A stretch of DNA of 60,768 nucleotides, counting the filler, from Jimgerdemannia flammicorona (lineage: Eukaryota), in assembly GCA_003990765.1 (NCBI GenBank). It is 3 parts of 3 records of this genome, joined end to end, with 100 filler letters (N's around TTAATTAATTAA, not from the genome) between each part and the next. Parts side by side here need not be neighbours in the genome. Positions count along the whole stretch, not along the records: positions 1 to 20,196 come from RBNJ01001738.1; positions 20,297 to 40,486 come from RBNJ01001739.1; positions 40,587 to 60,768 come from RBNJ01001740.1. One strand, given 5' to 3'. Within the stretch, counting starts at the first letter, position 1. Every line of letters begins with the position of its first letter. The position numbers and the translations under genes are program-made. Below, one piece after another: positions 1 to 60,768 of this stretch. The notes under the pieces are model-generated. The model did not search any database and was not told where the DNA came from. It saw nothing but the letters and a program-made list of their open reading frames with translations.

Positions 1-308
1 TTTTAACAGACTCAATGTCCCGTGGAATTTGATTGGAAGGGAACCTAGACTATATAGGCCAAAACCCTCCCCCACCACCCATCAAGCACTGCCCACCCAT
101 TGACCTAGGCTAGCTATTGTCCAGCAGCTGGACTATACCAGACACAGCAGGGCCTATGGCAGCCTGCCCCTTATTCTGTGCACCATGCTCTCCCTATTAC
201 CAGGGGAAACCCAACCATATACCAATGACCGAAAGCACATGCCTGAGAACCTAACATATATATAAGACCATACCTGAGCCAAATAGAATAGCCCCTGCCA
301 CCTCAAAG
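1..308 (-). mobile_element. 3' part of non-autonomous poly(A) retroposon 'S' (copy 1), interrupted by LTR element A
   Basis: Reverse complement of the 3' end of copies at 29776-30962 and 59567-60745; window starts in the T-run (A tail); homology stops at TGTAAG of the A LTR. Confidence 0.8.
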
Positions 309-2370
309 TGTAAGAGGGTTGCTTTTTAGAATAACTGTTATATAGTTCTGAAAGGGTTTTCTGGAAGTTCTGGATATTCTGAAAGACCATTTTCTCATGG
401 TCAAGATCAATTTCATATGGAGTATATCCTCTACACTTATTGATTTCAAGATCAGGTTGACGTCTCAACCAAAGTCCTTTTTCGGACTAGTTCTGGATGT
501 TCGGGATTTTCTGTATTTCAGGAAGTTCAAGAAACTAAGACCAGCTTAGTTGAATTGGCATATTGCTGCAGACAATACCCAATTAGGAAATTTCATGATG
601 GAGTTAGGAGTGGGACCTAATGGGGAGCAGATTTACTTAAGAGTGGTTTGTGGGTTATTAAATGGATTTATTCGCTATTCATGATATTGTTATACTAGGA
701 GTAGTTGTGTGAAGGGATATTGTAGAGAAGTATTCAGGAATGTTCTTGTATGTTCGAGTCTGAGATTCTGAGGTCTGGAGGAGGGGGTATTTATACTAGT
801 GAGGGGCTATCTGGATTATGCTAAATATGGATGTAGCACTAAGTGCCTTGCTGAGTCGGAATGCAGTCACGTAGTACAAGGGTGATCTGATATATCAAGA
901 GATTATCTGACTACTGAGTCAGTTCACAGTCATATTGTATAAGGCTAATCTATCTATACTATGACTGCTAGACTATTTATAGGTTTAGGCACTATCTGGG
1001 TAGTCTTCAATGACATCACCATCAATTGCATCATTCCTGATGAAGTAGTCGTCTAGGAAGAGTGGTTTGTGGATTACTTCTCCTTATTGGCTGAGGTAGT
1101 AATACATTGGAACTTCATCTCCATCCCACAGGATAGCATCATCTGTTTCATATACTGGATAAGGTGTTGGGGGGCGAAGGATGGGTGTATTGTCTTCACT
1201 TTTATCGGATTCACTATCTGCATACCTTCTATAGGTTACAGCACTATGAGTCACGGGGTTGTAGTAAGCTGGCAGCTGTGGTTCATCTTACTCGTACTCA
1301 GGTAGTGGAGTTGTTGGTTCGATTTCAAGAGTTGTCTGAAGGTATAGGTTGTGTTCTCCAGTCTCTTCATTGTAGTTGAAGTAATCAGGGGTGAATGCCA
1401 GTTGGTATTCGTGCCTGTGGTCATTGTCTCAATAAGTCTCATATGTGGTTATGAACTGTTGTAAGTTCATCGGCAAGGTTGGCAGTGTGATCAGGGTTGG
1501 CAGGGATCCTTGGCTTGAGGTTATGTCCATGTCAGAGGGATCATTGTCTTCTGCTTTGTCTTCATCAAAGTGGATTATATCATAGATGTCCTTCATGGCA
1601 TATCCAACTTGGAGCATTTGCAGGATGTGATCGTCGGGGTGTGGGAAGGTTCTGTCTGTAGTCTGGACATACTTGAGATATTTGTGGTTGAGTTCTTGTA
1701 TCATGTCATCGATTTGGCCATAGGACAGGGTAGCAACCATTTCGCTGGTAGTAACTCGGAGGCAGGGAATAAAGGTGCTATACTCATAGAAAAGTTCTCA
1801 ATGTTTGCAGGCAATGAGCTTCTGGTGTTGGGACATCTGAGTAATGTCTGTATTGTGGTGGTGTTCGACCATGTCTTCTAGAAGGCGGCTGATCTGGTAG
1901 TAGCTTGAGATTTGTCTAATTCAGTGGGCCTCGCTAAGTATGTTCAGGGCATTCCATCAGGCTTCCACGAAGTAGAGGGATGCTAGGCTATGGATATTCA
2001 TGAGAGGCAGAGGGGGTGTGGCTCAGTTGACAATGGCATTCCAAATATCAGTGCAGATATGGTTATAGATCTTGGTGGTCATGTTTGTGTATTTGGAAGT
2101 TGTGGTTGTTATTTGTTTTGATTCTCTGTTTTGATATATCTCAGTGCTCGGTATATATGCATTTGGTCCTGATTAGTAAGATTCCATTTGTGTACATCTT
2201 GTGTTCTGTGACTTCATATTGACTCAGCTTTGTGAGCTGTGACTTCAGTTTGACTCAGCTTCATGATCAAGCAGATGATTTCCAGATTTGTTTGGAGGTC
2301 ACGTGTGATTTCGGTGGCTTGTTCAGAGGGTGACATGTGATTTCAGTGGCTTGGAGGTTGTGCGCTTACA
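309..2370 (-). repeat. Family A 3' LTR (2062 bp, TG...CA)
   Basis: TGTAAG at 309 and CTTACA at 2370; adjacent PPT at 2371-2384 (AAGAAGGGGAGAGT on minus); homologous to 8891-10501; TATAAATACCCCC box on minus at ~783-795. Confidence 0.92.
985..2082 (-). pseudogene. LTR(U3)-encoded accessory ORF of family A, 365 codons, unknown function
   Basis: ATG 2082 to TAA 985 in one frame with no indel (MTTKIYNHICTDIW...VIEDYPDSA*). Internal stops look like C>T/G>A products; several are sense codons in copies at 9567-10501 and 41443-42014. Includes track ORF 1429-1740. Confidence 0.75.
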
Positions 2371-2794
2371 ACTCTCCCCTTCTTAGCTTTCAACGTTCTC
2401 GTCAGAGCCTTCTAATTTTGTTCTAGTGTTGTTACACCATTTGGGAGGTCAAAAGTCCAGTAAAGTCCATTTTTTCAGAAAGTGGTATGCTCATAGTACA
2501 GTTGCCTAATGCATTGGATTCACACATTAAAGGGTCATGTATTCAATGCCATGCGCTGGAAGTGATTCTGATATCATTCACTGCTGGAGAATTTCCTCTA
2601 AGAAATCTTCTTAAATGTCTATGCCTCGTTTCTCACCAGTGGTATGGGGAGAATAGGCTTGCTTTCAGTTTTGCTATTTTTCTAGAGAGTCAGTATTCTT
2701 GTCTTGTTTTGCTGAGTTTTTTGATTTGTTTATGATAATAATGTTCGGGAGGGTAATATATACTATATACTGATAGGTGTTAGAGTATTTAGAT

Positions 2795-5700
2795 TTCAGT
2801 TGTTTAAGGAATCATATTCCTGAACTAAGTTGGTAGCATTCTGGAGGTTGGTCTTGGGTTTCCATGTGGCATCATGGATCAGGTAACCTTTCCATTTGAC
2901 AAAGTACTCAGGGTGGTTCTTGTTGCCACGTTTGTTGAGGATTTGTTCAACTTCATATTCTTCTTAGTCATTAATAATAACAAGTGCAGGTGGTTCGGTG
3001 GTTCGGTTCAGGAATAGCTTATCATCATTTTCATTGTATTGCTTGAGATGTTGAATATTGAAGACTGGGTGAATCTTAATGGTGTCTGGTAGTACCAATT
3101 TGTAAGAGGTAGGAGAGACTTGTGCAATAACTTCGAATGGTCCAATGAACTTGCTGTTCAGCTTCGTAAATGGTCTGTGCTTGAGGTTGTCAACTCGGTA
3201 TCCTCGGATGTCTAGTAGAACTTTTTCTCTAATATCAAAGGTTTCTTCTTGACAGTGTTGGTTAACATACTGTGACTGTTGTTCTTGAGCTCGTGATAAA
3301 TTCTTGATTGCGATCTGGCTTAGATTATGCATTCAGAGCAGGAATTCTTCAACAGCTTCAACTGTGGAGGGTTCATCAGTATTTCGGATGAGTGTCAGAG
3401 GGGTGTTTGGGTTTTGTCCAGTGTTGGCGAAGAATGGGGTCATTCCAAGAGAGGCTTGCTTGCTGTTGTTATATGCAAACTCAACTGTGGTGAGGTATTC
3501 ATGCCAATCATCCTATCTGTAGGAAACATAGTTCCTTAGCATTTGTTCCAGAGTTTGGTTCATTCTTTCGGTTAGGCTGTCAGTTTCAGAGTGAAAGGCT
3601 GTGGATAGTGCGAGTTTCGTTCCAAGGTGTGCATGGAGGGCTTTCCAAAAATGGCTAGTGAATTTCGGGTCTCAGTCACTAATGATGATCTTAGGAAGGC
3701 CATGATAGCGGAAGATATTGTCAAACAAGAGTGTGGCTATGTCTGGTGCTGTTGCAGTAGTAGTAGTTGGTATAAAGTGGGCTTGTTTGCTGAGATAGTC
3801 CATAAAGACAACAATTGCATCCTTTCTGTTCTTGGTTTGGGGTAGTTGTATAATAAAGTCCATAGAGATTTGTTTCCAATTTGCAGATGGTACTAGGATA
3901 GGGTAGAGTAGGCCAGGTTTTGCTAGTGTTGAGGACTTGTTCCATTGGCAGGCATCACAGGAAGTGATATAGGTCTTGAGCTGATCTGCCATGCAGAGCC
4001 AATAGAAGTTTCAGGAGATAACTTCATATCATTTATCAAATCCTAAATGTCCAGCTGTGGGGGCATCATGACATTCGAATAGGATAGTCCTTCAGAGGTC
4101 TTGGTTGTTTGGGACATATAATCTGTTCTTGTAGTAGATAGCATTATCCTTGAGTTGATACTGATTGTACCGGATATGCTTGTCAGCATCATCACTGTTC
4201 AGGATTTCATAGAGTGCTTGAGCTTCTTTATCATCAGCACATGCTGTGATAATTTGTTCCATGATAGAGTTTGTAACCAAGGTGAGAGTTTGGATGACTT
4301 CTTCAATGGGTGGTCTGGAGATTGCATTGGCAACAATATTTTCCTTGTCAGCATGGTACTGGATTTTATAGTCAAAGTTGGTGAGGACTTTCATCCATCT
4401 GGCTTGCTTTCAAGAAAGGATAGCCTGGGTCTTGATGTTGACTAGTGACTTGTGGTCAGTTAGTACAGTAAAGTGTGCTCCTTCTAGATATGGTCGCCAT
4501 TTAATCAGAGTGTCGACGATGGCTAGCATTTCCTTCTCATAAGTTGCATAATTGATTTCGGCATCATTGAACTTGCAGGAGTGATAGGCAACTGGGTGTC
4601 CTTCTTGCATGAGTATCGCTCTAAGAGCTAGGTCAGAGGCATTAGTAGTAACTTCATATGGTAGAGCAGGATTTGCCACTTGAAGTACTGGAGTGGTTAT
4701 CAAAGCATCCTTTAGTGCTTGAAAGGCAGTATCTTGTTCAGGTCCCCAATTTACAAGGTTGTTGAAGTCTTTTTCTTGTTTTGCGGTCCAGGGCTGTTCT
4801 TTTTCTTGCTGTGCTTTGTCATTTGAGTGAGGGCAGTAGCAATTTTGGTGAAGTTGGCAACAAATCACCTGTAATAGTTTGCTAATCCCAGGAATGACTA
4901 GAGGTCCTTCAGCTTCTTGGGCCTGGGCCAATCCTTGATTGTAGAGATTTTGCTAAGGTCTACTTTAATTCTATTTGGAGTGACAATGTGTCCAAGGAAT
5001 TGAATTTCTTTTAGGAGAAATTCGCACTTGCTGAGTTTTGCAAAGAGTTGGCTTTCTTGGAGTTTCAGTAGTACTAGTTCAAGGTGTTCAAGATGTTCCT
5101 CCAGGGTTTTGCTGAAGACTAGGATGTCGTCAATATAGACAACAACGAATTTGTCCAAATATGGGTGCAGGATAGTATTCATCAGTGTCTGGAAGGTTGC
5201 AGGAGCATTAGTTAAGCCAAAAGGCATAACCAGAAACTCGAAGTGTCCATAGTGAGTTCAGAAGGCTGTCTTGTAGATGTCTTCTTCTTTCATGGCAATT
5301 TGCCAGTAACTATTTTGTAAGTCAAAAGAGCTCATGAATTGTGGGTTGGTGAGTCTATTGAATATCTCATCAATTCTAGGTAGTGGGCAGCAGTTCTTGA
5401 TGGTCTGTTCGTTGAGGTCATGGTAATCAATGCACATTCACAGGTCTCCTCCTTTCTTTACAACAAAGAGGACTGGTGCACCATAGGGTGATATACTGGG
5501 TCTGATGAATCCTTGTTCTAGGAGTTCATCGATTTCCTTTTTGAGTACATCAATTTCTCTCAGAGACATGTGGTAGATTGACTTGAAGGCTGGTTTAGCA
5601 TCTGGAATAGTTTTGATGGCATAGTCTACTGCTCATTTGGGAGGTAGGCCTTTTGGGAGCTTCTTTGGGAATATGTCTCAGAATTTCTGGAGTAGTGGTC

Positions 5701-7927
5701 TGACATGGCTGTTAACTTTGGAAAAGTCTTCTTCAGAGTTCTCAGGTTCTCCTTTGGATGGATGGATAGAGATAGCAAAGAGAGGGAATTTCTTGGCCAA
5801 TTTCTTAAGTTGTAGCTTGTTGATGTGAGTGATCTTTGGTCTGGGGTCACTAGAACTGAGTATGTCCTTTTTGCCTTGCAGCTTGAAGTTGTAGCATTCT
5901 TTCTTGATGGTTAGAGAATGGTTTACCCAATCGATCATGGGGTTCTCTTATTTTAACCATGGAGTCCCAAGGATGATTTCATTATCTGGGAGTGGAACGA
6001 TTTGGAGAGTATTATATACTTGATAATCACCAATTCGGAAGGGCAGATTACAGACTTCTTTACTAATGACATGTGAGGTTCCATCAGCTGTGGCAACTGC
6101 TTGAGTTTGTTGTACTGGAGAGGTGAAGATCTTGAGTCTGTTAGCTGTTTCTTCATTGATGAAGTTGTCTGAGGCACTACTGTCTATCATAATCTTGACA
6201 GGTGCTCGGTTGACAAAAGTCTTAAGTGTGAGCAGTTTGTCTGATCCAATGGTAGTGATTTCGGTTGTAGACACTTTCCTTCTGTTGGTTCTTCTTTGAG
6301 CCAGTTTGTTAACACAAGAGAAGCAATCATCAATCATTTGAGAAGAGTACATTCCAATGCTATGGGAGCATCGGCCACTTGGTACATATCCATCTTCAAT
6401 TTTCTTGTAGAATTGTTCTTCTTTGTTTATGGTAGGTTGGGCTGTGGCCTTGTTTGATGAGCCAAATCCTTTGGATCCTCAGATGGTAGGTAGTAGTTTA
6501 GGGACTTCCTTGACTGTCAAAGTTGACTCAATTTTCTTGAATAAGATCTGGGCAATGCAGAAACCTATGGGGATCTTGAAGAGTGTCCAACTATGGTTTC
6601 GGATGAGGACAATAATTTCACCTGTATAATCTTCGTCAATGACTCCTCCTTCTACTGAGAGTCCTTTTAATGCTAGACTGCTGCGACAGCATATTCTTCC
6701 AACATGTCCTTCAGGAATTTGGATACTGATTCCTATGTAGACTTGCTTGACTTCTCAGTTGGAAACTGTAGCTTCTTCGGCTGCATACAGGTCATATCCA
6801 GCTGCTTTTTAACTTCCTTTGGTTGGGGCCTTAGCAGTTTGTCTTAACTTGACAAAGTCTAGTGTTCTGGTGGTCAGATTGTTGAGGTGGTGCAGAGTAG
6901 TAACAGTTGCTTGTATTGCTGTTCAGGGTTTTTGGTTGGGGCAGGCGCTGGCCATGTGTCCTGTCTTTCAGTAATAGAAGCATGCTCCACTTCTTCGAAG
7001 TTCATTCCTTTTGCCTTCAGTGAGTTTCTTGAAGGTACTTGGCTGCATGGGTTCATGATTTCTGGGTGTCCAAGAGGTGGATGTAGAGGGAGCTCGGGAT
7101 ACTTCATACTTGGGTTTTTCTTTCTTGGTCCAAGTCTTTTCCTTACTATTGAATTGTCTTCAGGGCAGAATTGGTCCAGCTGTTAGGATTCACTTAACCA
7201 TGGTCTTGATTCTTGCCAGGCACTATTGTTGGTGATTGCAACCAACTGGGCAGCCTTGTTCTCAGATTTTTCTAGTAAGCCATTCAGGCAGTGCATCATA
7301 TAAATGGTCTGCTCTTGTACCATTTCGTGCTTCATCATTGGCAATATATCCTAGGCCAACAGTGTTCAGGAGTGACTTGAGTTTTGTACAGAAGGTTTCG
7401 AATTCTTCTTTGCCATATATATCGAATTTGAGGTTATGGAGTTTTACTTGAGATTTGGCAATCATGGTTTCACTGCGATATTGAGCAATCATGAGTTGTT
7501 TGAGTCCAGGGGCTGCAGGATGAGCTCCATATCCTGGGGTATTGTTTGCTGCATTCTGAGCAACTACTGCAGATTGGGTGTCCCATGTGAGGGGTTTTTC
7601 AGGAAGGGTTCGCCACCATTCTTCAGCGGGTCCTCGGAAGAAGGTAACAACTCAGCGGACATAGGCTGTAGTGGTAGCAAAGAGTTGTTCTAGAGTGTGG
7701 TCTTGATTGTTTATCAGAATGCAGTCAGCAACTCGCTCATTGGTCCATTGATTGGCTTCGAAGTTGGTATCAACTACACTAATGAAGCTTTGGACTTCTT
7801 ATACAGTGCCATTGAAGGTAGGTAGGCTCAGATTTTTTGTAGGTCAGGTCTGTTCAGCTAAGGCAGTAATGGTTGCTGCCATTATGGCCACCTGGGCTGT
7901 GAGGTCTAGAATCTGTTGGTTCACCAT
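2795..7927 (-). pseudogene. Family A gag-pol: Gag, CCHC knuckle, dUTPase, aspartic protease, RT, RNase H, integrase, chromodomain
   Basis: IMIDSSASDNFI (PR), [23 protein letters not shown] (RT), TNASDLAL..YEKEMLAIV (RH), ISMDFIIQLP (INT), KFIGPFEV (GPY/F), EYEVEQILNK..YFVKWKGY..DATW (chromo, ~2810-2966). Confidence 0.95.
6455..6865 (-). pseudogene. dUTPase domain within family A polyprotein (between NC and PR)
   Basis: Motifs AGYDLY, GRICCRSSLALKG, GGVIDEDYTGEI, IAQI, (R)GSKGFGSS read by hand. Confidence 0.9.
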
Positions 7928-8875
7928 ATTGTTTACTGGAGGTGGTTGGACTACTGGTAGTAGTGTTACTGTTACTACTTGGGGTACTGGTGCAGAGTGT
8001 GAGAATGTTCTTTGGGTCTGTGTAAGTTGCTGGAGTAGTAGTTGTGGGTCTGGGGTGACAGCTTGATAGATAGCTGTTTGTTGCTGTGTAGGTGTATTCT
8101 GTCCTGATGGATGTGCTTCTCCTTTAGTAGTATGTCTGGGATCAAATTCACTGAGATACTCCTTCTCTTCTTTGGTTTGGTCCCCGTGTAATTAGGTTTG
8201 CTCGGCGTCAAAGTAGATGGAATCAGTTGTATATCTGATTTCAGAAGGACTTAATTCAAAGTCAAGTTCTGGTTCGGTATTAGTTTCAGGTTCAGGTAGG
8301 GCTGTAGCAGGGCCTGCTTCTGGTTCAGAGTCAGATAGTTGATGAAGGGTTTCTCTTGCTTCTTCTTTAAGAATATGGCAGGCCTTGCTGTTCTAGAATC
8401 AGTAGTATAATGCAGTCTTGGTCCTGGTATGGTAGAAGTCGGTAGAGTTGAGCTACTTGGCTACAGAGGCTTGGGCTTCATGAGGAATTATGGCTAGGAA
8501 GACTGCTGCTGGTTGTCCTAGGTCGCTCAGATTTATAGAGCTGACAAAACTCTTGTTAAGAAGAGTAAAGAAGGCTTCAATAAGACCTTCTTTATCTTGA
8601 CTTGCTGGGTATAGTGCAAGGAGTTTGGTGAATAGGGTTTCACCTATTTGCTGGTTTAATCGGAGTACTTCTTTCTTTGAATGAAGTTTGTCCTACTTGT
8701 TGCAGGTGTGGAGGTCAAATTGTCCTTGTACATCAGGTTCAATTCTCTCCAGATTGTCAGATGGTTCAGGATAAATTCCAGCTCAGAGGTTGGGCTTTAT
8801 ACCAACTTATAGAAATTCGCAGAGGGGTTTGTAGCGGGGTGAGGAAGCATCTTGAAGTGGAATTTGGATTGTAAA

Positions 8876-8887
8876 CCGCTGCTACCA
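8876..8887 (-). promoter_or_regulatory. Primer-binding site, probably initiator tRNA-Met
   Basis: TGGTAGCAGCGG 3 nt after the LTR end; same motif in family B at 18848-18859, 24905-24916 and 38390-38401. Confidence 0.75.
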
Positions 8888-8890
8888 AGT

Positions 8891-10501
8891 TGTAAGAGGG
8901 TTGCTTTTTAGGGTAACCATTACATAGTTCTGGAAGGGTTTTATGGAAGTTCTGGATATTCTGGAAGACTGTTTTCTTATAGTCAAGATCAATTTCATAT
9001 GGAGTACATCCTCTACACTTATTGATTTCAAGATCAGGTTGACGTCTCAACCAAAGTCCTTTTTCAGACTAGTTCTGGATGTTCAGGATTTTTCATATTT
9101 CAGGAAGTTCAAGAAACTAAGACCAGCTTAATTGAATTGGCATATCACTGCAGACAATACCCAATTAGGAAATTTTGTGATGGGGTTAGGAGTAGGACCT
9201 AATGGGGAGCAGATTTACTTAAGAGTGGTTTGTGAGTTATTAAATGGATTTATTCACTATTCATGATATTGTTTTACTAGGAGTAGTTGTGTGAAGGGAT
9301 ATTGTGGGGAAGTATTCAGGAATGTTCTTGTGTGTTTGAATCTGAGATTCTGAGGTCTAGGGGAGTAGGTATTTATACTAGTGAGGAGCTATCTGGACTA
9401 TACTAAATATGGATGTAGCACTAAGTGCCTTGCTGAGTTGGAATGCAGTCACATAGTACAAGGGTGATCTGACATGTCAAGAGATCATCTAACTGCTGAG
9501 TCAGTTCACAGTCACGTCATACAAGGCTAATCTATCTATACTATAACTGCTAGACTATTTATAGGCTTAGGTACTATCTGGGTAGTCTTTGATGACATTA
9601 CCATCGATTGCATCATTCCTGATGAAGTAGTCATCTAGAAAGAGTGGTTCGCAGATTACTTCTCCTTGTTGGCTGAGATAGTAATACATTGGAACTTCAT
9701 CTCCATCCCACAGGATAGCATTGTCTGTTTCATATGCTGGATAAAGTGTTGGGGGTGAAGGATGGGTGTATCGTCTTCGCTTTCATCAGATTCACTGTCT
9801 GCATACCTTCTATAGATTACAGTACTATGAGTCACAGGGTTGTAGTAAGCTGGTGGCTGTGGTTCATCTCGCTCGTACTCAGGTGGTGGAGTTGTTGGTT
9901 CGATTTCGAGAGTTGTCTGAAGGTACAGGTTGTGTTCTCCGGTCTCTTCATTATAGTTGAAGTAATTGGGAGTGAATGCTGGTTGGTATTTGTGCTAGTA
10001 GTCATTGTCCCAATAAGTCTCGTATGCAGTTATGAACTATTGTAAGTTCATCGGCAAGGTTGGCAGTGTGATCAGGGTTGGCAGGGATCCTTGGCTTGAG
10101 GTCATGTCTACATCAGAGGGATTATTGTCTTCTGCTTCATCTTCATCGAAGTAGATTATATCATAGATATCCTTCATGGCATATCCAACTTGGGGCATTT
10201 GCAGGATGTAATCGTTGGGGTTTGGGAAGGTCCTGTCTATAGTCTAGACATACTCGAGATATTTGTGGTTGAGTTCTTGTATCATGTCATCGATTTGGCT
10301 GTAGGACAGAGTAGCAACCATTTCGCTGGTAGTAACTCAGAGGCAGAGAATAAAGGTGCTATACTCATAGAAAAGTTCTTGATGTTTGCAGGCGATGAGC
10401 TTCTGGTGTTGGGACATCTGAATAATGTCTGTATCATGGTGGTGTTCGACCATGTCTTCTAGAAGGCAGCTGATATGGTAGTAGCTTGAGATTTGTCTGA
10501 T
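8891..10501 (-). repeat. Family A 5' LTR, truncated by the family B LTR
   Basis: Colinear with 309-1920; ends abruptly at TGTAATAAC (10502). Confidence 0.92.
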
Positions 10502-11317
10502 TGTAATAACTCTCACTTCTATCCCTCTTATCCTTTGGATAATTAGGGAAGTAGACTATTACTTAGGGACTTAGTATACAATGTGTACCAAGAAGCCTTC
10601 AGTTTGAGGAAGCGCTTGCTTAAAGTAGTTGTAGTGGCAGTGCCTTATCTTTCAAAGGTCTTTTTCTGGTTTGCCTTCTGTTTCAAAGGTCTTTCTCTTG
10701 TGTCCTATTTCGAGGGTCTTGTTCTTTGCTGTGCACAGACTGAATTCGCCTTGGAATTCAGGTTCAATGGGTTTACTTAAGTCTTTGTGATTTGTATACC
10801 AGTCTCAGTTCTGGCAGAAGTTAGCTAAGCTTCTGGAGTTTAGTCAGAAACACTAGAGTCACTTAGATATCATTACTAAGACTCAGGGGAATGTGTGTAT
10901 GTGGGGGGGACTTGATTCTTGTATCAAGGACTGAACTAAAACTGCTTTATTTCGAATGGAAACTGGGGGGTATTTATACAAGTTGGTCCATGATTTCTGA
11001 CTAAGTATGAGTGACTAATTTGGTAACTATAATGAGGTTTGTGATCATGACCTTTGTCAGGTGGTTTTTAGCAAAAACAACTTTGTGATCAGGACCTCAA
11101 TTACTAGGCAATGATCAGCTGCTGTGGCAACTGTTACTGCGGCGCCGATTATTGGGAATAAGCTGGATATCATTTTCCATGTTGTTTCGCATTGTTTGCA
11201 TCATTTGTCATTTGTAATTCATATGTTGTGCTTTGTTCATATGATGATGTCATTGCTCGCTGGGTCACGTGATCGCTTGTTGTTCGTCGCATCCCATCTG
11301 TTTGTCATTCTATTATA
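10502..11317 (-). repeat. Family B 3' LTR (B1)
   Basis: TGTAATAAC...TATTATA (element-start TG mutated to TA) followed by a pyrimidine run (PPT on minus). Confidence 0.9.
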
Positions 11318-11328
11318 TCCTTCCCTCT

Positions 11329-12138
11329 TTAGAAATCAACGTTCTCGTTGATTGAGAAATTGAGAACCAGGGGAGAGAAAGGTGGGGAATCTTCCTCAGG
11401 GGCAGGGGGGGTGGTTGTTGCTGATGGCTCACTGTCCAGGATGGAGAAGTCAATAAGGTCTGCAAATGGTTCTTGTATTGGAATAGGTGCTGGTGTAGGG
11501 GTTCTCCATCTGATATGGTTGGGGCCATCCAAGTAGGGCTCTTGATCTTCATGTCTGGGAATATCCATTTGGATAGGTGGTCCTTCAAAGAGGTCAGAGA
11601 GACCTTGGAGCCATTGGTCAGGGTTGTCATTCAGGAGGGGGCTCCAGTAGGGTTCACAGTCAGTAGACTTGAGGGCAATCCAGGAGTTGGCTTCTTGGGC
11701 AACCTTGACTTCTAGGGCATCGACCTCGGGGAAAGAGAGGTTCTGGAAGTTCTTCAGTTATATGTAGTTGAGGTTGGGGATTGTGAAGGGTGCATGGTGC
11801 ATGATTTGATAGACCTTCTCGGCAAGTCTTTGCTCGTACCTATCTAGGTGAGTCCAGTCAGAGACTTGGTCTGTAGGCTGGTCCTTTGCCCATTGGAGGA
11901 GTTAATGGCCAATCTCGTATTCATGCCAGATTTCTAGGCGGCTGGTAGCAAGGTAGGCTCTTTCAATGACTTCACAGTGGTTGAGGACATAGTGTCCTAG
12001 GTCCTGGCTGGAGAGGTTAAGGGCCTCTGAGTGGCGATTCCTTCCTTAGATGGCAACCTAGATATGTTCAAAGAGGTGGTCAACCTGGCTTGAGAGGGGC
12101 TGGCTACAGCAGGCAGTTTGGCGGCAGGTAGCAGGCAT
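11329..12138 (-). pseudogene. Family B 3' accessory ORF3 (269 codons), unknown function
   Basis: ATG 12138 to TAA 11329 in a single frame with a few CAA/CAG-type stops; TATAAATACC ~65 bp upstream (12201-12210); second copy at 32818-33604. Confidence 0.72.
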
Positions 12139-12779
12139 TCTTGTCTTGTCTTTTCTTTGTGAGGAAAGGGGGATGAGAGTTGTGGGGTATTCTTGCCTTG
12201 GGTATTTATACTTATTTGCCCATCTGATGTGACCTTCCTTTGATCACACTTTCTGGCAAAATGCATGACCTGTGCTGTAAGCAGAGCATGTGCTGGTTAC
12301 ATGAGGAAATCCTGATTTCAAAGATCTCGTCACCCGTCTGTGGTTACATAGGGTTAACAGGTCTTGGTCTACTTTTTTTTTGTCTGGTTGGTGCATTTGT
12401 GAGGACTGACCATCCTTGTCTAGGGCAAGGGCTCCCATTGTTGTGGCTGGAGGTTCGAACCTCTTGGAAATAGACTTTCTTGTAATCCGAGGCAATTTTT
12501 TAGTAACAATATCTGTCACGTGGATGGACTTAGACTGGTTTCGACATTGTCGGCTTTCCTAAGTTTCACATAAAGCGTCTGTCATCATCCAGTGGAGATG
12601 ACACAGATGGCGTGAAATGGAGTTGTTCAAATGCGTTTTGCTGTACTGTACTAGATTGTTCTTTTGCTCAATATCTTCTTGTTGGTTATCTATAGTGTTC
12701 CTTTTTTCGCAATGTTTGGTATTATATGTTTCCAGATAAAAATATGTGGTATCCTTCTGCTTGCTGTGTGCTCCTATAC

Positions 12780-15700
12780 TTAGAGCTGTAGTTCCTTTCT
12801 TTGCTGGGAGGTGAGTGTTTCCATGTAGTCCTGGAGGGCTTCATGTGCATTCTTCAGGGCTTCTTCTTTTTCCCAGGTGGCATCATGGGTGGGGTAACCC
12901 TTCCACTTGATCAGGAAAAAGTGCTTGACTGTTTTGGGATGTTTGCGGACCTTGTGGTCAAGTACTTCCTCAATTTCGAATTCCTCGTGATCATTGATCC
13001 TAATTGGGGGTGGTGGTGGAACTGTATGCTCAGGGAATGGGTTCTCGTGGTAGTCCACCAATTGGCTGATATAGTATACTGGGTGTACTCAGATATTGTG
13101 GGGAAGTTGCAACTTGTAGTTGACTTTGCTGATTTTTTCCACGATCTTGTATGGTCCAATTCTTCTAGCACAGAGTTTCTTGGCTGGTTGTTGTGCCAGG
13201 GTGTCAGGGTGGAGGTGGTCTGTTCTAAGCATGACCTTGTCACCAATATTATAGGAGGCTTCTCTTCACTTCAAATTCATGTACTTGGTCTGGTAGTCTT
13301 GTACTTCTATGAGAGCATCTCTTGTCATTTGCATAAGGTCAGAAATGTTCTCAGCCAGATCTTGGGCTGCTGGGACTGCTGATTTTGCAGTTGTACTTGG
13401 GGTCCTTGGGTGTTGACCATGGTTCAGAAAGAATGGAGTCTTCTTTGTGGAGGTTTGCTGACTGTTATTATAGGCAAACTTAGCATGGGCTAGGTACTTG
13501 TCCCAATCATTTTGCTTGTAACAGCAGAAAATGCTAAGCATCTATTTGAGAGTCCTGTTTGTTTGCTCGGTTTGACCATCAGTCTGAGAGTGGTAGGCAG
13601 TAGAGAACTTCATCTTGGTTCCATGGAGGGAGAAAAATGCCTTCCAGAAATTGCTTGTGAACTTGGCATCTCGGTCAGATACAATAGTGCTAGGCATGCC
13701 ATGTAGCCTGAATACTTGGTTGAGAAAGATCTTGGCAATCTCTGGTACTGTAGCAGTGGTCTTGGTGGGTGCAAAATGGGCTTGTTTACTTAGGTGGTCC
13801 ACGAATACCATGATGGCATCCCACCCTGCCTTGGTCTTGGGGAGTTGGACAATGAAGTCCATTGCAATCTGGTCCCAATTGTGACTTGGGATAGGCAAGG
13901 GTTGCAGGAGTCCTGCTGGTAGCTTGTTACCACTTTTGAACCTTTGGCACATCTCACATGAGGCCACAAAGTCTTTGATATCCTTGGTCATCTTTGGCCA
14001 GTAGAACTCTCTTGAGAGGAGGTTGTAGGTCTTTTCAAAACCAAAGTGTCCTGCTGCAGGAGTATCATGGAGTTCCTGCATAATTTTGAGTCACAGAGTA
14101 TTATTGTTGGGTACAACCACTCTGTCATGGTCCCTGTAGATAAGTCTATCATGGTAGGTGAATCTCTTGGCCATTTGCCTCATGGGTTCTGGAATCTTGG
14201 CCTCTGGGTCTTGGCAGAATTGAAGGAAATCCATCAGGGGGCTGTCTTGCTGATAGCCATCCTTGATCATTTGGGTAAGATCTCTAATTACTTCAACCAT
14301 GAAGACAAGTTCGTCTTCCATGTACCTGGAGAAACCATCAGCCACATGGTTGGTTTTGCCTGGGATATACTTGACTTCCATATCAAAGTTGGCAATGATT
14401 TCCATCTAGCAGGCTTGTCTGTGGGTCAGTATGGGCTGTGTGTGAATATACCGCAGTGTATGGTGATCAGTGTAGGCCACAAATGGCTGTCCTAGGAGGA
14501 AATGGCACCATTCCTAGAGTGCAGTGACAATAGCCAGGAGTTCCTTCTCATGGGTGGTATACCGGGTCTCAGCTGGCTTGAGCTTCTGTGAAAGGTAGAC
14601 CACTGGGCAGTCTTCTTGGCTGAGCACTGCTCCAATAGCAATGTCAGAGGCATCTGTGGTCAGAGTGAATGGTCTGGTAGGATCAGATGCAATTAGCACT
14701 GTGGCCTCAATAAGGAGTCTCTTGAGATGGTCCATAGCCAGGGTGTATTTGAGAGTCTATTCAGCTTTGATGTTCACTCCTTTATGGGCCAGGCTAGTCA
14801 ATGGGGCTGCAATAGCAGAGTATCCTTGGGTAAATCTTCGGTAATAACTGGCAATACCCAGAAAGCACTGGAGTAGCTTGAGGGTAGTAGAGATAGGGAT
14901 ATCCTTGAGGGCTGATACCTTTCGGGGGTCCACGTTGATTCCTTCAGCAGAGATGATGTGTCCTAAGTACTCGATCTGGTCTTGGTAGAACTTACACTTG
15001 CTCATCTTGGCATAGAGCTGGTGTTCTCGTAGAAGGGTCAGTACTTGTCTAAGGTGGATATAGTGTAGCTCTACTGTCTCGCTGTAGATTAGTATATCAT
15101 CAATATACATAAGGACACAGATGTTGAGGAGTGGTCCAAAGATATCATTCATCAGATACTGGAATGTTGCTGGTGCATTAGTCAATTCAAAAGGCATGAC
15201 TCAGAACTGATAGTGTCCAAACTGTGTTCGAAAAGCTGTCTTCTCAATGTCCTTCTCATCAATGAGAATCTGGTGGTAGCCATTTCACAAGTCCAGTAGA
15301 GAAAAGGTCTTGGCCTTGAAGATTTGGTGTAGTAACTCATCAATTCTGGGCAAGGCATATCGGTTCTTGATGGTGATCTTGTTGAGGGCTCTGTAGTCAA
15401 TACACATTCACAAAGAGCCATCCTTCTTCTTGATAAATAGAATGGGGGCTCCAAATGGAGAGTGGCTGGGTTCAATGTATCCTTTGGCCAGTAGTTTGGT
15501 CAATTCATCTTTGAGGGTCTTGAGTTCAGGTTGGGCCAGTTGGTAGATACTCTTGTATGGGGGTTCAGATCCTGGGATAAGATCAATTCCATGTTGGATT
15601 TGGCGCTTGGGTGGGAGTCCTTGAGGGTCTTAGAATACATCTTGGAATTCTTCAAACAGTTCTTGAGCTTCTGTTGGAATTTGGCTACTTGTAGCATCAG

Positions 15701-18700
15701 TAACTTCTTGTATGGTACTGATGAAGTAGGTGTTTCCCTTTTTTCAAGAGAGTCTCTTCATTTGAATGGCAGAGATGATTTTGATTCCTTAGTGGTTGGT
15801 ACCTTCTTGGAATATCAGGGTGATCTTTCTGCCTTCATGGGTCAGGTTGACCTCGTTGGTTCTCCAGTTGATGTCTGGGTTGTGTTGGGTCAACCAGGCT
15901 TTTCCTAAGATAATGTCTTGTCCTGGGGGATCTACAATGCTGAAGTCCAACTTCTCTTGATATTTGCCAATCTTGAGCAAAAGGTCTTTGCAGATCTTGG
16001 TCAATGGTGCAGTCTTTCCATCACCAAAGGTAACACTTCTTTTCTCAGTAGTTGGTCTGCTTCGGGCTCCAATCTTCTTGGCAGTCTTGGTGCTGATGTA
16101 GTTTCCAGTAGCACCACTATAAAACAAGACATTGACATTTTGTCTGTAGACTTGGCCTGTGAACTTGATGCAACTATCCTCCTTCTTGATAGTATTGAGC
16201 TCTTCATCCTCATTATTGTCCCAATTACTATCAGTCTCTTTGAAGTCAGTTTCTCCCTATGCTTCACAAGGAGGGTTGTCTTGTTTGGGTTCCTCAGTCT
16301 GTTGAGCTTGGCATTTCTCGGATTGAATTTTGAAAACTTTGGAGAGGCATGCATGGCATTCACTAACATGTTCCATGCAGTATATTCGAATAGAATGATG
16401 GCATTGTCCACATGATGTATAGCCATTTGCAATTCTCTTATACCAGTTTTCATCATCTTCCTTCATGGTAGTGACCTTTTGACTGGGAGGTTTGTTGGTA
16501 GATCCAAACCCTTTCTTGCCATGGTCTGTCTGGGAGAGTTCGGGGACTTCTCCAATGGTGAGATCTTGATGGATTTCTTCAATGATTGCTTGAGCAATCC
16601 TTTGGCCTGTTTTGACTTTAAATGATGTGTCTTCAAAATTTCGCAAGATGACACGGATTTCACCAGTAAATCCTTGGTCAACTACTCCTCCTCCTAGCCC
16701 AATGTTGAACTCTTTGGCTAGGCTACTTCGCTCAGCAAGGTGAATGTATGTACCTCTGGGGGCTTGCATTGCAATTCCCATTCACACTGTAGCATTGGTA
16801 CTTGGTGAGATGGTGAGGTCTTGGCTGCTGTAGAGGTCATATCCAGCATTAGTTGGGTGGGCCTTAGTGGGGATGGTAGCCTTGTATCATATCTTCTGTA
16901 ATTTTATAACATTCTTGGGGTTCTTCTTTCCTGGACCTTCTCTAATAACAGTAATGTTCTGGTTACTGGGTTCGCCTGATCTGTTTCTCTTCTCAGGGCA
17001 TTTGACTGAGATATGTCCTGTCTTCTTGTAGATGAAGCACAATCCTTTTTCGTGGAGCTGCTTCTTCTCATCCTCAGTGGGAGGTCTGGGTCCTCTGGGG
17101 TTTTGCTGGTTCCTTTGATCATATCTTTGATCATATCTTTGGTCATTCCTTTGATCATTTCTCCTGGTTGGATTTCTCCTGTCTTGGGTATCTTTCTTGT
17201 GTTCTTGATTTCATAGGGCTTGTACAGCAAGGATTTCATGGGCTCTTCTTTGTACTTGGGCAAAGCACCATGAGTAGTGGGGGCATCCTTGGGGAAGACC
17301 TTGTTCCTTGATCTTCTGGGTGAGCCAGTCTGGTAGGGCTACAAAGAGATGGTTGGCTCTGGTACCATTGATGGCTAAATTGTTCTCCTGATAGGTAAGT
17401 CCAACGGTTTTGAGATAGGCATTCATTCTGGTGGCAAAGGTCTCTAGATCTTCTTCCCCATTCTTGTGGAACTTCATCTGGGACAGTTTGTTCCAAGTTT
17501 CTTGTATATAGGCTGCATTTTGGAATTTGGTCAGTAGCAAGGCCTTGAGTCCTGGGCCTGCTTCATGGTCATTCCAACCTGGTCTATTGTTGCCAGGTAC
17601 TTGTCCATTGACTTGAGGGCAGGCTTCCCAGGTTACTGGGTGTTGTTCCAAGGTTCACCAGAATTCGGCTGCTGTTCCAGTAAAGAATGTGGCTACTGTT
17701 TCTACTTGTGCTGCTGATGTGGCAAACAGCTATTGAAGGGTGCTGTTCTGGTTGTTGGTGAGCATTCCTATAGGTACTCAGTTGTCATTCCATTGGTTTG
17801 CTCAGTAGCCTGTATCAACTGCATTGATGAAGTTTTCAATATCGCTGTTTTTTCCACTGAATGTTGGAATTCGCAAGGTCTTGGTTGGTTTGTTCTGTTC
17901 AGCAATCTGTCCTACTATCCCTGCTAGTGCTGCTAGCTGGGTGGTCAGTGCTGTAATGTTGGCATCTACCATTGTGTTGACTATTGGTGGTGGGCCTATT
18001 GGGGTAGATTCTCCTGAAGGTTGTTCTGCTTGGTGGAGTTGTGGGGCTGTATGACTTGGAGTTACTTGATTCCCAGATATTAAGTCAAAGAGTCCTGTGA
18101 GAGAGAGTAAACCAAATCTCTGTATAGGTGGCTGGGTTGGTTCTGGGGTCGGATCTTCTTGACCTGTGGTTCCTTGGTAAATTTCTAGGTCTGCTGTTCC
18201 TCGTTGGCTATTGTCAGACTGGTGACCTGTAGATTCTTCATCTGACTCCCTTCCCTGATGAGATAGTGCGTCCTCGTACTGACTAGGTCCTTCAAAGAGG
18301 ATATCAGTCTCTGGCTGGGTTGATGGACCTGCTTCTTGTTCAGCAGTAGGAGATGGATGGCCTGCTTGCTCGTTCTCATACCTAGTTATGGCAGAGGCAT
18401 AGTATATAACTAGCCTGTAGTAGAGGGAGGTCTTGGTTGGTATATAATGATACCTGTCAGAGGCAATCCACTCGGCAGCTGCTTCTCTTGCAGCAGGGGG
18501 TGTAATATAATCTAAAAAATCCTGAGTGGCTACAGCAGTAGATTCTGGGGTCCTAGTGGTTTCAATGTGTCCTCGGAGGAGTTCGTAGAACCTACAGTGG
18601 CTAACAATATTCCTAAGTCCTGGGTGGTATGTCCTAAAGGCCTGGTATAGATCCTTGTAAGCCTGGTCAATTACAAGCTGGTGGGTCCTTGGGTCTGTAA

Positions 18701-18761
18701 TTTCCTGGTACCACCTGGTCCTAATGGCAAGGGCTTCTCTGGCTCTGGTTTGAGGATCCAC
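12780..18761 (-). pseudogene. B1 pre-gag extension plus gag-pol (CCHC, dUTPase ~16495-16915, PR, RT, RH, INT, chromodomain)
   Basis: Track ORFs 17802-18761, 17211-17651, 16257-16781 (GGVVDQGFTGEI..KKGFGST), 15789-16127 (SGATGNYIS), 14757-15197 (YIDD), 13542-14081 (HHCC/INT), 12780-13061 (chromo). Confidence 0.95.
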
Positions 18762-18862
18762 AGTTGTTTCTGGGGGTTACTCCTGTCCAAGGTTGGTCTT
18801 GTTCCAACTTCAGAAGTATGTTCTTTGGTGCCTTCTTGGTTGGTAATCTGCTGCTACCAAGT

Positions 18863-19641
18863 TGTAATAACTCTCACTTCTATCTCTCTCTTATCCTTTG
18901 GATAATTAGGGAAGTGGACTATTACTTAGGGACTTAGTACACAATGTGTACTAAGAAGCCTTCAGTTTGAGGAAGCGCTTGCTTAAAGTAGTTGTAGCAG
19001 CAGTGCCTTATCTTTCAAAGGTCTTTCTCTTGTGCCCTATTTCGAGAGTCTTATTCTTTGCTGTGCACAGACTGAATTCGCCTTGGAATTCAGGTTCAAT
19101 GGGTTTACTTAAGTCTTTGGGGATTTATATACTGGTCTCAGTTCTGGCAGAAGTTAGCTAGGCTTCTGGATTTTAGTCAGAAACACTAGAGTCACTTAGA
19201 TGTCATTACTAAGACTTAGGGGAATGTGTGTGTGTGGGGGGAACTTGATTCTTGTATCAAGGACTGAACTAAAACTGCTTTATTTCGGATAGAAACTGGG
19301 GGGTATTTATACAAGTTGGTCCGCGATTTCTGACTAAGTATGAGTGACTAATTTGGTAACTATAATGAGAATTGTGATCGCGACCTTTGTCAGATGGTTT
19401 TTGGTAAAAACAACTTTGTGATCAGGACCTCAATTACTAGGCAATGATCAGCTGCTGTGCCAACTGTTGCTGCTGCGCCGATTATTGGGGATAAGCTGGA
19501 TATCGTTTTCCACGTCGTTTCACATTGTTCGTCATTCGTAATTCATATGTCGCACTTCGTTCATATGATGACGTCATCGCTCGCCAGGTCATGTGATCAG
19601 TCGTCATTCATCACGTCCCATCTGTTCCTCGTTCTATTACA
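18863..19641 (-). repeat. Family B 5' LTR (B1)
   Basis: TGTAATAAC...ATTACA next to the PBS; lacks one unit of an internal TTTCAAAGGTC direct repeat present in the other B LTRs. Confidence 0.9.
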
Positions 19642-19833
19642 CAGGTGCAGTGGGGCAAAGTAGCCTGCACCTCATTCTGTGCACTATGCTCTCCCTACCA
19701 CCAGGGGAAACCCAGCCATACACTAATGACCAAAAGTGCATGCCTGAGAACTCAATGTATGTACAAGGCCATACCTGAGCCGAATAGAATAGCCCCTGCC
19801 ACCTCAAAGAGAATGACAGACAAAGAAAAAAAC
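19642..19833 (-). mobile_element. Fragment of retroposon S (copy 2)
   Basis: Homologous to 139-308 and to the reverse complement of ~60410-60600. Confidence 0.75.
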
Positions 19834-20196
19834 TGAACATTGGCTGGGGGAGTGTGAGGTCTTGGGGGTGTTTTGGGCTGAGATAGGGGATAGACTGGGT
19901 GTGGGGTGTCAGCAGGTGGGGGAGGGGGGTCGCTGGGAGGACTTAAGGTCTCGGCTTGTAGGTGGGGTGGGGGATAGTTGGCTCACTGTAGGATGGGTGT
20001 TAGCAGTATGGGTGGGGCTGGCGGGCCATTGGCTTTTTGTATTTGAGGAGGGACAGCAGTTGGGGCTGCAGGAGAAGGTGTCGAGGTGGGAGGAGCTAGT
20101 GGGGGATCTGCTGACCAGATGGTGGGTGGGTTGGGGTCCTCAGGGTGGACGACATTGCAGTTTGGTAATGAAGATCTGTGAGCAGAGTGGGGGGAG
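19834..20196 (+). mobile_element. 5'-truncated LINE fragment encoding the ORF2 C-terminus
   Basis: EHWLGECEVLGVFWAEIGDRLG...WVGLAGHWLFVFE...GGR..LVMKICEQSGG matches the ORF2 C-terminus of the LINE at ~52490-52930 (minus); preceded by A-rich target-like AAAGAAAAAAAC. Confidence 0.8.
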
Positions 20197-20296
20197 NNNN
20201 NNNNNNNNNNNNNNNNNNNNNNNNNNNNNNNNNNNNNNNNTTAATTAATTAANNNNNNNNNNNNNNNNNNNNNNNNNNNNNNNNNNNNNNNNNNNN
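20197..20296. other. Artificial assembly linker N44-TTAATTAATTAA-N44
   Basis: 100-bp gap containing a six-frame stop linker; identical to 40487-40586. Confidence 0.95.
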
Positions 20297-20306
20297 TTTT
20301 TTAACC

Positions 20307-23300
20307 CTATGAGAGCATCTCTTGTCATTCAGGTAAGGTCAGAAATAGTCTCAGCCAGATCTTGGGCTGCTGGGACTACTGATTTCACAGTAGTACTTGG
20401 GGTCCTTGGGTGTTGACTGTGGTTTAAGAAAAATGGGGTCTTCTTCGTGGAGGTTTACTGACTGTTGTTGTAGGCAAACTCAGTATAGGCTAGGTACTTG
20501 TCCCAATTATTTAATTTGTAATAGCAGAAGATGCTAAGCATCTGCTTGAGAGTTCTGTTGGTATGCTCGGTTTGACCATCAGTCTGAGGGTAGTAGGCAG
20601 TAGAGAACTTCAGCTTGGTTCCATGGAGAGAGAAAAATACCTTCCAGAAGTTGCTTGTGAACTTGGCATCTTGGTCAGATACAATAGTACTAGGCATGCT
20701 ATGTAGCCTGAATACTTAATTGAGGAAAATCTCAGCAATCTCTGGTGCTGTAGTGGTGGTCTTGTTGGGTGCAAAATGGGCTTGTTTACTTAGGCGGTCC
20801 ATGAATACCACAATGGCATCCCATCTTGTCTTGATCTTGGGGAGTTGGACAATAAAGTCCATTGCAATCTGGTCCCAATTGTAACTCAGAATAGGCAAGG
20901 GTTGCAGGAGTCCTGCTGGTAGCTTATTACCACTTTTAAATCTCTGGCACATCTCATATGAGGTCACAAAGTCTTTGATGTCCTTGGTTATCTTTGGCCA
21001 GTAGAACTCTCTTGAGAGGAGGTTGTAGGTTTTTTTGAAACCAAAATGTCCTGCTGCAGGAGTATCATGGAGTTCCTGCATGATCTTGAGCCACAGAGTA
21101 TCATTGTTGGATACAACTACTCTGTTGTGGTCCCTGTAGATAAGTCCATCATGATAGGTGAATCTCTTGGCCATTTACCTCATGGGTTCTGGAATCTTGG
21201 CCTCTGGGTCTTGGCAGAATTGAAGGAAATTTGTCAGAGGGCTGTCTTGCTGATAGCCATCCTTGATCATTTGGGTAAGATCTTCAATTACTTCAATCAT
21301 GAAAACAAGTTCATCTTCCATGTACCTGGAGAAACCATCAGCCATACAGTTGGTTTTGCCTGAAATATACTTGATTTCCATATCAAAGTTGGCAATGATT
21401 TCTATCCAGCGGGCTTGTCTGTGGGTCAGCATAAGCTGTGTATGAATATACTGCAATGCATAGTGATCAGTGTAGGCCACAAATGGCTGTCCTAGGAGGA
21501 AATGGTACTATTCCTAAAGTGCAGTGACAATAGCCAGGAGTTCCTTCTCATAGGTAGTATACTGGGTTTCCCCTGGCTTGAGCTTTTGAGAAAGGTAGGC
21601 CACTGGGCAGTCTTCTTGGCTGAGCACTGCCCCAATGGCAATGTCAGAGGCATCTATGATCAGAGTGAATGGTCTGATAGAGTCAGGTGCAATTAGCACT
21701 GGGGCCTCAGTAAGGAGTCTCTTGAGATGGCCCCTAGTCAGGATGCATTTGGGGGTCCATTCAGTTTTGATGTTCACTCCTTTGTGGGCCAGGCTGGTCA
21801 GTGGGGCTGCAATAGCAGAGTATCCTTAGATAAACCTTCAGTAATAACTGGCAATATCCAGAAAGTGCTGGAGTAGCTTAAGGGTAGTAGGGATAAGGAT
21901 ATCCTTAAGGACTGATACCTTTTGGGGGTCCACATTGATACCTTCAGCAGAGATGATGTATCCTAAGTACTCAATCTAGTCTTGATAGAACTTAAACTTG
22001 CTCATCTTGGCATAGAGCTGGTGTTCTCGCAGAAGGGTCAGTACCTGTCTGAGGTAGGTGTAGTGTAGCTCTACTGTCTCACTGTAGATTAGTATATCAT
22101 CAATATACACAAGAATACAGATTTTGAGAAGTGGTCCAAAGATGTCATTCATCAGATACTGGAATGTTGCTGGTGTATTGGTCAATCCAAAAGGCATGAC
22201 TTGGAATGGGTAGTGCCCAAACTATGTTCAGAAAGCTGTATTCTCAATGTCCTTCTCATCAATGAGAATCTGGTGGTAGCCATTTTACAAATCCAGTAGA
22301 GAAAAGGTCTTGGCCTTAAAGATTTAGTATAGCAACTCATCAATCCTAGGTAAGGCATACTGGTTCTTGATAGTGATCTTATTGAGGGCTCTGTAGTCAA
22401 AACACATTCACAGAGAGCCATTCTTCTTTTTGACAAATAGAATGGGGGCTCCAAATGGAGAGCAGCTGGGTTCAATATATCCTTGGGCCAGTAGTTTGGT
22501 CAATTCATCCTTGAGGGTCTTGAGCTCAGGTTGGGCCAGTTGGTAGATACTCTTGTATGGGGGTTCAGATCCTGAAATGAGATCAATTCCATGTTGGATT
22601 TGGCACTTAGGTGGAAGTCCTTGGGGGTCTTGGAATATATTTTGGAATTCTTCAAACAGTTCTTGAGCTTCTGTTGGAATTGGGCTACTTGTAGCTTCAG
22701 TGACTTCTTATACTATACAGATGAAGTAGGTGTTTCCCTTTTTTCGAGAGAGTCTCTTCATTTGAATGGCAGAGATGATTTCGATTCCTTGGTGGTTTGT
22801 ACCTTCCTGTGGTATCAGGGTGATCTTTCTGTCTTCATGGGTCAGGTTAACCTTGTTGGTTCTCCAGTTGATGTCTGGATTGTACTGGGTCAACCAGGCT
22901 TTTTCTAAGATAATATCTTGTCCTGAGAGGTCTACAATGCTGAAGTCTAACTTCTCTTGATATTTGCCAATCTTGAGCCAAGATCTTCGCAGATCTTGGT
23001 CAATGGTGCAGTTTTTCTATCACTAAAGGTAACACTTCTTTTCTTGGTAGTTGGTCTGCTTCGGGCTCCAATCCTATTGACTGTCTTAGTGCTGATATAG
23101 TTTCCAGTAGCACCACTATCAAGCAAGATATTGACATTTTATCTGTGGACTTGGCCTGTGAACTTGATGCAACTGTCCTCCTTCTTGATGGTATTGAGCT
23201 CTTCATCTTCATTATTGTCCCAATTGCTGTCAGTCTCCTCGAAATCAGTTTCTCCCCATCCTTCACAAGAAGGGTTGTTTTGTTTGGGTTCCTCAGTCTG

Positions 23301-24087
23301 TTGGGCTTGGCATTTCTTAGATTGAATTTTGAAAACTTTGGAGAGGCATGCATGGTATTCACCAACATGTTCCATACAGTACATTCAAATAGAATGAGGG
23401 CATCATCCACATGGTGCATAACTATCTGCAATTCTCTTATATCAGTTTTCATCATCTTATTTCATGGTAGTGACCTTTTGACTAGGAGGTTTGTTGGTAG
23501 ATCCAAACCCTTTCTTACCATGATCTGTCTGGGAGAGATCGGGAACTTCTTCAATGGTGAGATCTTGACGGATTTCTTCAATGATTGCTTGGGCAATCCT
23601 TTGGCCTGTTTTGACTTCAAATGATATGTTTCCAAAATTTTGTAAGATGATATGGATTTTGCCAGTAAATCCTTGGTCAACTACTCCTCCTCCTAGTCTA
23701 ATGTTGAACTCTTTGGCTAGGCTGCTTCACTCAGCAAGGCAGATGTATGTTCCTTTGGAAGCTTGCATTGTAATTCCTGTTTGCACTATAGCATTGGTAC
23801 TTGGTGGAATAGTGAGGTCTTGGCTGCTGTAGAGATCATATCCAGCATTGATTGGGTGAGCCTTAGTGGGAATAGTAGCCTTGTACCATATCTTCTGTAT
23901 TTTGATGACATTCTCAGGGTTTTTCTTTCCTGGACCTTCTCCAATAATAGTAATGTTCTGGTTACTGGGTTTGCCTGTTTTGTTCTTCTTCTCAGGGCAT
24001 CTGAATGAGATGTGTCCTGCCTTCTTGCAGATAAAGCACAATCCCTTTTCATGGAGCTGCTTCTTCTCATCCTTGGTGGGGGTCTGG
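20307..24087 (-). mobile_element. Family B copy B2, internal fragment (INT to CCHC), cut by the gap and by B3
   Basis: Colinear with 13307-17090; dUTPase ~23495-23912; junction GGTCTGG|TATAATAG. Confidence 0.92.
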
Positions 24088-24901
24088 TATAATAGAATGA
24101 ACGAGCAAATAGATGGGACATGACAAGACAAACGATCACATGACCCGGCAATGACATCATCATACAATCAAGCATGGCATATGAATAATGAGTGTTAAAC
24201 AATGCAAACGAATGATGCGGAAAATGATATTTAGCTTATCCCTGACAACTGATACTGCAGCAACAGTTGCCACAGCTACTGATCATTGCCTAGTAATTGA
24301 GGTCCTGATCATAAAGATATTCTTTATCAAAACCCACCTGACAAAGGTTGCGATCACAAACCTCATTATAGTTACCAAATTAGTCACTCATACTTAGTCA
24401 GAAATCATGGACCAACTTGTATAAATACCCCCCAGTTTTCCATCCGAAATAAAGCAGTTTTAGTTCAGTCCTTGATATAAGAATCAAGTCTCCCCCCACA
24501 CACACACATTCCCCTGAGTCTTAGTAATGATATCTAAGTGACTCTAGTGTTTCTGACTAAACTCCAGAAGCCTAGCTAACTTCTGCCAGAACTGAGACCG
24601 GTATATAAATCCCCAAAGACTTAAGTTAACCCATTGAATCTGAATTCCAAGGCAAATTCAGTCTGTGCACACCAAAGAACGAGACCCTCGAAATAGGGCA
24701 CAAGAGAAAGACCTTTGAAATAGAAGGCAACCCAGAGAAAGACCTTTGAAAGATAAGGCACTGCCACTACAATTACTTAAAGTGAGCACTTCCTCAAACT
24801 GAAGGCTTCTTGGTATACATTGTATACTAAGTCCCTAAGTAATAGTCTACTTCCCTAATTATTCTAAGGATAAGAGAGGGGTAGAAGTGAGAGTTATTAC
24901 A
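24088..24901 (+). repeat. Family B 5' LTR (B3)
   Basis: TATAATAG...TTATTACA followed by ACT-TGGTAGCAG. Confidence 0.9.
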
Positions 24902-25003
24902 ACTTGGTAGCAGTGGATTACCAGCCAAGAAGACACCAAAGAACACACTCCTGAAGTTGGAACAAGACCAATCTTGGACAGAAGTAACCCCTAGAAATAA
25001 CTG

Positions 25004-28000
25004 TAGATCCTCAAACCAGAGCCAGAGAAGCCCTTGCCATTAGGACCAGGTGGTACCAGGAAACCATAGACCCAAGGACCCACCAGCTTGTAATTGACCA
25101 GGCTTACAAGGATCTATACCAGGCCTTTAGGACATACCACCCAGGACTTAGGAATATTGTTAGCCACCATAGGTTCTACAAACTCCTCTGAGGACACATT
25201 GGAACCACTAGGACCCCAGAATCTACTGCTGCAGCCACTCAGGATTTTTTAGATTATATTACACCCCCTGCTATAAGAGAAGCAGCTGCCAAGTGGATTG
25301 CCTCTGACAGGTATCATCATACACCAACCAAGACCTCCCTCTACTACAGGCTAGTTGTATACTATGCCTCTGCCATAATGAGGTACGAGAATGAGCAAGC
25401 AGGCCATCCATCCCCTACTGCTGAATAAGGAGCAGGCCCATCAACCCAGCCAGAGACTGATATCCTCTTTGAAGGACCTAGTCAGTATGAGGATGCACTA
25501 TCTCATCAGGGAAGGGAGTCAGATGAAGACTCTATAGGTTACCAGTCTGATGATAGCCAACAAGGAACAGTAGGCCTAGGAATTTACCAAGGAACCACAG
25601 GTTAAGAAGATCAGACCCCAGAACCAACCTAGCCACCTATACAGAGGTTTGGTTTACCCTCTCTCACAGGACTCTTTGACTTAATATCCGGGAACCAAGT
25701 AACTCCAAGTCATACAGCACCACAACCCCACTAAGCAGAACAATCTTCAGGAGAATCTACTCCAACAGGCCCACCACCAATAGTCAGCACAATGGTAGAT
25801 ATCAATATTGCAGCACTGACCACCCAGCTAGCAGCACTAGCAGGGATAGTAGGACAGATTGCTGAACAGAACAAACTAACCAAGACTTTGCGAATCCCAA
25901 CATTCAGTGGAAAAAATAGTGACATTAAAAACTTCATTAATGTAGTTGACACAGGCTACTGAGTAAACCAATGGAATGACAACTGAGTACCTATAGGAAT
26001 GCTCACCAACAACCAGAACAGCATCCTTCACCAGCTGTTTGCCACATCAGCAGCACAAGTAGAAACAGTAGCCACATTCTTCACTGGAATAGCAGCTGAA
26101 TTCTGGTGAACCTTGGAACAACACCCAGTAACCTGAGAAGCTGCCCTTAAGTCAATAGACAAGTACCCAGCAACAATAGACCAGATTGAGATGACTATGA
26201 AGCAGGCCCAGGACTCAAGGCCTTGCTACTGACCAAATTCTGAAATGTAGCTTACATATAAGAAACATGGAACAAACTGTCCCAGATGAAGTTCCACAAG
26301 AATGGCGAAGAGGATCTAGAGACTTTTGCCACCAGAATGGATGCCTATCTCAAAACTGTTAGACTTACCTATCAGGAAACAATTTGGCCATCAATGGTAC
26401 CAAAGCCAACCATCTCTTTGTAGCCCTATCAGACTGGCTCACCCAGAAGATCAAGGAACAAGGTCTTCCCCAAGGATGTCCCCACTACTCATGGTGCTTT
26501 GCCCAAGTACAAAGAAGAGCCTGCGAAATCCTAGCTGTACAAGCTCCATGGAATCAAGAACACAAGAAGGATAACCAAGATAGGAGAAACCCCACCAGGA
26601 GAAATGATCAAAGATATGATCAACAGAATGATCAAAGGAACCAGTGAAACCCCAGAGGACCCAGACCTCCTACTGAGGATGAAAAGAGGCAACTCCATAA
26701 AAAGGGATTGTGTTTCATCTGCAAGAAGGCAGGACACATCTCATTCAGATGCCCTGAGAAGAAGAATAGAACAGGTGAACCCAGTAACCAGAACATTACT
26801 GTTATTGGAGAAGGTCCAGGAAAGAAGAATCCCAAGAATGTCATCAAAGTATAGAAGATATGATACAAGGCTACCATCTCCATTAAGGCCCACCCAACTG
26901 ATACTGGATATGACCTCTATAGCCGCCAAGACCTCACCATCCCACCAAGTATCAATACTATAGTGCAAACAGAAATTGCAATATAAGCCCCCAGAGGTAC
27001 ATACATCCGCCTTGCTGAGCAAAGCAGCCTAGCCAAAGAGTTCAATATTGGGCTAGGAGGAGGAGTAGTTGACCAAGGATTTACTGGTGAAATCCATGTC
27101 ATCTTACGAAATTTTTGAGACATATCATTTGAAGTCAAAGTAGGCCAAAGAATTGCCCAAGCAATCATTGAAGAAATCCGTCAAGATCTCACCATTGAAG
27201 AAGTCCCTGAACTCTCCCAGACAGATCGTGGCAAGAAAGGGTTTGGATCCACCAACAAACCTCTCAGTCAAAAGGTCACTACCATGAAGGAAGATGATGA
27301 AAACTGGTACAAGAGAATTGCAGATGGTTATGCATCATGTGGACGATGCCCTCATTCTATTCAAATGTACTGTATAGAACATATTGGTGAATACCATGCA
27401 TACCTCTCCAAAGTTTTCAAAATTCAATCCAAGAAGCGCTAAGCTCAACAGACTGAGGAACCCAAACAAGACAACCCTCCTTGTGAAGGCTGGGGAAAAA
27501 CTGACTTTGAGGAGACTGATAGCAAATGGGACAACAATGAGGATGAAGAGCTCAATACCATCAAGAAGGAGGATAGTTGCATCAAGTTCACAGACCAAGT
27601 CCACAGACAAAATGTCAATGTCTTGCTTGATAGTGGTGCTACTGGAAACTACATCAGCACCAAGACTGCCAAGAGGATTGGAGCCCGAAGTAGACCAACT
27701 ATTGAGAAAAGAAGTGTTACCTTTAGTGATGAAAAGACTATACCATTAACTAAGATCTGTGAAGACCTTTTGCTCAAGATTGGCAAATATCAAGAGAAGT
27801 TGGACTTCAGCATTGTAGACCTCCCAGGACAAGACATTATCTTAGGAAAAGCCTGGTTGACCCAGCACAACCCAGACATCAACTAGAGAACCAATGAGGT
27901 TAACCTGACCCATGAAGGCAGAAAGATCACCCTGACACCCCAGGAAGGTACCAACCACTAAGAAATCAAAATCATCTCTGCCATTCAAATAAAGAGACTA

Positions 28001-31000
28001 TCTTGAAAAAAGGGAAACACCTACTTCATCTGTATAGTACAAGAAGTTACTGAAGCTACAAGTAGTCCAATTCCAACAGAAGCTCAAGAACTATTTGAAG
28101 AATTCCAAGATATATTCCAAGATTCTCAAGGACTCCCACCCAAGCACCAAATCCAACATAGAATTGATCTTATTCCAGGATCTGAACCCCCATATAAGAA
28201 TATCTATCAACTGGCTCAACCTGAGCTCAAGACCCTCAAGGATGAATTGACCAAACTACTGGCCCAAGGATACATTGAATCCAGCTGCTCTCCATTTGGA
28301 GCCCCCATTCTATTTGTCAAGAAGAAGGATGGCTCTCTGCGAATGTGTATTGACTACAGAGCCCTCAACAAGATCACTATCAAGAACTGGTATACCTTGC
28401 CCAGGATTGATGAGTTGCTATACCAAATCTTCAAGGCCAAGACCTTTTCTCTACTGAATTTGTGAAATGGCTACCACCAGATTCTCATTGATGAGAAGGA
28501 CATTGAGAAGACAGCTTTCTGAACACAGTTTGGACTCTACCAGTTCCGAGTCATGCCTTTTGGATTGACCAATATACCAGCAACATTCCAGTATCTGATG
28601 AATGACATCTTTAGACCACTTCTTAACATCTGTGTCCTTGTGTATATTGATGATATACTAATCTACAGTGAGACAGTAGAGCTACACTATACCCATCTCA
28701 GACAAGTACTGACCCTCCTGTAAGAATACCAGCTCTATGCCAAGATGAGCAAATGCAAGTTCTACCAAGACCAGATTGAATACCTAGGACACATCATCTC
28801 TGCTAAAGATATCAATGTAGACCCCCGAAAGGTATCAGCCCTTAAGGATATCCCTATCCCTACTACCCTCAAGCTACTCCAGCACTTTCTGGGTATTGCC
28901 GGTTATTACCAAAGGTTTATCTAAGGATACTCTGCTATTGCAGCTCTATTAACCAGTCTGGCCCACAAAGGAGTGAACATCAATGCTGAATGGACCCCTG
29001 AATATACCCTGGCTATGGACCACCTCAAGAGACTCCTTACTGAGGCCCCAGTGTTAATTGCACCTATCCCTACCAGACCATTCACTCTGATCACAGATGC
29101 CTCTGACATTACTATTGGAGTAGTACTCAGTCAAGAAGACCACCCAGTGGCCTACCTTTCCCAAAAGCTCAAGCCAGCTGAGATCCAGTATACCACTCAT
29201 GAGAAGGAACTCCTGACTATTGTCACTGCACTCCAGGAATGACACCATTTCCTCCTAGGACAGCCATTTGTAGCCTACACTGATCACCATGCACTGCGGT
29301 ATATTCACACACAGCCTATACTGACCCACAGACAAGCCTGCTGGATGGAAATCATTGCCAACTTTGATATGGAAATCAAGTATATCCCAGGCAAAACCAA
29401 CTATGTGGCTAATGGTTTCTCCAGGTACATGGAAGATGAACTTGTCTTCATAGTCGAAGTAATTGGAGATCTTACCCAAATGATCAAGTATGGCTACCAG
29501 CAAGACAGCCCCCTGATGAATTTCCTTCAATTCTACTAAGACCCAGAGGCCGAGGTTCCAGAACCCATGAGGCAAATGGCCAAGAGATTCACCTACCATG
29601 ATGGACTTATCTCCAGGGACCATGACAGAGTGGTTGTATCCAACAATAATACTCTGTGACTCAAAATCATATAGGAACTCCATGATACTCCTGCAGCAGG
29701 ATACTTTGGTTTTGAAAAGACTTACAACCTCCTTTCAAGAAAGTTCTACTGGCCAAAGATGACCAAGGATATCAACAGCTCCTTTCTCTGCTACCTTACT
29801 GATCACAAGGTTTGGTAGGTGACCTTCCAAGTCTCCTTTCCCCTAATATTACCCCCTCTACCTCAGGTTGGTTTGCTGTGCCTGCAGGGACATAGTGGGA
29901 GGAGGGCAATAGTGATGAGTTACCCCTTTATCGGTATCAGATCAGTGCTTCCTCCACTTTTTCATGGATTCTGGTACCTTCAGCTGTGTCTGGGGTGCAC
30001 TCGTTTTGGTGCAGTGCCTTCTTCCTTTTGCCGTCACCAACAAGGAGTTGTCTCGATGTATCTCGGGCTATGTAGGGAGTCAGCCGACCTTGGGCGTCAA
30101 GTGCTCAGTGTAGGTTACCTGCAGGTCCTTGGTGCCTGTAGTGGGGCCCTCTGGCTTTGGCGAGCATCCCGGCGAGCATGGTTCTGGCATAGGTGACTGC
30201 TTTTCAGGTGTTGTCGGGATGGGAGGGGAGATGGCCGTCACAGATAGGTGGAAGGGTGATTACGGTGAACCAGTAGGGTGCCAGGCTGGGGGCAGTTGTT
30301 GGGGCTGGGGCAGGTACTGCTTCAGTGGGGCCTTTTGATTGGTGTGACATAGTTAGGTAGTAGGTGTCACTATTGGCTTCTTTTGGCAGTTAGCAGGGTT
30401 GGGCCTCAGTCATCAGGGGGGGTCAGGAGGCCTGAGGCTACCCATTTCAGGCATCTTGGCTGCACTTAACTGGAACTGGGAGCTGACATGGTAACGTGAT
30501 CGAGACCCACAGGCTTGAGTAGTGGGGTATTGGGGGTTTCCTACTGCCTCACATGTAAGTCCTTTACTCATCTCAACTGAGAGAACCAGGCTCTACCCAC
30601 TGTGTTGTACTTTGATGAGGGTTTTTTATTTGCCTGTCATTCTTTTTGGGGTGGCAGAGGCTATTCTATTCGGCTTGGGCATGGTCTTGTACATATGTTG
30701 GGTTCTCAGACATGCACTTTCAGTCATTGGCATATGGTTGGGTTTCCCCTGGTGGTAGGGAGAGCATGGTGCACAGAATGAGGTATGGGCTTATTAGCCC
30801 TGCTGCGCCTGGCATGGTTGAGCTGCTGGACAATAGCTATCCTAGATTAATGGGGGGGGCAGTGCTTGGTAGATAGTGGGGGAGGGTTTTGGCCTATATA
30901 GTCTAGGTTCTTTTCCAATAAAAATTCATGAGACATGAGTCCGTTAAACAAAAAAAAAAAAAACCAAGGATATCAAAGACTTTGTAGCCACATGCAAGAT

Positions 31001-32150
31001 GTGCCAAAGGTTCAAAAGTGGTAATAAGCTACCAGCAGGACTCCTGCAACTCTTGCCTATCCCGAGTCACAATTGGGACCAGATTGTAATGGACTTCATT
31101 GTCCAACTCCCCAAGACCAAGGCAGGATGGGATGCCATCATAGTATTTGTGGACCACCTAAGTAAACAAGCATATTTTGTACCCACCAAGACTACTGCTA
31201 CAGCACCAGAGATTGCCGAGATTTTCCTCAATCAAGTATTCAGGCTACATGGCATGCCTAGCACTATTGTATCTGACTGAGATGCCAAGTTCACAAGTAA
31301 CTTCTAGAAGGTATTTTTCTCCCTCCATGGAACCAAGCTGAAGTTCTCTACTGCCTACAACCCTCAGACTGACAGTTAAACTGAGTGAACAAACAGGACT
31401 CTCAAACAGATGCTTAGCATCTTCTGCTGTTACAAGCAAAATGATTGGGACAAGTACCTAGCTCATACTGAGTTTGCCTACAACAACAGTCAGCAAACCT
31501 CTACAAAGAAGACTCCATTCTTCCTGAACCATAGTCAATACCCAAGGACCCCAAGTACTACTGCGAAATCAGCAGTCCCAGCAGCCCAAGATCTGGCCAA
31601 GACCTTTTCTGACCTTACCCAAATGACAAGAGATGCTCTCATAGAAGCACAAGACTATCAGACCAAGTACGTGAACTTGAAGTGAAGAGAAGCCTCCTAC
31701 AATATTGGTGACAAGGTCATGCTTAGAACAGACCACCTCCACCCAGACACCCTGGCACAACAACCAGCCAAGAAACTTCATACTAGAAGAATTGGACCAT
31801 ACAAGATCGTGGAAAAAATCAGCAAAGTCAACTACAAGTTGCAACTTCCCCACAATATTCGAGTACACCCAGTATTCCATATCAGCCAATTGGTAGACTA
31901 CCATGAGAACCCATTCCCTGAGTATACAGTTCCACCACTACTCCCAATTAGGATCAATGATCATGAGGAATTCAAAATTGAGGAAGTACTTGACCACAAG
32001 GTCTGCAAATATCCCAAAACAGTCAAGTGCTTTTTCCTGATCAAGTGGAAGGGTTACCCCACCCATGATACCACCTGGGAAAAAAAAGAAGCCCTAAAGA
32101 ATGTACACCAAGCCCTCCAGGATTTCATGGAAATACTCACCCCCCAGTAA
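25004..32150 (+). pseudogene. B3 pre-gag plus gag-pol (dUTPase ~26840-27255), integrase split by S
   Basis: [43 protein letters not shown], chromodomain in track ORF 31719-32150. Confidence 0.93.
29776..30962 (+). mobile_element. Retroposon S copy 3 with poly(A) tail and 14-bp TSD
   Basis: ACCAAGGATATCAA at 29762-29775 and 30963-30976; AATAAA at ~30917 then A tail; interrupts integrase at WPKMTKDI|KDF. Confidence 0.92.
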
Positions 32151-32817
32151 AGGAAGGAACTACAGCTCTAAGCATGAGAGCATACAGCGAGCAGAAGGGT
32201 ACCACATATTTTTAACTGGAAACATATAATACCAAACATTGCAGAGAAAAAGGAACACTATGGATAACCAACAAGAAGATACCTGAGCAAAAGAACAATC
32301 TAGTACAGTACAGCAAAACATATTTGAACAACTCCATTTCACACCATCCATGTCATCTCCGCTGGATGATAATGGACACTTCATGTAAAACTTAGGAAAG
32401 CCAACAATGTCGAAACCAGTCTAAGTCCATCCACGTGACAGATATTGTTACTAAGAATTGCCTCGGATTACAAGAAAGTCTATTTCTGAGAGATTCAAAC
32501 CCCCAGCCATGACAATGGGAGTCCTTGCCCTAGACAAGGATAGCCAGTCCTTGCAAATGTGCCAACCAGACAAAAAAAAAATGGACCAAGACCTGTTAAC
32601 CCTGTGTAACTACAATTATAAGTGATGATATCTTTGAAATCAGGATTTTCTCATGTGACCAGCACATGCCCTGCTTACAGCAACAGGTCATGCATTTTGC
32701 CAGAAAGTGTGACCAAAGGAAGATCACATCAGACAGGTGAATAAGTATAAATACCCAAGGCAAGAATACCCTGCAACTCTCATCCCCCTCTTCTCACAAA
32801 GAAAAGACAAGACAAGA

Positions 32818-33604
32818 ATGCCTACCACCCACCACCAAACTGCCCACCATAGCCAGCCCCTTCTAAGCCAGGTTGACTGCCTCTTTAGACACATCCAGGT
32901 TGCTATCCAAGGAAGGAAACGCCGCTCAGAGGCCCTTAACCTCTCCAGTCCAGACCTAGGACAGTATGTCCTTGACTGCTATGAAATTATTGAAAGGGCC
33001 TACCTTGCTACCAGCCACCTAGAAATCTGGCATGAATATGAAATCGGTCACCAGCTTCTCCCACCTAGACAGGCATGAGCAAAGACTTGCCAAGAAGGTC
33101 TATCAAATCATGTGCCATATACTCTTTGCAATCCCTAACCTCAACTATGTCCAACTGAAGGACTTCCAGAACCTCTCCTTCTTCGAGGTTGATGAACTAG
33201 AGATCAAGGTAGCCCAAGAAGCCAACTCCTGGATCACCCCCAAGTCCACTGACTGCGAACCCTACTGGAACCCCCTCCTGAATGACAACCCTGACCAATG
33301 GCTCCAAGGCCTCTCTGACCTCTTTGAAGGACCACCTATTCGAATGGATATTCCCAGGCATGAAGATCAAGAGCCCTACTTGGATGGCCCCAACTACATC
33401 AGATGGAGAACCCCTACACCAGCACCTATTCCAATGCAAGAACCATTTGCAGACCTCATTAACTTCTCCATTCTGGACAGCAAGCCATCTGCAACTACCA
33501 TCCCCCCTGCCCTTGAAAAAGATGGTAATGACCCTGAGGAGGATTCCCCACCTTTCTCTCCCCTAGTTCTCAATTTCTCAATCAACGAGGACATTGATTT
33601 CTAA
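32818..33604 (+). pseudogene. Family B accessory ORF3 (B3 copy, frameshifted by a ~44-bp deletion near 33062)
   Basis: Track ORFs 32737-33078 and 33032-33604 join into the B1 frame; TATAAATA at 32746-32753. Confidence 0.72.
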
Positions 33605-33615
33605 GGTGGGAAGGA

Positions 33616-34464
33616 TGTAATAAAATGAAAGAGTATGAATAGATGGGACGTGATGAAGGACAAACAGACGTGATGAATGATGAATGATGAGTGATCACAT
33701 GACCCAGCAGTGACATCATCATATGAATGAAGTACAACATATAAATTACGAATGATGAATGATGCGAGTGATGCGAAATGATACAGAAAACAATATCCAG
33801 CTTATTCCCAACAATCAGTACTGCAGCAACAGTTGCCACAGCAGCTGATCATTGTCTAGTAATTGAGGTCCTGATCACAAAGTTGTTTTTGCCAAAAACT
33901 ACCTGACAAAGGTCACGATCACAAACCTCATTATAGTTACCAAATTAGTCACTTATACTTAGTCAGAAATCACAGACCAACTTGTATAAATACCCCCCAG
34001 TTTCCATCTGAAATAAAGCAGTTTTAGTTCAGTCCTTGATACAAGAATCAAGTCCCCCCTCCACACACACATTCCCCTGAGTCTTAGTAATGACATCTAA
34101 GTGACTCTAGTGTTTCTGACTAAACTCCAGAAGCCTAGCTAACTTCTGCCAGAACTGAGACTAGTATATAAATCCCCAAAGACTTAAGAAAACCCATTGA
34201 ACCTGAATTCCAAGGCAAATTCAGTCTGTGCACAGCAAAGAACAAGACCCTCAAAATAGGGCACAAGAGAAAGACCTTTGGAACAGAAGGCAAACCAGAG
34301 AAAGACCTTTGAAAGATAAGGTACTGCTGCTACAACTACTTTAAGCGAGCACTTCCTCAAACTGAAGGCTTCTTGGTACACATTGTGTACTAAGTCCCTA
34401 AGTAATAGTCCACTTCCCTAATTATCCTAAGGATAAGAGAGGGGTAGAAGTGAGAGTTATTACA
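33616..34464 (+). repeat. Family B 3' LTR (B3)
   Basis: TGTAATAA...TTATTACA after the PPT. Confidence 0.9.
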
Positions 34465-37400
34465 GCTGATACCTTTTGGGGGTCCACATTGATACCTTCA
34501 GCAGAGATGATGTATCCTAGGTATTCAATCTGGTCTTAGTAGAACTTGCATTTGCTCATCTTGGCATAGAGCTGGTGTTCTCGCAGAAGGGTCAGTACTT
34601 GTCTGAGATGGGTGTAGTGTAGCTCTACTGTCTTGCTGTAGATTAGTATATCATCAATATACACAAGGACACAGATGTTAAGGAGTGGTCCAAAGATGTC
34701 ATTCATCAGATACTGGAATATTGCTAGTGCATTGGTCAATCCAAAAGGCATGACTTGGAACTAGTAGTGTCCAAACCGTGTTTGGAAAGCTGTCTTCTCA
34801 ATATCCTTCTCATCAATGAGAATCTGGTGGTAGCCATTTCACAAATCCAGTAGAGAAAAGGTCTTGGTCTAGAAGATTTGGTGTAGCAACTCATCAATCC
34901 TGGGCAAGGCATACTGGTTCTTGATAGTGATCTTGTTGAGGGCTCTGTAGTTAATACACATTCATAGAGAGCCATCCTTCTTCTTGACAAATAGAATGGG
35001 GGCTCCAAATGGAGAGTGGCTGGGTTCAATGTATCCTTGGGCCAGTAGTTTGGTCAATTCATCCTTGAGGGTCTTGAGCTCAGGTTGAGCCAGTTGATAG
35101 ATACTCTTGTATGGGGGTTCAGATTCTGGAATAAGATCAATTTCATGTTGAATTTGGCACTTGGGTGGAAGTCCTTGAGGATCTTGAAATACATCTTGGA
35201 ATTCTTCAAACAGTTCTTGAGCTTCTGTTGGAATTGGACTACTTGTAGCTTCAGTGACTTCTTGTACTGTACAGATGAAGTAGGTGTTTCTCTTTTTTCA
35301 AGAGAGTCTCTTCATTTGAATGGCAGAGATGATTTCAATTCCTTGGTGGTTGATATCTTTTTGAGGTATCAGGGTAATCTTTCTGCCTTCATGGGTCAGG
35401 TTAACCTTGTTAGTTCTCTAGTTGATGTCTGGGTTGTATTGGGTCAACCAGGCTTTTTCTAAGATAATGTCTTGTCCTGGGAGATCTACAATGCTGAAGT
35501 CCAACTTCTTTTGATATTTGCCAATCTTGAGCAAAAGGTCTTCACAGATCTTGGTCAATGGTGCAGTATTTCCATCACCAAAGGTAACACTTCTTTTCTC
35601 AGTAGTTGGTCTGCTTCGGGCTCCAATCCTCTTAGCAGTCTTAGTGCTGATGTAGTTTCCAGTAGCACCACTATCAAGCAAGACATTGACATTTTGTCTG
35701 TGGACTTAGCCTGTGAACTTGATGCAACTATCCTCCTTCTTGACAGTATTGAGCTCTTCATCCTCATTATTGTCCCAATTGCTGTCAGTCTCCTCGAAGT
35801 CAGTTTCTCCCCATTCTTCACAAGGAGGGTTGTCTTGTTTGGGTTTCTCAGTCTGTTGAGCTTGGCGCTTCTCGGATTGAATTTTGAAAACTTTAGAGAG
35901 GCATGCATGGCATTCACCAACATGTTCCATGCAGTATATTTGAATAGAATGAGGGCATTGTCTACATGGTGCATAACCATCTGTAATTCTCTTGTACCAG
36001 TTTTCATCATCTTCCTTCATGGTAGTGACCTTTTGACTGGGAGGTTTGTTGGTAGATCCAAACCCTTTCTTGCCATGGTCTGTCTGGGAGAGTTTGGGGA
36101 CTTCTTCAATGGTGAGATCTTAACAGATTTCTTCAATGATTGCTTGGGCAATTCTTTGGCCTACTTTGACTTCAAATGATGTATCTCCAAAATTTCACAA
36201 GATGACATGGATTTCACCAGTAAATTCTTGGTCAACTACTCCTCCTCCTAGCCCAATGTTGAACTCTTTGGCTAGGCTGCTTTGCTCAGCAAGGCAGATG
36301 TATGTACCTCTGGAGGCTTGTATTGCAATTTCTGTTCATACTGTAGCATTGGTACTTGGTGGGATGGTGAGGTCTTGGCTGCTGTAGAGGTCATATCCAG
36401 CATCAGTTGGGTGAGCCTTAGTGGGGATGGTAGCCTTGTACCATATCTTCTGTACTTTGATAACATTCTTGGGGTTCTTCTTTCCTGGGCCTTCTCCAAT
36501 GACAGTAATGTTCTGGTTACCAGGTTCACCTGCTCTATTCTTCTTTTCAGGGCATCTGAATGAGATGTGTCCTGCCTTCTTACAGATGAAACACAATCTC
36601 TTTTCATGGAGCTGCCTCTTTTCATCCTCAGTGGGAGGTCTGAATCCCCTGGGGTTTTGCTGGTTCCTTTGATAATTCTATTGATCATATCTTTGATCAT
36701 TTCTCCTGGTGGGGTTTCTCCTATCTTGGTTATCCTTCTTGTATTCTTGATTTCATAGAGCTTGTGCAGCAAGGATTTTGTGGGCTCTTCTTTGTACTTG
36801 GGCAAAGCACCATGAGTAGTGGGGACATCCTTGGGAGAGACCTTGTTCCTTGATCTTCTGGGTGAGCCAGTCTGGTAGGGCTGCAAAGAGATGGTTGGCT
36901 CTGGTACCATTGATGGCCAAATTGTTTTCCTGATAGGTAAGTCCAACAGTTTTGAGATAGGCATCTATTCTGGTGACAAAGGTCTCTAGATCCTCTTCAC
37001 CATTCTTGTGAAACTTCATCTGGGATAGTTTGTTCCATGTTTCTTGTATGTAAGCTGCATTTTGGAATTTGGTCAGTAGCAAGGCCTTGAGTCCTGGGCC
37101 TGCTTCATAGTCATCCCAACCTGGTCTATTATTGCCAGGTACTTGTCCATTGACTTAAGGGTGGGCTTCCCAGGTTACTGGGTGTTATTCCAAGGTTTGC
37201 CAGAATTCGGCTGCTGTTCCAGTGAAGAATGTGGCTACTGTTTCTACTTGTGCTGCTGATGTGGCAAACAGCTGTTGAAGGGTGCTGTTCTGGTTGTTGG
37301 TGAGCATTCCTATAGGTACTCGGTTGTCATTCCATTGGTTTGCTCAGTAGCCTGTGTCAACTGCATTGATGAAGTTTTCAATGTCACTGTTTTTTCCACT

Positions 37401-39215
37401 GAATGTTGGGATTTGCAAAGTCTTGGTTGGTTTGTTCTGTTCAGCAATCTGTCCTACTATCTCTGCTAGTGCTGCTAGCTGGGTGGTCAGTGCTGCAATG
37501 TTGATATCTACCATTGTGCTGACTATTGGTGGTGGGCCTGTTGGGGTAGATTCTCCTGAAGATTGTTCCACTTGGTGGGGTTGTGGTGCTGTATGACTTG
37601 GAGTTACTTGGTTCCCAGATATTAAGTCAAAGAGTCCTGTGAGAGAGGGTAAACCAAACCTCTGTATAGGTGGCTGAGTTGGTTCTGGGGTCTGATCTTC
37701 TTGACCTGTGGTTCTTTGGTAAATTCTTAGGCCTGCTGTTCCTTGTTGGCTATCGTCAGACTGATAACCTATAGAGTCTTCGTCTGACTCCCTTCCCTGA
37801 TGAAATAGTACATCCTTGTACTGACTAGATCCTTCAAAGAGGATATCAGTCTCTGGCTGGGTTGATGGGCCTGCTCCTTATTCAGCAGTAGGGGATGGAT
37901 GGCCTGCTTGCTCATTCTCATACCTAGTTATGGCAGAGGCATAGTATACAACTAGCCTGTAGTAGAGGGAGGTCTTGGTTGATATATGATGATACCTGTC
38001 AGAGGCACTCTACTCAGCAGCTGCTTCTCTTGCAGCAGGGGGTGTAGTATAATCTAAAAAATCCTGGGTGGCTGCAGCAGTAGATTCTGGGGTCCTAGTG
38101 GTTCCAATGTGTCCTCAGAGGAGTTTGTAGAACCTATGGTGGCTAACAATATTCCTAAGTCCTGGGTGGTATGTTCTAAAGGCCTGGTATAGATCCTTGT
38201 AAGCCTGGTCAATTACAAGCTAGTGGGTCCTTGGGTCTGTGGTTTCCTGGTACCACCTGGTCCTAATGGCAAGAGCTTCTCTGGCTCTGGTTTGAGGATC
38301 CACAGTTATTTCTGGGGATTACTCCTGTCCAAGGTTGGTCTTGTTCCAATGTCAGGAGTGTGTTCTTTGGTGCCTTCTTGGCTGGTAATCCGCTGCTACC
38401 AAGTTGTAATAACTTTCACTTCTACCCCTCTCTTATCCTTAGGATAATTAGGGAAGTGGACTATTACTTAGGGACTTAGTACACAATGTGTACCAAGAAG
38501 CCTTCAGTTTGAGGAAGCACTCGCTTAAAGTAGTTGTAGCAGCAGTGCCTTATCTTTCAAAGGTCTTTCTCTGGGTTGCCTTCTGTTTCAAAGGTCTTTC
38601 TCTTGTGCCCTATTTTGAGGGTCTTGTTCTTTGATATGCACAGACTGAATTCGCCTTGAAATTCAGGTTCAATGGGTTTACTTAAGTCTTTGGGGATTTA
38701 TATACTGGTCTCAGTTCTGGCAGAAGTTAGCTAGGCTTCTGGAGTTTAGTCAGAAACACTAGAGTCACTTAGATGTTATTACTAAGACTCAGGGGAATGT
38801 ATATGTGTGGGGGGACTTGATTCTTGTATCAAGGACTGAATTAAAAACTGCTTTATTTCAGATGAAAAACTGGGGGGTATTTATACAAGTTGGTCCATGA
38901 TTTCTGCCTAAGTATGAGTGACTAATTTGGTAACTATAATGAGGTTTGTGATTGTGACCTTTGTCAGGTGGTTTTTGGTAAAGAATATCTTTGTGATCAG
39001 GACCTCAATTACTAGGTAATGATCAGCAGCTGTGGCAACTATTGTTGTAGTACCAGTTGTCAGGGATAAGCTGGATATCATTTTTCATATCATTTCGCAT
39101 CATTCATCCATTTGTTATACATATGCCATGCTCGATCGTATGATGACGTCATCACTGGGTCATGTGATCATTCATCTCATCACATCCCATCTGTTCACTC
39201 ATTTGTTCTATTACA
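34465..39215 (-). mobile_element. Family B copy B4, 5' half (RT to gag, PBS, 5' LTR 38405-39215)
   Basis: Colinear with 14911-19641; dUTPase ~36050-36465; PBS 38390-38401. Confidence 0.93.
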
Positions 39216-40422
39216 ACTTCCTCTTTCTTCTCCTAGCTTCTCTCCCAGTCTCTCCCCAATAGACCCTCGCAGTCTCTTTTAATCTCATCCAATGGATACC
39301 CACTGACAAACCCTCACACCTCCAGTGAGAAACTTTTGCCTAAATGTCCTCTACCTATGAATCCCACAACCCCTTCTCAGCCAGCAGGAAGAAGTTGAGG
39401 TGCCAATGTCCAGGTCCATCTCCACTCCCCCCAAACTACCCCTGTCCCAACAGTCCCCAGTGATCAGACCATGAGCACCATTCCACCTCCAATACCTTCC
39501 AGACATCAGACCTCCAGTATGCCGCCATCAGAATCCAGTCAATCCTTATATCTAAGCCCTTCACCCAATACATGTAGACCCTGGAGTTACCCCATCGTAT
39601 TCTACTCCTATCCTTTAAGGAGCTCAGCCTCTCCACCTCCTCCCATGCATCCAGGCCTCTACTTCTCCCTTCTGTACTCCTCCCACCATCAGTGCGGTTC
39701 AGATGCTGATCCCAAACCATATTAAAGTCCCCCCCAAACACATCAACCCCTTCTACCAAGAGAACACCCTCCTCCAGTAGCTCCCCAATCCATACAATCC
39801 TCTCACCCCTAACCGCAGGACAGTAGCAAGAGCCAACCCTCACCGACTCTCACCCTGGCCACTGCCAATCTCCCCAGACCAAGTGGTCACCCTAGCTCCT
39901 AATTCCCTCTAAGTCACCTCTACTCTTCCTCACCAGAATCACCACTTTTCCAAACCAAGCAGTAGCCCCACCCCATTCCTTAGTCCACTTCACCTGATCA
40001 TCCTCATCCTCACATCGAATATCCTATAGTAAAAAGATATCAGCCTCCAATCTCTTGAGCCAAGTAAAAATGTTCTTATGCTATCCAGAACCCCTCAATC
40101 TATTCACATTCAAAGAGAAAATGTTGGTTGTACTGTTCATAAGGAATAATGTTAAAAAGTGATCCCATCCTCTACAAGTCTACATTCAGCTCCTCCTGCA
40201 CCAAGTCTAATTCATGTTCAGCAGCTAGTTTCTTTTCCCCAGCTTCCCATGCCTCTAACCCTCCCAGAAGTTCTACCATTGCCTCATCTTCTCTCTCCTC
40301 AAATTCCTCATGATACTCCAGACAAGCCTCCCTCCAGAGCTGCAAACCATGACACTCAGCCCAACAGTAGGTTGTCTGCTCACCCACAACCACCACCAAC
40401 TCTGCCTTCCTCTCCTCATCAA

Positions 40423-40424
<2 letters not shown>
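39216..40424 (-). mobile_element. LINE fragment (end of ORF1, ORF2 APE endonuclease), interrupted by B4
   Basis: ORF2 start MNSTTNIFSLNVNRL at 40140, GGDFNMV, RIDWIL, WSDHWGL; homologous to ~55210-56420. Followed by a poly-T run at 40425-40486, likely the tail of another retroposon. Confidence 0.88.
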
Positions 40425-40463
<39 letters not shown>

Positions 40464-40486
40464 CTTTTTTTCTTTTGTTTTTTTTT

Positions 40487-40586
40487 NNNNNNNNNNNNNN
40501 NNNNNNNNNNNNNNNNNNNNNNNNNNNNNNTTAATTAATTAANNNNNNNNNNNNNNNNNNNNNNNNNNNNNNNNNNNNNNNNNNNN
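40487..40586. other. Artificial assembly linker N44-TTAATTAATTAA-N44
   Basis: Same structure as 20197-20296. Confidence 0.95.
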
Positions 40587-41442
40587 AACCAAGACCTGTT
40601 ATCCTTGTACAACCACCGCCACTAAGGACAGCCTTAATCTTACAAGAGATAGAAGTGACGACACCTTGAAACTGATGATGTCGGAAGTCAGAAAACTACT
40701 CAGACTTTGCCAGTGATGATGTCATCAATAGTGATGTCATCAAGGACTAACCAGACAGTGCCTAAACCTATAAATAGCTTAGCAGTTATAGTATAGATAG
40801 ATTAGCCTTGTACGACGTGACTGTGAACTGACTCAGCAGTCAGACGATCTCTTGACATGTCAGATCACACTTGTACTACGTGACTGCACTTCGACTCAGC
40901 AAAGCACTTAGTGCTACATCCATATTCAGCATAGTCCAGATAGCCCCTCACTAGTATAAATACCCCCTCCCCCAGACCTCAGAATCTCAGACTCGAACAG
41001 ACAAGAACATTCCTGAATACTTCCCCAACAATACCCCTTCACATAAATACTCCTAGTATAGCAATATCATGAATAGCGAATAAACCTATTTCATAACCCA
41101 CGAACCACTCTTAAGTAAATCCGCTCTCTGTTAGGTCCTACTCCTAACCCCGTCACAAAATTTCCTAATTGGGTATTGTCTGCAGCGATATGCCGATTCA
41201 ACTAAGCTGGTCTTAGTTTCTTGAACTTCCTGAAATACGGAAAATCCTGAACATCCAGAATTAGTCCAGAAAAGGACTTTGGTTGAGACGTCAACCCAAT
41301 CTTGAAATCAATAAGCGTAGAGGACGTACTCCATACGAAATTGATCTTGACCATAAGAAAATGGTCTTCCAGAATATCCAGAACCTCGAGAAAACCCTTC
41401 TAGAACTACGTAACGGTTACCCTAAAAAGTAACCCTCTTACA
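40587..41442 (+). repeat. CpG-rich (young) family-A-type LTR 3' portion with a divergent upstream segment
   Basis: ~40730-41442 matches the reverse complement of 309-1020 and ends CCCTCTTACA; retains many CG dinucleotides. Confidence 0.85.
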
Positions 41443-42391
41443 AAGCAGAAGACAATGACTCCTCTGATGCCGATATGACCTCTAGTCAAGGATCTCTGCC
41501 AACTCTGATCACACTACCAATCTTGCTGATGAACTTACAATAATTCATAACAGCATATAAGACTTATTGGAACAATGACCACTAGCACGAATACCAACTC
41601 GCGTTCACCTCTGATTACTTCAACTACAATGAAAAGACCAGAGAATACAACCTGTACCTCCAGACAACCTTCGAGATTGAACCAACCACTCCACCACCCA
41701 AGTATGAGTGATATGAATCACAGCCACCAGCTTACTATAACTCTACAACTTATAGTGCTGTAACCTACAGAAGATATGCAGACAGTAAAACCGATGAAAG
41801 TGAAGATGATGCACCCCTCTTTCGCCCACCAACACCTTATCCAGTATATGAGACAGATGATGCTATTCTGTGGGATGGTGACAAAGTTCTAATATATTAT
41901 TATCTCAGTGAACAAGGAGAAGTAATCTGTGAACCACTCTTCCTAGATGACTACTTCATTAGAGATGATACAATCAATGGTGATGTCATTGAAGACTACC
42001 CAGATAGTGCCTAAACTTATAAATAGCCTAGCAGTTATAGTATAGTTAGATTAGCCTTATACAATGTGACTGTGAACTGACTCAGCAGTCAGATGATCTT
42101 TTGACATATCAGATCACTCTTGTACTACATGACTGCATTCTGACTCAATAAGGTACTTAGTACTACATCCATATTCAGTATAGTCCAGATAGCCCTCACT
42201 AGTATAAATATCCCCTCCCACAGACCTTAGAATCTCAGACTTAAATACTTGAACAATCCAAACACAACTCCTGAGTACTTCCCCACAATATCCCTTTACA
42301 CAACTACTCCTAGTATAGCAATATCATGAATAGCGAATAAATCTATTTAATAATCCACAAACCACTCTTAAGTAAATCTGCTCCCCATTAG
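41443..42391 (+). repeat. Older family A LTR fragment, including the 3' part of the LTR ORF (stop at 42014)
   Basis: Colinear with the reverse complement of ~617-1556; truncated at both ends. Confidence 0.88.
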
Positions 42392-45213
42392 ACCAAGACC
42401 TTTAAGTATGATATCTTCAAGAATCTCAGTCAACAAAAGGTCAATGCAACCTTTGGTCAGCTTGCAGAAATCCCAACATTCAGACAGCAAATGAGGTTTG
42501 GACTTGCCGAAACAACCAAGGAACAAGGATGGAAGATAACTGAGGCCAATAATGTTCAAGAGAACTCAGGAGAAGAAAGTGAGGACAATTGCAAAACCTC
42601 TGCTTATGCAATATACCAAATCAAAGATAGAACCTTTGAAGCCATCATTGATATGGGAGCAGGAGGATGTCTCCTCAGTAAGAAGGCAGCAGACTGCCTA
42701 GGTTGGGATGTGGAAGAAGCAACCAAGCTAGTATTCGTCACAGCCAATGGCATAAGAGCTACACCTCTAGGAAAGATCCGAGATGTTCCCATCAAGATCG
42801 GAGGAGCAACAATCCCAATAGATGTAATCGTAACCAATGCCACCAACTATGACATCCTTATCAACAATCAATGGCTTCACAAAGCCAAGGCAGTAATCGA
42901 TCTCAATACCCAGAAGATGCAAATCACCTACTGGGGACAGAAGATATGAATTCCCATCAATGTCAACAAAGGAGTCCTGCCCGATATGGAGGAAGAAGAG
43001 AGCAAGCAAGAGGAAGCTTATATGGTGACTACCCTAAAGAAGAAAAAAGTCAGATGGATGAGTGAAGAAGAATGGTGCAAGAAGATTACAAAAGGCTATG
43101 CCCCACAAGGAGTCTGTCCTCATGGAATCAAGATGTACTATATAGAGCATGTCAATGATTACTATCAGTGCACCATCAGAACCAAGAAGATCTACCAGGA
43201 AAGGAGGCAGAAAGCTCTTGAAAAACAGATCAGAGAGGAAGAGAAGGAGGAAGACAATGAACCACCAGCCCTCCTGGAGGACAGTGATGATGAAGAAGAA
43301 ATCAAGGTCAAGATTCGAAAAATCCACCCTGATGCAGTCTTGCCGGAATACAAGTCAGAAAATGCAGCCAGAATAGACATCGCTACAGTAAAAGAAACTG
43401 TACTGAAACCCCAGACAACCACCCTACTCGCAACTGGACTGGAGATGACCATACCAAAGGATCATGTCGGAATTCTCAAGACAAGAAGCAGCCTGGCTAG
43501 AAGCGAAATTACAATCGAAGGAGGAGTCATTGATTCAGACTATACTGGAGAGATTCTACTCATTGCTAGGAACCACAATTCTACAATTCCATTCCCAGTC
43601 AAGAAGAAGGACCAATTGGTACAGATGTTGATCTTTCCAATCATACAGCCAAGGATCATAGAAGTCAAGAATCTGGAGGAAATGAAAATAGGAAAGAAAG
43701 GATTCGGATCCACAGGAAGAGGAGTATTCACCAGTACCAAGATCACTGAACTCGAGCACAAGAAGGAGGAAAACATGAGCAAGCACAGTTACACCATTAG
43801 AGATGAATTCCCACTCAAGGAGAAACTCAAGAAAATACTCCACAAATTCAAGGATGTCCTTGCCACAGATTTCAAGGATATTAAGAGAAAGACCCTACAC
43901 TACTATCATGAGGTAGATACTGGAGACACTGAACCAATTTATCAGAAAGCAAGACCTGTCCCGCCAGCCTACTGAGAATGGCTCAGAGAAGAAATCAAGC
44001 AGATGGAAGAAGCTGGTATCATCAAAGAAGCCAGCAGCCCCTAGTCTTCACCAGTTGTACTAGCCCCAAAAAAAGGAAGCAAACCTGGAGAATTTGCCCC
44101 AAGGCTCTGTGTCAACTACAGAAAGCTCAATACAGTCACCAAGAAGGATCGCCAACCACTGCCGCTCATCAGCGACATTCTTATAACACTGGGAGACAAA
44201 GCACAGTACTACAGCACCTTGGACTTATACTCAGGATTCCACCAAATCAGACTCACAGAAGTGGCAAGTGAAAAGTCAGCCTTCATCACCCCAGATGGAA
44301 CCTATATCTATCTATAAATGCTATTCGGAATGTGCAATGCACTAGCAAGCTTTCAGCGAATGATGAACAAAATCTTCTACTATGACATGGGAAGATGGAT
44401 GATGGTCTATGTCGATGATGTAATCATCTACAGCAAGATGGCCAAGGAACATCTGCAGCACATACAGCAGATAATAGAGAGACTAAGACAACATGGCCTT
44501 TATATCAAACCCAAGAAGTACAAGTTTGTGGAAATCGAGATCTCCTATCTTAGCCATATCATCAATCGAGATAGAACACACATGGACTCCCTCAAAATAC
44601 AAGTGGTAGCAGCATACCCAAGGCCCACTACTGTCACAGAAGCCCAAGCCTTCATGGGACTTGCCTCCTACTATCGCAGATTCATTAGAGGATTCTCCAA
44701 CATCACAGGCCCAATCTACGAACTCAACAAGAAGGATACCAAGTTCCAGTAGACTGGCATACAACCTCAAGATCAGACTAACTCAGGCACCCATCCTCAG
44801 ACAACCCAATTGGACCCAAGAATTTATCCTTCAGATGGATGCAAGTGCATAAGAACTAGGAGCAGTCCTAGCTCAAAAAGAAGACAAAAAAGAGTATGTC
44901 ATTGCATATCTTAGCTACAGAACCCGAGGGGCTGAAAAAGAATACAAGTCCTATAAGTTGGAATGCCTTGCAGTCATCTGAGCTATGGAAAAGTTCCACT
45001 ACTATCTGGCCAGAAGATACTTCACCATCCAGACAGACCACTCAGCTCTCACCTGGCTACTGACAACCAGACAACCTAAGGGAATCTATGCCAGATAGAT
45101 AATGAAGTTACAAGCCTATGATGTAACCATCGTGCACTGCCCTGGAAGAACAAATTCCAATGCAGATGCTCTCTCACAGATACCTCAAACCACCTCCAAC
45201 CAACAAATCAATC

Positions 45214-46407
45214 ATGAATAAGGAGCTCTACTATGGAATTATCACATACCTGGGATAGCGAAAGATGCCCCAACATCTGGAAGAATGGACACAAATGATT
45301 ATCAACAGGACATAGAAACAATTCGAAACTGATGGAGAAACACTGAAGAAAGGAAAACTACTGGTCATACCAGAACACAAGAAGGAGTAAGTGATGAAAT
45401 CAGTACACGAACTTGGCCATCTAGGAGGAATGAATACATATGACAAGGCAAGAAGAACAATATGGTGGCCAGGGATGGAGGAAGATATCAGACAATTTGT
45501 CAAGACATGCAACAAATGCCAGAAACAGAAACAAGACCAACAGAATCAAGCCCCAGGATCAGCACACATAGAACCAGTACCATTTGCCCATATAGCAATG
45601 GATGTAATCGGCCCTCTACCCTTGACTCTGACTGGTAACTGATACATCATTGTCATCATAGACCTTTTTATGAAGTGGATAGAAGCAGGACCTCTCAAGG
45701 AAGCCAATGCACAGTCAATTGCCGATTTCTTCCACAAGGAAATCATCTGCCAGTTTAAGACCCCAACACAAGTAACTATAGACAGAGGAACAGAATTTAT
45801 GAACCAGCTCTTTGAGGTTCTCTACAAGAAGTACAAGATCCAGCACATTTGGACCACAGCCTATCACCTCCAAGGAAATGGACAAGTAGAAAGGACTAAC
45901 AAAACTCTCAAGAATGTTATCACCAAGATCTGTGATAACTATGAGAACTGGAATCACTATCTGCTAATAGCATTATCTGCTCTCCGGGATATCCAATCAC
46001 AAAGTACCCACTTTACCCCTCGAGAAATGCTATTCGGAGAAGAATGTTCTCAAGGAACCCTATCATCCAATGGAGATGCTGTATGGAAACATGTGGACAT
46101 GGAAATACGGAGACTACACCAAATCAGGAAGAAGGCTGAGGATTACATAACCAAGGTGCAGACACTACAATGGAGGAATGCGGAAAAGACCCACAAGCCC
46201 TTGGAGATTATCAAGATAGGAGACAAAGTCCTAGTATATCGGAATATGGTGGAAGCTTCATGGTCACGAAAACTGGAGCCCAAGTGGGAAGGACCTTACC
46301 TTGTGCAAGATATAAAAGAGACCACCTTTTGGCTATGAAAACCCTCAGGCACAATAATCTCCACCACCATTCACCAAAACTGACTTAAGAAATATCATGG
46401 CCAGTAA
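45214..46407 (+). pseudogene. Family C integrase, apparently a separate ORF
   Basis: Starts at ATG 45214, overlapping the RNase H frame stop (45219-45221); in frame with track ORFs 45391 and 45670; ends after GPY/F. Confidence 0.75.
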
Positions 46408-46858
46408 CAAAAGTACTACAATGGCACTCAAGATCACTAGTGCTGCCCAAAGAGCCATCGAAAGATAATGGCACACCACTGAGCCTCTGACTATAGAGCC
46501 ATACTATGAGGATATTCTGAGTATTGTGCAGACTCATCTCTCTCGGATCTCACACTTTAGAGCCTATCAATATTGGGCAGAATTCCAAGAGTACTTCAAG
46601 CTTGGACAGGTGCTCAATCAGGATCCAGCAAAGACCAAGGAGGACTGAATTGTCGAGTGTCAACTCTTCTACTCACAGATCACTATTGCCAAAAGGATCC
46701 ACAAGTTATTCCGAGAAGATGAAGCAGCAATAGACCACCTGAGAGGAGTAACCCCTACTGACTTCGAGAAAGTGAGAAGACATTATTGGGAAACAGACAT
46801 GCAGCAAATTGTATAGTACAAGACCATACAGACCATTGAAGCCTGGGAGTTTGAATAG
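46397..46858 (+). pseudogene. Family C 3' accessory ORF3 (~153 codons)
   Basis: MASNKSTTMALKITSAAQRAIE...YFKLGQVL...IAKRIHKLFREDEAAIDHLRGVT...WEFE*; three internal stops consistent with C>T; motif shared with the A and B accessory ORFs. Confidence 0.68.
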
Positions 46859-46895
46859 ATGCCTCAAGGATGAGACCATCTATTCAGGAGGAAGT

Positions 46896-47353
46896 TGTGA
46901 CAGTACAGCCAAATTTGGAAGAAGGAAATAGGGAATAGACACTTGATTGCATCCATTCCCAAAGTAGTATAGCCTTATAGTTAGCAGTCCTCGATTTCGA
47001 CATTGTCTAAATTTTAGACATTATCCAAATCGAATACTCCGATTTAGTATAGCATTTAGACATTGTCCAAATATTTCGACAAAGTCCAAATGACTCATTT
47101 ATTACTTAGCCACCCTCTCATAGCTAGCAAACTTGTATAAATAATCCAGTATCTTTGAGTGAATAAACCTCAGATCGAAATAGTTCAAAAGCAAAGAGAT
47201 AGCAAAGGAACTAGTAAGCCTGCAGGCAGATACACTTCGAACTCACCTACTCTCCCCTGCCACTTCAAGAGACTCTGCGAGAGTCAGAACAGTCAAGTTT
47301 TCAAGATACAGAAATCCGACATACTTTCAAGAGTAAGCATCCGCTATGTTACA
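46896..47353 (+). repeat. Family C 3' LTR (458 bp)
   Basis: TGTGACAG...TGTTACA; TATAAATA and AATAAA inside; homologous to 49762-50019. Confidence 0.88.
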
Positions 47354-50019
47354 ATAGTCAGAATTGATGACTCCTCCTTCAATTGTAATTTCGCTTCTGG
47401 CCAGGCTACTTCTTGTCTTGAGGATTCTGACATAATCCTTTGGATAGTCATCTCCAGTCTAGTTATGAGTAGGGTGGTTATTTGGGGTTCTAGTACAGCT
47501 TCTTTTACTGTAGCGATGTCCATTCCAGCTGCATTTTCTGACTTGTATTCTGGCAAGACTGCATCAGGGTGGGTCCTTTGGATCTTGACCTTAATTTCTT
47601 CTTCATCATCACTATCCTCTAGGAGGGCTAGTGGTTCATCATTTTCCTCCTCCTTCTCTTCTCTGATCTGTTTTTCGAGAGCTTTCTGTCTTCTTTCCTG
47701 GTAGATTTTTTTGATTCTAATGGTGCACTGGTAACAATCATTGATATGCTCTATATAGTACATCTTGATCTCATGAGAACAGACTCCTTGTGGTATATAG
47801 CCTTTTGCAATCTTCTTACACCATTCTTCTTTACTCATCCATCCAACTTTCTTCTTCAGAGTGGTCACCATATAAGTTTCCTCTTGCTTGCTCTCTTCTT
47901 CCTCCATATCAGGCAATACTCCTTTATTAACATTGATGGGAATTTATATCTTCTATCCCTGGTAGGTGATTTGCATCTTCTGGGCATTGAGATCAATTAC
48001 TGCCTTGGCTTTGTAAAGCTATTGATTGCCGATAAGAATATCATAGTTGGTGGTATTGGTTATGATTACATCTACTGGGATGGTTGCTCCTCCAATCTTG
48101 ATGGAGACTTCTTGGATCTTTTCCAGAGGGGTGGCTCTTGTGCCATCTGCTGTGACAAAAACCAACTTAATTGCTTCTTCAACTTCCCAGCCTAGGCAGT
48201 CTGCTGCTTTCTTGCTGAGGAGACATCCTCCTGCTCCAGTATTGATGATGGCTTCAAAGACTCTATCTTTGATTTGGCATATTGCATAGGCAGAGGTTTT
48301 GCAATTGTCTTCACTTTCTTCTTCTGAGTCCTCTTGAACATTATTGGCCTCAGTTATCTTCCATCCTTGCTCCTTGATTGTTTTGGCAAGTCCAAACCTC
48401 ATTTGTTGTCTGAATGTTGGGATTTCTGCAAGCTGACCAAAGGTTGTATTGATCTTTTATTGGCTAAGATCCTTGAAGATATCATACTTAAAAGTCTTGG
48501 TCTTGTGAAGTTTCTTTTCTTTTTCTTCTTCACTGGCTGGGGTAGTTTCTTAGATAATATCTTGAACTGCTTGCTCTAGCTCCATATCTTGGTCCATCTC
48601 TTCGGCTTGACTTTCAGTAGCCATTTCTATCTACTTTTCTACTAGGTTCTTCTTGGGTCTTCTTGGTGGTCTCTTGTAGAGTTCCTTGCGAACATCCTTC
48701 TTAGTAGTCTGAGCAGAATAGGCCTCCCATTCTTCTTCATCAGAATCTTCAATTTCCTTGAAGGTAATTGTATTGGCCTGCTCCTTGTTTCATATAGCAT
48801 TGCTTGATTGAGCCTTGTGCTTGGTTTCGCTCATATATTTATAGGAGTAGTGGCCTTCTTCTTGACAGGTATAGCAGGTACCTTTCTTCTTGTCCGAGGT
48901 GGCAACAAACTTCTGAACTAGGCGGCAGTTTCTTCCTTGGATTTCTTTTACCATGTCTCTCAGATGGGTGATTATTTCAGCGAACCTCTTGGCAAGTTCC
49001 TCTATAGGGTCACTGTTCTTTTGCTGCTCTATAGTTTTTGACTGAGGTGTGTTTCGATTGATCATTATAGTAGAGATCATACTGGTTGCCTTGGGTGTTT
49101 CGATTCTGACTCCTGTGATTCTTTTCATTGTATGGTCTTGTGAGTGTCTGGCTGTTCAATATCGCTGAGCATAGGTGACCTTCTGTGGCAGATCTAAGAC
49201 TACTGGTGATGAACATATGGCCATGGCTATCTCTGGGCGAACTCCTTTCATAAAGGTTGCTTCAGCTACTTGATCTTAGATAGCAGCAGCATAATCTGCA
49301 AGGATTATCTGATATCGAATTCTGGTATAGAATGTGTTTGGATCCTCACTCATTCCTTAGCATGTTGTGTTGAGCTGATCCTTCAGAGCTTACTTGATCT
49401 TGTCTGTATAATATGTATTTCAGAGCCAGGTCTTCTGTGCTGTCAGTATAGTATCAGCATCATTTTCTACATAGGTTGCAGCTATGAATACTGCTCGGGC
49501 AGGACCTCATAGGCTGAAGGGCATGAGGACTACTTGCTGTGCTGCTGTCAGGGTCCTTACAGTGGCATATTGCTTGAAATCATCAATGAAGGTAATGATT
49601 GATTCATCTGAGATATATTTGTGGAATACTGGTGGTCTCATATCCATTTTGTCTGGATATTGTGGCTCAGTTTGTGTAGTTGCTCAGGTAGTGATAGTTG
49701 TTTGTTGTTCAGCTTAAAAGTGAGGGATTTGTCTTGAATTACCAGCCAATGGGCACCAAGTTGTAATGTAGCAGATGCTTACTCTTGAAAGTACATCAGA
49801 TTTCTGTATCTTAAATACTTGATCTTCTCTGACTCCTTGGAGTCCTTGGGATGCAGAGATGGATGAGTTCGAAGTATATCTGCCTGCGAGCTTACTAGTT
49901 CCTTTGCTATCTCTTTGCTTTTGAACTATTTCGATCTGAGGTTTATTCACTCTAAGATACTGGGTTATTTATATAAGTTTTGCTAACTATAAGGTAGCTA
50001 AATAATGGCTCATTTCACA
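47354..50019 (-). mobile_element. Family C copy C2, 5' part (LTR 49762-50019, PBS 49746-49758, gag with CCHC, PR, partial dUTPase), interrupted by C1
   Basis: Track ORFs 48790-49128 (CYTCQEEGH), 48019-48402 (PR), 47344-47916; PBS TGGTGCCCATTGG. Confidence 0.9.
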
Positions 50020-52489
50020 AGTGCTGAATCTTTTAACATCTGCTAAGATTTCACTAATTGCGAAGATTCTAACATCTGCTAAATCTTTGCAAATGTTAAA
50101 GTTTCTGCACTTTGCAGAATATAGCTGCTATTTATGAGACTAAGCTATATTGGGAATTGGATTCAAGTACCATGATCAAATATCTAATTCTCCTGTTTCA
50201 TGTTACTAATTCAGATCAGCCATCACAATATATAAAAGACAAACACTCTGACAAAATCAAAAAGAATATAGAGATAAATAAAATTGACATCCAAGCTGTA
50301 GTGGGTACATTTATCTAATTGCCTGACCATTTCTGTATCAATAACCCCATTTAATTAAAAATATTTAGCCATACTCTTCAGCAAAATTTCGAAATTGGCT
50401 CATTCACTAGATTATATGTACAGACCAGCCATTCACAATCATTGAGAGTGATCAATTGCATAGTATCTTTGGTCTCCTCAAGTATGATTTATATTTGCCA
50501 AGTACCAATACTATTTGCAAAGATATCCTGGAGGTCTATAGAAAGGAGTATAATAATCTTCACCAGATACTTCAGATAAAATAAGGACAGTACTATAACC
50601 TTTGTAAGCTAAATTATATATATATTTTTATAAAGAGCTCACCAATTTAACCTCACATTCAATAAGCAGAATTTAGTAGGCAAAATTTTGTTTATAATCA
50701 ATATATGGATATCCTCCAATACAATTTCATTTCTGGACATTACCAGTTATTAGATTGACCTCAATTGGCAGCTTAAATCTCTCACCCTTGACTTTATCAA
50801 ACTTACTGACTCTTATTCTGGAGACAACATTGTAGATATTTTTATTAGTTATATCTGGGAGCTTGGGATCACAACTAAAGTAAAAAAGGAGAGCTTGCCA
50901 TCAGGTCAGTATTTTGAGAGAGGTTCTAAAACAAAACAGATTTTATTGGTTATTTATTTTCATATAAATTTGCTGACTGAATATTTCAAGTATAGATTTT
51001 GGCCATTACAATAGACAATACTACAAATAACTCAATATTTTTCCAAGTTTTAGTAGCTAGCCTCAAATAGGAAAATATAACCTTTAGTACAGAAAACTAT
51101 TGTATATAATATCAGACTCACATACTGAACCTCACTGTTTAAGACTATCTTATATATATAGATAAAATATCTGAAAGAGGAGAGACTCTGAGTATAATTT
51201 TCAAGCTATACAAACTAGTTGTATTAGTCTAATCATCTTCACAACAATGAGACAAATTCACTATACAGTATAGAGCAATCAGTTTAGTTCCAAAAGAGCT
51301 TATATTAAATGTCTATATATATTGAAACTCAATATTTACAATGATCCAGTGTGTGCTGGAGTTTGCTATGGTATGTGTTCTTTTTTCTTCAGTTGGCTGA
51401 AGTAACTTATTTTGGATGATTGAAGATTTTTTTTTTAAAAAAAAAACAAAAAACAAAAAAAGCCAATAGATTCAACAGTGGCTACTGATAAGGAAATACA
51501 GGACAAGGCTTTAGGTGAAAGTAAGTGAGATATACTTAGAAATGTTGTTAGAGTTTTGGAAGTAAGTAGTGATTGCTCTGGCTCTACAATTGTTTTGTCT
51601 ACCTCTGCATAATACAATACCTTATCACATATAACTGCCAGTGTTTTGATGATTGTACAAAGGATATAGTCAAACAAATGACCCTGACAATAAGCTCTGC
51701 AATATCAGTATACAACCTTCTGATTGACTTACTAGAGGACAAGCTTGAGGACAGGCTGGAGGGTTGTAGTAATTTATAGTTAAGCTCAAATCAGAGAGAT
51801 GCTGTAGAGGTTGCTCTAAGCAAGCTCAGAAAACATTACTCAAAAACAAATCCTGCCATATACTCAATTAGTACAGATATGTCAGCATGTGGCTGTTGCC
51901 CCTGTCAAAATAGAGAAATCTCTGCAAAACTTACTCTCTTTTCTCCAAACAGTGCTGGACTTATGCTTAAAGCTATAATACCATAAAGATCAGAGCTGGG
52001 AGCAGCACTTTATTGAGAAAACCAAGTAGGCTGTAATCAAAGTGTACTAGAAAAACTATGCACCACTGTAAAATTCTGACCAAAGTCTGGATGAATATGC
52101 CAAGAGATCCCTCTTATCTTATATTTACTTCAGTAGAAAGAAGAAGAGGGAGCCATCAGTGGAAGAGCTGTCATTAATAGATGAACTTACCATTTACTTT
52201 ACCAGCAATCACATGATCCTGCTGGAGGGTACAGAGGTGCTCAACTGGTGGAAGGTGGGTTGTCAGACAGGCATTGGGCCAATTTAACCCACCAATCTAA
52301 CCACTACTCTACCTACTAGGGTATGTAGCTATATCAAATAGACTTTCTCAGTCTATATAGTGTGGCTTAGGACTATCTGGTGATTTCTGTCTCTAGCACT
52401 TTTTTTTTTTTTTTTTTTTTTCTTTTATAGTCACTTGAACTCTGCCATTTATTACCCATCTATTAATAAGTTTACAGGATACCCTCCCC

Positions 52490-55400
52490 CTACCTGATCC
52501 CCATAGGGGTGCCATTTCCCCCATCTACACAAACAAAGACCACTTTCTCACCTGCAACTCTAACCCTCCCCTCACTCTGTCTACAGATTTTCTCTACCAA
52601 ATGATGCCTTCGACCCCCCTGCAACTCTCAACCAAGCCACCAGCCCATCAAGGTGTCTTCCATAAGGCCATGCCACCTCAGCAGCTTGACCTCTGAGTCA
52701 AGTCTCCTCCCATTCTCAAAAACAAATAACCAGTGACTGGCCAGTCCCACCCAAATGGCCAAAGCCCAGCCTAATGTCAGCTATTCCTTCCCCACCCCCC
52801 CCTCCAGTCTATCCCTTAAGTCCTCCCATTGCCCCCACATGCCCACTCCCCTACACACTACCCCTAAATGATCTCCAATGTTCTGCCAAAAGGGACTAAG
52901 TACCTTACACTCTCCTAACCAATATTCAGGCATCTACATATATCTCTCTTCCTGTCTTACATTAAAACACTCCTCACAGTTGAAGCAATCTCCCTCGATA
53001 AGGTGACCTGAGCAGAAGTTGAGCATGACATTCCACCTCAGCACATGCCACCAGACTACCCAGTACTTTAGCAGCAGCTACCTCCTCACCTTGACACTCC
53101 AGGCCCAAATGCTATGCCAGTCCCACTCCTTGCTGATTCCAACTCCCTGTCAACTACTAGGCCACAGGTCCTGGCCTGGTCCCCATTGGCATTCAATCCC
53201 ATCACCAATGTCAAACTCAACAAAGGGAATGCCACCCAGTAACACTCAGTCCCATCTCCACATTGCTGGGTCCCAAGCTACCTTCCCTTCATTTCCCTGC
53301 CACCTAATTCCAATGTGGTGTACCCCCTCTACCACTCCCCACCAGAAACCTTTGTATCACAATTGTTCAGTGTTCTGAAGGCCCATGAGTGCTAGGAGAT
53401 CACCCATTGAACCCCTTGGAGAGGACCTCATCTCCCAGACTTTCTGCAGTAGGGAGACCCAACCACCCCCTCTCAACTCCATTGCTCTCTTCAGCCACCA
53501 CACTCTCAAGCAGTGCAGCCTCTTAGAAAAGTCCACCAGCCCAAGTCCCCCACTTGCCACTGGTAAGGACAAGACCTTCCAGCTGATCTGACTCCACCTC
53601 CAGCCCAGATCCACCCCTTGGCCAGCTTCATCAATCACTTCACCACCCAAGCTGGGAAGTCCAGATGATAAGCCAGATACCACAACTTCAGCAGCCAATA
53701 GACATTCAGAATCAAAATGCATCCTGCCAGAGACAGTTGGCGACCCCCCCAACTCTGCAGGGCCTCCTCCCAGATGCCAACCTACTGCTCTTACCAAAGT
53801 CTGGGCAGAACTAACCCATATACTGACAGATAAATATCCAAGTACCATACTGCCTCACCAGCAGGGACAATGGTACCAATAATCTCCCCTCCTACCAGAC
53901 TATTGCCTAACACCATTGTTTTGTACTAAGCCTAGCCCTAGAGTTCACCTCATACCACTCCACTGTCTCCTTGAGCTTCTCCACATCTATAATTGAACCC
54001 AGGCCAACCACCATATCATCTGCAAATGCCCCTACTTTCCACCCAATGCCAAAGATAGAGAGCCCCACTATCTTCTGCCTAATTCTGTCAATGAAGGGCT
54101 CTAGAGAAAGAGCATACAAAATGGGGGACAGTGGGTCCCCCTGGGGCACCCCCCTATCCAGGGGAAATGCTACCCCTCTGTGCCCATTACACATGAGTGC
54201 TGCCCTACTCCCTTCCAGTAGGCTGACCATGGCTGTCCTGAACTGGTGCAGAACCTCAATCCTATCCAATACTTTCGCCAGCCAGACTCGCTGCACTCGG
54301 TCATAAGCCTTCTCCTGGTCCAGGAAGACCAGATTCCCATCTAGTCCACTGGCTTGTACCCCTTCAATAACTCCATGAACCCATACTGTACCATCCCTGA
54401 TGAGCCAGCCTCCCACAAAGCCCCTCTGCTCCTCACCCAGAACTTGCTAGGCCACCTTTTGCAACCTTGTGACCACAACCTTGGTGACCAACTTTCTGTC
54501 CATATCCAGTAGCATAATCAGCCTCCAGTTCTTCCAGTCCTCTCACCTTCCTTTGTTCTTATAAAGCAATGTCACCAGCCCCAGATCCTGGTCTCCAACC
54601 CATCTTCCTATCTATAGAATCTAATCACACAGTACTGTCATCTCTCCCAGTACTCCTGGGACTCCCACCATCTTTTTCCAGAAGTCCCAGGGCAGACCAT
54701 CCTCCCCAGACATCATACCCAAAGTTGTCGCAGCAAGAACCTGGCAGATCTCCTTCTCTTGCACTAGCAGTACTAAGTCACCCAGCCCATCAGCTTGTAT
54801 AGGGTGCCAATCCTCCAATGCTTGGTCAATATCCTCAGTATCTGCCCCACCCTCCTCCTCACTCCACAATCCACTCCAATGCTCCTTTAATGATCCAAGA
54901 ATGTCTTGTATGCCATGCACCAGTATACCATCAGCATTAAGCACCCCCTCCCACCTTTATTGCACCCTTCTTGCCTGAAGGGCTCTTGTGAGAAACTTTG
55001 AGGGCCTCTCTCCTTCCTCCAACCCCTACTAATGAAGCCGTGCTGCCAGACCCTGGACCCTTGCCTCTTCCTCATTCCGCAGCACCTGTTGTAGTTCAAC
55101 TACCTCTATTCTTACCCTTATCAATCTCCAATTCTCCTCCCCCTCCAACATCACTAATCTTGCCCAGTCCTCCAAGAGTCTGGATAGTCTACTAGAAGTC
55201 CACTGCACCCACTACCTCCTCTGTTTCCCAGCCTCCTTACCAGCCTCACTCCAGAAGGTTCTGGCCATCTCCTTCATCCTCATCCACCGAATACCAACTG
55301 GGGCACCTTCCTGCCTCCAGTACTCCACTCACAGTTGAATATCTTCAGCCCACTCATCCCACTGGATCCTATCATTTAGTAAGGAGGAATTGAGATGCCA

Positions 55401-56135
55401 ATGTCCAGGCCCATCCCCACACCCCCCAAAATACCCCTGCCCTAAAAGCCCCCAATGATTTGACCAAGGACACCATTCCATCTCCAGCGATTTCCAAACA
55501 TCCAAGCCCCAGCAGCTGGCTATCAGAATCCAATCAATCCTCATCTCCAGGCCTCTAGCCCAGTGTGTGTATATCCTCCTATCCCCCCAGCATTCTCTAC
55601 CCATATCCACTGGAGCACTCAGTCTTTCCACTTCCTCCCATGTTGCCAGTCCTCCACTCCAACCCTCAACTCCTCGTCCTCTATCAGTTCTATCCCTCAA
55701 TACATCTCAGACCATATTGAAGTCCCCACCAAGCATATCCACTCTAATCTCCATAAGAATTCCACTCTCCTATAGGTCCTTCACCCAATTCACACACTCA
55801 CCCTGTACTGCAGAGCAGTAATAGGAGCCCACTGTTACTGGCTCCCAACCTTTGCATATCCACTCTCCCCAGACCAATCTATCCCCCCAGCTCTGCAAAT
55901 TCCTTATCTCCCCTCTGCCTTTCCACACCAGAATCCCAACCTTGTCCTTCCAGACTGCCTCACCTCCCCACTCCTTTGTCTATTCTAGTCTATCTAAGTC
56001 ATCCTCACACCGGACATCCTGCAAGAGGAAGAGATCAGCCTCCAATCCCTTCAGTCAAGTAAAAATGTTCTTATGTTGATAAGCATCCTGTAACCCATTC
56101 ACATTCAAAGAAAAAATATTGGTTATACTATTCAT
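52490..56135 (-). pseudogene. LINE ORF2: APE endonuclease, reverse transcriptase, C-terminal Cys/His region
   Basis: IFSLNVNGL, RIDWIL, NHWGL, LDQEKAYDRV, RGVPQGDPLSPILY, AFADDMV, GGLGLVD; contains stops and at least one frameshift. Confidence 0.92.
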
Positions 56136-56165
56136 AGTAAAAAATAGTATATTATTAAGCCCTCT

Positions 56166-58190
56166 CTACTGCTCTATATTCATCTCCTCCTGTACCAAGT
56201 CCAGATTGTGTTCCATGGTCACTGCCTCCTCTTCAGCCCTCTGAGCCTCCAGTTCAGCCAACAGCTCATTTATCTTCCCATCTGCCTTCTCCTTGAATTC
56301 CTCATGATACTCCAGGCAGGCTTTCTGTCAGAGCTGCAGTCCATGATGCTTGGTCCAGCAGTATTCAGCCCTCTCTCCTGTGACTCCTGCCATCTCTGTC
56401 TCCCACTCCTTATATACCTCATAACTCTCCTCCTCCAAATATACTGCAAGAATTTCTGCCTTCAAAGCCATTACCACCCCCTCCCCCTGAAGGATCCTCA
56501 CCCAATACTTGTCACTCATAACCCTCAAATCCACCTCTCCCAGCTTCTTGGCCACCAGGTTGTTCATCATCCTGCACATCCAAAGGAGGTTCCCCACCTC
56601 CTTTCCTCCAGGGGTCACCGGCCTCCCACCATCCAGTATTGTAGTGTCAGCCCCAGCACTCATAGTCTCATCCCACTCCTCTGGGACATCCACCAGTTCC
56701 TCCTCACCAACTGCCACCACTTGTCTCTCTTTTGCCACCTCCGGGACTCCAAATTGCACTCACTGGGCCCCCCACATCAGTACATCCTCCACCACCCTGC
56801 TTTGGGAAGCTGGACCCCATCTGATAAGGGGAGTAGGGGTAGGGGAGTCCTCCTATATCTCATCTCAAACCTCCAGTATACCATCTGCATATGGGTCCTT
56901 ACCAGTCACCTTCCTGTCCTTGTCAGTCCCCTTCTCAGCACTCCCACTTCCCTCACCTGCCCAGATACTCACTTTGGTCCCCCCTGTATCCACCATCCTG
57001 TTTGTATCCTTCTGAGGTCCCCCCTTCATCTTCGCCAGCAGTTCCCTCTGTCTCTTATGTCTCTGATCTTATTTCCACTGCACCTTGCTCACTCGAATCT
57101 ATTTCCCATCCACTACCTCCAAGTACATTATCTCCTCAAAGACCCTCCAAGCTCTTGCCTACCATTTCACTGCACCACTCAACTCTTCCAGTGCCTCCAA
57201 TAAGTCCTCTTCCTCCTCCTCACTCCTCTTCACCCTCATCATCTTACACACAATCACCCCCCAGACCATACCAGAAGGCCAGTCCCTTGCCTTCCTAGTG
57301 GCCTCCTTCCCTACCAGCCGGATCCTCACATCTACATCTCCAGTTCTGAGCGAGGTCCCCTCCCAGACTCTGAATCCAATATCCACCACCTCTCCATACT
57401 CTGCTATGACCTCCTCAACTCTCTTTCTTGTCTCCATTGCCATCACTGTGGGCACCCCTTTCACCAGTAGTTGGACCACTCTGGGATCTCATTTTAGACA
57501 TTGTGCCATCAGAACACACACCTCCCCAACTATCAAACCAATCTTCAATACTTCCTCCAAAGGCTTAGCCTCCTCAAAGCCTACCTCCACTCCCTCCAGT
57601 CCCTTCAAAAACTTTACAGATGCTGCTCCAGCCACCTGCTTAGCAATCAGCCCCAGTACCATTTTTGCCATCACTGCTAGGCCCTGGAAGTACAGTGTCA
57701 CTGTGAATGCCAAGATCGATTTCTTGAGTAACAGTACTACTGCCAGGCCTGTCACACCATCTGCCAAATCTCCTTGTCTCCTAGGCCCCAGTTGCTCAGC
57801 TGCACTATCCATAGTCACATCTGGATTTTTTTTCAGATTAGCAGTCCTGCCTCCATCAGCCATCACACTCCCCCCAGCCACTATACCTCCAGCCCCACTG
57901 CTCTCTCTGCCAAGGGCTACTCCCCCCTATACTGTCACCTTCTCCATTTCCTTGCCTTTCCTTAACCAACCCTCCAGCCCTGACATCTGCCTTCTCCCCT
58001 TTACCATCTCAGTAAAGCTCGCCCTCCCAGATCCCTGTCCTCTACCACTGCCTCCTTCTCTTTCGTGTCCACCTGCCAGCAGCCCCCTCATACCTCCCCT
58101 CAGGCCAGGGCCTCTCCCCACATGCTGCCAGTTGAATGCACTTGGGCCACTCTGCCCAGTATGTACCTCAGATTGTCTATCAGTTACCAT
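56166..58190 (-). pseudogene. LINE ORF1 (~674 codons), RRM-like region
   Basis: Track ORFs starting 58190, 57881, 57479 and 56759 all lie in one frame; VQLLVKGVP..EYGEVVDI..RTGD resembles L1/Tx1 ORF1. Confidence 0.75.
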
Positions 58191-58551
58191 ATTGCTAGTC
58201 TCTTTTCTTCAAAAACGATGTTGTAGTTGCTTTCTAAAAGTTGTGTAACCTGAGAGATACTGGAGAGAGTGCTGGTCTCCAGCACTTCTGTTGAGTGAGT
58301 GTTCTCAGATAGGGTGGACCTGCCTTAAAGAGATATATACTGAATGCTGAGACAATCTGAACATATATGTGTCTGAAGTCTTGGTGGAGCTTGGGCAGCT
58401 AAAATTCAGCAGATCCTGGGGGTTTGCAGATAAGTTGGTTGGTCTTGTGGAATATTTAATATCTTTCAAAAATAAAAGAAAAAAAAACCTGAGAACTTGG
58501 CCTAGAGTTTGCAGCCCAAGTGGGATAGTAATCAGTGGGGTTGGTGATGGT

Positions 58552-59099
58552 GAAGAGAGTGTACAAAATTTGTAGCCCTCTGCCAGTAGCAAGAGGTAGT
58601 CCCAAGCTATCAGTACCCAGGTCAGTGGGCAGATTGGTGAGCATGGGGTCAGCAGAGAGAGCATGCAAAATTTGTGGCTCTCTACCAGCAGCAAGAGACA
58701 GCTCCAAGCTGTAAGTGTCTGAGATAGGGGGATTGATAGAGGGGTGGGGTAGGTGGAGAGAGCATGCAAAATTTGCAGCCTTCCACTAATAGTGGGAGGC
58801 AGCCCTAAGTTGTCAGTGCCCAGATCAGTGGGCAGGATCAGTTGGTGGAGTTGGTGGGCATGGGGTTGACAGAGAGAGTGTGCAAAATTTGCAGCCCTCT
58901 ATTGGTAGCAAGAGGCAGCCCCAAGCTACAAGTCTGGGATAGGTAGGGCAGACAGAGAGAGTGTGCAAAATTTGTAGTATCAGTAGCATAGGGCTCCCCC
59001 CAGCAGTCTATATCTAGACCAGGGGTTGACAGGGTTGGTAAAGAGAGTATACAAAATTTGTAACCCTCCATCAGTAGCATAGAGGTAGCCCCAAGCTGC
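58552..59099. repeat. Six degenerate 83-117-bp units with a GAGAG-(Y)R(Y)GCAAAATTTG core, likely hAT subterminal repeats
   Basis: CAAAATTTG at 58564, 58666, 58766, 58883, 58966 and 59052. Confidence 0.8.
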
Positions 59100-59128
59100 C
59101 AAGGAGTCTAAGTCCAGATCAGAGAGTG

Positions 59129-59222
59129 CTTTTGGTAGTCAAAGGGTACTTCTGGTAGTCAGAGGGTACTTCTGGTAGTTGGAGGGCATTTCTGGTAGTT
59201 GGAGGGTGCTTCTGACAGTTGA
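59129..59222. repeat. ~5 x 20-bp tandem repeat (TTCTGGTAGTCAGAGGGTAC-like)
   Basis: Directly visible; a separate ~3 x 21-bp repeat lies at 59411-59470. Confidence 0.8.
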
Positions 59223-59566
59223 AATCTACTACAGATTCAGGTCTTATTGCCAGTTCAAGTCCCATGAGCACCCTGGCTCTATGCTACAGTACCATACTAG
59301 CAGTACTACAGAGCAGAGCCAAGGAACTGGTAGGGTCTAGCATAATGGCTAAACTAGTGCTACAGAAGAGGTACCCAGCTGCTAGCCCAACTCATACAAA
59401 ATGACTGCTGAACCTTTATAAAAGATTGTCTAACTCTTATGAAAGATTGCCTAACCCTTACAAAAACTGCTCCACCTGCTAGTCTCAGGTCTTGATGAGT
59501 CTGATATCTATTGTAAATATAATGACTGTTATGTCTAAGCTCTCCTCAAAGATAATAGTGCAATGA

Positions 59567-60745
59567 CCCTTTTTCTGCTATCTTACTAGTCACAAGGTTT
59601 GGTAGGTAATCTTCCAAGTCCCCTTTCCCCTATTATTACCCCCTCTACCTCAGGTTGGTTTGCTGTACCTATATAGGTATGGTGAGAAGAGGGCAATGGT
59701 GATGAGTTGTCCCTTTATTAGTGTCTGATCAGTGTCTTCTTCACTTTTTCATAGTTTCTGGTGTCTTCGGCTGCATCTGGAGTGCATCTATTTTGGTGCG
59801 GTACCTTCTTTCTTTTGCCATCGCCAATAAGGTGCTGTCTCAGTATTTCTTGGGCTATGTAGAGAGTCAGCCAACCTTAGACATCAAGTGCTCAGTGTAG
59901 GTTACCTGCAGGTCCTTGGTGCCTATGGTGGGGTCCTCTGGCTTTGGCAAGCTTCCTGGTGAGCATGGTTCTGGTATAGGGGACTGCTTTTTGGGTGTTG
60001 TTGAGATAGGAGGGGAGATGGCCATTACAGATAGGAGGAAGAGTGATAATGGTGAACCAGTAGGGTACTAGGCTGGGGGCAGTCATCAGGGCTGGGGCAG
60101 ATGCTGCTTCAGTGGGGCCTTTTGATTGATGCAGCATGGTTAGATAGTAGGTGTCACTCTCAGCTTCTTTTGGCAGGTTGGTGGGTTAGACCCTGATCAT
60201 CAGAGGGGGTTAGGGGGTCTGAGGCTACCCATTTTAGATATCTTGGTTGCACTCAACTGGAACTGAGAGCTGACATAGCAACATGATCAAGGCCTGCAGG
60301 CTTGAGTAGTGGGGTATTGGGGGTCTCCTCCCGCCTCATATATAAGTCCTTTACTCACCTTGACTGGGAGAACCAGGCCCTACCCACCATGTTGTACTTT
60401 GATAAGGTTTTTTTCTTTATCTGTCATTCTCTTTGGGGTGGCAGGGGCTATTCTATTCAGCTCGAGTGTGGCCTTATACATATATTGGGTTCTCAGGTGT
60501 GTGCTTTCAGTCATTGGCATATGGTTGGGTTTTCCCTGGTAGTAGGGAGAGCATGGTGTGCAGAATGAGGTGCAGGCCAACATAGGCCCTGCTGTACCTA
60601 GTATGGTCAAGCTGCTGAATAATAGCTAGCCTAGGTTAATGGGGGGGCAGTGCTTGGTAGGTGGTGGGGGAGGGTTTTGGCCTATATAGTCTAGATTCCC
60701 TTCCAATAAAAATCTGCAGGACATGAGTTCGTTAAAATAAAAAAA
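59567..60745 (+). mobile_element. Retroposon S copy 4
   Basis: Colinear with 29780-30960; ends AATAAA...GTTAAAATAAAAAAA; 5' boundary uncertain, no TSD seen. Confidence 0.85.
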
Positions 60746-60768
60746 GACGGGCATAACGAGCAAGACGG

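Follow-up and report, generated by a model that had tools for sequence, protein, structure and literature searches.

Three families of Ty3/Gypsy retrotransposons in the genome of Jimgerdemannia flammicorona were found to carry an accessory gene at their 3′ ends, which is under selection, has a TATA box conserved upstream of its ATG and in one family lies mostly within U3 of the LTR. All three families, here called A, B (copies B1 and B2), and C, are represented in the window, that is, the entire stretch of 60,768 nucleotides that was analyzed. The genes of B and C are homologous and constitute a single family, to which the gene of A probably belongs as well. On balance, we lean towards the reading that this is a conserved 3′-most accessory gene which forms its own transcription unit and codes for a regulatory or adaptor protein. 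The location of ORF A in U3, the conserved TATA boxes, and the chromodomain of A, which leaves C as the only family without one, go beyond what an earlier note on this DNA had described.

Decayed Ty3/Gypsy elements with a dUTPase are nested across the window, for which a CpG observed/expected ratio of 0.16 was determined. LTR pairs, the order PR-RT-RNaseH-IN, a PBS, and a PPT identify them as Ty3/Gypsy (Metaviridae). The Pfam domains RVP/gag-asp, RVT_1, RT_RNaseH, Integrase_H2C2, and rve follow each other in the same order in A, B, and C, and pol identity across the families is only ~34–51%. The PBS follows the 5′ LTR end (…TTACA + TTGGTAGCAGC); in element A, the same LTR end is followed by the PBS-like sequence TTGGTAGCAGCGG. 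B and C have purine tracts in front of their 3′ LTRs, and the PPT of A is not obvious. Element A (292–10502, minus strand) is a chromoviral element with the Pfam domain order gag-dUTPase-PR-RT-RNaseH-IN-SH3-chromo, and its LTRs (292–1921 and 8876–10502) are 91% identical over 1630 nt in a self-blastn comparison. Its chromodomain lies at 2811–2957 (minus strand; Pfam Chromo, E=2.3e-14, translation read through with X at stops). Element B1 (10501–19641, minus strand; LTRs 10501–11317 and 18862–19639) is likewise chromoviral, with a dUTPase and a chromodomain at 12783–13088 (Pfam, E=1.6e-14). Element B2 (24088–34467, plus strand; LTRs 24088–24904 and 33616–34467) is interrupted by a 1.2-kb insert (29776–30962) and also contains a chromodomain (Pfam, E=2.4e-11). 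Element C (42392–47354, plus strand) is a 5′-truncated, non-chromoviral Gypsy element with the order PR-dUTPase-RT-RNaseH-IN and a 3′ LTR from ~46896; a search of its three read-through frames at E≤0.1 gave no Chromo match. The chromoviruses A and B are sisters. The suggestion that the accessory gene occurs in both chromoviral and non-chromoviral lineages therefore holds, with A and B on the one side and C alone on the other.

In B1, the accessory ORF (11329–12138, minus strand, read from 12138 to 11329) comprises 269 codons with four in-frame stops, and its stop codon adjoins the PPT (11318–11328), which is directly followed by the start of the LTR (11317). The ORF of B2 (32818–33604, plus strand), with its PPT at 33605–33615, contains no stops, but carries a 44-nt frameshifting deletion as well as a 21-nt in-frame insertion. 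The lesions had previously been attributed to C>T stops; in-frame stops are indeed present in A, B1, and C, whereas the lesion of B2 is a deletion. Relatives of ORF B were found in P0004, P0005/P0026, P0007, P0008, P0019, P0009, and P0010, of which P0004 shares 64% identity with B1 over 203 aa without gaps. The metagenome contig L001 contains an intact ORF of 291 aa, followed by the same stop-PPT-"TGTAATA" LTR junction as in B. Comparison of B1 with L001 by the Nei-Gojobori method yielded pN 0.238 and pS 0.684, corresponding to an omega of ~0.16 (~0.10 over the first 215 codons), and not to the value of ~1 named beforehand as speaking against a functional gene.

ORF C (46397–46858, plus strand) consists of 153 codons with three in-frame stops and ends 27 nt before the PPT (46886–46894). 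Eight relatives are 58–76% identical to it, and three of them (P0011, P0021, and P0025) are full-length proteins of 153 aa which start and end alike.

ORF A (985–2082, minus strand, read from 2082 to 985) comprises 365 codons with seven in-frame stops, vs. 16 and 34 stops in the other two frames. The pol of A ends near 2770 and is followed by a spacer of ~690 nt, after which the ORF starts ~160 nt inside the element and runs into U3 of the 1.63-kb LTR (292–1921). Codons 1–53 are internal to the element and those from about codon 55 onwards, ~310 of the 365, lie within U3 of the 3′ LTR. The earlier description of an additional ORF downstream of integrase is thus correct with regard to position, but for A it has to be amended, as most of the ORF is located inside the 3′ LTR. 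Four of the ORF A stops, including codon 95, can be compared with the 5′ LTR copy, which has a sense codon at each. The only relative of A, the intact metagenome sequence P0006, is 65% identical to residues 115–364, with in-frame gaps only.

The three ORFs were regarded as genuine, unannotated genes, and this assessment is borne out by intact metagenome relatives of all three (57–76% identity), by the absence of a Pfam family, and by the selection measured for B. Every copy in the window is disrupted by stops or a frameshift and no Pfam family is matched, as would also be expected if the ORFs were chance open frames in decayed, non-coding repeat DNA. This reading is, however, already contradicted by the intact relatives, whose gaps are all in-frame, together with the dN/dS of ~0.16, and it also does not fit the excess of stops in the other two frames of ORF A, so that hardly any probability can be assigned to it.

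It had further been proposed that the three proteins form one family, marked by a shared motif and by a second block 21–24 aa after it. The ORFs were found where they had been placed, and the motif is present as YYQISRLL in A, EYEIGH.L in B, and YFKLGQVL in C, with the second block at the distance given. Pairwise Smith-Waterman scores were at noise level, being reached by 53 (A–B), 540 (A–C), and 514 (B–C) of 2000 shuffles. Compared by hhalign, B and C matched over 74 columns with P=6.3e-5, in the register originally proposed, and in a MAFFT alignment the two are gap-free over ~120 columns. In a search of 612 six-frame chunks of the window with a B-HMM from which the window's own sequences had been left out, C was the first match beyond B (E=6.6e-4) and A the next (E=0.3); the C-HMM recovered no B in these 612 chunks. 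Intact C proteins scored 22.8, 22.5, 14.2, and 7.0 bits with the B-HMM, and the C-HMM gave 13.5 bits for the B member P0010. The 22.8 bits of P0011 were matched by none and the 13.5 bits of P0010 by one of 5000 shuffles, a significance that is overstated to some extent, as shuffled sequences lose helical periodicity. With profile matches in both directions, the proposal of one family is correct for B and C; for A the match is weaker, and A is a probable member.

The match of A was obtained with a joint B+C HMM, in which A scored 9.4 bits, with an E of 0.034 for the window, and was the best match outside B and C. It spans codons 64–131 of A in the expected frame and register. Its score was attained by none of 18,972 chunks after reversal or shuffling, and the A chunk itself attained it in one of 5000 shuffles, with the same overstatement. 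Single profiles gave lower values (5.7 bits with the B-HMM and 2.4 bits with the C-HMM). By hhalign, B–A yielded P=0.016 at a probability of 2.8% and C–A P=0.45, and P0006 scored −0.8 bits with both HMMs.

If the three ORFs were unrelated and had been acquired separately, their likeness would have to be put down to convergence or to a chance resemblance of small helical proteins. The noise-level pairwise scores, the C–A value of P=0.45, and a best A score of just 9.4 bits would all be in line with this, and LTR retrotransposons are described as repeatedly gaining diverse ORF3s (PMC5408684). Nevertheless, B and C match each other both ways in one register and over ~120 gap-free columns, pooling of B and C lifts A from 5.7 and 2.4 to 9.4 bits and makes it the top outsider among 612 chunks, and the terminal position and the TATA distance are common to all three, which leaves three separate origins distinctly unlikely. 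A closer competitor, although still somewhat improbable in our view, is that B and C form one family and that A either contains another gene or is coding only from residue 115 onwards, and thus wholly within U3 like MMTV sag, the likeness of A to B being due to chance. P0006 begins exactly at residue 115, which leaves the similarity-bearing codons 64–131 uncovered, so that no independent sequence confirms them as coding. Moreover, four of the seven stops occur up to codon 95, with one of these coinciding with the first bases of the LTR, and both the hhalign probability of 2.8% for B–A and the negative scores of P0006 would suit a separate A. On the other hand, the joint HMM match lies within just these codons 64–131 and is hardly ever reached by the null sequences, the 5′ LTR copy has a sense codon in place of the stop at codon 95, a TATA-like box precedes the ATG at 2082 as in B and C, and the sister chromoviruses A and B both have a spacer of ~650–690 nt between pol and the ORF. 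Membership of A in the B+C family is retained as probable.

TATA boxes were found upstream of all ATGs. In A, a TATA-like box (TATATA, 2152–2157, minus strand) starts 75 nt upstream of the ATG; in B1, the box AAGTATAAATACCC (12205–12210, minus strand) starts 72 nt upstream, the same distance as in B2 (32746–32751, plus strand); and in C, TATAAA (46311–46316, plus strand) starts 86 nt upstream, within the end of pol. A matching box is located 80 nt upstream of the ATG of L001. Among the 2215 ATGs in the window, 41 (1.9%) have a TATA[AT]A at 65–95 nt upstream, a range that was picked after seeing the data. The core of the B box GTATAAATACCC recurs in the LTR promoter boxes of A, B, and C. In A, two boxes presumably belong to the LTR promoter, namely TATAAA directly after the ORF A stop (976–981, minus strand; LTR position 941) and a second one of the GTATAAATACCCC type (790–795, minus strand; LTR position 1127). 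These arrangements suggest that the gene may be transcribed from an internal promoter. None of the sequencing runs recorded as RNA contained this stretch.

Alternatively, the ORFs might be C-terminal extensions of Pol, produced by frameshifting or read-through, or be translated by reinitiation on genomic RNA. Family C would suit such a coupled translation, as the ATG of ORF C is situated among the final pol codons; if the TGAs at 46336 and 46381 are products of decay, the pol frame reaches the TAA at 46405–46407 and overlaps ORF C by 11 nt. This is opposed by the spacers of ~640 nt in B (12139–12782 in B1, minus strand, between the pol stop and the ORF, following the chromodomain) and ~690 nt in A, by the intact L001 ORF, whose frame opens no earlier than position 325 (51 nt before the ATG), and by the TATA box before every ATG, all of which makes an extension of Pol or reinitiation very unlikely.

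Regarding the encoded proteins, the earlier view that they are not env-like, judged by a signal peptide and/or TM segment, was confirmed: no TM segment was apparent in eight proteins of the three families, the highest 19-residue Kyte-Doolittle means being 0.19–1.05. An env-like ORF3 of the errantivirus, Athila or Tor type was rejected on the basis of this hydropathy. The families have an all-helical domain of ~120 aa in common, to which A and B add a conserved linker and a long acidic, Pro-rich tail (pI ~4.0–4.1), as had been noted before for these two; C consists of the bare domain of 153 aa without acidic tail. The description as a small helical protein agrees with the helical secondary structure in both AF2 models, which are poor overall (mean pLDDT 39.7 and 57.0). 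The helical domain is near neutral (pI 6.4–7.2), and simple nucleic-acid binding is for this reason not favored. At E≤1, seven of the eight proteins matched no Pfam family and the eighth only sub-threshold RAMP and DUF5338. A PDB profile search gave no matches at E≤10, Foldseek with a low-confidence model gave none against the PDB at E≤0.001, and the ESM Atlas returned just unnamed or unrelated small helical clusters, so none of these searches provided a functional hint from fold or sequence. The source annotations of the relatives contain no name besides "hypothetical protein".

These observations would be compatible with the following scenario. The copies in the window are pseudogenes, decayed by CpG-type transitions, with intact, selected relatives existing elsewhere. 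The accessory gene encodes a soluble, non-membrane protein built on the shared helical domain, and would be a transcription unit of its own, with the TATA box 72–86 nt upstream of the ATG and the transcript running as far as the 3′ LTR and its poly(A) site. Its position relative to the LTR has shifted among the families: in B it stops at the PPT, in C it starts inside the pol end, with 27 nt between its stop and the PPT, and in A it crosses the LTR boundary to lie mostly in U3. Its product may serve the element as a regulatory or adaptor protein. A more far-reaching and more doubtful idea is that these elements are "complex" retrotransposons, in which an ancient regulatory gene predates the split between chromoviral and non-chromoviral dUTPase-Gypsy elements and is driven by an internal copy of the LTR promoter. 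Its product, a Tas-like activator or counter-silencing adaptor, would feed back on both promoters, and in one lineage U3 would have taken up the gene, most of which would then be present in each LTR, even in solo LTRs.

Accessory genes set "complex" retroviruses apart from simple ones, and to our knowledge they have barely been described in LTR retrotransposons outside animals and plants. If the proposed reading is true, a conserved, selected non-env protein present across divergent Gypsy lineages would offer a tractable entry to self-regulation or anti-silencing, and the interest would be greater if a promoter of its own drives the gene and if one lineage has it inside the LTR. In addition, such ORFs are tagged by gene callers as hypothetical proteins of the host, both in genomes and in metagenomes; giving the family a name would clear away this noise and also flag long, partly coding LTRs.

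Several known systems show a comparable layout. HIV/SIV nef and MMTV sag are ORFs overlapping or within U3 of the 3′ LTR. Similarly, ORF A crosses the LTR boundary and is directly followed by a TATA box of the LTR; this layout is, however, restricted to family A, there is no sequence relation, and the element is a Gypsy element and not a retrovirus. The tas/bet region of foamy viruses contains 3′ accessory genes which extend into U3. An internal promoter drives the expression of Tas and Bet, and both this promoter and the LTR respond to activation by Tas (PMC13220597). The elements described here resemble this arrangement in having a 3′ accessory gene, which in A reaches into U3, and, putatively, an internal promoter; a counterpart to a regulator acting on both promoters could be seen in the identical TATA core at the internal site of B and in the LTRs. 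In contrast to foamy viruses, they are env-less Gypsy retrotransposons, and Pfam and PDB searches revealed no sequence similarity.

For the Gypsy-like Tor elements of Oikopleura, the cited passages describe that the third gene of some elements is expressed from an internal promoter, Penv, located within pol or in the intergenic region that follows it (PMC4402516); its product is a membrane glycoprotein (env), unlike the proteins described here, which have no TM segment. In the LTR retrotransposon Cer1 of C. elegans, the accessory protein CERV is not an env protein and is described as having a regulatory function, the nuclear export of genomic RNA (PMC10309623), but it is made from a spliced mRNA, and no similarity to CERV surfaced in the database searches. 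Between pol and the 3′ LTR, extra ORFs are also reported for plant Retand (antisense TRP28 ORFs; PMC11963269), for Botrytis Boty (the antisense gene brtn; cited in PMC8365987), and for dUTPase-bearing elements of bdelloid rotifers from non-chromoviral clades (PMC5408684). As far as these accounts go, the ORFs of Retand and Boty differ from those of A, B, and C, which are in sense orientation, and the rotifer ORF3s are of the env-like, GDSL, DEDDy, CC or TM types, whereas those of A, B, and C have no Pfam match. Chromodomain Gypsy elements with a dUTPase at varying positions are also described from fungi, among them basidiomycetes, and for some fungal chromoviruses an "add. ORF" is drawn to which no function is assigned (Novikova et al., 2010, PMC2864245); the passages cited describe no family, promoter or LTR overlap for it.

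Within the spacer between pol and ORF B, a 45-nt block (12389–12432 in B1) is conserved, with 80% identity to positions 10–54 of L001 (E=1.2e-4), while the remainder of the spacer is ~49% identical, vs. 66% nucleotide identity in the ORF.

Accessory ORFs at the 3′ ends of three decayed Ty3/Gypsy families, namely ORF A (985-2082, minus strand), ORF B (11329-12138, minus strand, in copy B1 and 32818-33604, plus strand, in copy B2) and ORF C (46397-46858, plus strand), were all found with the motifs and spacings described in the earlier note, and all three are genuine genes. CpG is strongly depleted across the window (o/e of 0.16) and sister LTRs in general differ almost wholly by transitions (130 of the 138 differences in the A pair), so that in-frame stops are the expected products of decay. 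Decay of the ORFs through C>T stops, as originally described, was recovered for A, B1 and C but not for B2, which holds no stop but a 44-nt deletion. All four ORF A stops that can be compared with the copy in the 5′ LTR are sense codons there, and the other two frames of the region hold 16 and 34 stops.

The relatives of the accessory proteins all come from metagenome collections, where they are either unnamed or called "hypothetical protein". For B, one relative was obtained by a word-based search and five when 1.84 billion cluster representatives were searched in full with HMMER. Querying metagenome contigs with B yielded a single locus, L001, which carries an intact ORF of 291 codons, the end of which abuts a purine tract and then TGTAATA..., as in B. 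The dN/dS check proposed at the outset, performed on B1 and L001, is indicative of selection on the protein (pN 0.238, pS 0.684, omega ~0.16), with omega at ~0.10 in the first 215 codons and ~0.5 in the tail, and nucleotide identity was 66% in the ORF versus 49% in the upstream spacer. A has one relative, P0006, which is intact and 65% identical over residues 115-364 with all gaps in-frame, and C has eight (58-76% identity), with three proteins of this family complete and precisely 153 aa long. No relatives were obtained from viral contigs with any of the three as query, and none from metagenome contigs with A.

The similarity between the three proteins did not hold when read by pairwise comparison, as it had been in the earlier note, with shuffles reaching the score in 53/2000 cases for A-B, 540/2000 for A-C and 514/2000 for B-C. 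Profile-profile comparison of B and C, however, was significant (hhalign, P=6.3e-5) and reproduced the register that had been proposed by eye. A B-HMM built from metagenome B proteins only and run blind against 612 six-frame translated chunks of the window ranked ORF C first after B (E=6.6e-4). On intact C proteins the same profile scored 22.8, 22.5, 14.2, and 7.0 bits, the best of which was reached by none of 5000 shuffles, and the C-HMM scored 13.5 bits on the divergent B member P0010, reached by 1/5000 shuffles. When the chunks of the window were searched with the C-HMM, B was not recovered. In two separate MAFFT runs the B and C families aligned without gaps over ~120 columns, which identifies C as the counterpart of the N-terminal helical domain of B. 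We regard it as highly probable that B and C are homologous.

ORF A was the next match of the B-HMM after C in the window search (E=0.3), and with a joint B+C HMM it was the best match outside the B and C families (9.4 bits, E=0.034 for the window). This score was reached by none of 18,972 reversed or shuffled chunks and by 1/5000 shuffles of the A chunk, with such shuffle nulls losing helical periodicity. Direct profile comparison by hhalign returned P=0.016 between B and A and P=0.45 between C and A, and codons 1-114 of A are covered by no independent A sequence. On balance, it is likely that A belongs to the B-C family.

The elements that carry these genes are part of a 60.8-kb nest of decayed LTR retrotransposons, in which a Pfam scan of all stop-to-stop frames of 70 aa or more (249 frames) detected zf-CCHC, dUTPase, aspartyl protease, RVT_1, RT_RNaseH, Integrase_H2C2, rve, SH3_Tf2-1, and Chromo in recurring series. 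Elements were mapped by self-blastn and their junctions inspected separately. Element A (292-10502, minus strand) has 1.63-kb LTRs (292-1921 and 8876-10502) which are 91% identical and a PBS-like TTGGTAGCAGCGG after the 5′ LTR. Element B1 (10501-19641, minus strand) has LTRs at 10501-11317 and 18862-19639, B2 (24088-34467, plus strand) contains a 1.2-kb insert, and truncated B fragments lie on the minus strand at 20307-24087 and 34465-39215. Element C (plus strand, 42392 to about 47354) is truncated at its 5′ end and followed by C′ (minus strand, from 50006 down to 47354), an inverted partial copy. In the main tblastx segments, pol identity was ~46-51% for A-B, 34-39% for A-C and ~41% in RT for B-C; judged by sequence, A, B and C are three separate families.

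The claim that the accessory gene occurs in both chromoviral and non-chromoviral lineages stands, although in a corrected form: only C is without a chromodomain among the three families, since A, the Chromo match of which had been missed (Pfam E=2.3e-14), possesses one as does B. The order of domains is dUTPase-protease in A and B and protease-dUTPase in C, which places the dUTPase between gag (zf-CCHC) and protease in A and B and between protease and RT in C. A dUTPase domain was present in all Gypsy families of the window (6482-6754, 16260-16781, 23460-24167, 27119-27439, 36339-36677, and 42950-43972). According to PMC2864245, dUTPase-bearing Gypsy elements are known from Phanerochaete and Postia (basidiomycetes) and Tuber (an ascomycete), and the placement of the domain is likewise variable in Postia. 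In view of these published fungal elements, a fungus may be the host of the elements described here. The 5′ LTR end ...TTACA is common to A, B and C′ (8861-8875, 18847-18861, 24905-24919, and about 49745-49760), and the primer-binding sequence is TTGGTAGCAGC(G/A)G in A and B and TTGGTGCCCATTGG in C′.

The accessory gene is positioned differently in each family relative to pol and the 3′ LTR. In A, given a 3′ LTR start at about 1921-1923, codons ~55-365 of ORF A lie in U3, and copies of these codons are also present in the 5′ LTR and the LTR pieces of 41440-42391. Such a placement corresponds to the layout of nef or sag. A TATAAA lies at most 10 nt past the ORF A stop, with a GTATAAATACCCC box 186 nt further on. 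The spacer between pol and the accessory ORF is ~690 nt in A versus ~640 nt in B, and the ATG of ORF C falls within the final codons of the pol frame, where a weak SH3_Tf2-1 match spans two TGAs up to this ATG and the frame ends with a TAA at 46405-46407. The stop of ORF C is located 27 nt before a purine tract (46886-46894), with the LTR starting at about 46896. Within the B spacer, a 45-nt noncoding block (12389-12432, minus strand) is 80% conserved in L001 (10-54, E=1.2e-4), the remainder of the spacer being ~49% identical; this block may be a cis-regulatory element. Scans for tRNAs and Rfam families over the whole window gave no matches, so the T-loop-like GGTTCGAACC in the B spacer is no recognisable tRNA.

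A TATA box was found upstream of every accessory ATG, at 75 nt in A, 72 nt in B1 and B2, 86 nt in C and 80 nt in L001, where it is preserved despite the divergence of the surrounding spacer. Boxes at 65-95 nt, a range picked after the data had been seen, precede 41 of the 2215 ATGs of the window. The internal box of B, GTATAAATACCC, has the same core as the LTR boxes in all three families. The observations are compatible with the accessory gene being transcribed as a unit of its own at the element's 3′ end, with a transcript that would start at a putative internal, LTR-like promoter and end in the 3′ LTR. Foamy viruses, in which Tas and Bet are made from an internal promoter, offer a precedent for such a unit. 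The same holds for the Oikopleura Tor elements, the third gene of which is described as expressed from an internal promoter (PMC4402516). The listed sequencing runs sharing words with the window were mostly soil metagenomes, joined by a single root metagenome and two coded organisms (best share 0.22), and included no RNA run. Thousands of pieces with identities of 85-99% were present among the Logan contigs of run X1. In run X11, the RNA label of which is a guess, a 946-nt contig (11257-12161) spans ORF B together with 23 nt on its upstream side and 60 nt of the LTR; it was not taken as evidence of a subgenomic RNA because contigs are silent on starts and levels. Depth in this run was high on the LTRs and zero across most of A pol.

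The suggestion that the product is not env-like was borne out, as the accessory proteins contain no hydrophobic segment. The product is predicted to be soluble with a near-neutral helical domain, and the A and B tails are acidic and proline-rich with short hydrophobic-acidic motifs, which together favour a putative regulator or adaptor encoded by the element. The most specific version of this reading would be a Tas-like activator. An RNA-handling role, as described for the accessory protein CERV of Cer1 (PMC10309623), or an anti-silencing role would be possible alternatives. Searches of Pfam, PDB, Foldseek and the ESM Atlas with the accessory proteins gave nothing usable for function. The AF2 model of B (mean pLDDT 39.7) was kept out of the fold search, and that of C (mean pLDDT 57.0) matched only generic helical bundles in the PDB by Foldseek (E≥1.7). 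ESM Atlas matches were unnamed small helical clusters, with one match of 0.89 to a Mucoromycota-labelled "hypothetical protein" cluster serving as a lead only.

Extra ORFs in LTR retrotransposons are an already known kind of feature. An "add. ORF" of unknown function is drawn for some fungal chromoviruses in PMC2864245, the figure and supplements of which may include ORFs of the present type. No description of the accessory family was found in the literature, Repbase and GyDB being outside the scope of this search. What appears to be new is a specific, selected protein family common to chromoviral and non-chromoviral dUTPase-Gypsy lineages, the own TATA box before each accessory copy, and the absorption of the gene into U3 in one lineage.

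Further features of the window concern its nested structure. A 1.2-kb repeat is present in two copies (29776-30962 and 59568-60745, 84% identical) and as fragments (1-308 and 19642-19833); one copy is inserted within the integrase region of B2, and the A+B1 block is flanked by the repeat on both sides. The plus-strand region 40716-42391 consists only of LTR sequence, namely two overlapping A-type pieces arranged head to tail (A coordinates 1034->309, then 1559->617), which include part of a third ORF A copy and border element C on its truncated 5′ side. Runs of 44 N occur in pairs at two sites (20197-20296 and 40487-40586) beside points of element truncation, these sites being the filler joints between records. 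Finally, the plus strand of 52000-58300 is strongly C-rich (GC skew down to -0.47, GC ~50%) and holds two long frames (351 and 393 aa) that gave no Pfam match, and the minus strand carries an RVT_1 fragment (53910-54446); this region is probably another kind of retroelement.

Follow-up and report, generated by a model that had tools for sequence, protein, structure and literature searches.

How a protein-coding reading frame could come to lie wholly inside a non-retroviral retrotransposon's long terminal repeat (LTR), and what this would mean for its expression, is the question raised by positions 309-10502 of the window (the whole 60,768-nt stretch of Jimgerdemannia flammicorona DNA analyzed here). 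The minus strand of this segment carries a degraded Ty3/gypsy chromovirus, which we call element A. Its domains run in the order gag-dUTPase-PR-RT-RNaseH-IN-chromodomain, with the PR-RT-RNaseH-IN arrangement and C-terminal chromodomain that define Ty3/gypsy chromoviruses (Metaviridae). By Pfam search and translation, the internal region (2799-8890) comprises gag, dUTPase, protease and RT at 4817-8890, followed by RNase H, integrase, SH3_Tf2-1 and the chromodomain at 2799-4799. Pfam matches were strong for RVT_1 (1.4e-31), RT_RNaseH (3e-30), Integrase_H2C2 (1.7e-16), Chromo (6.4e-14) and the dUTPase between gag and protease (3.7e-31), while rve (1.1e-6; 29.3 bits) fell under its cut-off of 32.6 bits.

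A 2.06-kb LTR enclosing a 365-codon reading frame

Element A has direct LTRs with TG..CA ends, a primer binding site following the 5' LTR and a polypurine tract (PPT) preceding the 3' LTR. The 3' LTR (309-2370, minus strand; 2062 nt) can be read directly from TGTAAG, running downwards from 2370, to CTTACA, ending at 309. A single T separates it from the PPT, a run of 13 purines at 2372-2384. At the other end of the element, the primer binding site TGGTAGCAGCGG (8876-8887, minus strand) lies 3 nt past the end of a truncated 5' LTR (8891-10502, minus strand), which is the counterpart of 309-1921 (91.6% identity over 1613 nt) and is cut at 10502, where the LTR end of another element adjoins. This truncation leaves the window without the outer end of the 5' LTR.

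The reading frame (985-2082, minus strand; 365 codons plus stop) is sense to element A and lies wholly within the 3' LTR, from an ATG at 2082-2080 to a TAA at 987-985 in a single frame. The original prediction had placed all of it in the LTR by the PPT, the TG..CA termini and homology to the 5' LTR. We found that the homology covers 309-1921, which contains codons 54-365, and does not reach codons 1-53, with the ATG, or the 288 nt upstream, all of which occur inside an LTR in one copy only in the window, the 3' LTR of element A. Because the 5' LTR is truncated, this part is placed inside the LTR by the PPT and TG terminus, together with contigs from other sequencing runs, and not by a second LTR.

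These outside contigs are short, come from metagenomes and two coded organisms, and were placed at 80% likeness. Their breaks at 309 and 2370/2371 support both LTR boundaries and, along with the TG..CA termini and the PPT, bear out the predicted LTR of about 2.06 kb around a 365-codon frame. At 2370/2371 they break into unlike sequence (two contigs each from runs X3 and X2; agreement 0.60-0.63). At 309, four contigs from X1 (agreement 0.93) and one from X3 break into PBS-side sequence, that of element A being the loose end in these contigs, and three from X14 break into varied flanks (agreement 0.59). In one X3 contig, position 2368 is joined to 1739 (48-nt side), which we read as insertion of one LTR into another. 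The region of the reading frame is covered by contigs from four runs. Summed contig depth was 3-5x higher over 301-2400 than over 2401-3000 in three DNA runs, a difference that is not usable as evidence.

The copy in the 3' LTR is dead. It contains seven in-frame stops (TGA at codons 20, 42, 54, 95 and 218; TAA at codons 265 and 333), and the 5' copy of codons 54-365 carries a 1-bp indel as well as stops. The earlier description of a "complete gene" goes too far for the 3' LTR copy. Each of the seven stops is a sense codon in at least one other copy, however, indicating that the frame of the family is open. As had been predicted, the TGA at 1798-1800 corresponds to CAA in the 5' copy and the TGA at 1429-1431 to TGG.

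Further copies and relatives support an open frame. Two more family-A LTR fragments are nested at 40716-42391 (plus strand), where an LTR end at 41442 adjoins codon 176 of the second fragment, leaving codons 176-365 at 41442-42011. An exhaustive HMMER search of 1.84 billion representative sequences returned three matches to the protein. Two of them, P0003 and P0004, come from other sources, are open and jointly span the whole frame, which agrees with the expectation that the family frame is not closed. P0004 (128 aa; 85% identity) aligns to residues 1-128 from an identical start methionine and has arginine at all four N-terminal TGA positions of the 3' LTR copy. P0003 (247 aa; 66% identity) aligns to residues 115-365 without a stop or frameshift and shares the C-terminus. 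Scans for the DNA of relatives, in metagenome contigs with P0001 and P0004 and in viral contigs with P0003, gave no match. Conserved in three window copies and in two open relatives from databases, the frame is not a one-off transduction.

In favor of a real gene, differences between element A and the copy at 41442 were distributed over the three codon positions as 33/10/47 (191 sites each; p = 9e-6), and those between the two LTRs of element A, which belong to one insertion, as 31/15/34 (312 sites each). NG86 dN/dS was 0.29 between the two LTRs and 0.20 to the third copy, values that are weak evidence because they are deflated by a 77:3 transition bias and by the dropping of stop codons. We take element A for an old copy, now dead, of a Ty3/gypsy chromovirus with a dUTPase. 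For its family, we regard as the best explanation, and as probable, that 2.06-kb LTRs enclose a complete sense accessory gene, which belongs to a small lineage-specific family of post-pol reading frames, would have entered the LTR through a shift of the PPT, and would have its own promoter and lie in U3.

Candidate promoters and expression of the frame

Two TATA-like boxes flank the reading frame, both in agreement with the original prediction. Downstream of it, TATAAATA (788-795, minus strand) is the candidate promoter of the genomic RNA; it stands 118 nt before the poly(A) signal AATAAA (667-672, minus strand) and is conserved in other A copies. With the start site assigned by motif, the U3/R border would fall about 30 nt downstream of TATAAATA and the R/U5 border would be set by AATAAA. 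The frame lies between the 5' terminus of the LTR and these two motifs. Genomic RNA would accordingly start past TATAAATA, which, judging from the TATA and poly(A) motifs alone, would put the frame in U3. Upstream, CATATATACC (2150-2159, minus strand), 68 nt before the ATG, is a candidate promoter for the frame itself. Directly after the stop codon comes TATAAATAG (973-981, minus strand), which the copies near 40770 and 42020 retain.

The motifs in the first 290 nt of the LTR suggest that the most likely mode of expression is from a promoter of the frame's own. This promoter would consist of the TATA-like box and two pairs of tandem repeats. One pair, of 31-nt units (2199-2260, minus strand), carries an AP-1/Gcn4-like TGASTCA in each unit and has an inverted version at 850-880 and 914-932. 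The other, near the 5' end of the LTR (2297-2353, minus strand), is a 25-nt repeat in two copies spaced 32 nt start to start, with length variants in outside contigs (2287/2319 and 2303/2336). Of the window's 15 TGASTCA sites, nine fall in copies of the family-A LTR; these copies occupy 8.8% of the window and are not independent of one another. Transcripts of the frame would stop at the AATAAA of the same LTR.

Retroviral env, nef and most sag messages are spliced subgenomic RNAs made from the ordinary LTR promoter. The frame of family A might likewise have no promoter of its own and be translated, from its 3' LTR copy, out of a spliced RNA begun in the 5' LTR, a reading that we hold to be possible, if doubtful. 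The related frames of the sister families described below are internal and must use the element transcript or a spliced form of it, and between 60 and 95 nt upstream of the ATG there is a branch-point-like TACTAAT with AG sites after it. In barley Bagy2, sense post-pol frames have spliced messages, according to the available part of one account (PMC7264820). Against this, the LTR's first 290 nt contain the two tandem-repeat pairs and a TATA-like box whose spacing from the ATG is promoter-like. Were the message spliced, solo LTRs would be silent for the protein.

It is very improbable that the upstream box is instead the genomic-RNA promoter and the frame the first cistron in a very long R/U5 leader: the TATA-like box and repeats do lie near the 5' end of the LTR, but a canonical TATAAATA stands downstream of the frame at its distance from AATAAA, this box is kept in the other A copies and overlaps an 18-nt match to the LTR of family B (E 0.14, not significant), and we know of no precedent for an R region of about 1.5 kb.

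No run on record as RNA contained the LTR. In X14, which may be an RNA run, contigs are concentrated at 401-700 and sparse over the reading frame; contig depth cannot rank the parts of a gene, and the pattern is not used as evidence.

Sister families and the origin of the arrangement

Two other element families in the window carry a sense frame between pol and the PPT, one of them tentatively. In family B, a frame of 254 codons with three stops (32840-33604, plus strand) ends with its stop adjoining the PPT (33605-33615), and the LTR begins at 33616 with TGTAAT. Another copy occupies 11332-12116 (minus strand), and the database sequence P0020 is a relative of the B frame. In the third family, a frame (46397-46891, plus strand) lies downstream of integrase and runs up to or into a putative PPT (46886-46894); TGTGACAG comes next (46896), where the LTR start is tentative. 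By pol identity, B is the closer of these two families to A, and both have the internal arrangement.

The original prediction had called these frames homologues of the one in the LTR. Their position stands, with the PPT of the third family tentative; their relatedness is supported by profile and shuffle tests only and not by plain BLAST. Direct comparison of A with B was not significant (nothing by tblastn; BLASTP E 0.10; hhalign probability 0.6%, E 0.09), and a profile from A alone found nothing. Leaving one family out, a profile from B and the third family matched P0004 at E 1.2e-6 and one from A and the third family matched P0020 at E 1.5e-5, both with mild circularity in that the profiles were taken from an alignment built with all three families. 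A profile from the third-family sequence alone had P0020 (E 0.03) and P0004 (E 0.067) as its top two non-self matches in a database of about 1,196 sequences. In shuffle tests, the observed score was reached by 1 of 2000 shuffles for P0004 against B, 1 of 2000 for P0004 against the third family and none of 2000 for P0020 against the third family; five of six negative controls were above 0.4 and one was at 0.023. The alignments are collinear from near the start methionine over about 90-110 residues. These comparisons support a distant homology between the predicted N-terminal helical domain of the A protein and the sense frames of B and the third family. The best explanation of the protein family is a common all-helical N-terminal domain of about 110-130 residues followed by a variable tail, which in A is acidic and rich in proline and tyrosine.

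Because sister families have a distantly homologous sense frame just upstream of the PPT, a shift of the PPT/LTR boundary, as originally proposed, is the most economical origin of the LTR-embedded frame. In the most likely history, the A lineage would have come to prime its plus strand from a purine tract upstream of the frame, and both LTRs would thereafter have received the frame along with about 290 nt preceding it. The new terminus would be TGTAAG, which is similar to the TGTAAT of B. Past the stop codon of the frame, we saw no trace of a former LTR start or PPT.

The frame in A could instead be unrelated to those of B and the third family, captured by U3 or arisen there de novo, its similar position being coincidental. 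The BLASTP and hhalign results above would fit this, as would the C-terminal 200 residues, which lack similarity between families (for P0003 against B, the score was reached by 1360 of 2000 shuffles), and the LTRs of A and B, which have no nucleotide similarity save the 18-nt match over the TATA box. We nevertheless judge it unlikely, given leave-one-family-out profiles at E 1e-6 and 1e-5, a third-family sequence whose own two best non-self matches are the A and B proteins, and alignments that stay collinear from near the start methionine.

Still less credible, in our estimate, is that the long LTR arose just once, by rearrangement within the element nest, or that the frame is a functionless decaying relic: the locus is heavily rearranged, with a cut 5' LTR and an element B1 without a matching target-site duplication, and the copy is full of stops, but the termini at 309 and 2370 recur in contigs obtained independently in other runs, the two open relatives stem from different sources (one only 66% identical), and the 3' half of the frame recurs in the nested pair of A LTR fragments. 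A terminal-inverted-repeat-bounded insertion was also considered, as 31-nt inverted repeats flank the frame (850-880 and 2198-2228; 74% complementary); we rejected it as the primary reading, since the units occur as tandem duplicates on either side, look like enhancer repeats and carry no target-site duplication.

Parallels in other elements and the encoded protein

Whole genes inside an LTR are otherwise known mainly in retroviruses. The sag gene of mouse mammary tumor virus (MMTV) lies in the U3 of a betaretrovirus LTR and encodes a superantigen that is a type II membrane protein. The frame of family A resembles it in being a whole sense frame inside the LTR, upstream of a candidate LTR TATA box, and genes so placed are therefore present twice per provirus and also in solo LTRs. 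The A protein differs in having no sequence similarity to Sag and no membrane segment, and element A is a chromovirus without env. The nef gene of HIV and SIV and the accessory frames of deltaretroviruses and foamy viruses overlap the PPT and U3. Post-pol accessory frames at or across the PPT/U3 border are likewise found here, the B frame ending exactly at the PPT and that of the third family possibly running into it. In contrast, the A frame starts 288 nt inside the LTR, so that it is embedded rather than overlapping, and the proteins are unrelated. The frames of B, the third family and A together form a graded series at the PPT/U3 border.

Cassandra, a non-autonomous plant TRIM element, carries a 5S rRNA gene with a pol III promoter in each LTR. 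As may hold for A, with its candidate promoter, this is a self-contained gene duplicated with every LTR; it is an RNA gene, whereas the frame in A is protein-coding, and an Rfam search of the window gave 0 matches.

Extra reading frames of LTR retrotransposons are common and poorly understood, and in the accounts available, as far as these extend, they lie in the internal region. Sense frames between pol and the 3' LTR (aORF-3S) are described there, with env-like ones bearing transmembrane domains, in the accessible part of one survey (PMC7264820). The A frame is similar to these in being a lineage-specific sense frame 3' of pol, in several family copies and with no homologues outside elements, but lies after the PPT, inside the LTR and not in the internal region, and encodes no transmembrane domain. 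The brtn frame of Boty/BcGypsy1 in Botrytis cinerea, compared here by its description in partly available sources (PMC8365987, PMC7264820), is likewise an extra orphan frame of a fungal Ty3/gypsy element; it is antisense and between pol and the 3' LTR, whereas the A frame is sense and inside the LTR. ORF0 of rice Retrosat2 lies upstream of gag-pol and not in the 3.2-kb LTR, according to the available part of its description (PMC3485330). In the literature covered, which did not include subscription journals and is no proof of absence, we found no protein-coding frame inside the LTR of a non-retroviral LTR retrotransposon.

The presence of internal and LTR-embedded arrangements of one gene family side by side makes a concrete case for movement of the LTR boundary. 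We offer as a tentative possibility a more far-reaching reading: that in a non-retroviral element a complete accessory gene came to lie in the LTR, along with its own promoter, when the site of plus-strand priming shifted, that every LTR, solo ones included, became an autonomous expression cassette for a trans-acting protein, and that the sister families keep earlier stages, with the frame ending at the PPT or possibly overlapping it. If so, the chromoviruses would provide a natural stepwise parallel to the retroviral nef-to-sag series. A gene inside the LTR would be doubled in dose and would outlive the LTR-LTR recombination that deletes gag-pol, and solo LTRs, in large numbers, could go on supplying a protein that helps or polices active copies. 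The arrangement shows how U3-encoded genes such as sag might arise, and it offers a testable system for the function of an orphan protein.

As for what this protein is, we found no Pfam match at threshold (the two sub-threshold hits were RAMP, with 17.2 of the 27 bits required, and DUF5338, with 13.7 of 25.9), and none for P0003, P0004 or the B and third-family frames. A PDB profile search gave no relative (best E 0.16), and the ESM Atlas no usable match, its own model having a pLDDT of 0.39. AlphaFold2 models reached a pLDDT of 30.3 for the whole protein and 45.9 for the N-terminal domain with all three families, with no confident fold, and the protein may therefore be largely disordered. It is acidic, and with no signal peptide or membrane segment (maximum Kyte-Doolittle 19-residue mean 0.99) it is not env-like. 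The lack of a Pfam assignment, PDB relative or hydrophobic segment also sets it apart from a Sag-type membrane glycoprotein or superantigen. Our guess is that it acts in trans as a replication or anti-silencing factor. The third database match, P0005, is a bacterial-looking repeat protein that aligns to residues 111-148 (E 4e-6) by way of six repeats; we have no explanation for it and did not count it as a relative.

LTR boundaries and the surrounding nest of elements

Self-BLAST resolved the window into LTR retrotransposons nested in each other, including element A (309–10502, minus strand). A single frame of A (4817–8890, minus strand) encodes gag with a zinc knuckle, dUTPase, protease and RT, and a different frame (2799–4799, minus strand) encodes RNase H, integrase, an SH3_Tf2-1 domain and a chromodomain. 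From this domain set, and since stops break both internal frames, element A is a degraded dUTPase-bearing Ty3/gypsy chromovirus.

The original prediction that the 2-kb 3′ LTR of A (309–2370) holds a whole ORF was borne out at both termini. In minus-strand orientation, TGTAAG at 2370 is preceded by a single T and, before that, by 13 consecutive purines (2384 to 2372); the repeat terminus at 309 is CTTACA. A second LTR copy (8891–10502) is 91.6% identical over 1613 nt, with a PBS, TGGTAGCAGCGG, 3 nt inward of it. This 5′ LTR is cut off at 10502, where it adjoins the end of an LTR of family B, and BLAST found no counterpart of 1922–2370 for it throughout the window; the outer 449 nt of the A LTR were therefore placed from the PPT and TG terminus and from outside contigs. 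Contigs from four public sequencing runs were aligned to 1–3000 at 80% likeness. At 2370/2371, contigs end in unlike, mutually differing sequence (two each from runs X3 and X2; agreement 0.60–0.63), and at 309 they end in PBS-side sequence (four from X1, agreement 0.93; one from X3) or in varied flanks (three from X14, agreement 0.59). One further link, from 2368 back to 1739 in an X3 contig, is that expected for an LTR inserted in an LTR. The contigs agree with the LTR termini, and being short and partly metagenomic they do not replace full-length copies.

The adjoining family-B copy, B1, has no matching target-site duplication (its flanks at 10497–10502 and 19642–19646 read ctgat and caggt), so its junction with the A 5′ LTR is a rearrangement and not a clean insertion. 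B1 is probably a recombinant of two B copies, which would also account for the lost outer part of the A 5′ LTR. A fourth LTR family of ~1.18 kb was observed at 1–308, 19642–19833, 29781–30957 (a solo LTR within a B element) and, at the right-hand edge of the window, 59568–60745. The A and B1 block is bordered by fragments of this family that overlap (161–315 is ~86% identical to 19662–19816), so the block is not explained by simple insertion into a single LTR. At 40716–42391, a family-A LTR is nested in an LTR, the end of one (CTTACA, 41442) adjoining ORF codon 176 of another LTR fragment. These copies keep both TATA boxes.

Coding capacity and decay of the LTR-embedded ORF

The accessory ORF (985–2082, minus strand) spans 365 codons from an ATG at 2082 to a TAA at 987–985, with seven internal stops and no frameshift; this copy is dead. 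Its copy in the 5′ LTR (within 8891–10502, minus strand) comprises codons 54–365 with a 1-bp indel and several stops, and sequence comparison identified codons 176–365 in a third copy (41442–42011, plus strand). HMMER, run exhaustively against 1.84 billion representative proteins, returned three matches. P0004 (128 aa, 85% identity) starts at the same Met and reads Arg wherever the ORF has one of its four N-terminal TGA codons. P0003 (247 aa, 66% identity) extends over residues 115–365 to the same C-terminus with no stop, and P0005 is a repeat protein whose match is confined to a 38-residue stretch of the ORF. From 352 candidates, a word-indexed search recovered P0003 alone. Each of the seven stops is matched by a sense codon in one or more of the other copies, and both examples first put forward (TGA at 1798–1800 versus CAA, TGA at 1429 versus TGG) are right. 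Together with the open P0003 and P0004, this argues that the family-A frame is open, as can be read without building a consensus, and the objection that the consensus frame might be closed fails.

The two A LTRs differ by 77 transitions to 3 transversions, across the full LTR alignment 64 of 134 differences lie in a CpG-compatible context, and the window's CpG observed/expected ratio is 0.16, a combination indicating that the stops are ordinary decay of a methylated repeat. With a TpG/CpA excess of 1.26, TpA at 0.77 (no excess) and a GC content of 43.7%, decay across the window looks like deamination of methylated CpG and not RIP. Between the A ORF and the 41442 copy, differences at codon positions 1/2/3 number 33/10/47 (p = 9e-6), a skew consistent with the protein having once been under constraint; for the LTR pair of a single insertion the skew is smaller (31/15/34). 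NG86 ratios of 0.20–0.29 carry little weight, since transition bias lowers them.

The protein matched no Pfam family at threshold, no PDB relative or Atlas neighbour was found, and its AlphaFold models were not confident (pLDDT 30 and 46). It is acidic (pI 4.4, 17% Asp+Glu), with ~140 N-terminal residues predicted to be helical and a proline- and tyrosine-rich tail; it has no hydrophobic segment and is not env-like. Residues 111–148 (about 1639–1752) contain a motif around LSYGQIDDMIQELNHKY that resembles a 68-residue unit of P0005, an unnamed protein whose cluster has 18 members and was seen on contigs up to 138 kb. P0005 carries this unit six times, and through these repeats the match reaches E 4e-6. 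This likeness could be chance or a common small domain.

Probably related ORFs and the likely origin of the embedded layout

A sense ORF 3′ of integrase is present in each of the window's two other families of dUTPase chromovirus. The family-B ORF (254 codons; 32840–33604, plus strand) has a stop codon that touches the PPT, after which the LTR starts TGTAAT, and sequence comparison located a second copy at 11332–12116 (minus strand). It has no Pfam family and a single database relative, P0020 (59% identity, open). In the third-family element (42392–47354), the ORF (46397–46891, plus strand) extends to a purine stretch, after which comes TGTGACAG, a tentative LTR start, and may overlap the PPT/U3 border; a second purine-rich tract lies 3′ of it at 46918–46939. 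An inverted copy of the element truncates it at 47354 (42390–43543 matches 48503–47354), which leaves the LTR start tentative.

Plain searches did not link the A and B ORFs (tblastn and an A-only profile, no match; BLASTP, E 0.10; hhalign, probability 0.6%). In contrast, an A+B N-terminal profile had the third-family ORF as its sole match outside A and B below E 0.1 (E 0.014). When one family was left out, a B and third-family profile found P0004 (E 1.2e-6), and an A and third-family profile found P0020 (E 1.5e-5). The third-family sequence alone gave P0020 (E 0.03) and P0004 (E 0.067) as its best two non-self matches in a database of ~1,196 sequences. In local-alignment shuffle tests of the three best cross-family pairs, 1, 1 and 0 of 2000 shuffles reached the score, with five of six negative controls giving >0.4 and one 0.023. 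Starting close to the initial Met, the cross-family alignments stay collinear; the C-terminal tails are not alignable. We thus consider it quite likely that the N-terminal domains are homologous. The proposal of a homologue just before the PPT in other families holds for family B and, with a tentative PPT, for the third family on profiles and shuffles, but not on plain searches. For the LTR family at 59568–60745, perhaps the second family meant there, the window lacks a 3′ end.

Pol identity is 36–41% between A and B and 24–30% between A and the third family. As A is nearer B, and the ORF is internal in both other families, the embedded layout would most simply be derived from the internal one. 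If a purine tract 5′ of the ORF were taken as plus-strand primer, both LTRs would gain the cassette in one replication cycle. Without its 1386-nt cassette the A LTR would measure 676 nt, close to the 816–852 nt of the B LTR. Capture of the gene by a shifted PPT/LTR boundary, as originally proposed, would be the most economical origin given the internal sister layouts.

Candidate promoters and comparison with known systems

Within its first 288 nt the LTR carries a duplicated 25-nt repeat, a pair of 31-nt repeats with TGASTCA sites and, 68 nt 5′ of the ATG, a TATA-like box. Just past the ORF stands an inverted version of the 31-nt unit, upstream of TATAAATA (788–795) and AATAAA (667–672). This arrangement suggests two candidate promoters, the first driving the ORF and the second the genomic RNA; a serious alternative is that the ORF would be expressed from a subgenomic RNA made by splicing.

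The predicted layout of family A, with the ORF wholly within the LTR and 5′ of the candidate genomic promoter, corresponds to that of MMTV sag, and with B and the third family added it matches a nef-like overlap stage. The proteins are unrelated, and the membrane topology that defines Sag is absent here. A review of additional ORFs of LTR retrotransposons locates them in the internal region (PMC7264820), Retrosat2 ORF0 lies upstream of gag-pol (PMC3485330), and Boty brtn is antisense (PMC7264820), whereas the A ORF is sense. A full-text search of the literature outside subscription journals found no LTR-embedded protein gene for a non-retroviral element.

Elsewhere in the window, a pair of long ORFs that overlap each other (351 and 393 codons; 56148–58245, plus strand) has no Pfam family and lies on the opposite strand to the neighbouring RT (53910–54446, minus strand). 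These ORFs may run antisense to the gag belonging to the element with the LTR at 59568–60745.
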